DNA of 64,000 nucleotides from a virus (Duplodnaviria; Caudoviricetes): the IMG/VR virus record IMGVR_UViG_3300013308_000020, positions 1 to 64,000 of that record; one strand, given 5' to 3'. Numbering within the stretch: the first letter of the stretch is position 1; each line of letters starts with the position of its first letter. This document shows, piece after piece, positions 1 through 64,000 of the stretch. The position numbers were made by a program, and so were the translations under genes. The notes below the pieces were generated by a model. The model was not told the origin of the DNA, ran no database searches, and saw only the letters and a program-made list of their open reading frames with translations.

Positions 1-1249
1 CTTCCTGTTTTTCTCTTAGAGTTTGTTCTGCAGGAAGTTGTGTTGCATGTCCTCTTTCAGCTCTTTCTCTTTCTTCTCTTTCTCTTTGAGAGTGTTCTGC
101 CGGAAGTTGCTCAGCTTTTCCTCTTTCTTTATTTTCTTTTTCTATTTCTTTTTCTCTTTTAGCTTCTGCTTCTTCTGCTTCTTTTTCTTCTTTCTCTATT
201 CTTTTCCGTTCTGCATTTGCTTCTTTTCCTTTTAATAAAAACTCTCCTTCTTCATCTTCTTCAAAGAGACCAGTAACTTGAATTAGAGCAGTACCAAATA
301 ATGCATCAAGAGATGTAACCATCGCAAGACTATCTTTAGGAACAGCTAAATATAGACGTAAGAAACGAGAAGCTTTATTATCTACTGGAGTACCTTGACG
401 ATTAACTTCACGTAACCAAGTAAGATGATATACTACGAAACCGTTAACACCGGCATCAATATCAACTTGAGTATAAGGAAGAATATCTCCTAGTTGACCA
501 TCACCTCTACGAGTAACACCTTGATAACCTGCACATTCAATTTCTAACTCTCTAATACTTGCAACAGTATTATCTACACTAATTGGTTTAGTAGTGATAG
601 TTTTAGCACAGCCTTCACAAACAGTTCCATCTGTACCATGAGCATCAAAAGCAAGACCTTTTTTTCTATGAGTTAGAACTAACATTTCACCATTAGGACT
701 AGCATCAACTAGACGGTCAGGGTCAGCCTGAATCTTAGCTACTAATTGTGTAACTACAACAGTACCGGAAGAACCAATTGCAGGTTTTACTTCATAATTT
801 TTTACCTTCCAATCAGTCATAATGTTTGGAGAAGTATCTACTACAGTAACTCCAGCCATAGCACCTGAAACGGTATTAACACCACCAATAATGTTATTAC
901 CAGTACTACCTAAAGTAATTACTTTAGCTGCACCTGCAACAGGAAGATACTTTTTAACTATAAAATTTCTACGATCAATTTCATCTGAAATAGTAGCTCC
1001 TTCTGCGGTATCATTAGTATCTAAAGGATTACTATCCTTAGGATTACCTCTTACCATTACAAATTTATCAACTTTTAATAATTCAGTATTATTAGGAAGT
1101 GGAATTAATAGACCTGTACTTTTATCTACTCCAAAAGCACCAGGAAGTGCTGTTCCTACTTGTTCAGGAGAAGTTGCAGGTGTAGTAGCAGCAACAGGAT
1201 CGGCATTTGTTCCGAGAAGTTTAGCTGTTGCATTACTTTTAAAACCCAT
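1..1249 (-). CDS. Virion structural protein (auxiliary capsid protein-like by position) with a highly charged C-terminal extension; runs off the left window edge
   Basis: Not in the ORF track because it has no stop in the window. ATG at 1249 gives MGFKSNATAKLLG... and reads open to position 2. Third gene downstream of the MCP, the position of conserved capsid-block genes in crAss-like phages. Confidence 0.65.
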   Translation of the reverse strand, partial: MGFKSNATAKLLGTNADPVAATTPATSPEQVGTALPGAFGVDKSTGLLIPLPNNTELLKVDKFVMVRGNPKDSNPLDTNDTAEGATISDEIDRRNFIVKKYLPVAGAAKVITLGSTGNNIIGGVNTVSGAMAGVTVVDTSPNIMTDWKVKNYEVKPAIGSSGTVVVTQLVAKIQADPDRLVDASPNGEMLVLTHRKKGLAFDAHGTDGTVCEGCAKTITTKPISVDNTVASIRELEIECAGYQGVTRRGDGQLGDILPYTQVDIDAGVNGFVVYHLTWLREVNRQGTPVDNKASRFLRLYLAVPKDSLAMVTSLDALFGTALIQVTGLFEEDEEGEFLLKGKEANAERKRIEKEEKEAEEAEAKREKEIEKENKERGKAEQLPAEHSQREREERERAERGHATQLPAEQTLREKQE

Positions 1250-1280
1250 TAATTGTTTCATATCTTTATTTTACTTTAAG

Positions 1281-2345
1281 TTATTGATTATTTAAGGTAT
1301 TATGTTGCATATCAGTTTGCCAAGTAGGGTCTTGAATCATACCTTTAAGATGAATGATTGTTTGCTCTACAACTAGTTGTGTAGAAGTGTCAGGCAAATC
1401 GACATTAACTGATCTAGCTTTTGAAGCTTCTCTAGGTTCTCTTATATAATCAATAACTAGGTTCTTTACTTTAAACGTAGTATCTTCATATACATATAAC
1501 CTATCATCACCAAGAGTAGATATAGGTGATTCCCAAGTAGTCTTTTCAAAAGGATGATTAAGAATATAATTCAAATTATTATCCTTACTAAGACGATTAG
1601 GATGTTTTGTAAATAAGTCTTTAGAGTCGTAACGATAAACCTTATTTGTAATAGTAGTAGGATTTACAGCTACGCTAATAGGGTTAGTTGTAACTGTAAT
1701 TATATAACTCATACTAAGCAATGCACTATTTGCATGTATAAAACTGTTAGGATAATATTTACCATTATATTTTTCCCAATACATATCAGAAGTATTATCA
1801 AGTATAAGTTTAACAACTTGATATTTATCATCTGAATCAGTTATTCCATTAGGCAAATAATTAGTTAGTTTAAAGAATATACCTCCTTGTTTTTTTAGCT
1901 CTAATTCCTTGAATGTGTCATAGTCAGCTAGAAAAGAGAAAGGATAGACATTTATCTTAGTATCAACTGGAGTCTTTACTATACCTTTTCTATTACATAC
2001 CATTTCAGATACGTCATCAAGTAAATGCCTATAATTAGGTGGAAGTATACCGTATGAGATATTCGTACTATCTATATAAGAAGGTATCGTTAAACCTTTA
2101 ACTTGTAATGTACTTAAACTATCTAATAGTCTTTGGTTCTGTTGAAAGTCAGTAGTACTACCAGAAGGGTTTGCGGATGTAGCAGGTAAGCGACCTCTCA
2201 ACTTACCCACTACATTATCCACAAACTTTCTTGTATAATAGTTAAGGTGAAAATCAATCTCTTCATCAAGAAGATTACCATTTGCATGGCTATTTAACTT
2301 CTGTACATCTTGGCGAACCTTGATATGAATTTCATCTATAGTCAT
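1281..2345 (-). CDS. Putative tail ring/adaptor structural protein
   Basis: 354 aa; N-terminal 'EEIDFHLN' and C-terminal 'DYIREP...DLP' pattern resemble crAss-like ring proteins; synteny downstream of the MCP. Confidence 0.55.
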   Translation of the reverse strand: MTIDEIHIKVRQDVQKLNSHANGNLLDEEIDFHLNYYTRKFVDNVVGKLRGRLPATSANPSGSTTDFQQNQRLLDSLSTLQVKGLTIPSYIDSTNISYGILPPNYRHLLDDVSEMVCNRKGIVKTPVDTKINVYPFSFLADYDTFKELELKKQGGIFFKLTNYLPNGITDSDDKYQVVKLILDNTSDMYWEKYNGKYYPNSFIHANSALLSMSYIITVTTNPISVAVNPTTITNKVYRYDSKDLFTKHPNRLSKDNNLNYILNHPFEKTTWESPISTLGDDRLYVYEDTTFKVKNLVIDYIREPREASKARSVNVDLPDTSTQLVVEQTIIHLKGMIQDPTWQTDMQHNTLNNQ

Positions 2346-2350
2346 AACTA

Positions 2351-3286
2351 TTATTTTATAATATTTATTTTAGCTAACTTTGCAAGCATGATTTGATAGT
2401 CCTTAGTATTCTTTGCATCTTTCAACCAAAGAACAGCACTTCTCTCATCATTACCAATTGTTACACTAGCAGCATCGTTATCATAGATATAAGATGTATC
2501 TACAACAAGAACGATTTTAGCATTAACAAATTTATTTAGGGTAGCTTTGATTTCAATATCTTTATCACCACAAGCATCTACAAACTTCTTAAAAGCTGTA
2601 ATTTGCTCTGTATAATCTTTGATACCGTCAGCAAGAGCTAGACCACGTAATTTAGCTTTCTGTTCAACCTTAGATATTAAATCAGGATTAATACCATGAA
2701 CAAGTAGAATAGATTCCCAGTTAGTAGTAATATCAGCAATATCAAGATATGCAGCATAAGCTTTATCTCTCCAATCACCAACTTCTATTTCTGCTTTCTG
2801 AGCAAGTTCTAAATCATGGATATAAAACTTAACTCTATTACCACCGTTTTTAGCTTCTTCTAAAGTCATACTACATTGTTTATAGTCAGGGCTAATAGCT
2901 CTCATATAAATAACGTAATCTTTAGGTTTAACAGGAAAGTCAATTACTTCATCTTTACCTGCATATTTAACCTCTTTTGGAACAGTTGCTATATTAAGTC
3001 TAAGACCTCTACCTGCCGGTACTAGCTCTCGAAGTTCGTGATAGTAAGTATTAACCTTTTCATCAAATTCCACATGGTTAGCAGATACTTGAACAAGAGA
3101 AGGTAATATAGCTACTTTCTCAATCTCCGAAAGACCAGTAACAGGTAGTTCTGTATTTGAATAACCAGCTGAACCTAAATACTTAGTAGCATTATCGTTC
3201 ATTATTTTTAATGCTTGGTTACTCTCAATATGCTTAGACGGTTTACGTTTAATGTAAACGATTTTTTCTTGTACTTTGGTACTCAT
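2351..3286 (-). CDS. Conserved crAss-like capsid-block protein
   Basis: 311 aa ORF immediately downstream of the MCP, a conserved position in Crassvirales. Confidence 0.55.
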   Translation of the reverse strand: MSTKVQEKIVYIKRKPSKHIESNQALKIMNDNATKYLGSAGYSNTELPVTGLSEIEKVAILPSLVQVSANHVEFDEKVNTYYHELRELVPAGRGLRLNIATVPKEVKYAGKDEVIDFPVKPKDYVIYMRAISPDYKQCSMTLEEAKNGGNRVKFYIHDLELAQKAEIEVGDWRDKAYAAYLDIADITTNWESILLVHGINPDLISKVEQKAKLRGLALADGIKDYTEQITAFKKFVDACGDKDIEIKATLNKFVNAKIVLVVDTSYIYDNDAASVTIGNDERSAVLWLKDAKNTKDYQIMLAKLAKINIIK

Positions 3287-3319
3287 GTTTTCTCTTTGTT
3301 TTGTTTACTTAAACATTTA

Positions 3320-4783
3320 TTAAGCTACTTCCAGTTCAAGAACGAAGCAGTTAGTATTACGCATAATCTGAACGTTACGCATAGTCATATACTCATGTGA
3401 ACTTCCGTGGAAATCGCTAGATACGAATTCAGGTTGACCTCCACCTTCTTGAGTACCAACACCGGCAACTTTTTGGAACAAGTTCTCCATGCCTTTCTTG
3501 ATAACCATTTTGATGTTAGGTTCACCATTATAAGAAGTATCATCAATGAATACCATTTTACCGGATTCAGTAGTGAAACCATCTTTGTAATGGTCAGCAA
3601 CTTCTGCACGAGGTCCATTATCAAACATATCAGATTTAACGAAGGTGAATCTATCACCATCAATAGTCCGATATTTTGTAAAGTACGCACCGTACTCCAT
3701 ATCCATTCCACTACCGGAAACCATTTTGTCAGTGCCATCGTAGAAACGACCTGCACCCCAAAGTTCTTTCATAGCAGCATCAAAGTTCTCAGCAGCAATA
3801 GTACCACCAAATACTTTAATATCACGACCTCCAGAAGCCTGGTCATTATTGGCACGGAATACAGAACGAGATATAGACTTTAACTTAGAACCAGTAAGTT
3901 TGCTATATGAATCCCAGTTAGGTATCTGTTCCCAAATACCACTACCACGACTAACAACGTTACCTGAATGTCTATCTTTCAGATAAATTTTACCATCAGG
4001 AGTCTTATTGTATTCACCTTCCCAAATACCTACTTCTTTCTCATAAGCCCACTCTTGCATGAATACCCATTTGCGGTAATCCATCCATAGAGTTTTAGCT
4101 TCAGTTCCAGCAGTAGTATAATTGAAACGAACTACTTTAGTTGGAATCTCACCTTCCCACTTATACGTCTTACGGAACGTATTGAGCATGTTCTTCTTTT
4201 TGTAAGGAGTTACAAAAAGAGAACCATTCCCACGAGAACCGGCTTTTGAGTTGATAGAAACAATCCGAGAGATTTTCTTACCAACTTCTAAATCCGATTG
4301 AGGAACGGTTTTAGCAGGGTCAGTAGAGTCAACTAGATTGAATGTACCTTTAAACATTCCATCAGCTGCATCTTCTACATCTCTACAATAAACTTTAGTA
4401 GTAGAGTTTAAGATATACTCATACGTAGGAATAAGTGCTCCTTCAGTGAAGATTTCAAAAGGAGTACCATTAATACCTATCTTAGCAGTCTGAGCACCTA
4501 CGTAATTATTCTTATAGATGGTCGTAGTACGAGTTGAAATGTTATCACTAACCGGATAATCATATTCATCTTCCGTTACATACTCAGTCTTAACCCGACC
4601 TAAAGCACCACCTTCAGTGATAGCACTCATAGGAAACTGGTTGTTTTGAGCAGCAGCCATATAAATGATATTCTGAGTAAGAGTTGCAGTACTACCTGCA
4701 AAGTGTTTCTCTAACTCATATTCATCATCATGCAGCTCTTTTGAGTATTGCATGTGATCGTTTAATAAGGTTATCTTTCCCAT
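3320..4783 (-). CDS. Major capsid protein (crAss-like, HK97 fold)
   Basis: 487 aa; terL-portal-scaffold-MCP order; 'GSGIWEQI' and 'YGAYFTKYRTIDG' segments resemble crAss-like MCPs. Confidence 0.85.
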   Translation of the reverse strand: MGKITLLNDHMQYSKELHDDEYELEKHFAGSTATLTQNIIYMAAAQNNQFPMSAITEGGALGRVKTEYVTEDEYDYPVSDNISTRTTTIYKNNYVGAQTAKIGINGTPFEIFTEGALIPTYEYILNSTTKVYCRDVEDAADGMFKGTFNLVDSTDPAKTVPQSDLEVGKKISRIVSINSKAGSRGNGSLFVTPYKKKNMLNTFRKTYKWEGEIPTKVVRFNYTTAGTEAKTLWMDYRKWVFMQEWAYEKEVGIWEGEYNKTPDGKIYLKDRHSGNVVSRGSGIWEQIPNWDSYSKLTGSKLKSISRSVFRANNDQASGGRDIKVFGGTIAAENFDAAMKELWGAGRFYDGTDKMVSGSGMDMEYGAYFTKYRTIDGDRFTFVKSDMFDNGPRAEVADHYKDGFTTESGKMVFIDDTSYNGEPNIKMVIKKGMENLFQKVAGVGTQEGGGQPEFVSSDFHGSSHEYMTMRNVQIMRNTNCFVLELEVA

Positions 4784-4826
4784 TTCAATTGTATTGATTT
4801 ATTTGATTACTTATTTAATGAGTATA

Positions 4827-5399
4827 CTAAACATACTCGGCTCTAATATAAACTTCAAATGCATAAGCACCTGTAGGGGCAGAAGCATCTAAAATAACTT
4901 GAATAGCATAATTAGATTTAAACGCTTTTAAAGTTACAGGCATGTCGGTAAGTTCTACATCATACATAGCTTGGTTATTTAAACCTACAGCTACAAAATC
5001 TGTATTAATATGTTGAACTATCTCTTGAACTATAATCGAAGAATCAACAAAAGCAGCAGAGATAATCTTTAAAGTACCAAAAGGAGTAGAAGGTATATCA
5101 GTAGTATTTATATTAGTAACCCACTTAGCACCTACAATTTTCATATCCGTACTAGGAACATAATAGGTATTAGAATTTTGCAATTCTGTAGTACCAATCA
5201 CATCTGTAGGAACTCCTTTAGTATGCTTTATTATAATACTACCTAATCTAATTAACTTAACTGTATTATCTACAGCAGTAGGTTTGTCAGATAAATCATT
5301 AATTGCATTAACACATTCATCTAACTTGTTTAATATAGGTATTACGTAGTCTACATCAGGTTGGTTTCTAAGATTATATCTGTTTAGTATGCTAATCAT
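4827..5399 (-). CDS. Putative head decoration/head fibre protein
   Basis: Short N-terminal helical segment followed by a beta-rich region; lies between the scaffold and the MCP. Function inferred from position only. Confidence 0.35.
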   Translation of the reverse strand: MISILNRYNLRNQPDVDYVIPILNKLDECVNAINDLSDKPTAVDNTVKLIRLGSIIIKHTKGVPTDVIGTTELQNSNTYYVPSTDMKIVGAKWVTNINTTDIPSTPFGTLKIISAAFVDSSIIVQEIVQHINTDFVAVGLNNQAMYDVELTDMPVTLKAFKSNYAIQVILDASAPTGAYAFEVYIRAEYV

Positions 5400-5422
5400 G
5401 ACATTTAATTAAGATAGTTAGT

Positions 5423-6532
5423 TCAAGTTCCTGGACTATCTAATCGTCTATCACTAGTATCAACTATACGATTAGAACCTCCACTCATTCTACTAGCATC
5501 GCCGCCTTTATTCTTATTAAGAATTCCAGTAACAGTTCTAGTAGTCTCTCTCGCAAGTACTAAGCCGCTAACATTCAACTTTTTCCAAACAAGATAACGA
5601 TATAAATCTTTCTCTTCAGAGGACATAGTTGCTAATGCAATGTCTATAGGACTCATACCAGGAAATCTTTCATCTCTCGCATCGTAATAATTAGCATCAG
5701 CAAAAGGCTGACGTTCAGAAGCAGGGATAATTACATTACCTAGTTTACCGGATTCTAAGACATTTCTCTCACGAGTTTGAATGTCTCTTACAAAATTGTC
5801 ATAATTTGTTTGAGCAGCAATAGCATCAGCTCTATCTTGTTGTTCCTGCGCATGTTGTCTTTCAACAGCAGTTACTTTAAGAATTTCTTTTGCATCTTCA
5901 TAAGCGGAGTTACTGTCTACAGCATTCTGAGCATACTGTGAAGCCATCTTCTCAGGAATACCTCTACGCATGAAGTCTTTGTAGAGAATATCTTTATGTC
6001 TGTTACTATCATTAGGATCTAAAGTCTCAGGGTCAATAGATGGTGCTCCTAACTTTGCGGCATAAAACTCTTCAATACTACGATTAGGATTTTGAGCTTG
6101 CCACCGCATCATCTCAATTGCTTGAGGATGCCTAGCTTCAATTTCTTGATATTCTCTTTCAACGGCTGCTTGAGAAAACTTCTCTCCTACCTTTGTAGCA
6201 AATTTAGCGATACCTTCGATACTATCTTCAATAGGTTCATCTATGTCGATACCTACTTGAGCAGCAGCTTCTTGATACCATTCCTTTGGTTCATCAGCAG
6301 GAGGGGTAATATTCTCAGGATTAGGATTAGTTGGATCAGCAACAACAGGTGGTACAACAACCATAACTGGTTCTACAGGTGGTTCTACAGGGGGAGTAGC
6401 AGGTGGAGTATTAGGTACTACTGGTTCTGCTATTATAGCTGTTGCCACATTCTGATTATTAGCATCAGGACTATCTAGTACATTACCACCTACCTGTTGC
6501 TGATTCAATTGTTTTCTCAGTTTAATAAACAT
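5423..6532 (-). CDS. Putative scaffolding/capsid assembly protein
   Basis: Acidic Pro-rich N-terminus plus helical coiled region, between portal and MCP. Confidence 0.6.
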   Translation of the reverse strand: MFIKLRKQLNQQQVGGNVLDSPDANNQNVATAIIAEPVVPNTPPATPPVEPPVEPVMVVVPPVVADPTNPNPENITPPADEPKEWYQEAAAQVGIDIDEPIEDSIEGIAKFATKVGEKFSQAAVEREYQEIEARHPQAIEMMRWQAQNPNRSIEEFYAAKLGAPSIDPETLDPNDSNRHKDILYKDFMRRGIPEKMASQYAQNAVDSNSAYEDAKEILKVTAVERQHAQEQQDRADAIAAQTNYDNFVRDIQTRERNVLESGKLGNVIIPASERQPFADANYYDARDERFPGMSPIDIALATMSSEEKDLYRYLVWKKLNVSGLVLARETTRTVTGILNKNKGGDASRMSGGSNRIVDTSDRRLDSPGT

Positions 6533-6643
6533 AATTTTCTCTTAATTAGTTAGTTAAATATATAAAAATAATTCTTACTCCTTATAATAAGACAATAGAA
6601 ATAATTTGCATTATCTCTATTGTCCTACTCCTTATAGACTTAA

Positions 6644-9055
6644 TTATTTGTCATACTTGTTCTTATTTGATTTAGCCACTTTAAGTTTAACATCAGAATC
6701 GTACTTTTTGACATTTGCATTTAAAGCATTCATACGTTCATCAGAAGCAATCTTTTCTCTTTGCAAAGTAGTTTTATTTTGTTCAGCAGCAGCCTTATTT
6801 TGTTCTGCCATAAGAGTAGCCGATGCATTCTGTATTTCTTCAACAGGTATAGGAGAATCAATACCGCTACCCATTGTATCCATAGTACTAGCTTTAATAA
6901 GAGCTACTTGAATATCTTTATTAATATCTTTCTCTTGTTTCAATAACTCGAACTGTTGCAACGCTACTTCATGTTGTTGCTGTTCTTGTTTCATTTGTTG
7001 CTCTGCTTCTTGTTGTGATTGCTGTTGTGCTTGTGCAGCCTTAGCTTCAGCTTCATCAAAAGACTTAGCAAGTTTCTTAACTTCAGACATACTATCCATG
7101 TCCAGTAATTGTGCAACAAGAGAAGTTTTAACTCCTTGCTGACCGCTATTCTGAATCATAGGTAATAGCATATCTTTAAACATTTTAACCTTTTGGCGTT
7201 CTTTACCTGCTTTCTTAGCAACTACTCTAAACTCCATTTCAGTGTAATCAGCTCCTTCTACTTGAAGAAATTCTTCTTCACCATCTCCACGTTTAAATAT
7301 AGCTTGCTTTCCATCTTTCCAAGCAAACTTAGATAAATCTAAAACTCCTTGAACATCTCTTTCTTCAAGTTCTTCAAAACGTGCAAAGTTCTCTTCACTA
7401 ATCTCACTACTTGCTTGAACTGCTTCTTGAGTTACATCTCTACCTGCACTACTACCAACTTGTCCTAAACGTTGAGGATTCATACCTACTAAATCCCAAT
7501 AAAAGTTTCTCCAAGTAATAAGTAATTCGTATCCTTTTAATACTGCATCTATCTGACTAGCTTGTAATACACTATATTGATTAAAACTTCTATCAGCACC
7601 TTTCTGATTCCGGTCTATAAATGCTATACCGAATTCTTTCATAAAGTGCATAAAATCATCTCTGTTAAAACCTGGTCTATTAGGTATAACAGAGATATCT
7701 ATAAGAAGAACATTATCATTGTTCTTAGCTAGAGTACGACCAACTCTATAACGGATTTCATTAACTTCTCTTTGAAAGTCAAGACCTAATTTAACGATAG
7801 ACATATTCTCAGCAAATCTATCAGAGAAAGCACGACCATTATAAGGAGACTTTGCAGCACCAGTAAAAGTATAACGTTGATAAGGAATAGGTCTAGGTTC
7901 AGAGAATACATCTTTAGTAATCTGATAGCATTCCCAATATTCATCTATCCATTCTTCTGAAATATCTAAATCACCATGTTCTTCATCAAATTCATAATCT
8001 TCATCTACAAACATTACTTGTTCTTCTCCAAGTATATCTATATAATGTAAAGTTTTACGAAGCATTTGACTTTTCCATACTACATGATAAAGAGTAGTAT
8101 GATGACCCATTTCTTGTTGATTAACACTACGATTATCTATATAACCTGTAGTATTACTATAACCTGTATGAACATCTCCTGCAACAAACTTACCAGGACT
8201 GAAACTAATTCCGTATCTATCTTCTATTAGTTTTAAATCCTTCTCTTTTATCTCAGGAAATTTCTGTCTAATCTTCTCAATGGGAAATCGAGTTAGTCTA
8301 CGTACCTGAGCTTCAGTATCTTCTACAAAGTCTATATCAGGAGAACCAGTATACCAAAAATCTACAGGAGCAACAGTTTCAGTTATAATAGTATCTTTCT
8401 CAACACACTTATAAGAGAACGCATAACCGGCTACTAACCAGTCGAAGAACATCTTCATTCGTTTCTCTGTAAGTTTACATTCCTCTACTATAATGTTTAA
8501 TGCTCTTTGACCTATAATACTACGTTCATCTACATAGGAAACATTAAAAGCTTTAACCATATCTTCAAGAGGTGGTTGCTCTTGAGTAGGAACACCTGTT
8601 TCCATACCTTGAGCATTCATCATATTGATTGCTTCTTGTTCAAGATACTTATTAACTTTATCGAGAAGAGCAGCAGTCTTTTTATTGATTACATCAGCAT
8701 TGATAGCTTGGACAATATAATCATTTGCTCTCATTCTCATTTCCCCCATAAACTTATTTATAATAGGGGTAATGATAGGAAAATTGCGTAACTTAGTAGC
8801 ATTACCTTTCTCAAGTATTCTTCTTTGATCTTTATTAGCTTTAGATAAACCTAGTTCATTTGTAAGGTGAGCATAATCCCTTGTATTTATATAAGAGCCA
8901 TTAGCATAACGATATAGAGGAAGAACATCATCTTTAAAGTTAGCCAAGCCTATATAATACTTGGCACTATCTTTCATTATCTTAAAGTCCTTTGCCTTCT
9001 TCTTTTTATAGCTGACAGCCTGTTCAGGCAGCATTGTATAACTATTTGTATCCAT
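6644..9055 (-). CDS. Portal protein
   Basis: 803 aa directly after terL; 'NFPIITPIINKFMGE', 'GMNPQRLGQ' and Q-rich coiled-coil C-terminus typical of crAss-like portals. Confidence 0.88.
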   Translation of the reverse strand: MDTNSYTMLPEQAVSYKKKKAKDFKIMKDSAKYYIGLANFKDDVLPLYRYANGSYINTRDYAHLTNELGLSKANKDQRRILEKGNATKLRNFPIITPIINKFMGEMRMRANDYIVQAINADVINKKTAALLDKVNKYLEQEAINMMNAQGMETGVPTQEQPPLEDMVKAFNVSYVDERSIIGQRALNIIVEECKLTEKRMKMFFDWLVAGYAFSYKCVEKDTIITETVAPVDFWYTGSPDIDFVEDTEAQVRRLTRFPIEKIRQKFPEIKEKDLKLIEDRYGISFSPGKFVAGDVHTGYSNTTGYIDNRSVNQQEMGHHTTLYHVVWKSQMLRKTLHYIDILGEEQVMFVDEDYEFDEEHGDLDISEEWIDEYWECYQITKDVFSEPRPIPYQRYTFTGAAKSPYNGRAFSDRFAENMSIVKLGLDFQREVNEIRYRVGRTLAKNNDNVLLIDISVIPNRPGFNRDDFMHFMKEFGIAFIDRNQKGADRSFNQYSVLQASQIDAVLKGYELLITWRNFYWDLVGMNPQRLGQVGSSAGRDVTQEAVQASSEISEENFARFEELEERDVQGVLDLSKFAWKDGKQAIFKRGDGEEEFLQVEGADYTEMEFRVVAKKAGKERQKVKMFKDMLLPMIQNSGQQGVKTSLVAQLLDMDSMSEVKKLAKSFDEAEAKAAQAQQQSQQEAEQQMKQEQQQHEVALQQFELLKQEKDINKDIQVALIKASTMDTMGSGIDSPIPVEEIQNASATLMAEQNKAAAEQNKTTLQREKIASDERMNALNANVKKYDSDVKLKVAKSNKNKYDK

Positions 9056-9056
9056 A

Positions 9057-11192
9057 TTAGTACATTAAGGTATGTCCACCTGTATAGTTGTCATATATAT
9101 TTATTTCATCACTAGCAGCCCATTGACCATTCATATCTTCATCACCTCCAAAGAATCGACGTCTATTAAAGAAATCATCTTCGCGTTCTTGTTCACCAAT
9201 AGAACGTTCAGTAAAGTCCATTTCCTTTTCATAGAACATTGCTATAATCATTTGTGAAACTCTATCGAAGTTACCTTTATAATTAAATGCAATTAACTCT
9301 TCTAGTGTAGCAGGGTCTCTAATCATATTAAGGTTTAGGATAGCTTTACCATTAGTATCATATCCACGCAATCTCCTTAACCAAGTATTAAGATAACCTG
9401 CTCCAGCTACTTTACGGCTTTCAGTCATGTGCATACCATAAGGACGAGCAACAGGAGAATCTTTTAGATCGTTATTATATTCAAGAGTAAATTGTGGTTC
9501 AAGCAAATGAACCTTTTTCATTAACTTAGCATTACTCAGAACATCACCTCGGTCATTCTCGAATCCTATCTTAGCATTGTAAAACTCAGCTAATTTAAAC
9601 ATTCGCCTATCATACTCTTCGGTAGATGCAGGGCGAGCATGATATTCAGCTACGATAATATCATCAGGAGAACTCCATTTGTTAACCCGTTTATAAACGG
9701 CACATGAACCTAATGATTGACCACCACTCTGAGCAAAAGGGTCATTCGCAATATAATACAAATCATCGGGTACACCACCACCTCTTGTAAAAGGAGCTTC
9801 ATACATTATTATACAACCTTCACCTGCATCCTTAGAAGTAGGGAACTTTAGTATAGGCGATAACTTCTCTATTATATCGGGATTGTCCGTTATGCGAACA
9901 TCTTCTCTTCCTAACTTATCATTAAAATAGTATTCCAAATCTATAGGAACACCTGCATTTAAGTTTCTATTTGTTCTTACAGCATTTAATTGAGACTGTA
10001 ATAGTAACTTAGGGAATATATTTCCACTAGTTTGTAAACAGGCTTCGCGAGGAGTGAAGGGATGTTCAGCAGCATGTTCATCTACTTCAGTAGGAGATGT
10101 AGCATTGGCTGCAATAATCTCACGTTGGTTTTCCTCAAATGCTTTAGCTTCTGCATGATGAGAGTTACCATCATCATCCATGAAACTACCTGCGTTAATA
10201 TAATCGGGAATAAAAAGACCACAACTAGTCCCTAAACCACCTTCATCCCAAAAGTTTTCAACGCACACAGCATTATAGGCATTCGGATTATAGAACATCT
10301 CTTCAACATCCTCGAAATTTGCGCCTTCAGTACCACCAGTACCTTGACCAATCATGAAGCCTGTTACAATATCTCTATCTTCTACAGAAGGACGAGCAAT
10401 ATTCCATGCACGCTTAAAGCCAGGGAATTTACCTGCTTCCTCCCATACTATTAACTTACCCCGTTTACCACGAGCTTTCTGAACATCATTCTTTAGAGTT
10501 ACCCCTATTATATGACTCATATAACCTGCATCACTTTCAACACCATTAATAGTGTTCTTGTATCCAGCAGTTTTGTGCATAGGAGCGTTCTTGAGTCTAC
10601 GCTTGCGCCATGCAGTATTTTGATCAATGAAATCTAGATAAGACCACGCTTTAGTTAAGATACCATCTTTAGTTAAGAACTCATTTTCAGATGCAATAGC
10701 ATAACTCTTACTTTTACGGATAAGATAATAGTTACGTGCCATCATAGCACCACCTTTAAATGAATATCCTTTACCCCTAGCTTTAAGAACTATAAGATGT
10801 TTTCTATTTCCATCATTAAGAACATTAAGACCTCTTATATCTATAAGAGGATTATGTGGATTCTCGCATCTTTCTACTACGTTAAAGTATTGATGGTCGC
10901 CATCCCAAAATGCAGGAAAGAAATCGTCCTTTTCAGTTATTACATATTTCTCTTTACTATTATGTACTGTTCCATAAGTATCTTCTGTACGCATAATCTT
11001 ACAGAAGTTCAAATAGAAATAATGGTAGCCTGTGATATATGTATCTCCTATCTTAACTCCATGCAAACACTTCTCTATTTCATTATCCCAAAACTCCTTA
11101 TACTCTATATGGTCAGGTGGAATGTCGGTGTATCTGCTATACTTAGTATGATATTGTGCTACTCTCTGAAACTCTCTTGTATTGACTAGCAT
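9057..11192 (-). CDS. terL: Terminase large subunit
   Basis: 'GYHYFYLNF', Walker A 'KARGKGYS', Walker B 'IVWEEAG', 'GTGG' coupling motif, nuclease 'IANDP' and 'GNFDRV'. Confidence 0.93.
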   Translation of the reverse strand: MLVNTREFQRVAQYHTKYSRYTDIPPDHIEYKEFWDNEIEKCLHGVKIGDTYITGYHYFYLNFCKIMRTEDTYGTVHNSKEKYVITEKDDFFPAFWDGDHQYFNVVERCENPHNPLIDIRGLNVLNDGNRKHLIVLKARGKGYSFKGGAMMARNYYLIRKSKSYAIASENEFLTKDGILTKAWSYLDFIDQNTAWRKRRLKNAPMHKTAGYKNTINGVESDAGYMSHIIGVTLKNDVQKARGKRGKLIVWEEAGKFPGFKRAWNIARPSVEDRDIVTGFMIGQGTGGTEGANFEDVEEMFYNPNAYNAVCVENFWDEGGLGTSCGLFIPDYINAGSFMDDDGNSHHAEAKAFEENQREIIAANATSPTEVDEHAAEHPFTPREACLQTSGNIFPKLLLQSQLNAVRTNRNLNAGVPIDLEYYFNDKLGREDVRITDNPDIIEKLSPILKFPTSKDAGEGCIIMYEAPFTRGGGVPDDLYYIANDPFAQSGGQSLGSCAVYKRVNKWSSPDDIIVAEYHARPASTEEYDRRMFKLAEFYNAKIGFENDRGDVLSNAKLMKKVHLLEPQFTLEYNNDLKDSPVARPYGMHMTESRKVAGAGYLNTWLRRLRGYDTNGKAILNLNMIRDPATLEELIAFNYKGNFDRVSQMIIAMFYEKEMDFTERSIGEQEREDDFFNRRRFFGGDEDMNGQWAASDEINIYDNYTGGHTLMY

Positions 11193-11254
11193 CTTTTTTC
11201 TCTATTTTACTAAAACTTTCTCTCATTATTAGAACGATATTCAATATCTTTCGT

Positions 11255-11262
11255 TATATTTG
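11255..11262 (+). promoter_or_regulatory. Bacteroidota sigmaA -7 element for an antisense mini-gene
   Basis: TATATTTG matches TAnnTTTG; about 24 nt upstream of ATG 11286. The -33 element is degenerate. Confidence 0.55.
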
Positions 11263-11285
11263 TATGTACCTAAAGCCTTAAAGCC

Positions 11286-11417
11286 ATGAAAACAAACACT
11301 ACTAACACAAATGTAATGATAAAAGCACCGGAAGGTTCTAAGTGTCAGACAAAACTAGCCAAAGCTCTACAAGAAATTAAAGATGCTCTGTCAGGGAAAA
11401 AGATTTTTACATTCTAA
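11286..11417 (+). CDS. 43-aa basic mini-protein antisense to the late operon (MKTNTTNTNVMIKAPEGSKCQTKLAKALQEIKDALSGKKIFTF)
   Basis: ATG...TAA fills the intergenic gap and is flanked by a promoter and a terminator; below the ORF-track length cutoff. Confidence 0.6.
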   Translation: MKTNTTNTNVMIKAPEGSKCQTKLAKALQEIKDALSGKKIFTF

Positions 11418-11418
11418 T

Positions 11419-11445
11419 AAGAGTACTTTAGGTACTCTTTTTTTT
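11419..11445 (+). terminator. Intrinsic terminator
   Basis: AAGAGTAC-TTTAG-GTACTCTT followed by a T run. Confidence 0.7.
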
Positions 11446-11449
11446 GCCC

Positions 11450-12040
11450 TTAATCTTCGTATAGTCCTGCACCTCCACCACCACGAATACGCTTAACAGT
11501 TGTTTGTGCTCTACGTACATCAGCTTCCTGTTCTTTAATAGCTTTTCGCGCTATTTGCAATTCCTTAATTGCGCTAGTAATATCTTTAGGTTTATAAATA
11601 GCAGCACCATTCGGCATTCTATTCCTAGCAGAGTTTAAATCAATAGTAGTTAAAAACTCTTCAATAGAACTCATAGCCTTTCTCGAAGCATTCAATCCAA
11701 TAATATCAGGATTAGTTTCAACTTGTGTAGCTGCATACCATTCCCTAGCTTCTTTCAAAGCCTTATCTTCTTTCCAATCTTCAGCAAGTCCTATAGCTGC
11801 TTTTACTTTCTTCTCTCGCTTTTCTATATCAATATAACTTTGATAAGGACTAGCCCAATTCTCCATAAAGTGAATCCAAGCTATTTCCCTACGAGCTACA
11901 TTCTTAATCCTTACACTTTTATTATCTGCGTTCTTTACAGGTACTCCATGATCTCTTTTCCAAATATCTGCAATTACTTTAACGCTTAGGTAATGAGGAT
12001 TAAGGATTTGTTCATCCCCTATTATTGTCAGCAAGTCCAT
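11450..12040 (-). CDS. Conserved protein upstream of terL (terminase small subunit candidate)
   Basis: 196 aa, helical C-terminus ending 'IRGGGGAGLYED'; assignment from position. Confidence 0.45.
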   Translation of the reverse strand: MDLLTIIGDEQILNPHYLSVKVIADIWKRDHGVPVKNADNKSVRIKNVARREIAWIHFMENWASPYQSYIDIEKREKKVKAAIGLAEDWKEDKALKEAREWYAATQVETNPDIIGLNASRKAMSSIEEFLTTIDLNSARNRMPNGAAIYKPKDITSAIKELQIARKAIKEQEADVRRAQTTVKRIRGGGGAGLYED

Positions 12041-12314
12041 CTTTAATCTTTTTCTTAGCAGTAATAATTTTTCTTCTTTCGGGATTAGAGAATATATTCC
12101 CTATATAATCCAACTTAACGGAAACACTAGAGTCATCTGTAAGGATAACCTCTCTTATAGTATTACCTACATGTTTCATTATTTGTCTAACTTCGTCTAC
12201 AGATGTAGAGGTATTATGTGCAACTTCATAATAGACTTTCTCATTAATGTACTTATCCATATAACTTAAATCTAGCATAGTAACTTTCGCCCCTATGGAA
12301 TATCTCGTATTCAT
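12012..12314 (-). CDS. IHF/HU-like DNA-binding protein
   Basis: 'EVAHNTSTSVDEVRQIMKHVGNTIREVI...VKLDYIGNI' follows the HU/IHF helix-helix-beta pattern; crAss-like phages carry IHF-like genes. Confidence 0.6.
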   Translation of the reverse strand: MNTRYSIGAKVTMLDLSYMDKYINEKVYYEVAHNTSTSVDEVRQIMKHVGNTIREVILTDDSSVSVKLDYIGNIFSNPERRKIITAKKKIKDGLADNNRG

Positions 12315-12394
12315 AAGAAGTATTGGTTAATTCGTATAGATTACTTACTTCATCTATTACACGAATTAGTTCACCCATTGTAAACGCAGCGAAC

Positions 12395-12679
12395 TTAGCA
12401 TAGGTTATTCTTAGATTCATTGACTTTAGCGGTTATAGTTACACGCTGTGATTGCAAGCATCTCTCTAACAGTTTTATCTGTATTTCATTCTCCGCACTC
12501 CAACGCTTTCGGTTAGCTTCTTTCACATGATCTATTAGCATAAGATAGGCAGATTCTCTGGCAGCTCCTTCTACAGGATTTCTATCTTCATCTCTATGTG
12601 TAAATATAAACTCTTGTTCACTCTTACCAGTAAAACTTTTGACTTTATAATGTACACCTTTCTTAATTACCTTAATCAT
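12395..12679 (-). CDS. Acb2/Tad1-like helical-hairpin protein (possible immune-signal sponge), divergent
   Basis: 'GVHY...VEG..RE...MLIDH...N.K.WSAEN...IKLLE' resembles the Acb2 pattern G..E....LIDR....N....REN..A...LE. Confidence 0.45.
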   Translation of the reverse strand: MIKVIKKGVHYKVKSFTGKSEQEFIFTHRDEDRNPVEGAARESAYLMLIDHVKEANRKRWSAENEIQIKLLERCLQSQRVTITAKVNESKNNLC

Positions 12680-12712
12680 AATAGTAGCCTTTTACTAACA
12701 ACTTAATATAAA

Positions 12713-12740
12713 GAAAAAAGGTTGACTTTCGCCAACCTTA
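12713..12740 (-). terminator. Intrinsic terminator
   Basis: On the minus strand AAGGTTG-GCGAAAGT-CAACCTT followed by a T run. Confidence 0.65.
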
Positions 12741-12758
12741 TTTGAAAAATATTTTATA

Positions 12759-13076
12759 TTAACGTTTAATAATCTTAGCGGTAAGTACACCTCCATGTCT
12801 ATCAAATCTAATATTAACATTTTGATGTTCTCTTCTAAATCTAGCTTCAAACAACTCAGAAAAACGATTATTCATCCTATCATTATTTCCATTCTCATGA
12901 TGGTCTTTCATGACAACTTCTCCTTTTTTAAATATCTCTTGTATAGCAGCATCTATTCCACGAGTAGTTCTACCACTCATTCTTTGTGTTTCTTCTACAA
13001 TAGCTTCTTTCTTTGCAATCTCTTCAAACTTTTCATTTTGCTTTCTTATTGCATCTTCAAATAAGTTACTTGACAT
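12759..13076 (-). CDS. Hypothetical protein (GRTTR motif)
   Basis: Part of a tightly packed minus-strand ORF array. Confidence 0.6.
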   Translation of the reverse strand: MSSNLFEDAIRKQNEKFEEIAKKEAIVEETQRMSGRTTRGIDAAIQEIFKKGEVVMKDHHENGNNDRMNNRFSELFEARFRREHQNVNIRFDRHGGVLTAKIIKR

Positions 13077-13077
13077 A

Positions 13078-13320
13078 TTACTTTTTATTTAAACGTTTAA
13101 GGATACTTTTACCAAACTTCTCTTTACCTGAATGCTTTCTATCTAAATATCTTTCAGGGTTTTTATAAGCCTTATTAAGATACTCAGCTCTTCTATTATA
13201 TTCTTCTTCTATCTTTCTCTTACGTTCTTCTGCTTCTTCATCAGACATAATAGTAGCACCTGAATTCTTAATCATATCCTGATATGCTTCATCAGGAATA
13301 TGCACATCATCTATATACAT
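13078..13320 (-). CDS. Hypothetical protein
   Basis: Coupled or overlapping with its neighbours. Confidence 0.6.
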   Translation of the reverse strand: MYIDDVHIPDEAYQDMIKNSGATIMSDEEAEERKRKIEEEYNRRAEYLNKAYKNPERYLDRKHSGKEKFGKSILKRLNKK

Positions 13321-13597
13321 AGTTATATTTACTTGATACTTGTTTTAATCTATATTTCTTTTGATATGCCTTTTGATAAGGTTTATACTTTGCTCTATTA
13401 TAACTTTTCAATAAAGCTTCAAATACACCATTACGAAGTTCTCTACCAAATACTAATTCTCTATTAGGACACATATACATAAAGGGTCTCATAGTAAGAT
13501 ACTCTTCAAAAGTATGTATATAAAATACATGCTTCTTATAATAGTGTCTATGATGTTCAAAGGCTTCTCTTTCCTCTTTATCTTTTATACGTATCAT
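13307..13597 (-). CDS. Hypothetical basic protein
   Basis: Packed ORF array. Confidence 0.55.
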   Translation of the reverse strand: MIRIKDKEEREAFEHHRHYYKKHVFYIHTFEEYLTMRPFMYMCPNRELVFGRELRNGVFEALLKSYNRAKYKPYQKAYQKKYRLKQVSSKYNYVYR

Positions 13598-13601
13598 ATA
13601 G

Positions 13602-13847
13602 TTAGTCAGCTAGAAATAGAAAAGGTTGCCTTATAGGTCTATTGGCATTATATTGTCTATTAAACTTCCAATGATGATAAGTAGGAAATCCATGATAAAC
13701 ATAATCACTAGGAAGTATGATAGTATGCCATCTAAAATAATGACCAATGATTAATTTCCTCCTAGCATTTTCTGCTAACATTTCTATATAATCTCTCAGA
13801 TATTCTTCTAGATAAGTATACTTATCTAATACTTCTTTTACATCCAT
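13602..13847 (-). CDS. Hypothetical protein
   Basis: Packed ORF array. Confidence 0.5.
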   Translation of the reverse strand: MDVKEVLDKYTYLEEYLRDYIEMLAENARRKLIIGHYFRWHTIILPSDYVYHGFPTYHHWKFNRQYNANRPIRQPFLFLAD

Positions 13848-14890
13848 ATTAAGTATGCAAGTATAACTAAAAATACAACTAACAACATAATAAGAGAAGT
13901 TCTTGAATTAGCTTCCATTAAAGATTCATGATATACTTCTTCATGTTCTTCTTCATGTTCTTCTTCAGACTCTTCATTCTTAACAAGAGAACCGTCTTTA
14001 AAGGTTCTAACTGTTTCACCTTTCTGATTAAGATATCTTACAGTTCCATCCTTTTCAACTCTAGCTAAATTAACTCTAGCATTCTCATCAATAGGGTCTG
14101 CACCTCCTACATATTCTATATTCCAGTCTTGAGGTCTATCCTTTATATCACTATGAGGAACACAATAAGCAGAACTTTTTAAAGGATAAGTAGTAGCACC
14201 ACCTAATTTAATTTCTTTCTTTATATCCTTTTCCTTTTGGATAGCATCTTTAATTCGCGTCTTAGATGCTTCATAAGAATCTTTATCTATATCCCAATCA
14301 GAACCGGCAGGATGATTAGCTAATGCATTGTTAACAGTCTGTATAGCTTCAACTAATCTGTCTTGTGCTTCATCGGACATACGGTTAAAGTGATTATCTA
14401 GTTGCTCAGATTCTGCAATAAATCTAGGACTATCTTTCCATGCCTTTTTCCATGCTGCTATATCTATTCTATTAGATGCATCCAATTTAGCAATCTGTTC
14501 AGAACTAGGAAAGTCTCCTGCTTCTTCACTTATAATAAGAGGTCTACCTTCAGCTTCTCTTTTAGCAAGATATACCTCCTCTTCAGTTGGAGCTTCTGTT
14601 ATAGCTAGAGGAGTAGTTCCTCGTTGTTTAGCAGCAAAGTCTACCATCTCTTTAACTAAACCTTCATCTCTAAGCTTAATAACTTCTTCAGGATGTGCAT
14701 CAAGATATTCCTTAGCAACTTTAGCAGTATAAGCTTTTCTTTCTTCGTCTGATTTAAACTTAGTATATTTAGGTTCTCCCATTATTTCATTATACATTTC
14801 TTCACCTTGTTTCTTTGCTTCATAGCTATTAGGATGATACCATACTTCACTGTTCTTTCTAGGTCTACCTCTTTTTCTTTTAGATTCCAT
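13838..14890 (-). CDS. AT-hook protein with C-terminal transmembrane helix
   Basis: N-terminal KRKRGRPRK; C-terminal 'LIMLLVVFLVILAYLIWM'. Confidence 0.6.
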   Translation of the reverse strand: MESKRKRGRPRKNSEVWYHPNSYEAKKQGEEMYNEIMGEPKYTKFKSDEERKAYTAKVAKEYLDAHPEEVIKLRDEGLVKEMVDFAAKQRGTTPLAITEAPTEEEVYLAKREAEGRPLIISEEAGDFPSSEQIAKLDASNRIDIAAWKKAWKDSPRFIAESEQLDNHFNRMSDEAQDRLVEAIQTVNNALANHPAGSDWDIDKDSYEASKTRIKDAIQKEKDIKKEIKLGGATTYPLKSSAYCVPHSDIKDRPQDWNIEYVGGADPIDENARVNLARVEKDGTVRYLNQKGETVRTFKDGSLVKNEESEEEHEEEHEEVYHESLMEANSRTSLIMLLVVFLVILAYLIWM

Positions 14891-14891
14891 A

Positions 14892-15182
14892 TTATCTTAT
14901 TTTTACATAAACATCATTAAATTTCTCAGTAATTACAGTATTAGATTTTATAGTAAGTGTTAATTGTTTGCCTTCAGCATTTACTTCATAAGGAGGATCA
15001 ACTTCTAGTCCACCACGTCCTTTAGTTAGAACTATAATTAGTCCTTTTTTCAATTTATCTATGGTATCATGTAGACGGGCTATCTCTCCTTTTTCTAGCT
15101 CAAATGCTCTATGCTTTAACTTCTCGTTTTCTACACGTAAGTTATAATAAGTTTCAATATCAATTACTGCCTGATTTTGCAT
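14892..15182 (-). CDS. Hypothetical coiled-coil protein
   Basis: Packed ORF array. Confidence 0.55.
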   Translation of the reverse strand: MQNQAVIDIETYYNLRVENEKLKHRAFELEKGEIARLHDTIDKLKKGLIIVLTKGRGGLEVDPPYEVNAEGKQLTLTIKSNTVITEKFNDVYVKIR

Positions 15183-15513
15183 TGTTTTTTATTAAGTCAT
15201 TTAATAATGGAATATCTTTTATTTTTCTTACCTTAGCATTTACATTAGAATCAGCAACAAATAATCCGTTAAAGATTAGATGTTGCATAAATTCTTTAAT
15301 GCAATGTTCTCTTGCTTTATTTTCACGAAAAGAAGCAGTACTAACAAATATATATTTATACACATCATCGTTAATATGTATATAATAAGAAAGATGATAT
15401 TTACCGTTAACACCACCTCCTACATAAGTTAGTTCAAACTGATCGTCAAGTAATCTAACTTCATTAGCCATACTTAATACACCACGTATTAAACTTTCAT
15501 ATTGCTCAATCAT
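15160..15513 (-). CDS. Hypothetical protein
   Basis: Packed ORF array. Confidence 0.55.
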   Translation of the reverse strand: MIEQYESLIRGVLSMANEVRLLDDQFELTYVGGGVNGKYHLSYYIHINDDVYKYIFVSTASFRENKAREHCIKEFMQHLIFNGLFVADSNVNAKVRKIKDIPLLNDLIKNNAKSGSN

Positions 15514-15700
15514 CTCTAGGTTTTCTAGGTTTACGTTCTTTTACAACTGGTTCTTTAACTTCCTTAACAGGTTTATAAAGTTTTATATGAGGACAAGCTC
15601 CATTAGTACAACTACATAGCACTGCTTTAACTTCACACCAAATAGGATTACTAATACTCTCTACTGCTTTAGTAGGTTTATCAAAGTTTATATTACTCAT
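15506..15700 (-). CDS. Small Cys-rich hypothetical protein
   Basis: C-x5-CxC-x4-C-x-H pattern; overlaps its neighbours. Confidence 0.5.
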   Translation of the reverse strand: MSNINFDKPTKAVESISNPIWCEVKAVLCSCTNGACPHIKLYKPVKEVKEPVVKERKPRKPRDD

Positions 15701-15953
15701 CTTTATTAGTTAAAGATTCTATATATTCTTTTAGTTTATTACTATCAAGTACATGATAATCAGTTCTACCTTCTTCTACTTGCTTTTCAAGATTAGCTCT
15801 ATTATCTTTAACTAATCTATGTAGTGCAACTAGATAATCTATATAACCTTGCTTACCAGTCCATACAATCCATTTCTCTACACCTATCTGATAAGCTCCA
15901 TCAGATACTTCTATATCTAATCTTTCTCTAAGTTCTCGTTCCCAATCTTCCAT
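15693..15953 (-). CDS. Hypothetical protein
   Basis: Packed ORF array. Confidence 0.55.
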   Translation of the reverse strand: MEDWERELRERLDIEVSDGAYQIGVEKWIVWTGKQGYIDYLVALHRLVKDNRANLEKQVEEGRTDYHVLDSNKLKEYIESLTNKDE

Positions 15954-15954
15954 A

Positions 15955-16236
15955 TCATATCTTTTCTAATTGATCGTCATGTAACCAAGATATTCTAGTA
16001 CCAGTATTAAATTGAACAGCATATTTACTAACATTCCCCGAAGTAACTTTATTTACAATTTTTACTTCTTCACCTACTAATTCAGGTCTTAAATCAAAAT
16101 AGTAAAAATCTTCTCCTTCTTTATATAAAGGAAAAGATGCAGCAAATCTATCTACTTGTTCTGCATGTCTAGGTTCTTTACTAAGGAATATTAAATGTCC
16201 ATACTTAACTATCTTCGCTTTGTCTCCTATCTCCAT
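15955..16236 (-). CDS. Hypothetical SH3-like protein
   Basis: 'IGDKAKI...Y.V......SWL..DQLE' pattern. Confidence 0.5.
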   Translation of the reverse strand: MEIGDKAKIVKYGHLIFLSKEPRHAEQVDRFAASFPLYKEGEDFYYFDLRPELVGEEVKIVNKVTSGNVSKYAVQFNTGTRISWLHDDQLEKI

Positions 16237-16525
16237 AATATTTTTGTTCTACTTTTATCCAAGTTTCACCTCCATAGAAGTACGTACAATTCTCATCAGC
16301 TACATAAGCTAAATCTCCTCTATTAGCAATTATATATTTTAATTCATCTTTAGTTTTAACTTTCCTAACAATATCAGTAGGAAGTCTTACACGTATAAAT
16401 CCAGGTTTATGCTTATTAGTTCTAGAGAACATTTCTCTTATACAGAACCCTATTATTATAAGTACTAAAAAAGCTAGTCCTATTATCATAGCAGATAGGA
16501 ATATTGCATATACTTTATCACCCAT
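16205..16525 (-). CDS. Membrane-anchored hypothetical protein
   Basis: N-terminal hydrophobic helix. Confidence 0.5.
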   Translation of the reverse strand: MGDKVYAIFLSAMIIGLAFLVLIIIGFCIREMFSRTNKHKPGFIRVRLPTDIVRKVKTKDELKYIIANRGDLAYVADENCTYFYGGETWIKVEQKYYGDRRQSEDS

Positions 16526-16709
16526 TTCTTTCTTTTTCTAAAGCTAATATTTCTGCTACTAAGTCTTTAACCTTTTGCCTATAAATATGTATAGTATGTC
16601 TTTGCATCTTTTTAGTACTATAAAGTATATATACACATACTAATAATACTAATACAAATACATGCTCTGCCATTGAGAGTAATTGCCATATAATCTTTGT
16701 GTTCATCAT
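16518..16709 (-). CDS. Small membrane protein
   Basis: One hydrophobic helix followed by a short coiled segment. Confidence 0.5.
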   Translation of the reverse strand: MMNTKIIWQLLSMAEHVFVLVLLVCVYILYSTKKMQRHTIHIYRQKVKDLVAEILALEKERNG

Positions 16710-16960
16710 AATACTACTTCACCTAAAAATACCCATTGCCATTTATCCTGTATATAATCTGCTTTAAATATAATAGGAGTCTCTTTAGGAAAGTCAGGAC
16801 TTCTATAATTAGAAGTTGTATCCCATTCCTTATAATGTCCTTCCCATTCGATAGGACTTTCTTTCTTGTTTTCTCTACGAAGTCTAAGTACTCTTCCTCT
16901 ATGTACTTCCGCATCAGGTAGACTTTCTTTAAATCTGATTAATGTTTCTATATGTATCAT
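16706..16960 (-). CDS. Hypothetical protein
   Basis: Overlap-coupled to its neighbours. Confidence 0.5.
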   Translation of the reverse strand: MIHIETLIRFKESLPDAEVHRGRVLRLRRENKKESPIEWEGHYKEWDTTSNYRSPDFPKETPIIFKADYIQDKWQWVFLGEVVL

Positions 16961-17141
16961 AGTTTTTTTCTTTAACCTTTATGAACTTATCTCCATCTAC
17001 TAAATACTTCCCACTTCCGCCAGTATCATAAACTTGCCCTTCTATAAGTTCTTCGGGTTTAGCATAGAACTGAAAAGTAACTTTACCTTCAACTACAACT
17101 CTGTAGGTTTTTCTCGAATCTTCAATCTTTTTCTTCATCAT
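16929..17141 (-). CDS. Hypothetical protein
   Basis: Overlap-coupled to the RepL-like gene. Confidence 0.5.
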   Translation of the reverse strand: MMKKKIEDSRKTYRVVVEGKVTFQFYAKPEELIEGQVYDTGGSGKYLVDGDKFIKVKEKNYDTYRNINQI

Positions 17142-17661
17142 GATCTTGTAGTCCTAATATTGGTTTAACAACTATATTAAAAGTCTTATCGCTCATACTC
17201 TCCAATTCCTCTTTAATACTTGCTAATCTATTTGAAGGAGAATTTCTCCAAACATACATAGGATTAACTCTAAAAACTCCTTTAGCTTTTGGTAGTAATA
17301 AACCGTTCTTTGTAAGTTCGGAAAAAGCCATACCAATAGAAGTTTCTGCATAATTAACTCTACCTTCAGTATAATTGTATATAGTAGTTACAAATAATTT
17401 CTTAGTAGGAGAATCATTTCTAACTAGACCATGTTCATCCATTTCTTCTCCGCAGAAGAGAATAAGATGTAATGCACACTTACTAAGATTAGCTAATATA
17501 GTAGTTGTACCATCATATAATCTAATAGATGTAGTAACAGCATTTATAGTTTTATAGATAGGAAAATTATCACCATCTTTATCACTACGAATACCATTTA
17601 CAAACTTTACAGCTTTCTTAAATATAACTCTATTACGTTCAGGTTTATCAATATTATACAT
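17122..17661 (-). CDS. RepL-like (plasmid-type) replication initiator / winged-HTH protein
   Basis: 'IGMAFSELTKNGLL...KGVFRVNPMYVW' matches the RepL winged-helix NP motif; RepL-like genes are known in crAss-like phages. Confidence 0.7.
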   Translation of the reverse strand: MYNIDKPERNRVIFKKAVKFVNGIRSDKDGDNFPIYKTINAVTTSIRLYDGTTTILANLSKCALHLILFCGEEMDEHGLVRNDSPTKKLFVTTIYNYTEGRVNYAETSIGMAFSELTKNGLLLPKAKGVFRVNPMYVWRNSPSNRLASIKEELESMSDKTFNIVVKPILGLQDHDEEKD

Positions 17662-17685
17662 TTCAGTAGTTACTTAATGAGATAT

Positions 17686-17717
17686 TAAAGATAAGCGATT
17701 CCTATACTATATACAAG
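17686..17717 (-). promoter_or_regulatory. Bacteroidota sigmaA-type promoter for the RepL-like gene
   Basis: Minus strand CTTG-N20-TATCTTTA, a near match to TTTG-N19-21-TAnnTTTG. Confidence 0.55.
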
Positions 17718-17753
17718 TTAGATAGGCTATATGTTTAAAAAGTCTATAGTAAG

Positions 17754-17782
17754 TTATCCACAAATAAATTTATTTATCCACA
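17754..17782 (+). promoter_or_regulatory. Two tandem DnaA boxes (TTATCCACA at 17754 and 17774); candidate origin region
   Basis: Exact consensus twice, 20 bp apart, in the AT-rich divergent intergenic gap. Confidence 0.55.
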
Positions 17783-18103
17783 TGCTAGGAAATATGAGTA
17801 TAGTTTTGAGGGTATATTAAACTCAAAATTTAACTATTCATTACAATTAGTATATAATAAGTATACTAAAAATTCTCATAACAGTTTGATTATCAATAAC
17901 TTAGCTCCAAAAACATCAAGAATCTACCCTAAGAGAAGAATATGTCCTACTAACGTTACGTAATCATATATAGCAATAGTTTATTAGAGCTAGAAAGAAA
18001 AGAGGATTTACTTAATATCCTAATGAAAGAGAACCTCATAGAGATAATGAGACTCCTACTCATAAATTTTTTATAGAAATAAAATTTTTTCTGAGACGAT
18101 TAC

Positions 18104-18179
18104 TGTGAGTACAAACCACCCCAAAACTAACCCCCCTTCGGTTTTGCTCCGCAAGGGGACGGTGTGGGAGGTTCTCACA
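18104..18179 (+). other. GC-rich extended hairpin upstream of the first early gene
   Basis: TGTGAG/CTCACA outer stem and CCCCTT-CGG/CCG-C-AAGGGG inner stem in a very AT-rich genome. Confidence 0.55.
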
Positions 18180-18210
18180 TTGATACGCAAACAAACAAAC
18201 CAATACAAAA

Positions 18211-18726
18211 ATGGGAATTGCAAAAGGATTAACCGTAGTAGAATTAAAAGCTAAAAACGCCCAATCTGAAAAAGAAGGCTTTAAGGCTATTAGTTTTGAA
18301 ACAAAACTTGCTATTGGTACTTACAACGGTACTTCAACGGGTTTATTCAATGAATTAACGTATATCAGCAAAGCTGATAAAAACGTTAAAGGTAGAATAA
18401 ATTTCGCTTGTTGTACATTTGAAGATACGGATACGGGCGTTGTTTATGACGTTGATGTGCCAGTTGATGACGCCGATATTGATAATTGCATAGCAAATCA
18501 GCCGGTAGAATTTACTGTCTTTTATCCGAATGAAGATACAACACAAATGAAGCGTGTAAAAATGCTGAATGTAGATGCTGTATTGAATGAAGATAAAAAA
18601 GAAACGGAATTACCAACCTCACTTGTAGACTTGAAAAAGTACTATTTAGATAACGTTGGCGAACCTTATACCGGAACTAATAGTCTGGTAGCTATTAAAG
18701 AAGCTATTAAGGTAGCACTTGGGTAA
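18211..18726 (+). CDS. First early gene, hypothetical; own terminator
   Basis: A-rich leader, clean ORF, followed by a strong terminator. Confidence 0.75.
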   Translation: MGIAKGLTVVELKAKNAQSEKEGFKAISFETKLAIGTYNGTSTGLFNELTYISKADKNVKGRINFACCTFEDTDTGVVYDVDVPVDDADIDNCIANQPVEFTVFYPNEDTTQMKRVKMLNVDAVLNEDKKETELPTSLVDLKKYYLDNVGEPYTGTNSLVAIKEAIKVALG

Positions 18727-18732
18727 TCTACT

Positions 18733-18777
18733 GATGGACTTCCTATACCTTCGGGTGTAGTGAAGTCCATCTTTTTT
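18733..18777 (+). terminator. Intrinsic terminator with a UUCG loop
   Basis: GATGGACTTC-CTATACC-TTCG-GGTGTAG-T-GAAGTCCATC-TTTTTT. Confidence 0.8.
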
Positions 18778-18889
18778 AAAAGACCTATCGTTTAGGCTTA
18801 ATATTATAGACTTAATAAGCCTTTTAAAAATATCCACCGTTTAGGCTCACTATTTAATTATCGTTTTTCACCTACACATTTCTATCCAA

Positions 18890-19345
18890 ATGAAATCTTA
18901 TTTCAACCTAGCCTGTGTTTTAGGCATCCTTGCACTACAATCGTGCAATTCTTTTAGTGGTAAGCGACCTGCTAACTATGGTCATTCTTATAATGAAACA
19001 CAACAAGATTCTATTATAGAATCTCGTAAACCTACTATTGTATCCGAATATAACGGAATTACAATTGATACAACTCATTATCAAACAACGTTTTTTATAA
19101 GCAGAGTTGATGATGAAAAATCTCTTGCATATGGCTCATTTTATCAGTTTGATGGTGCTAAATGCACTGAGATAGCTGGTGCTATTCCTTATGAGTGTTT
19201 TGAATTCGATCCTGAATCGAAAACTCATATGTTAGATATAGCTAAACTTCGTCATGCTCTAGCTACGGATAGCTTAACGCACATATTTGTGCAAAGAAAA
19301 CAACTATTAGGTCATACTTATACTAAAGTAGACGCAGTTGATTAA
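18890..19345 (+). CDS. Putative lipoprotein
   Basis: Signal MKSYFNLACVLGILALQS-C with a lipobox. Confidence 0.65.
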   Translation: MKSYFNLACVLGILALQSCNSFSGKRPANYGHSYNETQQDSIIESRKPTIVSEYNGITIDTTHYQTTFFISRVDDEKSLAYGSFYQFDGAKCTEIAGAIPYECFEFDPESKTHMLDIAKLRHALATDSLTHIFVQRKQLLGHTYTKVDAVD

Positions 19346-19369
19346 TTAACCATTTAAATAACTATCCAA

Positions 19370-19525
19370 ATGACTAAAATGAATTTATATAATGTAACAT
19401 GGTTACATAATGATGGCTCTATTAAAGTTACTATGGTAGCAGCTATAAATGAATCTAAAGCAGGTTCTAGTATATTTATGAGTATTGAAGATTGTTCTGA
19501 TATACTTAAAGTAACTGAAGCTTAA
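19370..19525 (+). CDS. Small hypothetical protein (51 aa)
   Basis: ATG directly after the CTATCCAAA motif; below the track cutoff. Confidence 0.5.
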   Translation: MTKMNLYNVTWLHNDGSIKVTMVAAINESKAGSSIFMSIEDCSDILKVTEA

Positions 19526-19543
19526 AATTAAATAATTAATACA

Positions 19544-19768
19544 ATGACAAGAGAAGAAGTAAAATTTCTACAAGAAAATAAAAAAGATATAATAGCTGAA
19601 ATAACTAAATTTAATGAAGCTATTAAAAAAACAGTATTAGAATCAGATAAAACATATATTGCTATTCATGATACTGTTACTACAAAGTTTATACGTATAA
19701 TATATGATCATTTTCGTAATAAAGGATTTATTATTAATACTCAAGATTGTACTATAAGCTGGGCATAG
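19544..19768 (+). CDS. Hypothetical protein
   Basis: Early ORF array. Confidence 0.6.
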   Translation: MTREEVKFLQENKKDIIAEITKFNEAIKKTVLESDKTYIAIHDTVTTKFIRIIYDHFRNKGFIINTQDCTISWA

Positions 19769-19902
19769 TGAAAGCAATCCTAATTATTCTTGTGTGTACT
19801 ATTACATCTTGTAGTAGTACACATGCTCCTATTAATAAACATGCTAGAAATGTGCAAAAGCACAAGAGACCTCTTTGCGAAAAGAGATATTCAAATCGTT
19901 AA
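19768..19902 (+). CDS. Small putative lipoprotein (44 aa)
   Basis: GTG start overlapping the previous TAG; MKAILIILVCTITS-C lipobox-like signal. Confidence 0.4.
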   Translation: MKAILIILVCTITSCSSTHAPINKHARNVQKHKRPLCEKRYSNR

Positions 19903-19922
19903 ACAATTAAAAGCTATCCAAA

Positions 19923-20363
19923 ATGCAAACAATTACAAACACAATCGAAAAACTTAAAGCGGTTTTAACTGTTCTTGCTTTAGATAATAAACTAAATTAT
20001 CAAAATGAGAATGGTATTGAAAAAGGTATTGAAAATGCTATTAATGAAGCTATTGATACACTTACATTACTTAATAAACCTGCACAATTCTATGTACCTC
20101 ACTTAAATGAGTTTATAGAGGATAAATCTTATTACATTTGGTACAATGGTGAAAGAACTACTGAAACATTTTCAGTAGCTATGACTAATTGGACTGAAGA
20201 TTTTGCAAAAGATGCTCTAGATATGTTAATTATAGAGAAATCTTTACATAAATTAAATCATAAATGTGAAGGAGCATCTCTTGAGAATGATGATCTAATT
20301 GCTGAAGCAGCAGAACTTGTACTTTCTAAGTATGAGTATATAAGTAATACTACTGTTAACTAA
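19923..20363 (+). CDS. Hypothetical protein
   Basis: Early ORF array. Confidence 0.65.
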   Translation: MQTITNTIEKLKAVLTVLALDNKLNYQNENGIEKGIENAINEAIDTLTLLNKPAQFYVPHLNEFIEDKSYYIWYNGERTTETFSVAMTNWTEDFAKDALDMLIIEKSLHKLNHKCEGASLENDDLIAEAAELVLSKYEYISNTTVN

Positions 20364-20444
20364 GGAAGGGAACAGTAATAGGGTTTTGATGTTAAACTTT
20401 ATAGGAAACATCATTTTTTTCTATCCAAACGAAAATATATTAAA

Positions 20445-20870
20445 ATGAAGAAGTTAATAGTAATACTGATAATTATATTAGTAAATGTAATTGTATTACA
20501 AGCACAAAATATGCTTGGCTCAACATATGGTGAAGTTAGAGCTAATTATAAAGCTCATTCTAAAGAGTATGATAATTGGGATGAAGGTAGCATGAGTGAA
20601 GTAGGATCATTTTATGTTGTTTATACAAATAAACAGTATGATTATAAGATGGTTTGTTATTTTCCAAATAGAAAAGCAAGTGCACATGTATTTAAATATG
20701 TAATTATTGATAATACTTCTCAAATTAATGTATATAGAAAAGTATTTGATGAGAAATATATCAAAATCGACGATAATTCTTGGATAGATAATAATGTTGG
20801 TTGTACTTGGGAATTGATTATTGATGGAAATTTAATATTTTTGGAAGCTCATTCGATTGAAAAAGATTAA
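20445..20870 (+). CDS. Secreted/periplasmic hypothetical protein
   Basis: Sec signal MKKLIVILIIILVNVIVLQA-Q; Gln at +1 is typical of Bacteroidota. Confidence 0.65.
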   Translation: MKKLIVILIIILVNVIVLQAQNMLGSTYGEVRANYKAHSKEYDNWDEGSMSEVGSFYVVYTNKQYDYKMVCYFPNRKASAHVFKYVIIDNTSQINVYRKVFDEKYIKIDDNSWIDNNVGCTWELIIDGNLIFLEAHSIEKD

Positions 20871-20891
20871 TAACCTTAAATAACTATAGTC

Positions 20892-21077
20892 ATGAGAGAA
20901 GTAAAATATGTAATGATGTTTGTAGTAGGAATATTAATTGCTACTATATTATTTAGAATAGCTGATATAGTAAATCCTAATCAGCCAACTCTTAATCATG
21001 TTCTTTTAGGAGTTGTATGTCTATGTTGGGGTTTATTAACATATCTATTTTATAAAGATACTAATAGAATACAATAG
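20892..21077 (+). CDS. Small two-TM membrane protein
   Basis: Two hydrophobic helices. Confidence 0.5.
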   Translation: MREVKYVMMFVVGILIATILFRIADIVNPNQPTLNHVLLGVVCLCWGLLTYLFYKDTNRIQ

Positions 21078-21596
21078 GCATGGAATTAGAGTGGGGAGAC
21101 CTAACAGATTTTACTATTATGAAGGACATAATAGAACAGTTTTCATTAAAATTTAACAGCACAATAATATGTGGGATTCAATAGTAACGGGATATATAAT
21201 AATGCAAAAGATTGGTGCAATAATAACTTTTATAGTACTTGCTGCATGTATTATAGGAATAGGTGTAATTGCAATATTTGGTACAAATGAGTCAGAATAA
21301 TATTAATATACTGCATAATATCTCTTCTTTTTATAGCTGACATTAACTTATCCAAACGAAATGACACTAACAATCCATCAAATAATACATTATACTCTAT
21401 TTTTGAGTGATAGTGCAGAAAAGAGATTTACTCTTAAATCTAAACACAAAATTATTAGAGATTCACTTCGCAAATCTATAGTAATAAGTTCTACCTGCGG
21501 AATAATACATTTAAACTAGAAATTAAAACTTAACGTTTGGATAGCGTTGCTATTGGGGGTGTGAAAGCATCCCCTTTAGCATATCCATTTAATATT

Positions 21597-21947
21597 ATGG
21601 GAGAAATCGCAGATATGATGATTAACGGTGATATGGATTGTATCACTGGTGAGTATTTAGGTGAAGGATATGGTTATCCTAGGACTAGAGAAAGAGGTTA
21701 TAGTGAATCTCAAGTTGCATATAGTCCTAAACAAAACTATATTGGTGTTGCTAGTTGGTTACATAAAAGAGGATTTGTAAAGAAACAAGATGTAAGAGAG
21801 ATTCTTGTTGCTTATGCTACACATTTAGAATTACCAAATCCTGATTCAAAAGGTAATAATAATATATCAGTACATATTCAGGGTGATTTTAATAAGTTTA
21901 CTAAATGGTTTAAAACTTATATAGATGGCAAAGAAAGAAAAGGCTAA
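21597..21947 (+). CDS. Hypothetical protein (MGEIADMMING...)
   Basis: Start re-assigned from the track's 21537 to the ATG after the A/T-rich leader. Confidence 0.6.
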   Translation: MGEIADMMINGDMDCITGEYLGEGYGYPRTRERGYSESQVAYSPKQNYIGVASWLHKRGFVKKQDVREILVAYATHLELPNPDSKGNNNISVHIQGDFNKFTKWFKTYIDGKERKG

Positions 21948-22062
21948 ATGTGAGATTTGCAAAAGACGTCTTGCTACTACACCAATTATAAGACCTCTTG
22001 AAATTAAACCTATTAATGTTTGTATGATATGCTACAGAGATATATTAGAAGAGGACGATTAA

Positions 22063-22311
22063 ATGAATCTATATATTATTTTTAGAAGAGGTGAAACTGG
22101 TTATGATGAATATGATAGTGCAGTAGTTGCAGCAAGAAATGAAGATACAGCTAAAACTATTCATCCTAACGGTAGTATTAATGCAGTCGATGATGAAAGA
22201 TCATTATCAGATACATGGATTCATCCTGAATATGTACAAGTTACATTAATAGGGAAAGCAATTAAAGGTCAAACACATGGTGTCATATTGGCATCATTTA
22301 AAGCAGGATAA
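22063..22311 (+). CDS. Hypothetical phage protein
   Basis: 'YDEYDSAVVAA...VILASF' small protein. Confidence 0.6.
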   Translation: MNLYIIFRRGETGYDEYDSAVVAARNEDTAKTIHPNGSINAVDDERSLSDTWIHPEYVQVTLIGKAIKGQTHGVILASFKAG

Positions 22312-22780
22312 TATGCAATTAAGCAGTGAAATAGAATTAGCAATTAAATTAGGTGAATTGATTTATGGTTCAAAATCTCATGAGAGTGAAGAATTAAGAA
22401 GAACTATTGATATTCTTGGTGATGTAAAGATTGGTATTAGACCAACACATGATGGACATTTATCTCGTACATTACGTTCAATAGTTGAACATCGTGGTGA
22501 TGTATCTTTTGAAAGATTCATTACTAATTGTCTTGAGATTCTTGATATTCCTGAAAGTCCATTTACTAAATGGTATACTATGCAAAGACTTGCTTTCTTT
22601 TGTAAAGGTATAGGTTATCTATATCCACCTCAAAGCATGATGTGGGGAGATGTATGGAATAATGCATTCTGTATTCCTGGAGTAACTAATCATAAAGAGT
22701 TTTATGATTATGCTGATGATTTATTTAGACAGTCTGAAGAGCTGAAGAAAGAAATTTACGCAAGACATGACAAAGCTTGA
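22277..22780 (+). CDS. Hypothetical protein (true start probably the internal MQLSS)
   Basis: Early ORF array. Confidence 0.55.
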   Translation: MVSYWHHLKQDNMQLSSEIELAIKLGELIYGSKSHESEELRRTIDILGDVKIGIRPTHDGHLSRTLRSIVEHRGDVSFERFITNCLEILDIPESPFTKWYTMQRLAFFCKGIGYLYPPQSMMWGDVWNNAFCIPGVTNHKEFYDYADDLFRQSEELKKEIYARHDKA

Positions 22781-23456
22781 AGATAGAGACCTTAAATGGT
22801 TAATTAAATTCCATGCTAGTATTACTTCTCGTGAAGAAAAGTATCAACCTGCTTATTGGAATACTATGGTTTCTCAGGTAGAGAAATTAATTAATGAAAA
22901 ACAATTTAAAAGAAAAGAAATGAAATCAATATTAATAAAATTCGAGAATGAATTACTTGCTGATTATGTAGGTAATGAATTAAAAAAGAAATTATCTATA
23001 AGACAAGTAGAACCTAATCAAACTATAGTTAATGGTAAGTTTGTTGCACTTGTAATTAAAGAAGCTGGTACTATTGCTAAATTTAGATATACTGCTTTAG
23101 ATTTTCCTAATTATAAAGTATTTACAATTACAAAAGCTGCAAATGCTGATATAATTATTGAAGAAATTGTAAAAGAATACAATAAACCTGAATATAAACA
23201 TTTTAATATTGGTGGAGGATTCAATAACAATAAAATTAGTGTTAAAGTATATGATGATCGTGTTGAATTCAACGGTCAAACAATGAATTTTGATACATTT
23301 ATTGGTATGCGTAATACTTTAACTCAATCTTTTGGTGGATTTCAAGTAGGTGGTGAACAAACTATTCAATTCACTAATTCTAATACTGGCACTAAAGTAT
23401 ATATTGATAGAAGTGAATTACACCCTATCGTTGAAACTATATTAGGAAAACTGTAG
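22767..23456 (+). CDS. Hypothetical protein
   Basis: 229 aa; may have an internal start at MKSILIKF. Confidence 0.55.
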   Translation: MTKLEDRDLKWLIKFHASITSREEKYQPAYWNTMVSQVEKLINEKQFKRKEMKSILIKFENELLADYVGNELKKKLSIRQVEPNQTIVNGKFVALVIKEAGTIAKFRYTALDFPNYKVFTITKAANADIIIEEIVKEYNKPEYKHFNIGGGFNNNKISVKVYDDRVEFNGQTMNFDTFIGMRNTLTQSFGGFQVGGEQTIQFTNSNTGTKVYIDRSELHPIVETILGKL

Positions 23457-23460
23457 CTGT

Positions 23461-23742
23461 ATGCCTAATATACTGGATGCAGTTCGTGAGGAGTTTTTCT
23501 CACGGCTGCAAACCCAAACAAATTGGGGAAGGAATCAAATTAAAGAGTTATATACTCAATGTGAAAGAGATATATTATCTGAACAATTAACTGATGATTA
23601 TATAAGAGCATCTAGAATAGTTAGAGATATATCTAAACCGCCAACTAGAAATCTTTGGAGAGAAGTAGTTATTGATGATCTTAAACCTGATTTTGAAGGT
23701 AATCCGTTTCATAATGATAATGAAATAAATAAAGGATTATGA
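23461..23742 (+). CDS. Hypothetical protein
   Basis: ORF array. Confidence 0.55.
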   Translation: MPNILDAVREEFFSRLQTQTNWGRNQIKELYTQCERDILSEQLTDDYIRASRIVRDISKPPTRNLWREVVIDDLKPDFEGNPFHNDNEINKGL

Positions 23743-23996
23743 GTTTAAATGCAGATTTACTTATAGGTAAAAAGATAGTTTATAAATATCAATATCATCC
23801 TAAACTATTAGAAGCTATTGTATTAGATAAAGTTAGTGTATCAGAAGAAGGCGTATATGATTCTGATAGAATGCAAAGAGGTGATTCTTTATTAGTTACT
23901 AAGTATCTAATACAAAGAATAAATGCTGAAAGCCCTTTGACTAATGGTACTACATTACTTATTACACCAGACATGGTGAAAAGAATATTAGATTAA
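23739..23996 (+). CDS. Hypothetical protein
   Basis: ATGA-coupled to the previous ORF. Confidence 0.55.
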   Translation: MSLNADLLIGKKIVYKYQYHPKLLEAIVLDKVSVSEEGVYDSDRMQRGDSLLVTKYLIQRINAESPLTNGTTLLITPDMVKRILD

Positions 23997-24012
23997 AGGT
24001 TAGTGTTCCGCC

Positions 24013-24348
24013 TTGAATAGGAATGCAAAGTATTTAACTATTAATAAAATGGAAAAGATAGAAAGAATTTCCACTGTTGAATGTAATATTGCCGAAGTTA
24101 AACCGGAATTTCGGAAGTTTGATGGTACAAATGTTCGTATAATTGATATGGGTGATGATGAGATTCTTCATGCAATTGATTTTATGGAATCTCTTATTGA
24201 GCGTAAGGATAAAGAATTAAATAAGTTATCCAAAGTGAAGAAATATCTTGTCTTAGAGTATGAACTAAGACAAGGTTCTCATATAGTTACTCCATGTATT
24301 AAAGGAGATAATATATATGTTCGTTCTTACGCAGATGTTAGCGAATAG
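24013..24348 (+). CDS. Hypothetical protein
   Basis: ORF followed by a terminator. Confidence 0.55.
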   Translation: MNRNAKYLTINKMEKIERISTVECNIAEVKPEFRKFDGTNVRIIDMGDDEILHAIDFMESLIERKDKELNKLSKVKKYLVLEYELRQGSHIVTPCIKGDNIYVRSYADVSE

Positions 24349-24364
24349 ATATGAAGTACTAATG

Positions 24365-24390
24365 GGGATGGCAATTGTGCTATCCCTTTT
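24365..24390 (+). terminator. Intrinsic terminator
   Basis: GGGATGGCA-ATTG-TGCTATCCC-TTTT. Confidence 0.65.
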
Positions 24391-24439
24391 ATTATTTTAT
24401 ATTAGGATTAGAGCTAAAAAAAAGAAGAGGAAATAATTA

Positions 24440-24471
24440 TTTGCTAATTAAGTCAGAATTAGTTATATTTA
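24440..24471 (+). promoter_or_regulatory. Bacteroidota sigmaA-type promoter for groES and the tRNA-like cluster
   Basis: TTTG-N20-TATATTTA. Confidence 0.55.
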
Positions 24472-24499
24472 CGAAGTATCAACCTAAACATCTAAGAAT

Positions 24500-25033
24500 A
24501 TGGCTTTACCTAAATTACCAAATGTACCTGAAAAAGTGAAACCTAGACCTCACTTTGCGTATATATATTTAGAACCTAGAGTTCCTAAGTTTGTAGGTAC
24601 TTCTATTAAACTATCTCCTAAAGATAAAGAAGATATTGAAAAGGCTGAAGCTGAAGAACGTGTACAACAAGTACTTCAAAAAGGTTCTATGCGTAGAGGT
24701 GTAGTAATAGCGTTGCCAAATGATGTGGATACTAAGAAGTTCCCTATGGTTCATGGTGATATTGTTGGCGTCCCTGTTAGTCAATCGGGTTATGACATTA
24801 TCAATATTGATGGCATCATATTGCATATGGTTGGGCTATATGACCTTTCTGTTCTTCCTGATCTTACGGAAGAAGAAGCTATAAAATGGACAGAAGATTA
24901 TAAACTATATGATGAATTAGTTGTTAATCCTAAAAAGGAAACTGCTGTTCTTCCTATGCATCCTAAAGCTACTGATGGTTCTGTATATATAGCTAAACCT
25001 GACCCATTATTCTCACCTAATAGAGATAATTAA
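24500..25033 (+). CDS. groES: Co-chaperonin GroES-like protein
   Basis: 'KPRPHFAYI...RGVVIAL...HGDIV...IDGIILHMV..YDL' follows the Cpn10 pattern, with an enlarged mobile loop as in phage co-chaperonins. Confidence 0.65.
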   Translation: MALPKLPNVPEKVKPRPHFAYIYLEPRVPKFVGTSIKLSPKDKEDIEKAEAEERVQQVLQKGSMRRGVVIALPNDVDTKKFPMVHGDIVGVPVSQSGYDIINIDGIILHMVGLYDLSVLPDLTEEEAIKWTEDYKLYDELVVNPKKETAVLPMHPKATDGSVYIAKPDPLFSPNRDN

Positions 25034-25097
25034 GATTTTTGTTGTTTATTTTGTTTTAGTTGTAGAGAACCTGTTAATACTACAGTAAAAGGTATGA

Positions 25098-25161
25098 CTA
25101 AGGTAACGGTTAATGTTAGGGTTCATTGCATTAGAAGGTTCGATTCCTTCTACCTTAGCTA
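25098..25161 (+). ncRNA. tRNA-like element 1 (acceptor and T arm intact; D/anticodon region shortened)
   Basis: CTAAGGTA/TACCTTAG stem and GAAGG-TTCGATT-CCTTC T arm, with only ~28 nt between them. Confidence 0.55.
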
Positions 25162-25210
25162 TAAGTTGGTGCTTATGCTATTAATATGTTGGCGCATATT
25201 AAAAGAAAAA

Positions 25211-25279
25211 AAGCTGTTCGTCTAATGGTAGGACAACAACGCGCATTGCAACATGGGTTCGATTCCCATACAGCTTCCA
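25211..25279 (+). tRNA. tRNA-like element 2 (acceptor, D and T arms, encoded CCA; truncated anticodon arm, no assignable anticodon)
   Basis: AAGCTGT/ACAGCTT-CCA, GTCT-AATGGTA-GGAC and ATGGG-TTCGATT-CCCAT; 18 nt between the D and T arms versus ~22-23 in a canonical tRNA. Confidence 0.65.
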
Positions 25280-25423
25280 GGGTTAAAGAATGAACTAGTA
25301 AGACGGAAAATAGAGTTCTTTGTAAATGTAATGCCGCCTGCCACCGTACAACTAGAGGGAGACATTACTACCGAAAATACTACTGCAAACTTTCGCATAT
25401 TTTGTTGTGGTTTTTTTGAGGGG

Positions 25424-25455
25424 AAAGGATAGATGGGCAACTGTCTATCCTTTTT
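25424..25455 (+). terminator. Intrinsic terminator
   Basis: AAAGGATAGATGG-GCAA-CTGTCTATCCTTTTT. Confidence 0.75.
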
Positions 25456-25484
25456 ATTTTTTCACACTTTAAACAATTAATATT

Positions 25485-25940
25485 ATGGCTAAGTTAAAAG
25501 ATATAACTTATAATATTACTAATACTGGTTGTTGGATATGTACTTCGCATAAACCTAATACAACTGGATATTTTACAATATTCATTAATGGAAAACGAAT
25601 GAAAATGCATAAATATATTTATATGCGAGAATTCGGAGAAATTAAAGGAGGAAATATTGTAAGACATATTTGTGATAATCCTTCATGTATTAATCCTAAT
25701 CATCTTATTGAAGGAACTCATAAAGATAATTCACAAGATATGATTGATAGAAATAGAAATGCGAAAGGTTCTGAACATTCTAATTCTAAATTAACTGAAC
25801 AAGAAGTTCTAGAAATACTTAATAATAGTACTGATCATAATGCTAAACTTGCAAGAAAATATAAAGTAAGTAGTGCAGTTATTAGTAATATTAAATTAGG
25901 TAAAACTTGGAAACATATTTTTTCACTAATAACGTTATAA
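25485..25940 (+). CDS. HNH homing endonuclease with C-terminal HTH
   Basis: 'GCWIC', 'VRHICDNPSCINPNHL..GTHKDNSQD' and 'SKLTEQEV...LARKY.VS'. Confidence 0.9.
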   Translation: MAKLKDITYNITNTGCWICTSHKPNTTGYFTIFINGKRMKMHKYIYMREFGEIKGGNIVRHICDNPSCINPNHLIEGTHKDNSQDMIDRNRNAKGSEHSNSKLTEQEVLEILNNSTDHNAKLARKYKVSSAVISNIKLGKTWKHIFSLITL

Positions 25941-26308
25941 TGAATGTTTTACTCTTATTATTATTAATCGTAGGTTATGAAACGAAAGTAGTTAAAACCA
26001 GCATTTATCATCCTGTTCAATCTCAATGTGATTCTACACCTAAAATTACTAGTTGTGGTATACATATTTCTGATACTCATTTAAAAAGAGGAACAATAAG
26101 ATATGTCTCTTTAAGTAGAGATTTACTTAAAGAACATAAGTATGGTAGTTATATTATTGTTAAGTGTGCCAATGCTTATTACAATGGCAAATGGAAAATA
26201 GTAGATACTATGAATAGGAGATTTAAGAATAAGATAGACTTCTTACAACATCCAAAGAATAAAAATGTACCACCTAGAAAAGTAGTAATCCAATGGATAA
26301 AGAACTAA
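25940..26308 (+). CDS. 3D-domain (RlpA/MltA-like) cell-wall-associated protein with N-terminal hydrophobic signal
   Basis: 'QCDSTPKITSCG', 'VSLSRDLL', 'VDTMNRRF..KIDFL'; ATG overlaps the HNH stop. Confidence 0.7.
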   Translation: MNVLLLLLLIVGYETKVVKTSIYHPVQSQCDSTPKITSCGIHISDTHLKRGTIRYVSLSRDLLKEHKYGSYIIVKCANAYYNGKWKIVDTMNRRFKNKIDFLQHPKNKNVPPRKVVIQWIKN

Positions 26309-26456
26309 TTCAGGCTGTAATAGATAAACTTGCACCTGCTCATCCTAAACATAAGAGCTTTGAGAGAGCATTAAGGAGATTAATTGCTAAATATGATACT
26401 CCTAAACCTGAAATAAGATTATATTGTGAAGGACAAAGTACAGATAATATAGAATT

Positions 26457-26798
26457 ATGAGATACAAACACTATAAAGGCGGTATTTATCAGAAGTTAGG
26501 AGAAGGTAAATTTGTTGATTATGGTGATACTCTGCTAATGGATAATCATCTATTAACAGCTGCTACATATGAACCTACTGGTGAGAATATATTAGTATTC
26601 GATGTATTTGGTAGAATATGGGTATCTTTTGCTGATAGAGAAACTGAAGAAGCTTTAATGGAAGAAGAAGTAGTAATATATCAGTCTGAAAGTACTGGTA
26701 TACATTATGTACGTCTTAAAGAAGAGTGGGAAGGATTAACTGAAGAAGGAGAACAAAGATTTACAGAAATAAAAGAGGAAAATGGCAGGACATTTTGA
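26457..26798 (+). CDS. DUF1653-like protein
   Basis: 'YKHYKGGIY...VVIYQ...YVR...RF'. Confidence 0.7.
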   Translation: MRYKHYKGGIYQKLGEGKFVDYGDTLLMDNHLLTAATYEPTGENILVFDVFGRIWVSFADRETEEALMEEEVVIYQSESTGIHYVRLKEEWEGLTEEGEQRFTEIKEENGRTF

Positions 26799-27000
26799 TA
26801 AAGAAGAGTGGAGTTTTGAATGTAAAAGGGATAATAGAGCTGAACAAGAAGCTGCAATAAAAGATAAATGGCAATCTTGGGCTGATAAACGCTTGATGAA
26901 AGGTGCTGATGATAATGATGTTTACGCTAAATCATATAACGAAGGTATTAAAACTTTTGCTAATCAAAGTGCTGAACTTGAAATAAACAAATTAAAGTGA
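26782..27000 (+). CDS. Hypothetical protein
   Basis: Coupled ORF upstream of the polymerase. Confidence 0.5.
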   Translation: MAGHFDKEEWSFECKRDNRAEQEAAIKDKWQSWADKRLMKGADDNDVYAKSYNEGIKTFANQSAELEINKLK

Positions 27001-27006
27001 TATGAT

Positions 27007-29073
27007 ATGGACATACAGTTTGGCGATGTGGAATGCTATTCTAATTGTTTTATGGTTACTTTCAAACATAAAGAGACTGGCAAAATCAATAGATTTACTA
27101 TATTTGCTGATACTAAGACTAATTATACTGTTAATGATTACGATAAACTTGTTGCGTTTTGTAATAGACCTAAGGAACTTTGGTTTGTAAGTTATAATGG
27201 CTACATGTATGATAATCAGATTCTGAATTTTACTATACTTAACTATTGGACTTTGAAAGGGAAAGCTCCTAAAGAAATTTGCAAGGAAATCTACAAGGTA
27301 TCTCAAGACTTCTTTGCAGCGCAACGAAACGGAGGGTACTATAACCGCTTTAAATATCATAATTTCTTTAATAAGATTGATCTAATGAGAGTTGCAGGTT
27401 TACATAAGCTTTCTACTCTTAAAGGTCTTAAACAATTAGCTGTTCAATTAAAACATCCTCGAATTCAGGATTTGCCTATCAAGTTTGATAAGCCAATTAT
27501 GCGAGAAGAGTTAGCTAAGTTAGCTGAATATAATCTTAATGATGTAGATATAACTGAAGCTGTTTATAAAGGTCAAATGGTGTATAATGATTCTCCATTT
27601 GTACCTAAACGTAAACGTGCTACAGGTCTTGCTGAAATGGTTAGATTAAGGAAAGCTATTACTGACCAGTATGGTGTTGATGTAATGAATCAAGACAAAT
27701 CTGGTATGGCTAATAAGCTATTAGAAAGTCTTTATGCTAAGAAAACAGGAATACCAGTAAATGAATTCAAGGAAGGTCGTACTAAGAGAGCATTTGTTAG
27801 GTTTAGTGATGCTATATTTGATACAATTGAGTTCAAAACAAAAGAACTCAATGATTATTTAGATTTTCTAAAAGATCAAACAGTTATTACTAATGCGGGT
27901 AAGATTACAATTAAATTACCTACACTATGGTTTGGAGGTCTTGAGTATCAGTTTAGTGCAGGGGGTCTACATTCGGTTGACAATGGAGCTTATTTTGAAT
28001 CTACTCCAACACATGCTCTTATTGATGCTGATGCTGCTTCATTCCACCCAAGAGTTATTATTAATCATCGTATTTGTCCGGCTCATTTGGATGCAGAAGT
28101 ATTCCTTGAAATTGTAGAAGAACAAACTGATGGTCGGGTACTAGATAAGAAGAAAGCTAAAGAGTATAAAGCTAGTGGTGATAAGAATATGCAGAGTGTT
28201 TATGAGACTGCTGCTGATACCAAAAAGATTGTAATTAATTCAATCTTTGGTAAAACTGGTAGTGAAACGTCATGGCTATATGACCCTCTCGCTATGATTC
28301 AGGTTACTATTAACAATCAGCTTTATATTATGATGCTTGCTGAAAGATTTGTTTTAGCAGGATTCCAGGTAATATCTGCAAATACAGATGGTCTTACTAC
28401 TATAGTTGAGAGAGGTAGAGAAGATGAATATTATGAGTGCTGTAAAGAATGGGAAAAACAAACACGATTTGAATTAGAGTATGCTTATTATCGTAAGTAT
28501 ATGAGAACAAATGTGAATAATTATCTTGTTCTTAAAGAGATGAAAGATGGTGAAGAGTTTGATTATGATAATCATATCAAATGTAAAGGAGATTTAGATC
28601 CATTTCTTTATGAAAACTTCGAGAAAGGTTTTGATAAGCCAGTCGTAGCTCTCGCTGTATATAATCATTTTGTCAATAATATTCCTATTCAAAGAACTAT
28701 TAAAGGACATACAGATATTTATGATTTTTGTATGTCTAAAAAGAATGATTCTTCTTATGATAATGAGTTTTATAGTGTAATAGATGGCGAAGTCAAGAAA
28801 GATGTGCTCCAAAAAAGTAATCGCTATTATATCTCAGATAGAGGTCATGGAGGAAAACTTATCAAAGGCAAGGATACATTTGCTAACGTGGATGGTAAAC
28901 TCGTCAAAGGGAAACGAAAGCAAATGCAGCAAGTTGCGAAAGAATATGTAACTATATTTAATGATTATATTCCTAAAGAAATGGAAGAGTATAAGATTAA
29001 ATATATGTATTATATAATTGCTGCACAAAAGTTAATAGATTCAGTTATACCTAAACAAAAAAGCCTATTCTAA
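27007..29073 (+). CDS. polB: Family B DNA polymerase with 3'-5' exonuclease
   Basis: Exo I 'DVE', Exo II 'YNGYMYD', Exo III 'YNLND'; motif A 'DAASFHP', motif B 'KIVINSIFGK', motif C 'NTDG'; 'NVNNY' and 'KG'. Confidence 0.92.
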   Translation: MDIQFGDVECYSNCFMVTFKHKETGKINRFTIFADTKTNYTVNDYDKLVAFCNRPKELWFVSYNGYMYDNQILNFTILNYWTLKGKAPKEICKEIYKVSQDFFAAQRNGGYYNRFKYHNFFNKIDLMRVAGLHKLSTLKGLKQLAVQLKHPRIQDLPIKFDKPIMREELAKLAEYNLNDVDITEAVYKGQMVYNDSPFVPKRKRATGLAEMVRLRKAITDQYGVDVMNQDKSGMANKLLESLYAKKTGIPVNEFKEGRTKRAFVRFSDAIFDTIEFKTKELNDYLDFLKDQTVITNAGKITIKLPTLWFGGLEYQFSAGGLHSVDNGAYFESTPTHALIDADAASFHPRVIINHRICPAHLDAEVFLEIVEEQTDGRVLDKKKAKEYKASGDKNMQSVYETAADTKKIVINSIFGKTGSETSWLYDPLAMIQVTINNQLYIMMLAERFVLAGFQVISANTDGLTTIVERGREDEYYECCKEWEKQTRFELEYAYYRKYMRTNVNNYLVLKEMKDGEEFDYDNHIKCKGDLDPFLYENFEKGFDKPVVALAVYNHFVNNIPIQRTIKGHTDIYDFCMSKKNDSSYDNEFYSVIDGEVKKDVLQKSNRYYISDRGHGGKLIKGKDTFANVDGKLVKGKRKQMQQVAKEYVTIFNDYIPKEMEEYKIKYMYYIIAAQKLIDSVIPKQKSLF

Positions 29074-29336
29074 TGAATATACAAGAATTTAATGCGAAAG
29101 TAAAAGAAGCAGGTAAAAGATTATTTGAAGATAATTATAGCTTCAGTTCTACAGGTGTAGATAGTATTATTTATGGACATGAAGAAAGAATTGAGACAAT
29201 GTATAGACTGACTATATTTCTTAAAATAGGAGCAAGTGTTCATGCTGAAAGTCCTAATCTTGATATGATATTTGAGGTACTTGAATGTGAATATAAAAAG
29301 ATTTTGGCTAGACCATCTGTTCATATAGAATTATAA
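29073..29336 (+). CDS. Hypothetical protein
   Basis: TAATG-coupled to polB. Confidence 0.55.
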   Translation: MNIQEFNAKVKEAGKRLFEDNYSFSSTGVDSIIYGHEERIETMYRLTIFLKIGASVHAESPNLDMIFEVLECEYKKILARPSVHIEL

Positions 29337-29364
29337 TTACATCTCTTCTTTTTCTAGCTGAAAT

Positions 29365-30162
29365 ATGGAAACCAAAGATAACGAAGAAGTAAGACGAATG
29401 CTTAATTGTGTGCGTGTTACTGCAAATTATGCTCTAGCCGAATTAGATATTGTACATGAGTTGCTTGAAGAAGGTATGAACTTAGATGCAGCTGATATGG
29501 TGGTTAAAGTTGATGAAGCATTTTATAAAGCACGTAGAGCTTTATTTGATGCTAGGATTGAAGTAGATAAACTGCGTAAGTCTTTAGATAAACATGTATC
29601 TCATTGTCTTAATCCTATTGCTAAAACTGCTCCTAAGTCAGCTAAAAAAGGAAGAGATGTGCCAAGTATTCCTAAAGATAAAGCTAAACCTAAAAAGGTA
29701 TCTGATGAATATGATGAAAGAGTTGTAACTGCGGAAGAACCTTATTGGGTAAGACTTAGACAACCTGGAGGAGATGAATGGGTAGAGTATAAGATTCTAA
29801 CAGATGATGATGAACGTCCATATCTTTCATATCTTCGTAAGAGTGTTGATAGAGGAGAAAGTACTTGGAAAGGTGCAGGTTGTGTAGCATATAGAGAATT
29901 CTTCTTAGCACATAAAGATGAACCTCTTGTAATAGATACAGAACTTACAGATGATGGTATAGCAGTTCTTGAAAGATTAGCTAAGGAAGGCTTAGTATAT
30001 AAGACTAATGCTAAAGTTATAAAAGTTGGTACTGATACCAATTGTATGCCTAAGTATTATTATGATAAGCCTCTTTATAAGTATAACTTTAAATGGAAGC
30101 CACAAAAGAATACTAGTCATTCTACTATAAGCAGAAAGAAACCTAATACTAATGAATCATGA
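29365..30162 (+). CDS. Hypothetical protein
   Basis: 265 aa; starts 4 nt after a TTTCTAGCTGA motif. Confidence 0.65.
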   Translation: METKDNEEVRRMLNCVRVTANYALAELDIVHELLEEGMNLDAADMVVKVDEAFYKARRALFDARIEVDKLRKSLDKHVSHCLNPIAKTAPKSAKKGRDVPSIPKDKAKPKKVSDEYDERVVTAEEPYWVRLRQPGGDEWVEYKILTDDDERPYLSYLRKSVDRGESTWKGAGCVAYREFFLAHKDEPLVIDTELTDDGIAVLERLAKEGLVYKTNAKVIKVGTDTNCMPKYYYDKPLYKYNFKWKPQKNTSHSTISRKKPNTNES

Positions 30163-30482
30163 GTGTATACAAGTTTATAGAAAATAGAAATTTTGATAAA
30201 CCTCTTGATTTAGAAGGTTTTGACAAAATCATTAAAGGTACAACAATATGTACTGGTGAAGGTGATTATCCTAAATTAAAAATTGATGGCTATGAAGGTG
30301 ATAAACGCTGGATAGCTGTTAAATGGAATGATAATCTAAGTTGGACTATATATTATGGTAAAGCTAAGTCTCCATTTGAGTATATCTATTTCAATGAGAA
30401 ACAATTAACTGATATTAAAATAGTTAAGGAACTTATTGATTGTACAGATGAAGTATTAGAACTATATAGTTATGACGGGTAG
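30159..30482 (+). CDS. Hypothetical protein
   Basis: Coupled ORF. Confidence 0.6.
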   Translation: MSVYKFIENRNFDKPLDLEGFDKIIKGTTICTGEGDYPKLKIDGYEGDKRWIAVKWNDNLSWTIYYGKAKSPFEYIYFNEKQLTDIKIVKELIDCTDEVLELYSYDG

Positions 30483-31899
30483 ATGGGGTAATGGCTCTAG
30501 GCAGGAAAGATTAGATACTGCTCAGTGGCAAGGTGTGAATACTTGGAGAAGTCAACCTCATAGAGGAAATGGAACTCTAGAGTGGCATACTGGTGTTGGA
30601 AAGACATATTCAATTGTCAAAGCTTATAAACCTTTTAGAGATAAATTTCCTGCTCATATAGAAGAGAATAATATCATAGTTGTTGTTCCTACTCTGAAAC
30701 TGAAGGATGATTGGGTTAAAGAAGGCGGTCATATAGATAAGCATGGCTTTGAAAATATATCTGTATATGTAATTAATAGCTATGTAACCGAATATCACCG
30801 TTGTAAATGGTTGATAATAGATGAAGTTCATAGAGTATTAGGCGTAGATGCTGATACATTTAATAAGACAATCGAGTTTACTAAAACTGACTTTAGATTA
30901 GGATTATCTGCTACTTTAACTCTTGAAGAAAAGGTAATCTTACGAGATAAAGGTATGCCTGTATGTCATACTATTACTGAATTTGAATCTAAAGTTGAAG
31001 GATTTACTTCAGATTATTTTGAATATAATCTAGCAGTACCACTAAATCATTTAGAAATACGAAGATATGAGGAATATTCTCGTTTATTTGAACAGAATAA
31101 ACGGTTCTTTATAGTGCAAGACCAATTCGATTTGAAATTGGCATTTGCCGCTACTAAGAATATGGATATTTGTCGCAATATATCTAAGTTTAGAGGATGG
31201 AGAGTCGATCAAGGAGAAGATGATGAAAATGCTCCAGCTAAAATAAAGGAAGGAGCAATCAAATGTATTATGGGTATGTCCAAGAGAAAGGAGATTATCT
31301 ATAATTCACAGAATAAACTGTTAATTACTGAACAAATTATTAATAAGTTTCCGGATAAACTGATAATGACTTTTTCAATGAGTGCTGAAATGGCAGATGC
31401 TATTACATTTAAACTCGGAGCAAAAGCAAGAAGTTACCATACTAAAATCAAAGGGGAAACTAGAGAAGTTGTTCAAACAGATTTATTCAATACAACTCCC
31501 AAGACCAAAAAGATAGGGGTCGAAAGGATAAAAAAAGAGACAATCGAGCTGTTTTCAAAGCGAGAGATAACTGTAATGAATGCTGTAAAGGCACTTGATG
31601 AAGGATTTGACTTACCACAAATAGATATGTCTATTATAACTTGTGGAGCAGCTTCTCAAAGGCAACAGAAACAGCGTAAAGGACGATCTACTCGTTTTAA
31701 TGAGGCTGATGTTACAAAGAAGAGTATTATAGTTAATCTTTATGCGCCTAACACTCAAGATGAGAAGTGGTTGAAGGAAAGGCAAAAGACAACTACTGGT
31801 GCTAGATGGATTACAACTTTAGAAGATATTGAAGATGAATCTACTGAAAGCATGGATTTCGATATTAGTCGTAAAGCAGAAAATTGGTCTGAATACTAA
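30472..31899 (+). CDS. Superfamily 2 DExH helicase
   Basis: 'TGVGKT', 'DEVH', 'SAT', 'LDEGFD' and 'QRKGR'. Confidence 0.9.
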   Translation: MTGRWGNGSRQERLDTAQWQGVNTWRSQPHRGNGTLEWHTGVGKTYSIVKAYKPFRDKFPAHIEENNIIVVVPTLKLKDDWVKEGGHIDKHGFENISVYVINSYVTEYHRCKWLIIDEVHRVLGVDADTFNKTIEFTKTDFRLGLSATLTLEEKVILRDKGMPVCHTITEFESKVEGFTSDYFEYNLAVPLNHLEIRRYEEYSRLFEQNKRFFIVQDQFDLKLAFAATKNMDICRNISKFRGWRVDQGEDDENAPAKIKEGAIKCIMGMSKRKEIIYNSQNKLLITEQIINKFPDKLIMTFSMSAEMADAITFKLGAKARSYHTKIKGETREVVQTDLFNTTPKTKKIGVERIKKETIELFSKREITVMNAVKALDEGFDLPQIDMSIITCGAASQRQQKQRKGRSTRFNEADVTKKSIIVNLYAPNTQDEKWLKERQKTTTGARWITTLEDIEDESTESMDFDISRKAENWSEY

Positions 31900-32045
31900 T
31901 CTAATACAAGTACGCAAAGAAATAGAAAGAATGTTCTTTGAGACTGCAAGTTTAGATGATATTGAAGATTGTATGATTGAATTACGATATGATAATGAAG
32001 TCGAAGAAAATGAATTAGTTTTAGAATATTTAGAAAGTAAATAAG

Positions 32046-32465
32046 ATGGCAAGTGTAGTAGTAGAAAAGAAAGTTGCAGAAAAGAAACAAGCTAAAATAG
32101 AAAGAATACTAGAATTTGTGAGCAGAAGCAGAAGAGGTATCGGTATAGTTCCACAACCAATGGTTACTGTAAGTGGTACAACTCTTATATTTAATACAGC
32201 AGCAGTAATAAGTACTGATATATCAAGTTATTATTTTGTTCATGGTGCTATTGATCCAAATAATAATAAAGTTATTTATCTTGTTCTTAAAGAGGAAGAA
32301 GAAGAAGATTTCTTTACTGTTAGACACGATTGTAAAAATACATATGCTGTTTCTTGTGCATATCTTCTTAGAAGAACTTGTGCAGTAAGCGGTGATAAAT
32401 TTGCTGTTACTCAAGAAGATTTTAATGGTAAACCAATGCTTGTATTAACTCTTTTAGTGAAATAA
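32046..32465 (+). CDS. Hypothetical protein
   Basis: Replication module ORF. Confidence 0.55.
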   Translation: MASVVVEKKVAEKKQAKIERILEFVSRSRRGIGIVPQPMVTVSGTTLIFNTAAVISTDISSYYFVHGAIDPNNNKVIYLVLKEEEEEDFFTVRHDCKNTYAVSCAYLLRRTCAVSGDKFAVTQEDFNGKPMLVLTLLVK

Positions 32466-32470
32466 GATGT

Positions 32471-33094
32471 ATGCTGATAAATGCAAAAAAGATTGCGAAA
32501 ATATGTGTAGAACTTAGAATTGATATAGAGCAGTTCTATGTCCTTTATCTTATATCGACAAAGGATTATGCAACTATGCGATATTATGTAAAGAATATTA
32601 ATGGTTTTCATGAAACTCTATTAGATACTTTACAGAAAAAAGGTTTATTATTAGATATTAATAATTATAGTAAATCTTCTGATCTTACTAAAGAGGGTAA
32701 AAAGATAATAAAGCTTAGTACTTTATTTACTACTCCAACTTTTGATGATGCTATAGCAGAAGATGATGTAATGCAAGGAGTTGCAGATGCCTATGATGAA
32801 TTATTGGATGTATATCCATATGAGATTTTAGGTAGTAATGGTATTAAATATCCTGCTAGAACTGGTACTACTGAAAAGAATTCTGCTTTATATATTAAAC
32901 ATATTCTTAAATATCCTGAACAGCATGAGATTATTATTGCTGCTGTAAAATTCGGCAAAGAAAATAGTCTTATTAAGTGGGGTATTGAGAAGTTTATTGA
33001 GAATAAGTATTGGGGTCTCCTTATAGATGCTATGGAGGGGAACTCTAGGCAAACTGAAAACGGAGAACCTCTATATGGCAACAACGAATTTTAA
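32471..33094 (+). CDS. Putative helicase loader/replication initiator
   Basis: Overlaps the dnaB start; 'ELLDVYP' and C-terminal 'IEKFI..KYW' resemble phage replisome organizers. Function inferred from position. Confidence 0.45.
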   Translation: MLINAKKIAKICVELRIDIEQFYVLYLISTKDYATMRYYVKNINGFHETLLDTLQKKGLLLDINNYSKSSDLTKEGKKIIKLSTLFTTPTFDDAIAEDDVMQGVADAYDELLDVYPYEILGSNGIKYPARTGTTEKNSALYIKHILKYPEQHEIIIAAVKFGKENSLIKWGIEKFIENKYWGLLIDAMEGNSRQTENGEPLYGNNEF

Positions 33095-34046
33095 ACCAAA
33101 GTTACTCCCAATTATATCTAGTAAGCAAGCTGCGACTAATGCTCTAAAAGACATAGAAGAAGGAATGTCTGAAGAACAGGTAGTCTTACTATGTAGATGG
33201 GAAAAGGTTAATAGAGGTTTACTTGGAGGTTGGAGATTCTGCTTTACTTATATAATCGCTGGATTATCAGGTAGTGGTAAATCTTACTTTCTTAATATGA
33301 TTCGTAAGGATTTTACTAATAGATTCCTTAATGGTCGGTATAAGAGAAAGTTCAGGCAGTTGCATATAGCATTTGAGATGACTGCTGCTGATGAAGTACT
33401 TCGAGATGTCAGTGGTCAAGTTAAAACTTCTTATGGTGATATAATATCTGCATACAAAAGTGTCGATGGTTCTAGATTATCGCTAGAAAAGTATGAAGAG
33501 ATTAAAGATTATCTAAAGACGATTGCTGAACTTGAAATTGATTATATTGAAGTTACTGGAACTGTACAACAAGTTTATGATACTATTCTTGATTGGGATC
33601 AGAGATATCCTGATGAACAAAAAATCATATCTCTTGACCATACTCTTCTAACTGATTTTGACAAAGAAGCTGATGAGATTGCTCTAGTAGCTAATCTATC
33701 TAAAATGTTTTTGAAAGTTAAAAAGCAGATTGGAAGTATGAATATCATTATTGCTCAGTTGAATGGAGATATAGAAAGTGAATCTCGTATATCTAGACCA
33801 AGTGGACATTTTCCTATTGGTAAAGATTTATATGGAGGAAAGTCTATTAGAAGAGATGCTGATGCAATTATGGTTCTTAATTCTCCTGAGAAGCTTGGTA
33901 TTGCTCAATATGGAGTACAGAAGCATGATACCAAAGGAATTATCTTTTGGCATCTAATAAAAATGAGAAAAGCTACCACCGGATATATTAGGTTTCAAGA
34001 TGATTTAAGAAATGGAAATCTTATTCAATTAGAAACTAATAATTAA
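33075..34046 (+). CDS. dnaB: DnaB-like replicative helicase
   Basis: Walker A 'AGLSGSGKS', 'FEM', 'LDH', 'AQLN', 'DAD'; start re-assigned to ATG 33075. Confidence 0.88.
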   Translation: MATTNFKPKLLPIISSKQAATNALKDIEEGMSEEQVVLLCRWEKVNRGLLGGWRFCFTYIIAGLSGSGKSYFLNMIRKDFTNRFLNGRYKRKFRQLHIAFEMTAADEVLRDVSGQVKTSYGDIISAYKSVDGSRLSLEKYEEIKDYLKTIAELEIDYIEVTGTVQQVYDTILDWDQRYPDEQKIISLDHTLLTDFDKEADEIALVANLSKMFLKVKKQIGSMNIIIAQLNGDIESESRISRPSGHFPIGKDLYGGKSIRRDADAIMVLNSPEKLGIAQYGVQKHDTKGIIFWHLIKMRKATTGYIRFQDDLRNGNLIQLETNN

Positions 34047-34111
34047 CCGAAACCTTTTCCTATAAATCCAGTATTATAAGTATAAAAAAGTCGTAAAATA
34101 CTTGCTTCATA

Positions 34112-34142
34112 TTTGCATTACTGGTATATTTTCGTAACTTTA
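34112..34142 (+). promoter_or_regulatory. Bacteroidota sigmaA-type promoter
   Basis: TTTG-N19-TAACTTTA upstream of the recombinase. Confidence 0.5.
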
Positions 34143-34164
34143 CATAGTCATTAAGACAAAGACA

Positions 34165-34944
34165 ATGGCAGAACAAAAGGAAAAAGAGTTGCAAAGCGAA
34201 TATGTTGAATTTCAGGATATAACTAGCGATTCCGAAAATAGTGAGAATGAGTATAGTAATGAAAATATTCCTGATGATAATAAAGCTGATGGAACAAGTT
34301 TAGCTACTATACCTTCTGGTGAATTAACTGCTTTAAGTGCTATTAATGATGTTGATACATTAAAGCACTTTGCTATTAAGATGGGTATTCCAGGTTCGCC
34401 TGAGAGTGTTGCTCAAAGACTTGCTAGAGCCATAGAGTTAAGAGTTGGCTATATGCAAGGTCTTGACAATATCTATATCATTAATGGTAGAGCTACATTA
34501 TCAGTATGGTTATTCTTAATGCTAATAAAGAGAGCAGGATATGAAGTCCGTACTATAAGAGATAATGAATATCTTCTTAATGATGGTACTTATAGTAAGA
34601 TTAAGCCTAATGTAACTAACGCTCAAGACCCTAAGTTTCCTATAGATAGAGTATGTGAACTAGAATGGGTTTGGAAGAGTAAGGTTACTGGTGAAATAGA
34701 AAGAGAGAGATATACTTACTATTGGTCTGAGGCTGTTGCTGCCGGACATACTACCAAAGCTACTTGGAAAGCATATAGCAAGCAAATGTTGTGGAAAACC
34801 ACAGCGATATTTGGTTCAAGAAGAATATGTGCCGAAGCTGTTGATATGTATGAATATGGTGAAATGGCTGATGCTAAAGGTATAGATTACAAAGTTGATG
34901 AAACTGGTAATTGTAAACCAATAGATATTACTCCTAAAAATTAA
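34165..34944 (+). CDS. RecT/Bet-like single-strand annealing protein
   Basis: 'AIELRVGYMQGLDNIYIINGR', 'EAVAAG...TWKAYSKQML'. Confidence 0.75.
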   Translation: MAEQKEKELQSEYVEFQDITSDSENSENEYSNENIPDDNKADGTSLATIPSGELTALSAINDVDTLKHFAIKMGIPGSPESVAQRLARAIELRVGYMQGLDNIYIINGRATLSVWLFLMLIKRAGYEVRTIRDNEYLLNDGTYSKIKPNVTNAQDPKFPIDRVCELEWVWKSKVTGEIERERYTYYWSEAVAAGHTTKATWKAYSKQMLWKTTAIFGSRRICAEAVDMYEYGEMADAKGIDYKVDETGNCKPIDITPKN

Positions 34945-34989
34945 GTTATTATTAAATAAATAATCCACAAACAAATTAAATTTATCATT

Positions 34990-35526
34990 ATGGCTATTAA
35001 AAGTGTAATCTCCGCAGGAACAAAGTCTAATCAATTTGAAGGTCCAATCGTTAAGATTGGTGCTTCTAATTCTATCAAATTAACTCGTCAGGTACTTGAC
35101 TTGACTGGTGCAGAATTTGGTCATTTCGCATTCATCGCTGATGATACTGACGATAATAACCTTTTCTATATTGCTACTTCTGAAAGCTCTACTAACGAAG
35201 CTGGTGAGCGTGGTTCTAAATTAGGTATTGTAGGTGAAGTTACTGAATCTGCTAAAAACAATCCTAATCAATTGGCTTTCACTCATGCTACTTTGGGTGT
35301 TCGTCTTTATGATGTAGCTTCTACGTTCCGTGTAGATACTGATGGTGGTTTCGAGCATAACGGCTTGACATTCTATCCAATGACTGTTGAAGTTTCTCGT
35401 GAAGAATGGAATAACGAAAAAGCTGCTTCTGATGCTATCAAAGCTTCTAAAGCTGATTCTTCATCTTCTTCTGATGAATCTCTTTCTACTTCTACTCGTC
35501 GCCGTTCTGCTGTAACTGCTGAATAA
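34990..35526 (+). CDS. Hypothetical protein, probably highly expressed
   Basis: Biased codon usage, Ser-rich tail, own terminator. Confidence 0.65.
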   Translation: MAIKSVISAGTKSNQFEGPIVKIGASNSIKLTRQVLDLTGAEFGHFAFIADDTDDNNLFYIATSESSTNEAGERGSKLGIVGEVTESAKNNPNQLAFTHATLGVRLYDVASTFRVDTDGGFEHNGLTFYPMTVEVSREEWNNEKAASDAIKASKADSSSSSDESLSTSTRRRSAVTAE

Positions 35527-35550
35527 TTCTTGGTTGATTTAATGCTGTTA

Positions 35551-35582
35551 AAAGAGGGAGAGATTATATCTCTTCCTTTTTT
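35551..35582 (+). terminator. Intrinsic terminator
   Basis: GGGAGAGAT-TAT-ATCTCTTCC followed by a T run. Confidence 0.7.
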
Positions 35583-35643
35583 ACATTTAAATCAACTTTT
35601 ACTCATTTAAATAATCATTAATCAACCCAAAATAATTATTATT

Positions 35644-36321
35644 ATGTTTAAAATTAATAAAGAACAATCGACTGAAGGTAATGTTAAGATAGTTGCTAAC
35701 ATAGGTGCTCCAGGCATTTATAAGATGCAAGTTGTAGATATTCAACCATCTACTAAATTCAAAGGTAAGGACAAAGATGATGCTCCTACTATGAATATTA
35801 CGTTTAAAGTTGTTCAAGTTATTGATGTGCCTAAGAAAGATGAGCATTTCACTAGAACTTTAATTGGTAAACTTCATACCGATATTATTGATCTTTCTTT
35901 AGAGTCTACTTCTGAGACTGCTGAGACAATGTTCAATAACAAACTTGCTCGTATTAAGCATATCTTGAAGAAAGCAGGTATTTCTGCTGAATCTATTGAT
36001 GCTGCTATTGAGCCAGTATTGAAGAAAATGGGTAAAGATGGTGTTTGGTCTCCTAATGACTTCACTGCTGCTATTCAACCGCTTCTTACTGATGATTGCA
36101 AGAAAAAGACAGGCTTTGGTAAAGTATCTGGTTCTGTATTTCAAGGCAATGCTCAGTGTAACTTTGCAGGCTTCTTAGGTTTCTATACTGAAGAAGAGCC
36201 TACTTTCAATACTAAAGAGCGTCAGGCTATTAATGAGTATTATGCTGCTTTAGATGGTCAAGTTCCTTCAATGGAAGGCGTTCCTTCGACTGGTGGCAAC
36301 CAAGGTGGTTCTGCGTTCTAA
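35644..36321 (+). CDS. Putative single-stranded DNA-binding protein
   Basis: 'PGIYKMQVVDI' OB-fold-like start, flexible Gly-rich tail ending in F, position between recombinase and primase. Confidence 0.5.
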   Translation: MFKINKEQSTEGNVKIVANIGAPGIYKMQVVDIQPSTKFKGKDKDDAPTMNITFKVVQVIDVPKKDEHFTRTLIGKLHTDIIDLSLESTSETAETMFNNKLARIKHILKKAGISAESIDAAIEPVLKKMGKDGVWSPNDFTAAIQPLLTDDCKKKTGFGKVSGSVFQGNAQCNFAGFLGFYTEEEPTFNTKERQAINEYYAALDGQVPSMEGVPSTGGNQGGSAF

Positions 36322-36340
36322 TAAAACTATGAATCTAATT

Positions 36341-36374
36341 AAGGGTGGAACTGTAAAAGGTTTCACCCTTTTTT
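36341..36374 (+). terminator. Intrinsic terminator
   Basis: AAGGGTGGAAC...GTTTCACCCTTTTTT. Confidence 0.7.
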
Positions 36375-36510
36375 ATTCTTAAAATATAGATATGAAAAAA
36401 GAATTAATAGTCTTATCAATAGCTATATTAGTAGTAGGAGGATTAGTGTTTTATATAATATTTATTCTTCTAGCGTTTATTGTAGCACTTGCAGATATAG
36501 CTAGTTTCTG

Positions 36511-37545
36511 ATGTTTGCTATAGATAAAGCAAAACCTATAGAGAAAGTTAATATATCCAAAAGACTTATAGAAGATAAACTTTCTCAGAAAGATTTATGG
36601 AGATATTATCTTAGTGGTTTTGATGTAGATGCTTGGTTAAATACTAGGCAGAATTTTAAATCTGAATTACGAACTGATAATAAACCTACTTGTTCCTTAT
36701 ATAGTAAAGGTCAGAATATTTATTATAAGGATTGGGCAGGACATTTTCAGGGAGATATTTATAATCTTGTTTGCTATCTGAATAACCTTTCTTATGGGGA
36801 TTTAATGGGTGCTATGAAAATCATAGTACGTGATTTTGCTCATGTGTTTTATGGTGCTAATGAAAGACAGAATGAATATATTAAAAGTCTTACTGTAGAA
36901 CTTAAAGAAGAAGAAAATAGATTTAGACAGATTCAAATTAAGAAGATGATTTGGACTGTTGAATTGGTTAAGTATTGGAATAGATATGAAATCACACCTC
37001 TTTCTTTTCTAGCTGACCATGATGTTTTCTGTCCTCAATATGTTTGGATTGATGGTAAACTAAGATATACTTATAGTAAACATGACCCTGCTATTGCTTA
37101 TTTCTTTGGCAATGGTAGATATAAAATTTATTTCCCTTTTAGAACTAAAGGTGCTAGATTTATTGGTAATTCTAATGCTATACAGGGCTATAACCAATTA
37201 CCTGCTACTGGGGATTTATTAATAATCACAAAGAGCATGAAAGATGTACTAGTATTAAAACTACTAGGCTTTAATGCTTGTGCCTTGCAATCAGAGCAAC
37301 ATCATTTAGAGAAGGAAGCTTATGAACATTTGTCCAAACGTTTTAAAAGAATTGTACTTCTGTATGACAATGATGAAGCAGGTAGAAATGGTGCAACAAA
37401 GATTTGTGATAGATACGATTTAACCTATATTGAGATTCCTAAAGAAGAATATGAGGATTCTAAAGATATAAGTGATGTATCTGATAATTATGGTATGCAG
37501 GAAGCATATCAGTGCATGGAAAACTTAACTTATCAATGGTTATGA
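36511..37545 (+). CDS. dnaG: DnaG-type (TOPRIM) primase
   Basis: 'SELRTDNKPTC', 'YKDWA', 'IITKSMKDV', 'LYDNDEAG', 'KDISD'. Confidence 0.88.
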   Translation: MFAIDKAKPIEKVNISKRLIEDKLSQKDLWRYYLSGFDVDAWLNTRQNFKSELRTDNKPTCSLYSKGQNIYYKDWAGHFQGDIYNLVCYLNNLSYGDLMGAMKIIVRDFAHVFYGANERQNEYIKSLTVELKEEENRFRQIQIKKMIWTVELVKYWNRYEITPLSFLADHDVFCPQYVWIDGKLRYTYSKHDPAIAYFFGNGRYKIYFPFRTKGARFIGNSNAIQGYNQLPATGDLLIITKSMKDVLVLKLLGFNACALQSEQHHLEKEAYEHLSKRFKRIVLLYDNDEAGRNGATKICDRYDLTYIEIPKEEYEDSKDISDVSDNYGMQEAYQCMENLTYQWL

Positions 37546-37682
37546 AACTAACTATAGAACAAGCTAAAGAAATAAAAAAATTACTTGATAAAGGCTATCC
37601 TTGTAATAGGATAGCCCGTAATTTTCCCGTTAGTAGTTCAACTATTAATGCTATTAAAAACGGTAAAAAATATAATGTATGA
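37542..37682 (+). CDS. Stand-alone 46-aa HTH protein
   Basis: MKLTIEQAKEIKKLLDKGYPCNRIARNFPVSSSTINAIKNGKKY; ATGA-coupled at both ends; resembles the HNH C-terminal HTH. Confidence 0.65.
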   Translation: MKLTIEQAKEIKKLLDKGYPCNRIARNFPVSSSTINAIKNGKKYNV

Positions 37683-38011
37683 CAAAGAGCGAAAAAGCTT
37701 TCTTAGAAAGATATACAAATGCCGCAGGTGAGGTTACTACTACAGATATAGCAATAGGAATATTGACTAGAGAAGTTATGAAGTTAGCTATAAAAAAGGA
37801 AGAGAAGGTTGAGTTAGGTGAACCTGAAGCTTATGATATTACTAAGAAAATATCTATGAATGAGGATAATCTTATGGCTTCTATTAAAGTTTTAGAAGAA
37901 GCTATTAGAAAGAGTAGAAGAAATTGTAATTCTTTTGAACAATGGGATGAAGAAGTATATGAATCTTTTAGAGAATTTAAGAACTCTATTTATCGTATAA
38001 AAGATAAATAA
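37679..38011 (+). CDS. Hypothetical protein
   Basis: Coupled ORF. Confidence 0.55.
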   Translation: MTKSEKAFLERYTNAAGEVTTTDIAIGILTREVMKLAIKKEEKVELGEPEAYDITKKISMNEDNLMASIKVLEEAIRKSRRNCNSFEQWDEEVYESFREFKNSIYRIKDK

Positions 38012-38012
38012 T

Positions 38013-38654
38013 ATGGAACTACTTCACGAGAAAGATGGGAAGTTAATACAGTCAGACGAAGAGTTATATGTAGCCTTTTGGTTAGCAGAGTTAAAAGAAG
38101 CAGGTTATGTAAAAGAATATCAATTACAGCCTGCTCCTTTTAGACTTTCAGAAGATATAATGTTCAGTTGGACAAAGGATACTTCTACTAAGACTATTAA
38201 GAATAGGAGTGAACAGAAGTATTCATGTATGTTAGAAGGAAAGATATATACTCCTGATGTACGTGTAGTATGGAATGAAAGTGCTAGGAATATCTTCTAT
38301 ACTATTAATATACCTCAATCTAATAAATGTAAGCTCCTTATAGCTCATCATAAGTTTAATGCAATATTTGAAGAAGTGGAAGCTGTTTCATATATTGAAG
38401 TTAAACCTCATTTTGATCAGAATAATATGGAACGAGAGTTTAAGATTAATCAGAAGTGGGTATATCAAGCACATAATACTTTTGTAAATCTAGTAGTTCC
38501 TAATAAATTCTTTCCTTATAATTTTACACCTCAACAATGTATTGATACTATGGTTTACGTTAAGCAAACTACAACCAAGAAAAGAGGTATTAAATATAAA
38601 GGAGATAGTAAGATTACTTGGACTGTTAAAACATTAAAAGAATACACTAAATGA
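38013..38654 (+). CDS. PD-(D/E)xK endonuclease (DUF1064/T7 endonuclease I-like, possible resolvase)
   Basis: 'S.EE', 'QP..F.L', 'YTPD' and 'IEVK'. Confidence 0.7.
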   Translation: MELLHEKDGKLIQSDEELYVAFWLAELKEAGYVKEYQLQPAPFRLSEDIMFSWTKDTSTKTIKNRSEQKYSCMLEGKIYTPDVRVVWNESARNIFYTINIPQSNKCKLLIAHHKFNAIFEEVEAVSYIEVKPHFDQNNMEREFKINQKWVYQAHNTFVNLVVPNKFFPYNFTPQQCIDTMVYVKQTTTKKRGIKYKGDSKITWTVKTLKEYTK

Positions 38655-38805
38655 GTAAAGAAGAAATATTAGTAGAGTTCTATAATAGCTTAATTGATAC
38701 TGATACTGTATTTACAGGAGAAGAAGTTATTCAAGCTCTTACTAAGTTTTTAAATAAACATGAATTAAAAGACTTTCTTAAATTCCTTAAAGAAGAACAT
38801 GGCTT

Positions 38806-40032
38806 ATGAAATTAGAGACACTTTATAAAAGAGATAAGACAGGTAAGAAAATCCTATCTTATGAAGTAGAGATAGGATTAGTACATGCTAGTGGATTTTT
38901 TGCACAAGATACTGCAATAATCACTAAAACTACTGGTTTTCTTAATGGTAAGAAACAAATACATACTGATACGATTATTGCTGGTAAACAAAATCGTACT
39001 CCACATCAACAAGCTATTAATGAAGCTGAATCATCTTGGAGAAGTAAGAAAGATGAAGGTTATAAGACTTTAGAAGATGCTGAGTGTAAAGTAGGATTAT
39101 TACATGAGCATACAACTGATACCTTAGAACAATTTCTTATTCGTTGGCTTCCTGAAGATAGAACAGATGCTTCAGGTACATTAAAGCCTATGAAGTGTAC
39201 TGCTATGCAAGATGGTAAATCAGATAAACTTCTTCCTAATGTATTAAGAAAGATTCAATATCCGGCTCATGTTCAAACTAAGCTTGATGGTGTTCGTTGC
39301 TTTGCTACTAATCATAAAGATGGTGGTTTTAGATTTACTTCTAGTTCAGGTACTTCTTATGATATTGTCTGTAGATTTATAAAAGAGGAACTTGATAATG
39401 TAGGTTTACCAATAGGAACTATTCTTGATGGTGAGTTATATATTCATGGTACACCTCTACAAAAGATTAGTGGATGGTGTAGAAAACAATCTCCAATAGA
39501 TGCTCATAAAACAATAGAATTTCATATATTTGATTTACCTAACAAAGATATTTGGGATGATAGGAAACAACAACTGGAAAGAATTATTACAAGTTTTGAC
39601 CACGATAACAAGCGTCTTAGATATGTTCCTGTTTATCGAGTTGATTCTCTTGATGAAATACAAGACCTCCATGATGAATTTGTTGAAGCTGGATATGAAG
39701 GTGTTATTGTTCGTAATCTTAACGGTAGATATTCTTATGGGATACGTAGTACTGAAATTTTTAAGCTAAAAGCTTTTCAAGATGATGAATTCGTAATTAC
39801 TGGTGCTAATGAAGGTAAGCGTGGTGCTGCTGATATGGTATTTGAATTACGTACTATGAAAGGACAATTCTTTGAAGCTAAACCTCTAGGTACTTTTGAG
39901 AAGAAGGAAGAGTATATGGAGAACTTAGATGAACTGGTAGGTAAAATGGCTACAGTTCGTTTTTTAAATTATAGTGAAACTGGAGTACCTGTTGGAAATC
40001 CTGTACTTAAAGCAATTAGAGATTATGAATAA
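38806..40032 (+). CDS. lig: ATP-dependent DNA ligase
   Basis: Motif I 'KLDGVR', III 'LDGELY', IIIa 'FHIFD', IV 'EGVIVR', V 'KLK'. Confidence 0.93.
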   Translation: MKLETLYKRDKTGKKILSYEVEIGLVHASGFFAQDTAIITKTTGFLNGKKQIHTDTIIAGKQNRTPHQQAINEAESSWRSKKDEGYKTLEDAECKVGLLHEHTTDTLEQFLIRWLPEDRTDASGTLKPMKCTAMQDGKSDKLLPNVLRKIQYPAHVQTKLDGVRCFATNHKDGGFRFTSSSGTSYDIVCRFIKEELDNVGLPIGTILDGELYIHGTPLQKISGWCRKQSPIDAHKTIEFHIFDLPNKDIWDDRKQQLERIITSFDHDNKRLRYVPVYRVDSLDEIQDLHDEFVEAGYEGVIVRNLNGRYSYGIRSTEIFKLKAFQDDEFVITGANEGKRGAADMVFELRTMKGQFFEAKPLGTFEKKEEYMENLDELVGKMATVRFLNYSETGVPVGNPVLKAIRDYE

Positions 40033-40297
40033 GACAGAAATTATACCTCAAGCAACAATGGTGGAATCTAATCACGGGGGGATAGAAATATCCCTTACGT
40101 ATTCTAATGATAGTCTTTATTGGAGACGTAATTGGGGAGATGATTCTATTAGTGAATGGAAGGAAGCTGAGATAGAATATTCCGATATAGATAATGATGG
40201 AGAATCATTTGAAGATGGAGAATCTCAACCTTACTTTAGATTAGATGATGGTGGATGGAAATATTTCTTAAATCAATTTATGAGAATACAACTATGA
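39974..40297 (+). CDS. Hypothetical acidic protein (true start probably MNKTE)
   Basis: Coupled between the ligase and the exonuclease. Confidence 0.5.
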   Translation: MKLEYLLEILYLKQLEIMNKTEIIPQATMVESNHGGIEISLTYSNDSLYWRRNWGDDSISEWKEAEIEYSDIDNDGESFEDGESQPYFRLDDGGWKYFLNQFMRIQL

Positions 40298-41301
40298 CGG
40301 ACAAAGAATATTTTGCTTTCGATGCTATTAGCCAATCTTCTATTAAAGATTTTATAGAGAATAGAAAATCTTATGAGTATAATCATGTACTCAAAATAGG
40401 AGAGAATAAACATACTAAAGCTATGGACTTAGGTTCATTAAATCATTGTCTATTATTTGAACCGCAAGAGTTTCATAATAGATATGCTCACTTTAGTGGT
40501 GCAGTTCCTAGCAGTGCTAATCAGAAGAAATTCGTAGAATTAATTAATGCAGAAACAACCAATCTTACTGTAGAAGATGCTTATGCAAATTCTTATAGTA
40601 CTAAGGGTTTAAAACCTGCTGATATTTCTAAGAAAGCTTTTGATTTATTACAAGAGTTAACTCCTTATTCCATGTTTATGAAACATAATGGTCATAAGGA
40701 AATGATTACTCCTGAATTAGAAATACAATCTCGTAGAATGGTAGAGATTGTGTTGAATCATAGCGGAGTAGTTAAGACTTTAGTTTCAGGTAGAGCTAAT
40801 CCAAACTTTAAGATTTATAAAGAGCATTCAATTGTTCTAGAAGATCAAAGATTTGGTAGAATGATTAAGTGTAAGGTAGATGAAATGCACGTAGATGTAA
40901 AGAATCATATCATTTATGCTTATGATTACAAAACTACTCGTTCTCAAAATACCAATTCATTTAAAGGTTCTGTTAGATATTATGGTTATGATATTCAGGA
41001 ATCTTTCTATGCTACTTATATTAAGCAATGGGCTAAAGTTGAATTCGGTACTGACTTTAAAGTAGTATTTAGATTTATTCCTCAATTGAATATTGCTCCT
41101 TATAATGTGCTTGATGTAATTGAATTCGATGAAGATGATAGAGAACAAGCATATCTACGTTGGAGTGAAGCTTTTGAACAACTTTCTGAATGTTTAAGTA
41201 CTGGTCGTTTTGATAATCCTTCTGCATATTCTGATAGTGGTGTTAATGTAATGAAATTGAATAATACTGAAACTTATCTTATTAACACTGATTCTTTTTA
41301 A
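40294..41301 (+). CDS. RecE/exonuclease VIII-like PD-(D/E)xK exonuclease
   Basis: 'ISQSSIK', 'GSLNHCLLFEP', 'KCKVD', 'DYKT', 'Y.IQ..FY'; probable partner of the RecT-like protein. Confidence 0.8.
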   Translation: MTDKEYFAFDAISQSSIKDFIENRKSYEYNHVLKIGENKHTKAMDLGSLNHCLLFEPQEFHNRYAHFSGAVPSSANQKKFVELINAETTNLTVEDAYANSYSTKGLKPADISKKAFDLLQELTPYSMFMKHNGHKEMITPELEIQSRRMVEIVLNHSGVVKTLVSGRANPNFKIYKEHSIVLEDQRFGRMIKCKVDEMHVDVKNHIIYAYDYKTTRSQNTNSFKGSVRYYGYDIQESFYATYIKQWAKVEFGTDFKVVFRFIPQLNIAPYNVLDVIEFDEDDREQAYLRWSEAFEQLSECLSTGRFDNPSAYSDSGVNVMKLNNTETYLINTDSF

Positions 41302-41302
41302 T

Positions 41303-41506
41303 ATGAGAGAAGAATATGTAATCATAGAACCTTTTAGTGGTAGATATTATTCAGGTACTACAGAAGGAATGGCTAGACTGGATGTAGCAGGTACTATTAC
41401 TTATGTTCCATTTAAAACTTACGAAGATGCTGAAGCTACTCTTAAAACATTAAGAGTAGCTCCTTATACAAGACTTAAAATAGAAAAGCATTATGTCTCA
41501 GTCTAA
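41303..41506 (+). CDS. Hypothetical protein
   Basis: ORF array. Confidence 0.5.
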   Translation: MREEYVIIEPFSGRYYSGTTEGMARLDVAGTITYVPFKTYEDAEATLKTLRVAPYTRLKIEKHYVSV

Positions 41507-41568
41507 GAAGTATTGTATATCGTGTGATACTGATATTCCTTGTAAATGGTTAACTTGTCCTAATAGAA

Positions 41569-42018
41569 ATGGCGATAAACACAATAACGGGAAAGAAACC
41601 TCCAAAGGTAACTCCGGCAAGTAAAGTAGGTTCTCGTACTAAGGATGAAGTTATTTATGTAGAAAGACCTGCTACTCAACAAAAGAGTTCTATTAATTTA
41701 GAACAAGAAAGAGAAGAAGAATTAGTTAGAGAAGTAGTTAATATAGTTCACAAAGAAGAAGTAGTTGAACAAAATAAAAAACTTAATCGGATAACTAAGA
41801 ATAATGTAAAGTTTGAATCCGTTCTACAAGTTCATAGAGTGGACTTATATCCTTTTGATGGTAAAACTAGAGAGAGATATATTCCTCAAAGCAAATTAGT
41901 ATTCGAGACAGATGATGAATATTATAATTGGGCTATGAAAGGAGGATTTGATAAAGACTTGAATGATGATTACGATTATGTAGTTTTCAGGAGAATTCTT
42001 ACTAAAAAAGAAGTATGA
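41569..42018 (+). CDS. Hypothetical protein
   Basis: ORF array. Confidence 0.55.
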   Translation: MAINTITGKKPPKVTPASKVGSRTKDEVIYVERPATQQKSSINLEQEREEELVREVVNIVHKEEVVEQNKKLNRITKNNVKFESVLQVHRVDLYPFDGKTRERYIPQSKLVFETDDEYYNWAMKGGFDKDLNDDYDYVVFRRILTKKEV

Positions 42019-42254
42019 AATATTACGCTTATATTCCTAGAGAAGATGGTAGTGAACCTATGGGTACAGCTAATAGATGTTTGTTTGAATGTAAAGCGGA
42101 TAGCTATGCAAGAGGAATGGCATTTAGAAGATTAGGTGGACACTACCATTTTGTTCTAATACGTTATACAAATTTGTATGATGATTTTACACACGTAGTT
42201 TTAATGGGGAAACATTTAATAGATGGAAGTACTAACCAAGAAACAATTAATTAA
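42015..42254 (+). CDS. Hypothetical protein
   Basis: ATGA-coupled. Confidence 0.5.
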   Translation: MKYYAYIPREDGSEPMGTANRCLFECKADSYARGMAFRRLGGHYHFVLIRYTNLYDDFTHVVLMGKHLIDGSTNQETIN

Positions 42255-42510
42255 GGATGTTCCTAATAGATGGAAACAGCAATATCCTAATGGTAAAGAA
42301 GGAAAGTATGAAGCTCTAATAGCAGCTAAACCTTTAAGCAAGAAGAAGGTAGATGCTATTATAGGTAATGATAGTTGGACTACTCTTACTTGTGATCAAT
42401 GCAATAAAGATGTACCATTAGTTGTTTTACTAGATAGTAGTGAATATTCTAATAGTATATGTGAACAATGTTTAAATAAAGCTTTAGATTTAATTAACGA
42501 ACCAAAATAA
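42223..42510 (+). CDS. Zn-ribbon hypothetical protein
   Basis: CDQC...CEQC. Confidence 0.55.
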   Translation: MEVLTKKQLIKDVPNRWKQQYPNGKEGKYEALIAAKPLSKKKVDAIIGNDSWTTLTCDQCNKDVPLVVLLDSSEYSNSICEQCLNKALDLINEPK

Positions 42511-43208
42511 TGCAAAGAGAAAAACTAAATATTGATTGGGGATATAATATCCAACAAGTAATAGATAAAGCTATTGAACAAGCTACTCTTAATGATACTG
42601 AAGTTGAAACTGATTTCAACGGAGTCAATGTAGTAGTTAATAGTTCTACTGATAAAGTAGCATTAGTAAGAGACTTTATGAATGCTCACTTAATGAAATG
42701 GGAAGAGATTGGTCCTAATCCTCCTGTAGAATATAGTAAAGATGTTGCTGCTCAAATTGCTTTAGCTAAGTTTGCTGCTGAAGAAGAGACTAAAGCAAGA
42801 CAAGCTGAATATGATCGTCGGATGGAAGAAAAACAAGCTGACTTTGATAAAGAAGTTGAAGGTATTGAAATGGAAATTTCAGATAATGAATTTTGGGTTA
42901 CTTATCTAACTAAGAATGTTGATTCTTATGGAAATACTATATGTGTTTATGCTGAAAACTGGGCTAAACTAATGCAGAAGAAAATGTCAGAAGGTACAGA
43001 ACTTAAAGACATTGCAGGTGCTTGTTCTCATTTAGCAGATACAGAAGGTATTACTGGCTTTATGTATGGTGCTGCTGTTCATATGCTTTCTAAATGTTGG
43101 AAGTATGGAGAAGAACTTCGCAAATGGCATAATAAAGAATATAACCATGAAGGCGAAGGTGTAGTTAATCCGGCTGTAATTACTATTTCTTCTAACGATA
43201 ATGACTGA
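42510..43208 (+). CDS. Hypothetical protein
   Basis: 'EGITGFMYGAAV...WKYGEELRKWHN'. Confidence 0.65.
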   Translation: MQREKLNIDWGYNIQQVIDKAIEQATLNDTEVETDFNGVNVVVNSSTDKVALVRDFMNAHLMKWEEIGPNPPVEYSKDVAAQIALAKFAAEEETKARQAEYDRRMEEKQADFDKEVEGIEMEISDNEFWVTYLTKNVDSYGNTICVYAENWAKLMQKKMSEGTELKDIAGACSHLADTEGITGFMYGAAVHMLSKCWKYGEELRKWHNKEYNHEGEGVVNPAVITISSNDND

Positions 43209-43530
43209 GGAAAGAATCATTGAGATTGCTAAGAAACATACTCTTAGCAATCTCTATGTTACCCAAGCTATCATAAATGCTATAAGAGAAGCTCTTGCAG
43301 AAGAAAATGGTAACACAACTGCTCCTTGGTCTACTGATGATTTCATGCATTATTGTGAAAGAAAAACGGGTGCAAATAATTATTTTGAATTAACTCCTGA
43401 AGAAGCTGAAGATTGTATGCAAATACTAAAGACAGAATCTGATACTAAAAAGGTTAATTGGGATGATATAGGAAAAATTATAAAAGGCTATAAAGATGCT
43501 AAGGGTAAACGAACTCAAGGAGAAGCTTAA
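43201..43530 (+). CDS. Hypothetical protein
   Basis: ORF array. Confidence 0.55.
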   Translation: MTEERIIEIAKKHTLSNLYVTQAIINAIREALAEENGNTTAPWSTDDFMHYCERKTGANNYFELTPEEAEDCMQILKTESDTKKVNWDDIGKIIKGYKDAKGKRTQGEA

Positions 43531-44554
43531 TTATACTGATGATAAAGGTAATCAATTAAAGTTCGATGGTAAGAATCTTAAAATATTATCAGAAGGTACA
43601 ACTAGAGACATTGGATGGCTCGAAATGGTTGACGGTAAAGGTCTTACTTATAGAAAAAAAGAACGTGAGCAAGACCGCTATCGTAAAACTGATGCATGGA
43701 GTATTCCTGCCGTAATTCTAGAGGAAGTTACACATATTCAGTATCAGAGTGATGCTAGAGCATATGAAATAGCTGTTAATATAGCTTTTTTGTATGGAAA
43801 GAAAATTAAATCTAAACCTAATCTTGAAGAGAAAGTTTATGTTCCTGTAGATAAATGGACTATCTTTAAGAGTATGGATGCTAAAGAGCAAGCTCGTATA
43901 GAGATGTTTGGTATTGAATGGTATAATAAACTTCATAAATTTATATGGAGTGATACTATGACTGACCTTTCTATATTTCTAGCTGAAAGAATGAAGGTAA
44001 ATAAAGTATATCCTGAATTTAAACATCTATTTAAAGCATTTGCTACTACTCCTTTATCTAAGGTAAGGGTTGTATTCATAGGTAATGAACCAATACAAGA
44101 AGAGATTTGTAATGGTATTGCCTATTATGTTGGATTACCTTTCTATGATTCTATTGAGATAAAGAATATTCAAGATGAATTAGAAAGAGAAGGAGATGAT
44201 TATATGATCAACTTTAATCCTAAGCATGTATTTGATTCTACTACTTGGGCAGAGCAAGGTTGTCTAATGATTAATCAATGTCTATCTGTAGAGAAAGGTC
44301 ATCTTATGACTCATGAAGGTAGAGGATGGGAAGAGCTAATTACTAATGTAGTTTGTGAATTAAATAAACAAGAACGTCCTATTTGCTTTGTGCTTATGGG
44401 AACTCGTGCTTATGGATTTGATCAATATATAGATAGTAATTATCATACTGTAATTAGAACAGATGTAACTTCTTCTAAGTTTATTGGTAGCAATTTATTT
44501 TGGGAAGTTGATGGCTTTATGAATAATAATTATAATACTAAAATTAATTGGTAA
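43496..44554 (+). CDS. Family-1 uracil-DNA glycosylase-like protein with an N-terminal extra domain and degenerate catalytic motifs
   Basis: 'VYP...LFKAF..TPLSKVRVVFIG', 'WAEQGCLMIN..LSV', 'H.GRGWE' and 'FVLMG' match UNG; GQDPY is GNEPI and HPSP is absent. Confidence 0.75.
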   Translation: MLRVNELKEKLNYTDDKGNQLKFDGKNLKILSEGTTRDIGWLEMVDGKGLTYRKKEREQDRYRKTDAWSIPAVILEEVTHIQYQSDARAYEIAVNIAFLYGKKIKSKPNLEEKVYVPVDKWTIFKSMDAKEQARIEMFGIEWYNKLHKFIWSDTMTDLSIFLAERMKVNKVYPEFKHLFKAFATTPLSKVRVVFIGNEPIQEEICNGIAYYVGLPFYDSIEIKNIQDELEREGDDYMINFNPKHVFDSTTWAEQGCLMINQCLSVEKGHLMTHEGRGWEELITNVVCELNKQERPICFVLMGTRAYGFDQYIDSNYHTVIRTDVTSSKFIGSNLFWEVDGFMNNNYNTKINW

Positions 44555-44754
44555 TGGATAAGGTAATAGTATTTCTAATCTATCTATATGTTATAGTAGC
44601 AGGATTAATGGCATTAGTATTTAACTATCAATATGCTAGAGAACATGGCTTTATTTCATGGTTATTTTTTGGAGAGATAGTAGCTACGGTTAAAGCTATA
44701 TTTTGGATATTCTTTATATGGTAGTAAAAATATTTTGCTAATTAAGTCAAAAGA

Positions 44755-44786
44755 TTTGCAAATGTCGTTTCTAGTATGTATCTTTG
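44755..44786 (+). promoter_or_regulatory. Consensus Bacteroidota sigmaA promoter
   Basis: TTTG-N20-TATCTTTG. Confidence 0.75.
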
Positions 44787-44794
44787 GTACATAA

Positions 44795-44965
44795 TGATTG
44801 AGTTGCGGCAATTGTTAGAGATTTGATAATGATACTTGTGAGAGAGTAGGTCATAAAGATAGTGCTGATAGTTATGGAGATACTGTCAACCTTTCAGTTC
44901 AAGCCCCTGATGTAGCCGCAACCTATATCGGGGGTTTACTGTTTTCGACCTATACTGAAATATGA
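44795..44965 (+). ncRNA. Candidate structured, pseudoknotted ncRNA or 5' leader
   Basis: 15-bp hairpin 44901-44937 whose loop is complementary to 44802-44808; further helices 44866-44888, 44846/44947 and 44892/44954; no long ORF. Confidence 0.55.
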
Positions 44966-45088
44966 GTAACTTGCACTTTAAATCAGTGCTTGGAACAAGC
45001 AATTAGTCTATGATGAAAAACGTAAGTAGACAACAGTAATAAAGAGTACAGGACGACACTGTTTGGTCGGGGAATAAGTAAGGGAGGG

Positions 45089-45529
45089 ATGGTACTATGT
45101 TTAACCCAAAACGTCATGTTAAAACTGTTAGAGTTACTAAGGACTATATACTTAGATAAATTCAACTTTAAATCAAAAGAGTATAAAGAAGGCTTTCTAA
45201 AAGCAATACAAGTAGTTGAGTTTCATGGATTCAAGGCAGAAGCAATACATGAAACAAAGACGTTAAGAGAGAGAATAGAACAGGCAACGATAGAGTTAGA
45301 ATTCTTGAAGTCTCAACTTCAGCTAGAAAAAGAAAAGATTGTTGCGCTCAAGCATAGACTAGATCAACAACGTAGTGTAATAAATACTCTTACTGATACT
45401 GATACTAAAAGAAGCATTAAACGTTTAAGATATATAGCGAATATTCTTCTTAGTCATACTAAGGATTCACATGAGAAAGTTGGTGAATGTATAGCTTATA
45501 TCCAATCAATTAAAGAAAATAAGAACTAA
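45089..45529 (+). CDS. Coiled-coil hypothetical protein (start uncertain)
   Basis: Coiled-coil core; TAATG-coupled to the next gene. Confidence 0.5.
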   Translation: MVLCLTQNVMLKLLELLRTIYLDKFNFKSKEYKEGFLKAIQVVEFHGFKAEAIHETKTLRERIEQATIELEFLKSQLQLEKEKIVALKHRLDQQRSVINTLTDTDTKRSIKRLRYIANILLSHTKDSHEKVGECIAYIQSIKENKN

Positions 45530-45939
45530 TGGCATTAATCGGTAAAGTAGCTCCTAAAGGTAATCAAAAATCATATATTCCTGAACCTGAACCACAACCT
45601 ATGTGTGGTTCTTCTTATGATGATCCTCGTCAACCTAGTGCTATAGATATAGCAATGGAGAAACTTCATCATATGGGTGAAAGAATTCAGCGTATTAACG
45701 ATTCACATAATATTAATAATCGTCAGATTGAAGAGGTTCTTAAAAGTTTTATAGGAGATATGCCAGATATGACTGATCTTAATGATGCTCTTAATGATAA
45801 TAGATTAGATGTGAAGATAGTTACTAAAGGTGATGCTTTAGATAACTTTATTAATAGAATCTATGAATCTATGACTGATGCAGAAGAATTGAATTATAAA
45901 ACAAATCAATTAATTTCAACCCTCAAAAGAATAATATAA
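45529..45939 (+). CDS. Hypothetical protein
   Basis: ORF array. Confidence 0.55.
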   Translation: MALIGKVAPKGNQKSYIPEPEPQPMCGSSYDDPRQPSAIDIAMEKLHHMGERIQRINDSHNINNRQIEEVLKSFIGDMPDMTDLNDALNDNRLDVKIVTKGDALDNFINRIYESMTDAEELNYKTNQLISTLKRII

Positions 45940-46145
45940 TGGCTAGAATTATTATTGAAGTAGAAAGTGATAGAATCGCTAATGCAATTGCATTATGGTT
46001 TGAAACTAATGATGCTTTAGATTCATTTGCTGATTCTAGATCAGGAATGAATCTTGTAAAAGCAGGAGAAAATTGTCCAGAAGATGCTGAAGTTAACTTC
46101 GATGAAGCATCTAGAAATGTTACACACACTATAACTCTTAGCTAA
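45939..46145 (+). CDS. Hypothetical protein
   Basis: TAATG-coupled. Confidence 0.5.
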   Translation: MARIIIEVESDRIANAIALWFETNDALDSFADSRSGMNLVKAGENCPEDAEVNFDEASRNVTHTITLS

Positions 46146-46146
46146 A

Positions 46147-47208
46147 ATGGCTCACAATATCAATATAATAAACGGAAAAGCATCTTTCATGTCAGTGAAA
46201 GAGAAAGCATGGCACGGTCTAGGTCAGATACTAGATAAACCTGCTACAGCTCAAGAAGCTATTGAAAGTGCAGGTTTAGACTTTGAAGTTGCTAAGGAAC
46301 CTGTATATGTTCCTACACGTCAAGTAAATGTTAATGCTGCTCTTGACTTTGAGAACTGTATGAGAATAGGTTCTCCTAATAAACAACCTGGATATTTTGA
46401 TATGAGAGTAGTAGAAGATAGATTTGCTACTTATCGTACTGATTCAGGTCATCCTTTTGGTGTTGTAGGTTCTCGTTATGAGATTGTACAAAACCGTGAT
46501 GCTTTCTCATTCTTCGATGCAATCGTTGGTGAGGGAGAAGCTATATATGAAACTGCTGGAGCTTTGGGGAATGGAGAAGTAATCTTCATTACTGCAAAGC
46601 TTCCTTCATTTATAAGAGTTGGTGCTAATGACGATATCGAAAAGTATCTATTACTTACTAGCTCACACGATGGATCAGGTTCTATACAAGCCATGTTTAC
46701 TCCTATTAGGGTTGTTTGTAATAATACTCTTAATGCTGCACTTAGAAGCAACGCGGCAAGAGTAACTATCCGTCATACTAAATCAGTTCATGATAACTTG
46801 AAAAAGGCTCATGCTGTTCTCGGTATTACCAATAAGCTTACAGAAGAACTTACAGCTATCTATAATAATATGGCTAAGGTTCGTATTACTGATAAACAGT
46901 TGATGGACTATATTGAAACTGTAGTTCTAGGAGATACACTAGAACGTATGTTAAACAAAGACGATAAGTTTGATCTATCTACTCGCTCTAGCAATATTAT
47001 TGGCAATATTACTAAGTATGCTTATGAGCATCCTACTCAACAATTAGAAACAACTAAAGGAACTGCATGGGGAGCATATCAAGCAATTACTGGTTACTAT
47101 TCTAATGTGAAGGATTATAAGAATGATGAAGCTAAAATGTCATCTTTGCTTATGGGTTCTACTTATGATATTATGCAGAAATCATTAGTACTTGCAACAC
47201 AATTCTAA
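46147..47208 (+). CDS. DUF932 / LGT_TIGR03299-family phage-plasmid protein
   Basis: 'AWHGLG', 'GVVGSRYEIVQN..AF.FFD', 'SHDGSGS', 'TPIRVVCNNTL', 'GTAWGAY.AIT'. Confidence 0.88.
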   Translation: MAHNINIINGKASFMSVKEKAWHGLGQILDKPATAQEAIESAGLDFEVAKEPVYVPTRQVNVNAALDFENCMRIGSPNKQPGYFDMRVVEDRFATYRTDSGHPFGVVGSRYEIVQNRDAFSFFDAIVGEGEAIYETAGALGNGEVIFITAKLPSFIRVGANDDIEKYLLLTSSHDGSGSIQAMFTPIRVVCNNTLNAALRSNAARVTIRHTKSVHDNLKKAHAVLGITNKLTEELTAIYNNMAKVRITDKQLMDYIETVVLGDTLERMLNKDDKFDLSTRSSNIIGNITKYAYEHPTQQLETTKGTAWGAYQAITGYYSNVKDYKNDEAKMSSLLMGSTYDIMQKSLVLATQF

Positions 47209-47465
47209 TGCGTATAAACATAGGATTAGATAATGAACTTGAATTAACTGAAGTATATAATCCTATTATTCTCAGAACTGATAGCGGGGAAATCCTCGCT
47301 ATCACTATGAGAGATTCTGGATTTGAATTTAAGTATCAAGGTAAATGGTATTCTGCTAAACAAGGTATAGTAGAATCATTTGAAGATATAGCAGAAAGAA
47401 GTAGAAGCGATATATCTACTGCTCAATCTGATGGTGAAGCAGAATTAAACAATACTAATAAATAA
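47208..47465 (+). CDS. Hypothetical protein
   Basis: Coupled ORF. Confidence 0.55.
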   Translation: MRINIGLDNELELTEVYNPIILRTDSGEILAITMRDSGFEFKYQGKWYSAKQGIVESFEDIAERSRSDISTAQSDGEAELNNTNK

Positions 47466-47469
47466 AATT

Positions 47470-47778
47470 ATGAGTTACGAAATAACGAGAGATTGTAGAT
47501 TTGGTAGACGAGGTAAGATAGTAGATTATCCTACTTTTATGAGTGCTAATTATGAAGAACAAAGAACATGCTTTAAAGAAGTTGTTACGTATAGTAGTGA
47601 CTCTCATTATGATGGCAGCAATACTAATACTTCTTTCTTAGATCCTTTAGATTCTTTACTTAGTAGTGCAGATGATGCTTCTTCTTTTTCTAGCTCTACT
47701 GATTCATCAGATCATTCATCTTTTGATGGATTTGGTGGGGGAGACTTTGGAGGCGGAGGAGCGAGCGACGACTACTAA
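47470..47778 (+). CDS. Hypothetical protein with Ser/Asp/Gly low-complexity tail
   Basis: Ends 'FDGFGGGDFGGGGASDDY'. Confidence 0.55.
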   Translation: MSYEITRDCRFGRRGKIVDYPTFMSANYEEQRTCFKEVVTYSSDSHYDGSNTNTSFLDPLDSLLSSADDASSFSSSTDSSDHSSFDGFGGGDFGGGGASDDY

Positions 47779-48002
47779 TGCTAGTGGAGATAAACAAAGG
47801 TAAGACTGAAGAACGAGAGTATATTCAGATTACGTTTGATGGTAGACAACAATTTTATGTAGAAGAAGATAAAGTTGATTGGACTGCTAATACCTTAGCT
47901 AAAGGCTTTTCTAATTGTCATATGATAAAGACAATGCTAGAGCAAGTATATATGTTAGGGCAGGAAGGGGAAGATATAGAATTTCATGTAAATATAATAT
48001 GA
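47778..48002 (+). CDS. Hypothetical protein
   Basis: TAATG-coupled. Confidence 0.5.
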   Translation: MLVEINKGKTEEREYIQITFDGRQQFYVEEDKVDWTANTLAKGFSNCHMIKTMLEQVYMLGQEGEDIEFHVNII

Positions 48003-48008
48003 TATTAT

Positions 48009-48389
48009 ATGAACAAGAAAGATGTAGAAACCTTTATAGAAACTAAGGTTGAAGAGCGAGAAGTTAAGAGAAGTAAACTATATCTTTCTAATGAAGATAT
48101 AGAAAAAGAAGAATGGGAACTCATAGGGATTACAGTAATGCCTCAAGATAGACGTTGCGGAATTGTCGATATAAAGTTAGCATATAAAGATGATATTCGT
48201 GACGTGTATACAGTAAGGAATTCAGGTAATTTACATTTAAATGGAGTTTACCCAAACTTTGTAAAACGTCAGATAATTGCTCGTATTAAAGAAGTAGCTT
48301 TCGGAGAGATTAAGAAAGTTGCTAAGAAAAATGCTACTATAAGAACTGTTAATAGACCAACACCAATAACTATAAAAAGAAATAAATAA
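48009..48389 (+). CDS. Hypothetical protein
   Basis: ORF array. Confidence 0.55.
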   Translation: MNKKDVETFIETKVEEREVKRSKLYLSNEDIEKEEWELIGITVMPQDRRCGIVDIKLAYKDDIRDVYTVRNSGNLHLNGVYPNFVKRQIIARIKEVAFGEIKKVAKKNATIRTVNRPTPITIKRNK

Positions 48390-49006
48390 TGGAAACTATC
48401 CACGAATTGACCAAAAGTACAATGGAAGTAGTAGGACAAACTGTTAGAGATACTCCTAGCATTCCTACTGTACCTGAAATGAAATTACGTCTTGCTTTAG
48501 AGTTTGAAGAACTTAAAGAGAAAGCAGAAGCAATGGGATTAGCTGGTACTTTTGCAATAATACTACATAAATCAATAGATAAGATACTTGATAAGATATA
48601 TGAAGTAGAACCTAAATTAAAAGAACATCTTGTTACTCTACCTTTGGATAGTTTATTAGTAAAAGCAGATACTAATGAAGTTAATCTAGTAGAAGTATTA
48701 GATGCTTGTCTTGATCAAAGAGTAGTTGCTAGTGGTACTGACTTATGCTTTGGTTTCCAACATATCATTCCTGATGGAGATGAAGCGGTATATGTTAGTA
48801 ATATGTCTAAATTTGATACAGAAGCAGATGTTGCTTTGGCAGGTGTAGCGGCTTATACTGAAAAAGGTATTAGTACTTACATTGATACACAAGGTGAATA
48901 CCATGTAATCAAACGTGTAGAAGATGGTAAGTATCTTAAATCTTTGAATTATAGTCCAGTTAACCTTCATAATCTAGTAGGACTTAACGAAACTAATACA
49001 TATTAA
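48389..49006 (+). CDS. MazG-like all-alpha NTP pyrophosphohydrolase
   Basis: 'EELKE', 'EVLDACLD', 'V..SNMSK', 'DGKYLKS.NY'. Confidence 0.82.
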   Translation: METIHELTKSTMEVVGQTVRDTPSIPTVPEMKLRLALEFEELKEKAEAMGLAGTFAIILHKSIDKILDKIYEVEPKLKEHLVTLPLDSLLVKADTNEVNLVEVLDACLDQRVVASGTDLCFGFQHIIPDGDEAVYVSNMSKFDTEADVALAGVAAYTEKGISTYIDTQGEYHVIKRVEDGKYLKSLNYSPVNLHNLVGLNETNTY

Positions 49007-49079
49007 CATAAGCTGAGATTGTTTTAAACAATTTAGTCTATACAGTTGTTCAGTATTCTCACATATAACTATATATATT

Positions 49080-49304
49080 ATGAAAGATTTTAATATAGAT
49101 GCAGCTAAGGTTGCAGAACACGTAGGACATAAGATTATTATTTCAGTTTATGGTGGAGCTGAACTTACAATAGAATGTAATACTTGCTATGAGGTTATTG
49201 CTAGTATTCCTTATAAGATTCCTGTAACATTCGATGTTGATGATTCTAAGGAACGAAAACCCTCCTGTAATATGGATGAAGGCTGCGTTTCTTGCGGTTC
49301 GTAA
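49080..49304 (+). CDS. Small Cys-rich protein with C-terminal CVSCGS
   Basis: H...CNTC and C-x5-CxxC motifs. Confidence 0.55.
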   Translation: MKDFNIDAAKVAEHVGHKIIISVYGGAELTIECNTCYEVIASIPYKIPVTFDVDDSKERKPSCNMDEGCVSCGS

Positions 49305-49332
49305 CGTCCAATGTTTAGGGCATTAAATAAAG

Positions 49333-49367
49333 AAAAAGGATAGTCCATTCGGGCTATCCTTTTTTTT
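49333..49367. terminator. Bidirectional terminator between the convergent replication and virion-RNAP modules
   Basis: AAAAAGGATAGTCC-ATTC-GGGCTATCCTTTTTTTT. Confidence 0.82.
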
Positions 49368-49372
49368 ACCGT

Positions 49373-52300
49373 TCAATGTGCCGAAGTAGTTTCATCAAGG
49401 TCAGTATCAATATATCTACTAACATCTTTCCAAGAAGAAGCTAAAGGAACAGCTTGACCAAGAAGATAATTCCAACCTGGAATATCTCCCTTTTGAGTTC
49501 TCTTACCTTTAAGTAGACCTTCTATTAGAATATCTTTCATAGCCAAACTCGTTTTATATAACTTAGGTAAAGCTGAAGCTTGACTTTGAACAGAATTAAG
49601 AACATCCCAAAAGGCAATACCTTGAGATTGATCATCAGCAAGTCTTAGTAACTTACGTTGAATCATTTTCTCCCAATCAGTCATTTTATCATCATCATCA
49701 TCATCGTCTCCATGTAGAACTGCATTAGCAACATTCATACCAGCAAGGAATGTACCTGCTACCATTAGTTCTACAATACGTTGTCTCTGTTCTTGAGGCA
49801 TAGTAGACCACTTATAATTAGGATCATTCTGAAGTCTTAATGTAGCACCCAACCATTTTACTAATACTCTTGCACGACCTTCATTAATTCTAGCTATCCA
49901 AGTATAAACATCTTCTCCCGCTTCATTTTGACGTAGTTCATATCTACCTAAAGAGTCATCATTATATTTAGATTGACCCATACTTTCAAGTACGTTAGGT
50001 AAATATTTCTTAAACTGATTAAGTAATTGACCCATAGCTGTAAGGTCAAGAGAAGTTCTTTCATCTTGTCTATAACCACCATGTACTAATGAAGATACCC
50101 TTTTGAATTTACGAATCTCTTCAGCAGATAAGGCTGTAAGAGTTTCTCCATTAGCTAACTTCATATTACGATCTCCTACATATTGAAACTTACCATCTTT
50201 AAAATCATAAGAATCCCACATAGACATACTACCCATTTTATAATGATGTGCTTGAGCACCTAGTAGTGTAAGAGCAGCATATTCTTCACCTATAGAATGA
50301 AAGAAATAAAGGTTTGACCTATCTAATAGACTGTTTTTCTTAAATTGAAGTTCACTTTTACGTATAGCATAATCATAATTATCAGGTAGATAATCTAAAT
50401 GTTTAGCTAATTGCCAAAGTTTACTTTTCTCTTTCTGACCCATCATTGCATGGAATAAGAAATCAGCATAGTTTATTTGTGCTCTAGCTAAATGTCTTAT
50501 TGAAAAATCATAATCTTCAGGATTAGCACCAGGTAACCTCTTCGCAATAGAACCTACAATAGCTTTATTAGAGTTCATTACTACAATTAATCCAGCATTA
50601 AACATAGCAGGAATAGGTTTTACCCACATAGCTGACCATGATACCCAAGATTTTATTCCTCTTAAAACTTTATCAATAGATACTGTTTTCTTTTCTCCCT
50701 CATAAGTGAAAGTAATATGACGACTAGTCCATTTAGGATTTCTTTTAGTATCCTGAACATGAAGAAGTATTTGATCTTGTAGGAATTCAATAGTATTCTT
50801 GAACTCATTGCCTTCATTATCAGTCTTAGTTTTAAGCAACTCAACTATACCATCTCCTAAAGATTGCATATCATCTAATTCATCTTTCATAATGACATTA
50901 GATATGAAGTTCTTAAATGATATTTCAGAAGATAACGTATGGTTTTGAGACTTAATTATATTAGAACTACCCATAAATTTAAGTGGTAATCCTCCTTTTT
51001 GTTTATCATTAGGTTTATATTGATTTGCAGTAAAATCAGATAGTACAGAATTTATAAAATAATCCTTATACTCTTTACTCATTCTACCATTTCTTTCAAT
51101 AGCTTCTTCTCCTGTCATTGCATAACGAGGCATAAAGTCAGGGTCAAGTTCAGCAGGAAGTCCTTGTGCTTCAGCAATAGTTACAGCATGTTTACCTCTA
51201 TAGTGAGATATTTTACCTACTGCTTGTTTATATTCTTTCTGCATCGTTTCACGAATATACTTATTATATTCATATTGTGCTTGAGAATATTTACCACTAT
51301 CAACTTGCGCTTGAGTAATAACTCTAGTATAATAACCATCGTGAGTATCATCCTTCTTGTATTCATTCATGAACTCAAATACTTCTTGATATTTTAAAGC
51401 ATTAAGACCACCAAGAGTAGCTTTCTTAAGCAAGTCTTTCATTCCATGCTTATCGAAATACTCAGTATAAACTTTCTTTCCAAGTTCATCAAGATGCTCA
51501 TGAATCTCTCTTATTCTATCTCTACCTGATTTCTGTCTATTAGTTAGAATTTTTATAAAGCTTTTTATACGAGGATTCTTAATACTATTCATATTACCAA
51601 TCTTACGTTTAATCCAACCCATATCAGATATATCATCTGTAGTAGGATCTTCACCTAATTCGGCATTAACTTTAGCAACTTGGTCTACAAGTTGTAAACG
51701 TTTGGCTTCAGCAGCACCAATTTCAGCATAACTCTTCTTCTTATTTTCTTTAAGGTCTTTAATATAATTAGTATGTTCACGAAGTTCATTAGCCCAAAAA
51801 ACTTTCTTTTCAGCTACGGTCATGTTCTTAGTTCTGTCATCTACTAATTCATCATTATTACCTATATATTGAGTAGGGTCAAATAAACCTTGTGCTTTAA
51901 GTTGAGCATACACATCTAGTTTTTCATTAGCTGCATCAGCATAATAAGATTCTATCAAACCTAAATAAGGTTCAATATTTATCTCATGAACTTGAGTAGG
52001 GTTATTTTTAGATATTCCTACAATAGCAAGATCTTTATATCGTACAGTTTTATCCTTCATACTTTCTTTAAAAATCATAGCACGAAGAACTACTTCAAGT
52101 TTAGCTTTATTAAGCTTGGTATCAAGTATAGGTTCTATTTGATTTCTACCATACTTCATAAAGTTAGCATAAGTAGCATCTGATAATAAGTTACCAGTTT
52201 TCCAGTCAAATATAGAAAATAACCCTTTTGCATCTTGTACTAGAGTATCTATAGTTGTAGCAATACCCATCAACTTAGAAGCAATAGTAACTTCAGAAAG

Positions 52301-53647
52301 TACTTTATCTTTATCTTTAGGTTTAATTCCTTTCTGATAGGTGTTAATTCCTACAGCTTCAAATATTTCTCCTATCTTTTCTTCTACCCAAGAGTATTCT
52401 TCTTCATCAATAGCAAAGGATTCTCCTTTCTTACCTGCATAATATCCAGCTAAATCCTTAGCAATCTTCTCACTAGGTTTAATAATATTTTGAATAATAG
52501 CATGGACAATCTTACCTCTAATTCTCCAGTCAGTATTTTGCTTCATTCGCTTATACTCAACTAGTTCTTTATAGGTCATTGTCTTACCATCTACAGAAAT
52601 ATCTTCTGCAAATTGTTTCTTAGCTTTTCTATATTCCTCACGTGCAGCATGTTCTTCATAAGATAGATTAGGTTCACCTTTAGGATTATCATTACTATAC
52701 ATCTTATGTAAGACTTCTGTACCACGACCAAATTCAAAGTCTTTATTTACATCTGTATAATGAGTTTCATCAGGAGAAAGTTCATATCCTTTTTCTGCAA
52801 TATGTTGTTCTACATCTTCAAGAGTAGCTCTTTGCTGTTGAATATCTCTAGATATTTTACCTTTACCTTCACGTAGTTTACCACGTACCATATCCATAGC
52901 AAGTTTCTTTGCTACGTTAGGTTGAATACCTAGTTTCTCTCCGATTGCTCTAAAGACTCTACTTAACCAAAAGTTCCAACGTTTAACAGCTTCGGGATTA
53001 TCAAAAAGGTCAGCAGCTTCTACACCAATAGCAGTAGTAAGAATCTCTTTATCTAAAGCTCTTCCGCTTAGGTCAGGATATGTTTCTCTAACTTCATCTG
53101 CTAATTTACTATCTCTTAGTTGGTCTACTCCTTGCTGAATAATAGGGTCATCTCCTAGAATATCAATATAAACGTGTCCATATTCATGAGGTATAGTATC
53201 TTTAAATACCTTGTTAGGGTTTAGAGTAATAGTTGCACTTCTATCTCCTGTACCTTTAACATTAGCATTCTCACCAAGAGAGTTATCAAACTTCACATTA
53301 ACATCAATACCTGCATCAGCAAAGGTTTTGGTTAATCCTTCCATTTTTCTAGCTGAATCCTCAAGTGTATCTTCTTGGGTTCTCAGCTTATAGCTAGAAG
53401 AAAGAGAAGCATTAAGTGTAGCAAGAGTTGGTTGACCATTCTCATCAAGTTCACCTCTATACTTAGATGGAAAATATTCCCAATCACCATTCTTAGATTT
53501 AAAGGCAGATGTATAGATAAGATTATACATACGTATTGCTTCATTTCTTTTCATCCCCGATAAAAGAAGGTCGGTGAAGAGCTTGCTCTCCACCATTTCA
53601 CCTTCTTTATTCTTTATCAGGGGCACTAGATTACAAGTTGCGCCCAT
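49373..53647 (-). CDS. Giant putative ejected virion protein: zincin motif plus RecB-type PD-(D/E)xK nuclease
   Basis: HEYGH at 53174-53188; 'GKIVH', 'SEV', 'TIDTL' and 'FDWKTG' (52193-52207); adjacent to the vRNAP gene. Confidence 0.7.
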   Translation of the reverse strand: MGATCNLVPLIKNKEGEMVESKLFTDLLLSGMKRNEAIRMYNLIYTSAFKSKNGDWEYFPSKYRGELDENGQPTLATLNASLSSSYKLRTQEDTLEDSARKMEGLTKTFADAGIDVNVKFDNSLGENANVKGTGDRSATITLNPNKVFKDTIPHEYGHVYIDILGDDPIIQQGVDQLRDSKLADEVRETYPDLSGRALDKEILTTAIGVEAADLFDNPEAVKRWNFWLSRVFRAIGEKLGIQPNVAKKLAMDMVRGKLREGKGKISRDIQQQRATLEDVEQHIAEKGYELSPDETHYTDVNKDFEFGRGTEVLHKMYSNDNPKGEPNLSYEEHAAREEYRKAKKQFAEDISVDGKTMTYKELVEYKRMKQNTDWRIRGKIVHAIIQNIIKPSEKIAKDLAGYYAGKKGESFAIDEEEYSWVEEKIGEIFEAVGINTYQKGIKPKDKDKVLSEVTIASKLMGIATTIDTLVQDAKGLFSIFDWKTGNLLSDATYANFMKYGRNQIEPILDTKLNKAKLEVVLRAMIFKESMKDKTVRYKDLAIVGISKNNPTQVHEINIEPYLGLIESYYADAANEKLDVYAQLKAQGLFDPTQYIGNNDELVDDRTKNMTVAEKKVFWANELREHTNYIKDLKENKKKSYAEIGAAEAKRLQLVDQVAKVNAELGEDPTTDDISDMGWIKRKIGNMNSIKNPRIKSFIKILTNRQKSGRDRIREIHEHLDELGKKVYTEYFDKHGMKDLLKKATLGGLNALKYQEVFEFMNEYKKDDTHDGYYTRVITQAQVDSGKYSQAQYEYNKYIRETMQKEYKQAVGKISHYRGKHAVTIAEAQGLPAELDPDFMPRYAMTGEEAIERNGRMSKEYKDYFINSVLSDFTANQYKPNDKQKGGLPLKFMGSSNIIKSQNHTLSSEISFKNFISNVIMKDELDDMQSLGDGIVELLKTKTDNEGNEFKNTIEFLQDQILLHVQDTKRNPKWTSRHITFTYEGEKKTVSIDKVLRGIKSWVSWSAMWVKPIPAMFNAGLIVVMNSNKAIVGSIAKRLPGANPEDYDFSIRHLARAQINYADFLFHAMMGQKEKSKLWQLAKHLDYLPDNYDYAIRKSELQFKKNSLLDRSNLYFFHSIGEEYAALTLLGAQAHHYKMGSMSMWDSYDFKDGKFQYVGDRNMKLANGETLTALSAEEIRKFKRVSSLVHGGYRQDERTSLDLTAMGQLLNQFKKYLPNVLESMGQSKYNDDSLGRYELRQNEAGEDVYTWIARINEGRARVLVKWLGATLRLQNDPNYKWSTMPQEQRQRIVELMVAGTFLAGMNVANAVLHGDDDDDDDKMTDWEKMIQRKLLRLADDQSQGIAFWDVLNSVQSQASALPKLYKTSLAMKDILIEGLLKGKRTQKGDIPGWNYLLGQAVPLASSWKDVSRYIDTDLDETTSAH

Positions 53648-53649
53648 AG

Positions 53650-56600
53650 TTATTTACATAATTCGTCTAAGTCTACAATATCAGTTTCACTTAATTCTTC
53701 TCGATTAAAGTTAATAACTTTTCTACCATTATCCAACCCATAAGTTACTTTATCCGCACCTTCTCTATCTTCTAAAATCTTACTACCTCTTGTATAAGTT
53801 ATACTTTTAATAGTATAATCAAAAGCATTAAGTCTTTCAGAATCATTCAAAGTCCTTAAAGTAATTGTATCTTCAAGTTCAAAATGATTATATTTAGGAT
53901 CGCCTGAATATTCACTTTGGTCATTAGCTTTAGGAACACTACGAGCTTTAACATCTCTTTTAAAGGCATCAGCAAGACTATAACCAAAGAACATAACGTT
54001 TTTATCAAACTCATATCCTTGTTTACTACCTTTCTCTTCCCTAGCAAGATATTGATAATATACATAAGGATCTCCTTCTTTACTTGGTACTCTTACATAG
54101 GATTTCTCATAGTAACTTAGGAAGTCAGGGAAACCATTAATCTTAATCTCCTTAGTTAGTGTTGGGTCATTATCATTAGGTGCAGCAGCATCAGCTACTT
54201 GAGTTGTAGGTTCTCCTTGTTTTTCATCTAAACTAACTGTAGCTTCATCTTTATTATCACCATCAGGTACAGCTTGAGTAGTTTCAGAAGCTTTCTCATA
54301 CTCATACTTTAACTCATAGTTAACTCTTTCACCATTAGGAAGTATATCAAAACCTTGTTCGGGATAAATAGTTCCAGGTTTTTTGACAAACTCTTTATTA
54401 GTAGCAAGTTTACTAGGAAACTGTTTAGCAAATTTAGCTGCAAAGTATTCATTAAGATTCTTAAATCTCTTTTCAACTATCTCAGGCTTTCTAGCTTCTG
54501 TAGGACTAAGTAAAGTATTAAAGAACTTATTCATTGCTGTATCGAAATCTGCATAGACTTCGGCAGGTAGTAATAAGCTATAAGAACTTAGACCAAAAGA
54601 TAGACCTTGATTCAAAGCAGCATATTTAACAAAGTTATGCATAAAAGGAGTAAATTTACCATCAACTTTTAATTCATTAAAAGCTTTTTGTAAATCCTGA
54701 ATCTCAGCTTGTTCCATTGCAGCAGTAGTATTATATTCTACTTGATACATGTTCTTGCCTACTCCTAACTGTGGTGCTATTCTTATCTTACTTAAAAACT
54801 TATTAGCAGGATTAGCTTTTTGTGCAGCACGAACTTCTTCAACAAAACTTTGGTTGAAAGCATTAAGACCTACTAAATCTTTAGCTCCTTCTAATGGTAT
54901 TTGCTCATTCTTTTTATTTAAAGCAAATTGTTTAAATGTAGCATTAGAAGTATTAAAGTTAACAGTAATTCCATCAGATACATAAGATAAGCCTGATAAG
55001 AACATACGCATAATTTCATCACGTATCATTCTCTTATTCTTATTGATATTTGAATCTAATCTAATTCCAGTATGTCTAATTGCTGCTTCAGCAACCTTAT
55101 TTAGTTCCTCTCTATGTTTATAGAATTGATTATTAACAATACTACTAACTTTAATTAAAGAATGGTGTGCTTCTTTAATATGAGGTAAAGACATAATATT
55201 TATAGTACCTAAAAGCCCATCTTTAGCAGCTTTAAGATCATCAAATAAATCTACTAAGTCTTGAATCTCTTCTTGTGCTACTGGAAACTGTTTAAGTATC
55301 TTAGTTGCTTTAGCTACTTGACCTATATCTTCACCATTACTATTACCATTAATAAAATTAGTTAATGCTTTTTGCTGAACTATAAGCTCTTCTATAGTAA
55401 GTTTATCTATACTAAAATCTTCTTCATTTCCTTTTTTAATTAAATTATCAAGAGCCTCTTCATCAAGTTTAACATTATCTTTAACTGCATCTAATGCTTC
55501 AGGAGTAATATTACCAGCTTTTTCAGCAATAAGTGCATTTAATACTTTTACACTTTCTGATTGAGCAAGTTTCATATTACGAGCATCAGCAAGATTCTTA
55601 ATTACAGGAGTAAGAAAATGTTTAGATGTAGCTACAAGCGGCATACCAACAGCAAGCATACCAAAATAAGCTTTGCCAGTATTATTGGTAAGTTTGATAA
55701 TAGGTAGAATCTGTTCTTTAACGTTATCGAGAGCAGCATTTATAAGTGCATCAAAAGTATCAGAAACGTTGAAAGGTTTACCATTTTTCTGTTTCTTACC
55801 ACTCTCTTTAATAGTTAATTTATTATATACTTTACCATCAAATGCTAGCGTTTTTGTTTCTGAAACATAAGGAGTATCATAAACAATATTAAATTCATCT
55901 TCTACTTCTTTAAAAGCAGCTTCAGCTGTTGCACGGAATTCTTCATAAGTTATTTCACCCTTATTACTTTGTGTAACAGCCTTATTATAAATATCCATTG
56001 CTTTATTAAAAGCTTCAACCTTTTCAGGAGTTTTGAAACGTTTAATAATTTTTATTCTAGTATCAAAATCAGGTTTATAAGATTGAAGAGTATAAGAAAG
56101 ACCTCTAACTAAATCTGCAATAGCACCTACGATAGCAGTACCGCTAAAGTTATCTTGATGTATTTGCATTTGATCAATAGGGTCATTTAAGTCATACTCT
56201 TTTTCAACAGTTACACCTATTGCTTTTAGTTTACTAAATACAGATTCATTATCTTCCAAATCATTTAAACGATCCATACTAATAGGAGTCATCATACGCT
56301 CTTCATTTCTTCTAGCTGTAACTACTTCTAAGAATTTATCTACGATTTCATTCTTAATAGCAGAATCTAAAGCACCATCAAGCAAATTAATATACTTATT
56401 AATTCTTCTGATTTCCTCTTTATCATCTTTCTTATCTAGAATTTTCTTTCTTTCTTTAAGGTCTTTAATCTCTTTCTCCATTCTAGGTATAAACTTAGGA
56501 ATCTTTTCACCATCAAGTTTTCTACCTATAATAGCACCATGCATAAGCAAATCTTTATAATTAGCTCTTTGTGCATAGTCAGCTTTAGATTCTTTTTCAC

Positions 56601-59600
56601 CTTGTTTAGGAAGATATGGAGTTCTTCTCATAATGAAAAGAGCATCTATATCATAGTCACTACCATGAAGAATAGTAAGTTCTCTAGGAGCAATTACAAC
56701 GTTAGTTCCTTTACCATCATAGAATCCTACAATCTTAATAGGTAAAGCGGAGTGTAATTCAGTAGAAGGAATACGGAAAGCTAATGCACTTTCAAATAGA
56801 ATATCTCCCATTTGAAATTGGTCTTTATAGATATTATCCATAAGTACCTCTGCATACTGAACTTTCTTACCATCAACAGTTGTTTCTGTTCTGATTTTAA
56901 GTCTACGGCTTGATTTCTCTTTACCGCTTTCATCTATATACTTAATACCAAAGTCAGCTTGTAATGGTAATTTAGTACCATCATACTTAACTTGAACTGT
57001 AGCTTTAGATACAGTAGAAGCAATCTGAGTTACAACTTTATTAACTACAGTAGGAAAGTTAAGAGATAGTAAATAGTTACCATCTTTATCTTTAGCACTC
57101 ATGAAGTCATAAAGTCTTGCATCAGTAGCACCTAAAGAATCAAGGAAGAACTTTCTAAGTTTAGAAGCATTACCATTACCTCCACCTAGTTTCTGATTCA
57201 TTCTATTTAAACCTCTTCTAATTAACTTAGCATTCAGTTTAAACAATTCATTAGCAGCTTTACTATTTTTACCGTCAATATCAACAAAATAGGTAATCTG
57301 AGTAGGGTGAGCAGTTTCTCCTTCAAGAGTATGTACTGGATTTAACTGAATTCTCCAATTACTATTATCCAATTCAACTATAGAACGAGGGTCAATACCT
57401 TTTTGCTTTTTACCTTGAGCATCAGTATAAACATTTTCTTCGTTAATACCATGTCCAGTAAGGTTTTCAGGAGCACCAATTTTAAAAGCAGATATGAATA
57501 CATATTCATCTACTTTTTTATCATACATTTCTTGACGTAATCTAACTAATTCAGGGAAACGTTCAGAACCATCTTTATTATAAAGAAGTGCATCTGATAG
57601 TTCAATAGTACTATATTTCATACCTTGTGGTACACCTAATTTATTTAAAGCCCAGTATACTGGTTTCATAATAGCACCTAAAGCCATTTCTTTACCGAAA
57701 CCTTTTCTAATGTCAAGACCTCTTTCAGGAGTATGATAACCTTGAGCATCAGCAGCTTCACCTGTTTTACCATAGAAAGCTTGATGTTTTTTGAACTGTT
57801 TCTCAGTAATACCGAACATTATTTTCTTGGCAACAGCAACGGTAAACTTCTCTTTCATGAAGCCTTCATTGTTAACCATTCCACTATAACCCATCGCAAA
57901 TGCAATAGACATACGTTTAATTTGGTCAGCAGGATTTTTATAGAACGCTTGGTCTCCCATTACCAATTGGTTCAGGAAGTGTCCGTTCATATAATTGTTC
58001 TTCATCCATAAGTCCATTAAAGGTAGCAATTGTTCTTTAGTCAATTGATACTCTTTATTCTTTATAGACTGTAAACTTTCAGGTAAAGTATGTTCTTCTA
58101 ATAATGCTTTACCATCAGCAGTTTTGTATTTATCATCTATATGAGCAAGAAGTTTATTTTGAGTTTTATGAACATCATAATCTAATACAAACTTAGCATC
58201 AATTAGTTTATCTACTAATCTCTCACTTTTCTTCTCAATAGCTGCAAATACTTTATCTATTTTAGTTTCTAGTAACTTATTGAATTGAGATTCCTTACCT
58301 GAAATATCCATTGCTTCATATTCCTGAAGGTCTCTTAATTCAGTTATATCAGCTTCAGTTAAACCTGCAAGATAAGACTTATTATAGTTCTTACCATAAT
58401 TCTGAGCATCTTGATAAGGTCTCTCAACTTCTTGCATTACTGCTTGATAGATTACGTCCTTAATCTCACTAGACTTTTTAAGGTTTAATTCAGCACTATA
58501 AGGGGCAGGTTTATTTGATATAGTATAAAACTGTTGAATATATCTAAAACCTTTAGATGCTTTAGCATTACCAATTAAAGAAAGAAAAGTATAATTAATA
58601 TTACGATGTAACCATTGCTCAGAAGTCTCATTTTTATATGGAGTAGGTTTGTATTTATTATCCTTTTCCTTTATAGAATCATGGTCTACAAAACTATGAA
58701 TCTTATTATGAGCAGCTTTCTCACGTTTAGTTTTACCGTTACCCATAAGAATGTTTCTACGGAATACAGCAGATTCCATAAAATCCGGTCTATTTTCTAC
58801 AAAACCTTTAGTAAGATGAATAAGAGTATCAACACCAAAAGAACTATTTGTCCATTCATAACGTTTCTTACCATCACCTGATATATAAGATACTGGACGT
58901 AAATCCTCACTATCTTTAACAAGTAAATCTGTAAGATTCTCTATACGTTGATTAGAGTCTTTTAAGAATTGATCCCAAGTAAACGTAACCTTTTTCTCAA
59001 CACCTTCATTACCATCATCATCAATATCAGTTTTTGTTTCTTCTTTACCTACAGCTTCGACTTGTTGAAATAAGTTTTTAAGAGAAGCATGAATATTAAA
59101 TTCTTCACCTTTAACAATAGTAGGTTTAGGTAAACCTAGATAATGTATTAAGTCCTCAATATTCTTTGTTGTAGCTTCAGTACTATCATCTGCTGTTTCT
59201 AAGAAACGTTGCTTTAAAGCATCAGGAATAGTTGGTCCTTTAGTCATAAAAGCAGTTTCTACAGCAGCACGCATATTTTGTTTAGCACCTTGTTCACGTA
59301 CAGAAACATAACGATAACTAACACCATAGAATTCTCTTTTTTTCTGACTATCCCATTGGCTAGTAGCTCTAACAGCTATCATCACATTCTTTTTACGTTG
59401 TGAACCAATAGATTGACGTATTTGAGTTAGAACTTCTTTTGCTACTGCACGTTTATATTGAAGATTAAGTCTTTCATTATTAACTACATAACCTTCTTTT
59501 TCTAATGCAGCTGCAATAGATTTCATGAAAGCAACAGAAGTCATTTTACCTCTTGATACAGATGAAGTTTTATCCATTGCATTCTTAAAGATAAATACAT

Positions 59601-62600
59601 CATCATTTTGGAAATCATAACCTATCTTATCAAAAGTAGGTAAAGGTTTACCATTAGCATCACTATTATCATTAGCTGTAGTTATTAAGTCTACAACTTT
59701 ATCATAGATAGCAGCAACTTTACGATTAGATGTTTTAGTAGGACCAAAGTTAAGACCTATTTGTTCTATCATTTTACCTAAGTCTTTGGTAGTTACACCA
59801 ACAAAACCTTCAAGTAATTTGATATAGCCCATACGAGGGTTAACTATATTACCTCCTTCATCTACAATAGTAGCTAAGAAATCTTTAACTCCGCGTTTAA
59901 CAGCAGATTCGTTATCTATTCTATCTGATTCAATAATATCTTCGTAAATACTACCATCAGTTTGAGCATCTTCTATTTCTTGTGCTATTTCTTCATCAGT
60001 CTCAGCAAGATTTTCAGTAAACTCTTTATTACCTAAGTATAAAGTAGGATAGATTTCTCTTAATAAATCTTTAGATTTACGAGGGTCATTAAGAATAGTA
60101 TAAAGTTCTTTACTAAAAATATCATCTTCGTCAGGTTGCTCTCCTTCTTCTACAGTTTCAGCTATTGATTCAGTATAAAGGTCTAAATAATATTTAAATT
60201 CCTCACGTAAATCATTAATAGCTTCTTCAAAAGGCATAGGAGTAGCTTCTTTCATATTAGAGCCGTCCTTATTAAGATTTACTTTCTTTAAAGCTCCTTC
60301 TTCATCATCCCATTCAGTAGCATTTAATCTATTAGACATACCGCTAGTAACTAAATCTCTAGCTTTTCTGTAATGGTCAGTAGTTAAATAATCTTCACGG
60401 ATTTTAACTAAATTTCTAGTTGCATCTTCTACTACTTCGCCTTCTTTATCAAGTAGACCTGCATCCATAGCATCAAATAGACTCTCAATATTATCGAAGT
60501 TAGCTTTATATAAACCTAACCAGTTTAATATTTTCTTGAATCCGTTTATTAATGCAAGAGATACAACACCTCTTTTAGTAGTCCAGTTCTGATATTGTTC
60601 TGCTAACCATTCTTCAACACGTACAGGAGTAATATGTTCAAGTGCAGGATTAATACGTCTAGCAGTTTTAATTAATTTTTCTCTTTCTGCTTCAGTTAAA
60701 TGGTTATTAAAGATACGGTGAAAAGCTTCATGTCTAATTACTTTATGATATACACCTTCTGCACCTTCAAGAAGATAAATAATACCTTCTCTGAAATGAC
60801 CCCAAGCAGCTCTACCATCAGTAAGTTTAAGCATTACTGCTTCTGATACAACTTTAACATCTTCCTTTCTAATAGAAGGGATAATCTTACGAACTAAATC
60901 ATAAGGATTTTTAACTAAATGTCCTAAAGAAGTACCACGTTCTTTAAGTAATTCTCTTTTATTTCCAAACTTTTGTTTATTCTTAGCTTTTGCAAGATCA
61001 GCTTTCTTTTTTGCTTTAATCTCTGCCGGAGTTAGAACATTCTCATTAACTATAGCTTCTTCTTCTTTAGCCTTTTCAGCTTTATAAGTTTCATCTATTG
61101 CAGAGATTTCATTTTTAGTATAATCGTAATGGATACTACCTTTAGTATTATCAGTAATATAACGATTATCATCAATTATAGTATCTCCATACTTATGTGC
61201 CCTGTCCATCTTATTCTTATCTGATTGTCCAGTTAGAATTTGAGCTACAGGAATACCTAAAAGATCAGATAGATATTTAACTCTACCTTTACCTGAAGTT
61301 ACTATATGAATATCTCCTTTTTTGATAGAACCATCAGCTAATCTTTTAAGAAGTAGTTTACCTAATTCAGTAAGTTCTACTTTAGCTAACATGTTATCTA
61401 CTTGCTCTTCATAGATACCTTTCTCGAAGAAGAAAGCTTGCTTCTTACTAGCAGAACTATGTTCAAAATCTAGTTTCTCAACAGCTTCAGAAGTCTTAAT
61501 GATAGTATCATCTACATCTATAAGTAATTTCTTACCTCTAGGTAGGAATTTATCAAGTTCTTCTTCTTTAACTTCAGCAGCAGATTTAGCTTTAGGTGCA
61601 GCAGGTTTAGGTGCAGCTTGAGTTTCAGCAGGTTTAGTTACCTCTCTTTCTTTTCTAGCTGACGGTCTCTCAATCGAGATTGCTGATGAAGCAACTTCTT
61701 CAAAAGTATCATTAATATAATCAGAAACATTAGCAAGACTAGTACCTTCTGATTCACTATTCTCTTGAAAGTGTTTAATATCTAAAGGAACATGAAGAAG
61801 TGAAGATTTACCTTCTCCATCAAATTGCATTAACTCTTTTAACTGTTCTAAAGAGAAAGTTTCACCTTGTTCAATTAATAAACCTTTAGCAAAAGATTCA
61901 ACAGTGAAACCAATACCGTTACGATTTGGAATCTTTTTGTAAACTCTAATAGGATATCCATTAGGATTAGCATTAGCTTTTGCAATAGCATTAAGAGCAA
62001 TTTGAGCAGGTCCAGCTACACGTTTCTCTACAGCAACTCTTTCAAGATTTTCAATAGGAACAATCATAATTGTACCATCAGAAGCTTTCACTTGTGCAGA
62101 TGTTACTTTATTGTCCTTTTCAATAAGTTTAACTACTCTTGCATTACCATCAAACATTTTATTGTCTGATGTATCTTTTACATGGTGATTTTGTTTAATG
62201 TCTTTAGAATCTTTGAAACGTTCTAATTCTTTACTATATACAAGGTCATGTAATTTATCTCTTGCATCTAAGAAATCATTAAAGTTTTCAGTAGTTACTT
62301 TAGGTAATACACTACCTATTATTTTAAGTAAATATTCATCGTCAGCTTTAATGATTTCACTATATTGAGGAGTACCAAATTCTATACCCTCCATAAAATA
62401 ATCCATCTCTTCAATAGCAGCTATTAACTTCTTAATAGGTCTAGTATATTTAGAGTGTTTATTTTCATCAAGGAAAGCAGGAGTTAAACGGATAAACTGT
62501 TGCTTACTAAATTTAGCAGAACGAGTAAGATTATCAAGTACAAGATAAGGCACACCTGCTTGAGGAGTAAAAGGAATTTCCTTACCCTTATCTTTATAAC

Positions 62601-64000
62601 TTTGAACTAATTCCCCAACTCCGTTTGTAGTATAAATACGAACTTTACTATTTTCACTTATTTTATTAATATCTGGATTTTCTCCATTAGTAAAGAAACC
62701 TTTAACAAATCTACTAATAGTATTGAGAACATCATAAGGTTTAGGTGCACCATATTTATAAGCAAGTTTTTGAGTATGAGCAATCCTACCTGAAGTAATA
62801 GGATTTAATACTGAAACTTTAAGTATACCTTTACTCTTATCTTCTGTAGTAAATGCACTTGAAGGATAAGTATCTCCTAAATCATCATTAAGAGCATCTT
62901 GTAATAAGATATATAGTTCATCTTGGTCTTTAACTCCTTTTGCAAGTTCCTTCTTAGATACTATACCTACTTCATGATATCTTCCTCTTTGACCTTCAAT
63001 AGGAGCTAAGATAGCAATGTAATATTCACCACTAGAAGTTTTAGCTTTTACATAATGAACTTCATCTCCAGGTTTAACTCCAGGACCATAACTACCATCT
63101 TTGTTTTTTCTTGCTACGGATGCACCTGTAGGATAGCCAATAGTATAAATATCTGTTCCTTGAGTAACTCCTAGAGGAGCAGCAGTTACTTGACCATTAC
63201 CCTCTTTCTCATTCATACCATCCTGATTATCAGGATTGTATTCAACTTCTACGTGATCTTCTTCTGATTTAAAATCGTCTTGAACTGCTTGTTCATCTTC
63301 AAGTGGTTCATCTATAGCAGGATCGGCAGTAGTAGCATTTTGTGCATGATATATACTAATAATATCATTTATCTCTTTGGATTTACTTCCAAAGATAGCT
63401 TGCTCTCTATCAGTTAATTTCTCATTATTGATAATCTTATCAGCAATACGATTTAATATTTCTTGAGAAACATTATCATTATCTACAAATTCTGCATAAT
63501 CGGCATCTGATATATCATCTGCAACAGTAGTAGCTTTCTCAGTATCAGGAGTTTTAGCTTCTTTAGGAGGTAAAAGATTATCCATTTTAATCAATTCTGC
63601 TTTGCGCTGTGCAATAAATTTAGCAGAACGGTCTTTATTTTGTTTCTCTTTTTCTTCCTTATTACTCTCAATAGTATCAGATAACTGATTATCTACATTG
63701 AAACCACCAATATAAATGTAATCTGTTGCTCTAGAAGTAGCAGTATACATTGCTGTATTATACTCTTGTACACTTCTATACTCATTGGTAAAAGGGATAT
63801 TAGTATATACCTCATTAATAGTTCTACCTTGAGCATCAGTATCAGTCATTACCTGAACATTGTCGATACCTGCTGCTTTCAACATAGCTTCATACTTAGC
63901 TACATCAGCATCATTACCAACAATAATAGCACGAGTACGACTTCTATCATCCTTACGGGCTAATAGAGTAGCCATTACATCTTTATCAAAATCTCTAAGA
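53650..64000 (-). CDS. Virion RNA polymerase polyprotein (two-barrel RNAP), >3440 aa, 5'-truncated by the window edge
   Basis: 'FRIPSTELHS...HGSDYDID' (56644-56658), 'DQIKR', 'ADAQG', 'NAALDNVKE'; zincin HEAFH; the frame stays open past ATG 63975 to 64000. Confidence 0.88.
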   Translation of the reverse strand, partial: LRDFDKDVMATLLARKDDRSRTRAIIVGNDADVAKYEAMLKAAGIDNVQVMTDTDAQGRTINEVYTNIPFTNEYRSVQEYNTAMYTATSRATDYIYIGGFNVDNQLSDTIESNKEEKEKQNKDRSAKFIAQRKAELIKMDNLLPPKEAKTPDTEKATTVADDISDADYAEFVDNDNVSQEILNRIADKIINNEKLTDREQAIFGSKSKEINDIISIYHAQNATTADPAIDEPLEDEQAVQDDFKSEEDHVEVEYNPDNQDGMNEKEGNGQVTAAPLGVTQGTDIYTIGYPTGASVARKNKDGSYGPGVKPGDEVHYVKAKTSSGEYYIAILAPIEGQRGRYHEVGIVSKKELAKGVKDQDELYILLQDALNDDLGDTYPSSAFTTEDKSKGILKVSVLNPITSGRIAHTQKLAYKYGAPKPYDVLNTISRFVKGFFTNGENPDINKISENSKVRIYTTNGVGELVQSYKDKGKEIPFTPQAGVPYLVLDNLTRSAKFSKQQFIRLTPAFLDENKHSKYTRPIKKLIAAIEEMDYFMEGIEFGTPQYSEIIKADDEYLLKIIGSVLPKVTTENFNDFLDARDKLHDLVYSKELERFKDSKDIKQNHHVKDTSDNKMFDGNARVVKLIEKDNKVTSAQVKASDGTIMIVPIENLERVAVEKRVAGPAQIALNAIAKANANPNGYPIRVYKKIPNRNGIGFTVESFAKGLLIEQGETFSLEQLKELMQFDGEGKSSLLHVPLDIKHFQENSESEGTSLANVSDYINDTFEEVASSAISIERPSARKEREVTKPAETQAAPKPAAPKAKSAAEVKEEELDKFLPRGKKLLIDVDDTIIKTSEAVEKLDFEHSSASKKQAFFFEKGIYEEQVDNMLAKVELTELGKLLLKRLADGSIKKGDIHIVTSGKGRVKYLSDLLGIPVAQILTGQSDKNKMDRAHKYGDTIIDDNRYITDNTKGSIHYDYTKNEISAIDETYKAEKAKEEEAIVNENVLTPAEIKAKKKADLAKAKNKQKFGNKRELLKERGTSLGHLVKNPYDLVRKIIPSIRKEDVKVVSEAVMLKLTDGRAAWGHFREGIIYLLEGAEGVYHKVIRHEAFHRIFNNHLTEAEREKLIKTARRINPALEHITPVRVEEWLAEQYQNWTTKRGVVSLALINGFKKILNWLGLYKANFDNIESLFDAMDAGLLDKEGEVVEDATRNLVKIREDYLTTDHYRKARDLVTSGMSNRLNATEWDDEEGALKKVNLNKDGSNMKEATPMPFEEAINDLREEFKYYLDLYTESIAETVEEGEQPDEDDIFSKELYTILNDPRKSKDLLREIYPTLYLGNKEFTENLAETDEEIAQEIEDAQTDGSIYEDIIESDRIDNESAVKRGVKDFLATIVDEGGNIVNPRMGYIKLLEGFVGVTTKDLGKMIEQIGLNFGPTKTSNRKVAAIYDKVVDLITTANDNSDANGKPLPTFDKIGYDFQNDDVFIFKNAMDKTSSVSRGKMTSVAFMKSIAAALEKEGYVVNNERLNLQYKRAVAKEVLTQIRQSIGSQRKKNVMIAVRATSQWDSQKKREFYGVSYRYVSVREQGAKQNMRAAVETAFMTKGPTIPDALKQRFLETADDSTEATTKNIEDLIHYLGLPKPTIVKGEEFNIHASLKNLFQQVEAVGKEETKTDIDDDGNEGVEKKVTFTWDQFLKDSNQRIENLTDLLVKDSEDLRPVSYISGDGKKRYEWTNSSFGVDTLIHLTKGFVENRPDFMESAVFRRNILMGNGKTKREKAAHNKIHSFVDHDSIKEKDNKYKPTPYKNETSEQWLHRNINYTFLSLIGNAKASKGFRYIQQFYTISNKPAPYSAELNLKKSSEIKDVIYQAVMQEVERPYQDAQNYGKNYNKSYLAGLTEADITELRDLQEYEAMDISGKESQFNKLLETKIDKVFAAIEKKSERLVDKLIDAKFVLDYDVHKTQNKLLAHIDDKYKTADGKALLEEHTLPESLQSIKNKEYQLTKEQLLPLMDLWMKNNYMNGHFLNQLVMGDQAFYKNPADQIKRMSIAFAMGYSGMVNNEGFMKEKFTVAVAKKIMFGITEKQFKKHQAFYGKTGEAADAQGYHTPERGLDIRKGFGKEMALGAIMKPVYWALNKLGVPQGMKYSTIELSDALLYNKDGSERFPELVRLRQEMYDKKVDEYVFISAFKIGAPENLTGHGINEENVYTDAQGKKQKGIDPRSIVELDNSNWRIQLNPVHTLEGETAHPTQITYFVDIDGKNSKAANELFKLNAKLIRRGLNRMNQKLGGGNGNASKLRKFFLDSLGATDARLYDFMSAKDKDGNYLLSLNFPTVVNKVVTQIASTVSKATVQVKYDGTKLPLQADFGIKYIDESGKEKSSRRLKIRTETTVDGKKVQYAEVLMDNIYKDQFQMGDILFESALAFRIPSTELHSALPIKIVGFYDGKGTNVVIAPRELTILHGSDYDIDALFIMRRTPYLPKQGEKESKADYAQRANYKDLLMHGAIIGRKLDGEKIPKFIPRMEKEIKDLKERKKILDKKDDKEEIRRINKYINLLDGALDSAIKNEIVDKFLEVVTARRNEERMMTPISMDRLNDLEDNESVFSKLKAIGVTVEKEYDLNDPIDQMQIHQDNFSGTAIVGAIADLVRGLSYTLQSYKPDFDTRIKIIKRFKTPEKVEAFNKAMDIYNKAVTQSNKGEITYEEFRATAEAAFKEVEDEFNIVYDTPYVSETKTLAFDGKVYNKLTIKESGKKQKNGKPFNVSDTFDALINAALDNVKEQILPIIKLTNNTGKAYFGMLAVGMPLVATSKHFLTPVIKNLADARNMKLAQSESVKVLNALIAEKAGNITPEALDAVKDNVKLDEEALDNLIKKGNEEDFSIDKLTIEELIVQQKALTNFINGNSNGEDIGQVAKATKILKQFPVAQEEIQDLVDLFDDLKAAKDGLLGTINIMSLPHIKEAHHSLIKVSSIVNNQFYKHREELNKVAEAAIRHTGIRLDSNINKNKRMIRDEIMRMFLSGLSYVSDGITVNFNTSNATFKQFALNKKNEQIPLEGAKDLVGLNAFNQSFVEEVRAAQKANPANKFLSKIRIAPQLGVGKNMYQVEYNTTAAMEQAEIQDLQKAFNELKVDGKFTPFMHNFVKYAALNQGLSFGLSSYSLLLPAEVYADFDTAMNKFFNTLLSPTEARKPEIVEKRFKNLNEYFAAKFAKQFPSKLATNKEFVKKPGTIYPEQGFDILPNGERVNYELKYEYEKASETTQAVPDGDNKDEATVSLDEKQGEPTTQVADAAAPNDNDPTLTKEIKINGFPDFLSYYEKSYVRVPSKEGDPYVYYQYLAREEKGSKQGYEFDKNVMFFGYSLADAFKRDVKARSVPKANDQSEYSGDPKYNHFELEDTITLRTLNDSERLNAFDYTIKSITYTRGSKILEDREGADKVTYGLDNGRKVINFNREELSETDIVDLDELCK

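What the first reader, a model, noticed from the sequence alone, without database searches (positions are those of the whole stretch)
1924..61662. Genome-wide, regularly spaced asymmetric 20-bp motif (pyrimidine tract + TTTMTAGCTGA), independent of gene orientation
Seen: exact TTTCTAGCTGA on + at 29351, 37006, 43976, 53346, 61652 and on - at 1924, 13606, 45319; the variant TTTATAGCTGA on + at 9005 and 21330. Every copy is preceded by a ~10-nt pyrimidine tract (e.g. CATCTCTTCTTTTTCTAGCTGA, CACCTCTTTCTTTTCTAGCTGA, ATCCTTCCATTTTTCTAGCTGA). The 9005 and 21330 copies share 18 identical bp. Plus-strand gaps are about 12.3, 8.0, 7.7, 7.0, 9.4 and 8.3 kb, and a one-mismatch copy at 15092 (TTTCTAGCTCA) splits the 12-kb gap into two ~6-kb gaps. 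Copies lie in intergenic DNA, in sense CDS and antisense within the portal, the nuclease protein and the RNAP gene, so a peptide motif does not explain them. A rough independent-base estimate at ~30% GC gives well under one exact 11-mer per window. Inference: a DNA-level cis signal. Options are virion-RNAP promoters spaced to pull the genome into the cell (T7-like), programmed nick sites (T5/phiKMV-like, repairable by the encoded ligase), or a Chi-like self-mark for an injected helicase-nuclease.
Basis: partly seen in the sequence, partly recalled or inferred. Interest (0 to 1): 0.85.

Follow-up and report, generated by a model that had tools for sequence, protein, structure and literature searches.

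The report
Evenly spaced crAss-phage DNA signal
A 23-base one-sided DNA word is kept by selection about every 7-8 kb, on both strands and even inside genes, in this soil crAss-like phage and its relatives; it is a real and apparently undescribed phage-private signal whose reader is unknown, most likely a start signal for a phage polymerase.

Summary
The 11-mer occurs 10 times in the window against 0.36 expected. It is the 3' end of a 23-bp asymmetric motif: ATC box, pyrimidine tract, invariant TAGCT, then GA. There are 16 strong and about 8 weaker copies in the 92-kb crAss-like genome. A codon-preserving shuffle gives 2 coding copies, not 14. Copies use one sense frame, three antisense frames and spacers, so this is a DNA-level signal. 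Site clusters are far more evenly spaced than chance (CV 0.24, P<1e-4).

Relatives at 65-95% identity keep the sites at orthologous places, with some gains and losses. A relative with only 45% PolB identity carries the same core. No other virus or bacterial contig is enriched.

This scan has already reported evenly spaced, strand-alternating motifs with other sequences in gut crAss phages. I re-checked one case, crAss001.

Function is not shown. My best guess (about 0.28) is a T7-like promoter or start signal for the phage's own polymerase. Priming sites, HU/IHF-type architectural sites, nicks and a Chi-like mark remain open. Known nick motifs, Chi and stoperators each fail a defining feature.

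The parts
1923..1945 (-). strong motif copy (29 bits), sense within ORF 1281-2345
   Evidence: identical in L009 and kept in L010
1878..1904 (+). weak variant copy (tract + TAGCTCTA) facing the 1923 copy across 18 bp
   Evidence: its core is a conserved island in L010
8994..9016 (+). strong copy, antisense, 39 nt inside the portal gene; gained in this lineage
   Evidence: relatives have 100%-identical flanks but a degenerate site
13605..13627 (-). strong copy at a gene junction, 7 nt before the ATG of ORF 13307-13597
   Evidence: kept in L009 and L011
15081..15103 (+). strong copy with one core mismatch, antisense near a gene 5' end
   Evidence: kept in L009
17985..18007 (-). weak copy (17 bits) in the divergent intergenic region at the head of the leftward gene block
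21319..21341 (+). strong intergenic copy, 19 nt before a conserved 52-aa ORF that is followed by a conserved hairpin terminator
   Evidence: in four relatives homology begins exactly at the motif
24408..24434 (-). degenerate copy here, strong (30 bits) at the same place in relative L036
29340..29362 (+). best copy (35 bits), intergenic, 2 nt before the ATG of ORF 29365-30162
   Evidence: identical in L035 and L036, kept in L037-L039 and L045
29637..29659 (-). strong copy facing the 29340 copy, antisense in ORF 29365-30162
   Evidence: a positional orthologue is kept in L041, which has 45% PolB identity; homology to L037-L039 ends here
36995..37017 (+). strong copy, sense inside the primase gene
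   Evidence: kept in L035, L036, L037 and L045
37783..37805 (-). weak here (18 bits), strong (25-28 bits) in relatives
43965..43987 (+). strong copy, sense inside the UDG-like gene
45318..45340 (-). strong copy, antisense in ORF 45089-45529
47676..47698 (+). weak variant copy (17 bits)
53335..53357 (+). strong copy, antisense, 290 nt inside the 1424-aa cargo-like gene
53385..53414 (-). weak copy with a small insertion, facing the 53335 copy about 30 bp away
61641..61663 (+). strong copy, antisense in a low-complexity linker of the giant virion RNA polymerase gene
53650..64000 (-). candidate reader (inferred only): giant virion RNA polymerase gene, running on to 68241 outside the window
   Evidence: similar to crAss001 gp47 and gp50; no link to the motif was tested
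36511..37545 (+). candidate reader (inferred only): DnaG-type primase
   Evidence: PHROG 12622, E 2e-31; primase is the only replication gene universal in Crassvirales (PMC10136315)

Best explanation
The motif is a phage-private, strand-specific signal read on DNA by a phage-encoded enzyme. The most likely concrete mechanism is a start signal for RNA synthesis. On this reading it is a promoter of the phage's own (virion) RNA polymerase with T7-like logic: about 21 conserved bases upstream, a T-rich melting stretch, and initiation at the conserved GA.

Copies that face genes would drive those genes. The co-directional plus-strand series crosses both gene blocks every 6-9 kb. It would give early rightward transcription of the whole chromosome: sense in the replication block and antisense over the late block. 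Such transcription could help draw in the DNA, prime it or time gene expression.

Shown here: the motif is real, selected at DNA level, evenly spaced and conserved. Inferred only: that a polymerase starts there.
For: - The motif carries about 30 bits over 23 bp, like promoters of single-polypeptide phage polymerases. Conservation rises toward the 3' end and stops abruptly after GA plus one base, with no information in 60 bp of flanks.
- Sense copies lie 2, 7 and 19 nt before start codons at 29340, 13605 and 21319. A weak copy heads the leftward block at 17985.
- At 21319 the motif is the only conserved sequence upstream of a conserved unit made of a small ORF and a hairpin terminator, in four relatives. 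Homology starts exactly at the motif.
- The plus-strand series is regular across oppositely oriented gene blocks (CV 0.42, P=0.003).
- The sequence is lineage-specific. The same core is kept at 45% PolB identity and is absent at 40-42%.
- crAss001 has a different dispersed word. This is the pattern expected when a polymerase and its promoter co-evolve.
- The giant polymerase gene is present.
Against: - About half of the copies face against the local genes or lie deep inside long genes.
- Opposite-strand copies 18-300 bp apart are conserved. As promoters they would collide.
- In phage phi14:2, early transcripts made by the virion polymerase showed no common upstream motif (preprint 10.1101/2020.03.07.982082).
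- crAss001's word shows no plus-strand dominance.
Confidence: 0.28

Rival explanations
1. Priming or origin signal. The pyrimidine strand would be the template. A primase or an initiator-primosome would recognise the invariant core and copy into the tract, making a purine-rich RNA primer. Facing pairs would then be outward-firing, bidirectional starts.
For: - A pyrimidine tract lying 5' of a fixed core is what a purine-started primer template looks like (inference).
- Each strand has its own fairly regular series.
- Facing pairs are conserved next to the polymerase gene, and also in a distant relative.
- Primase is the only universally kept replication gene in Crassvirales (PMC10136315).
- An earlier, unchecked note places pairs of the gut-phage motif in front of repL.
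Against: - About 30 bits is far more than any described DnaG-type primase site, which is 3-5 nt.
- Spacing of 6-12 kb per strand is much longer than Okazaki fragments.
- No RepL or replisome-organiser domain was found in this genome.
- The ORF beside the conserved pair is not similar to the phi14:2 replisome organiser.
Confidence: 0.17
2. Binding sites of a phage architectural protein, with the conserved crAss HU/IHF-like protein as the obvious candidate. The protein would bend or anchor the chromosome about every 7.7 kb, for packaging or for topological domains.
For: - Even spacing is strongest at the level of site clusters, irrespective of strand (CV 0.24, P<1e-4).
- An A/T tract next to a flexible CTAG step and a fixed box resembles sites read through DNA shape (inference).
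- ORF 80857-81387 lies where crAss001 has its HU/IHF-like gp42.
- A low-confidence model of that ORF (pLDDT 56) has HU and IHF chains as its best fold matches, with probability 0.7-0.8 and E 0.1-0.7.
Against: - There is no Pfam or PHROG HU/IHF match, and the fold evidence is weak.
- HU/IHF sites are usually much less specific than 30 bits.
- A bend site needs no strand pattern, yet facing pairs are favoured.
Confidence: 0.17
3. Programmed single-strand nicks made in virion DNA by a site-specific nickase and sealed by the encoded ligase, as in T5, phiKMV and tf.
For: - The motif is long, asymmetric and dispersed, lies in and between genes, and keeps its positions in relatives, as nick motifs do (PMC3517423, PMC11780129).
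- The genome encodes an ATP-dependent ligase and an HNH endonuclease.
- 11 of the 16 strong copies lie on one strand.
Against: - Every described nick motif lies on one strand only. Here 5 strong and several weaker copies lie on the other strand.
- Opposite-strand copies 18-64 bp apart are conserved and, if nicked, would amount to a double-strand break.
- The HNH gene is a mobile homing-type gene, not a fixed one.
Confidence: 0.12
4. A phage-private Chi-like or self mark that tames a phage helicase-nuclease travelling in either direction.
For: - Both orientations occur everywhere, at a density of one per 4-8 kb.
- The motif is absent from bacterial genomes.
- PD-(D/E)XK nucleases are a hallmark of Crassvirales.
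Against: - The short core alone is not enriched (31 against 24.9 expected), so about 20 nt is needed, compared with 5-8 nt for all known Chi sites.
- The proposed nuclease (ORF 49373-53647) has no family match.
Confidence: 0.08
5. Operator or roadblock sites of a global repressor, like the stoperators of Cluster A mycobacteriophages. Such a repressor would keep the genome silent in a carrier state.
For: There are many asymmetric copies spread over the genome, some at gene junctions.
Against: Stoperators are co-oriented with transcription and mostly intergenic. Here orientation is about 50:50 and 14 of the 16 strong copies lie in coding DNA. No repressor was identified.
Confidence: 0.07
6. Not a signal at all: a chance or coding by-product, or a miniature mobile element.
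For: The antisense reading encodes common Lys/Glu/Arg-rich peptides. The codon-shuffle null is not zero (mean 2.1). One unrelated phage ORF carries the same 23-mer.
Against: Observed counts are 7-fold above the codon-preserving null. Four reading frames and spacers are used. Copies arise by substitutions without insertions or deletions. One copy is a 21-nt perfectly conserved island within a stretch that is only loosely aligned, with indels.
Confidence: 0.01

Closest known systems
Promoters of phage-encoded single-polypeptide RNA polymerases (T7, T3, SP6 type)
   Same: About 23 bp and about 30 bits. Asymmetric, with conservation ending just past a purine start. There are 10-20 copies per genome, some inside genes. 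The sequence is lineage-specific and the copies form a co-directional series along the chromosome.
   Different: T7-type promoters all point with the genes. Here about half point against them and facing pairs are conserved.
Nick-associated motifs of T5, phiKMV-like and tf/Rembedalsseter phages
   Same: Dispersed, asymmetric and independent of genes. Positions are kept among relatives, and the function is still unknown after decades.
   Different: Those motifs lie on one strand only and are 9-19 bp long. This one is on both strands, with close opposite-strand pairs.
DNA uptake sequences (Haemophilus USS, Neisseria DUS)
   Same: A core plus a T-rich flank. Both orientations occur, more evenly spaced than chance, mostly inside genes at tolerant places, often as inverted pairs, with lineage-specific dialects.
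   Different: Uptake sequences belong to competent bacteria, occur about once per kb, and are read by a surface receptor. No comparable process is known for a phage.
Evenly spaced, strand-alternating motifs reported earlier in this scan for gut crAss-like phages
   Same: Same order of viruses, same copy number, both strands, inside genes, even spacing, inverted pairs. I confirmed over-representation and strand alternation for crAss001's own 8-mer.
   Different: The sequence is entirely different: AT-rich tract plus TAGCT here, GC-rich cores there. Here the plus strand dominates and alternation is not significant. Those earlier reports are unpublished AI notes.
Stoperators of Cluster A mycobacteriophages
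   Same: Tens of asymmetric sites spread over a phage genome and read by one phage protein.
   Different: Stoperators are 13 bp, co-oriented with transcription and mostly between genes.

Membership tests
Phage nick-associated motifs (T5, phiKMV, tf) | All copies lie on one DNA strand | tested here: not met
   11 strong copies on the plus strand and 5 on the minus strand, with further weak copies on the minus strand.
Phage nick-associated motifs (T5, phiKMV, tf) | A physical single-strand interruption at the motif in virion DNA | not testable with these tools
Phage nick-associated motifs (T5, phiKMV, tf) | Motif enriched and positionally conserved among relatives | tested here: met
T7-type phage polymerase promoters | Conserved block of about 20 bp ending at a purine start, with no conservation beyond it | tested here: met
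   Information profile
T7-type phage polymerase promoters | Copies oriented with the genes they precede | tested here: not met
   About 10 copies are sense or intergenic-sense and about 12 are antisense.
T7-type phage polymerase promoters | Transcripts start at the motif | not testable with these tools
   No RNA data are available.
Chi sites | A short (5-8 nt) word that is itself over-represented | tested here: not met
   The 7-nt core occurs 31 times against 24.9 expected. Only the roughly 20-nt composite is enriched.
Chi sites | The word is shared with, and enriched in, the host chromosome | tested here: not met
Stoperators (Cluster A mycobacteriophages) | One orientation relative to transcription, mostly intergenic | tested here: not met
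IHF/HU-type specific sites | Match to the IHF consensus, and a cognate HU/IHF-family protein encoded by the phage | tested here: inconclusive
   No clear consensus match by eye. No Pfam hit. The syntenic ORF gives only weak HU/IHF fold matches from a low-confidence model.
REP/REPIN or MITE-like mobile repeats | Copies arise by insertion and lie between genes | tested here: not met
   Gains occur by clustered substitutions with no insertions or deletions, inside conserved genes.
Genome-wide crAss-phage motif (earlier notes of this scan) | Crassvirales genome with 15-30 copies on both strands, inside genes, more evenly spaced than chance, kept in relatives | tested here: met
Genome-wide crAss-phage motif (earlier notes of this scan) | Strand alternation | tested here: inconclusive
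   Not significant in this genome (P 0.13-0.6). Significant for crAss001's word (25 of 31 strand switches, P=0.0005).

The most novel reading that the evidence does not exclude
Crassvirales as a whole, from human-gut to soil lineages, may punctuate their chromosomes with a lineage-specific, roughly 20-bp oriented signal placed at even intervals on both strands. On this reading the signal is read by a conserved virion or replication protein in a DNA transaction with no described counterpart, for example docking of packaged polymerase or cargo along the genome, or dedicated bidirectional start points. It would then be a new class of viral cis-element, not a promoter, nick site or Chi site.
Probability: 0.3. 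Interest if true: 0.9.

Novelty: new variant of a known kind. Interest (0 to 1): 0.68.

Why it matters
crAss-like phages are among the most abundant viruses known, yet how they replicate, package and first transcribe their DNA is largely unknown. No promoter of their giant virion polymerase has been defined.

A strongly selected, evenly spaced, oriented 23-bp signal gives a concrete handle on one of these processes. It survives inside essential genes and persists down to 45% polymerase identity.

A deep-branching soil lineage has its own version, with a sequence unrelated to those noted in gut phages. This suggests the feature is order-wide and that its reader co-evolves with it. That makes the question testable in cultured phages such as crAss001, which has its own word.

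Tried and rejected
- **Peptide motif:** rejected. One sense frame, three antisense frames and spacers are used.
- **Composition or codon artefact:** rejected.
- **Short Chi-like core:** the 7-mer alone is not enriched.
- **Hypervariable interiors of facing pairs:** seen at 82442/82506 and 1896/1923 but not at 29340/29637. Dropped as a general claim.
- **Higher nucleotide identity in sites than in flanks:** not significant (0.88 against 0.85, P=0.1). The motif score is preserved rather than the exact sequence.
- **Homology breakpoints at sites:** only two loci (21319, 29659) out of roughly 20. A conserved island next to variable DNA partly explains these.
- **Enrichment of ATG just after the motif:** partly real gene starts, otherwise 6-14-codon ORFs. 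Not pursued.
- **A 9-base stretch shared with crAss001's word:** explained by antisense Glu-Glu-Ile codons.
- **Guide-RNA idea:** no Rfam family, no tRNA and no complementary non-coding copy were found.
- **Protein domains and homology:** no RepL, replisome-organiser or HU/IHF Pfam domains. ORF 29365-30162 is not similar to phi14:2 g022, and the protein-atlas look-up was uninformative.
- **Collection scans:** the virus and bacterial scans gave only single hits. L017 and L023 are one unrelated phage that carries the 23-mer antisense in a long ORF.
- **More distant relatives:** those at 40-42% PolB identity show no copy, and no clear motif of their own in 22 kb.
- **Tools and records:** The prototype crAssphage record is not in the collection.
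Full report
**What the window is.** The window is the first 64 kb of a 92,206-bp virus record with 32% G+C. Its portal, large terminase, major capsid protein, tail tubular protein and giant polymerase proteins resemble those of crAss-like phages only distantly. The portal is about 26% identical to the nearest catalogued Crassvirales. Genes run leftward over 1-17.6 kb and 49-92 kb (structural, cargo and polymerase genes). They run rightward over 18-49 kb: PolB, two helicases, primase, ligase, exonuclease and a UDG-like gene. Its close relatives were found on JGI metagenome contigs, and one was also found in an ENA sample.

**The observation.**
- The 11-mer occurs 10 times against 0.36 expected. 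There are 11 copies in the whole genome and none of the backwards control.
- Aligning the copies shows a unit of about 23 bp. It has a weakly conserved A/T-ATC-T box, a run of pyrimidines ending in four or five T, one variable base, an almost invariant TAGCT, then GA and A or C. There is no information in 60 bp on either side.
- A weight-matrix scan gives 16 sites above 20 bits. In genome coordinates they are 1923-, 8994+, 13605-, 15081+, 21319+, 29340+, 29637-, 36995+, 43965+, 45318-, 53335+, 61641+, 70959+, 77484+, 82442+ and 82506-.
- Six more sites score 15-20 bits. A further class has the same tract followed by TAGCTCTA.

**It is a DNA-level signal.**
- Sense copies use the only open frame. 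Antisense copies use all three frames, and three strong copies are intergenic.
- Shuffling synonymous codons while keeping every protein leaves 2.1 coding sites on average (maximum 5) against 14 observed.
- The 7-nt core without the tract is not enriched (31 against 24.9). Whatever reads the signal therefore needs the long composite.
- In long genes the copies lie in tolerant places, such as the first 20 codons of the portal and a low-complexity linker of the polymerase.

**Spacing and orientation.**
- Merging sites closer than 1.5 kb gives 12 clusters with gaps of 4.6-11.6 kb (CV 0.24). With the same merging applied to random sets, P<1e-4.
- The plus-strand series alone is regular across both gene blocks (CV 0.42, P=0.003).
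- Orientation relative to genes is close to 50:50.
- Minus-strand copies tend to follow a plus-strand copy at short range. The facing pairs are 29340/29637, 36995/37783, 43965/45318 and 82442/82506, plus the weak partners 1896/1923 and 53335/53392.
- Strict strand alternation is not significant here (P 0.13-0.6).
- Tight pairs can fold as hairpins in single strands. Folding is only moderately favourable in this genome (z about -2 for two pairs, and none for the 1896/1923 pair) but strong in a distant relative (z -7.8).

**Relatives.**
- Contigs at 65-95% nucleotide identity keep the sites at orthologous positions, including both members of the pairs.
- The 82506 copy is a 21-nt perfectly conserved island within a stretch that is only loosely aligned, with indels.
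- Sites also turn over. The 8994 copy arose in this lineage by four clustered substitutions within flanks that are 100% identical. A copy in the portal C-terminus exists in L010 only. The 24412 and 37783 copies are stronger in relatives than here.
- Plain identity is not higher in sites than in flanks. The motif is preserved, not the exact letters.
- A phage whose PolB is only 45% identical (L041) has four copies in 19 kb with the same ATC box and the same core, and one base of the tract changed. They include an intergenic facing pair and the positional orthologue of the 29637 copy.
- Three phages at 40-42% identity have none.
The word is therefore private to this clade and is not a host word.

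**Link to earlier work of this scan.** Earlier agents reported evenly spaced, often strand-alternating motifs of 16-24 bp, with quite different GC-rich sequences, in gut crAss-like phages including the prototype. These are unchecked AI notes. I tested the idea on the cultured phage crAss001.
- One 8-mer occurs 32-33 times in 100 kb, where I estimated about 2 by hand from base composition (not a tool result), on both strands and within a pyrimidine-rich context.
- Its strands alternate (25 of 31 switches, P=0.0005), and its minus series is regular (P=0.0014).
- Its combined spacing is not unusual.

I found no paper that describes such motifs. The present finding therefore extends the phenomenon to a deep soil branch of the order, with a new sequence.

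**What it does.** Nothing here shows function, so I rank mechanisms by fit.

1. *Start signal for a phage polymerase (about 0.28).* Support:
   - The size and information content resemble T7-type promoters, and conservation ends sharply after a purine pair.
   - Three sense copies lie 2-19 nt before start codons.
   - At 21319 the motif is the only conserved sequence upstream of a conserved unit of small ORF plus terminator, and homology in four relatives begins exactly there.
   - The co-directional plus series crosses the whole genome regardless of gene direction.

   Against:
   - Half of the copies are antisense, and facing pairs are conserved.
   - No common motif was found upstream of early transcripts in phi14:2.
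2. *Priming or origin signal (about 0.17).* The pyrimidine strand would be read as template. This explains the tract and the outward-firing pairs. It does not explain the 30 bits or the long spacing, and no initiator domain was found.
3. *HU/IHF-type architectural sites (about 0.17).* This fits the cluster-level regularity. The ORF syntenic with crAss001 gp42 gives weak HU/IHF fold matches from a poor model. There is no sequence-family hit.
4. *Nicks (about 0.12).* All known nick motifs lie on one strand. Here both strands carry copies, some only 18-64 bp apart.
5. *A Chi-like self mark (about 0.08) or stoperator-like operators (about 0.07).* Each fails a defining feature.

**Verdict.** The feature is real, selected and apparently undescribed, and it can be tested directly in cultured crAss-like phages.

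Noticed in passing
window 25485-25940 (+): An HNH_3 homing-type endonuclease gene (Pfam E 7e-11). Relatives carry it at different places: there is an extra paralogue just after PolB in L036 and L039, and the gene order is swapped in L035 and L040.
   Followed up: partly
window 21524-21590 (+): A roughly 60-nt non-coding element that is nearly invariant in four relatives at 62-93% flank identity. It has a GC-rich hairpin followed by T's (RNA fold -28 kcal/mol, z -3.7). It is probably an intrinsic terminator behind a conserved 52-aa ORF.
   Followed up: partly
window 1-123 and genome 92084-92206: The 123-bp terminal repeat lies inside an ORF with Glu/Lys-rich repeats, and relatives L009 and L010 read straight through the junction. 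It is probably an assembly overlap of a circular or permuted genome and not a physical end.
   Followed up: partly
window 44725-45088 (+): The largest non-coding gap carries a Bacteroidota-type promoter (TTTG, then TAtcTTTG). It matches no Rfam family. It lies between the motif copies at 43965 and 45318.
   Followed up: partly
L046+L047 (Bacteroides phage crAss001, MH675552): crAss001 has its own dispersed 8-mer, with 32-33 copies in 100 kb on both strands and significant strand alternation. This is a cultured system in which the phenomenon could be tested.
   Followed up: partly
L048 (Cellulophaga phage phi14:2, first 50 kb): An AT-rich 12- to 16-mer recurs five times. It may be that phage's counterpart of the signal.
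   Followed up: no
genome 83-92 kb (outside the window; L034): An 11.5-kb stretch has no motif copy. It coincides with tail-fibre-like paralogous segments that are rearranged in relative G001, and may be recently acquired DNA.
   Followed up: no
genome 80857-81387 (-) (L034:857-1387): A 176-aa ORF next to the tail tubular gene, syntenic with crAss001 gp42. A low-confidence model has HU/IHF proteins as its best fold matches.
   Followed up: partly
L017:1804-1826 and L023:1952-1974: An unrelated virus contig, sampled twice, carries the exact 23-mer once. It lies antisense in a 750-aa ORF and is taken as coincidence of Lys/Glu-rich coding.
   Followed up: yes
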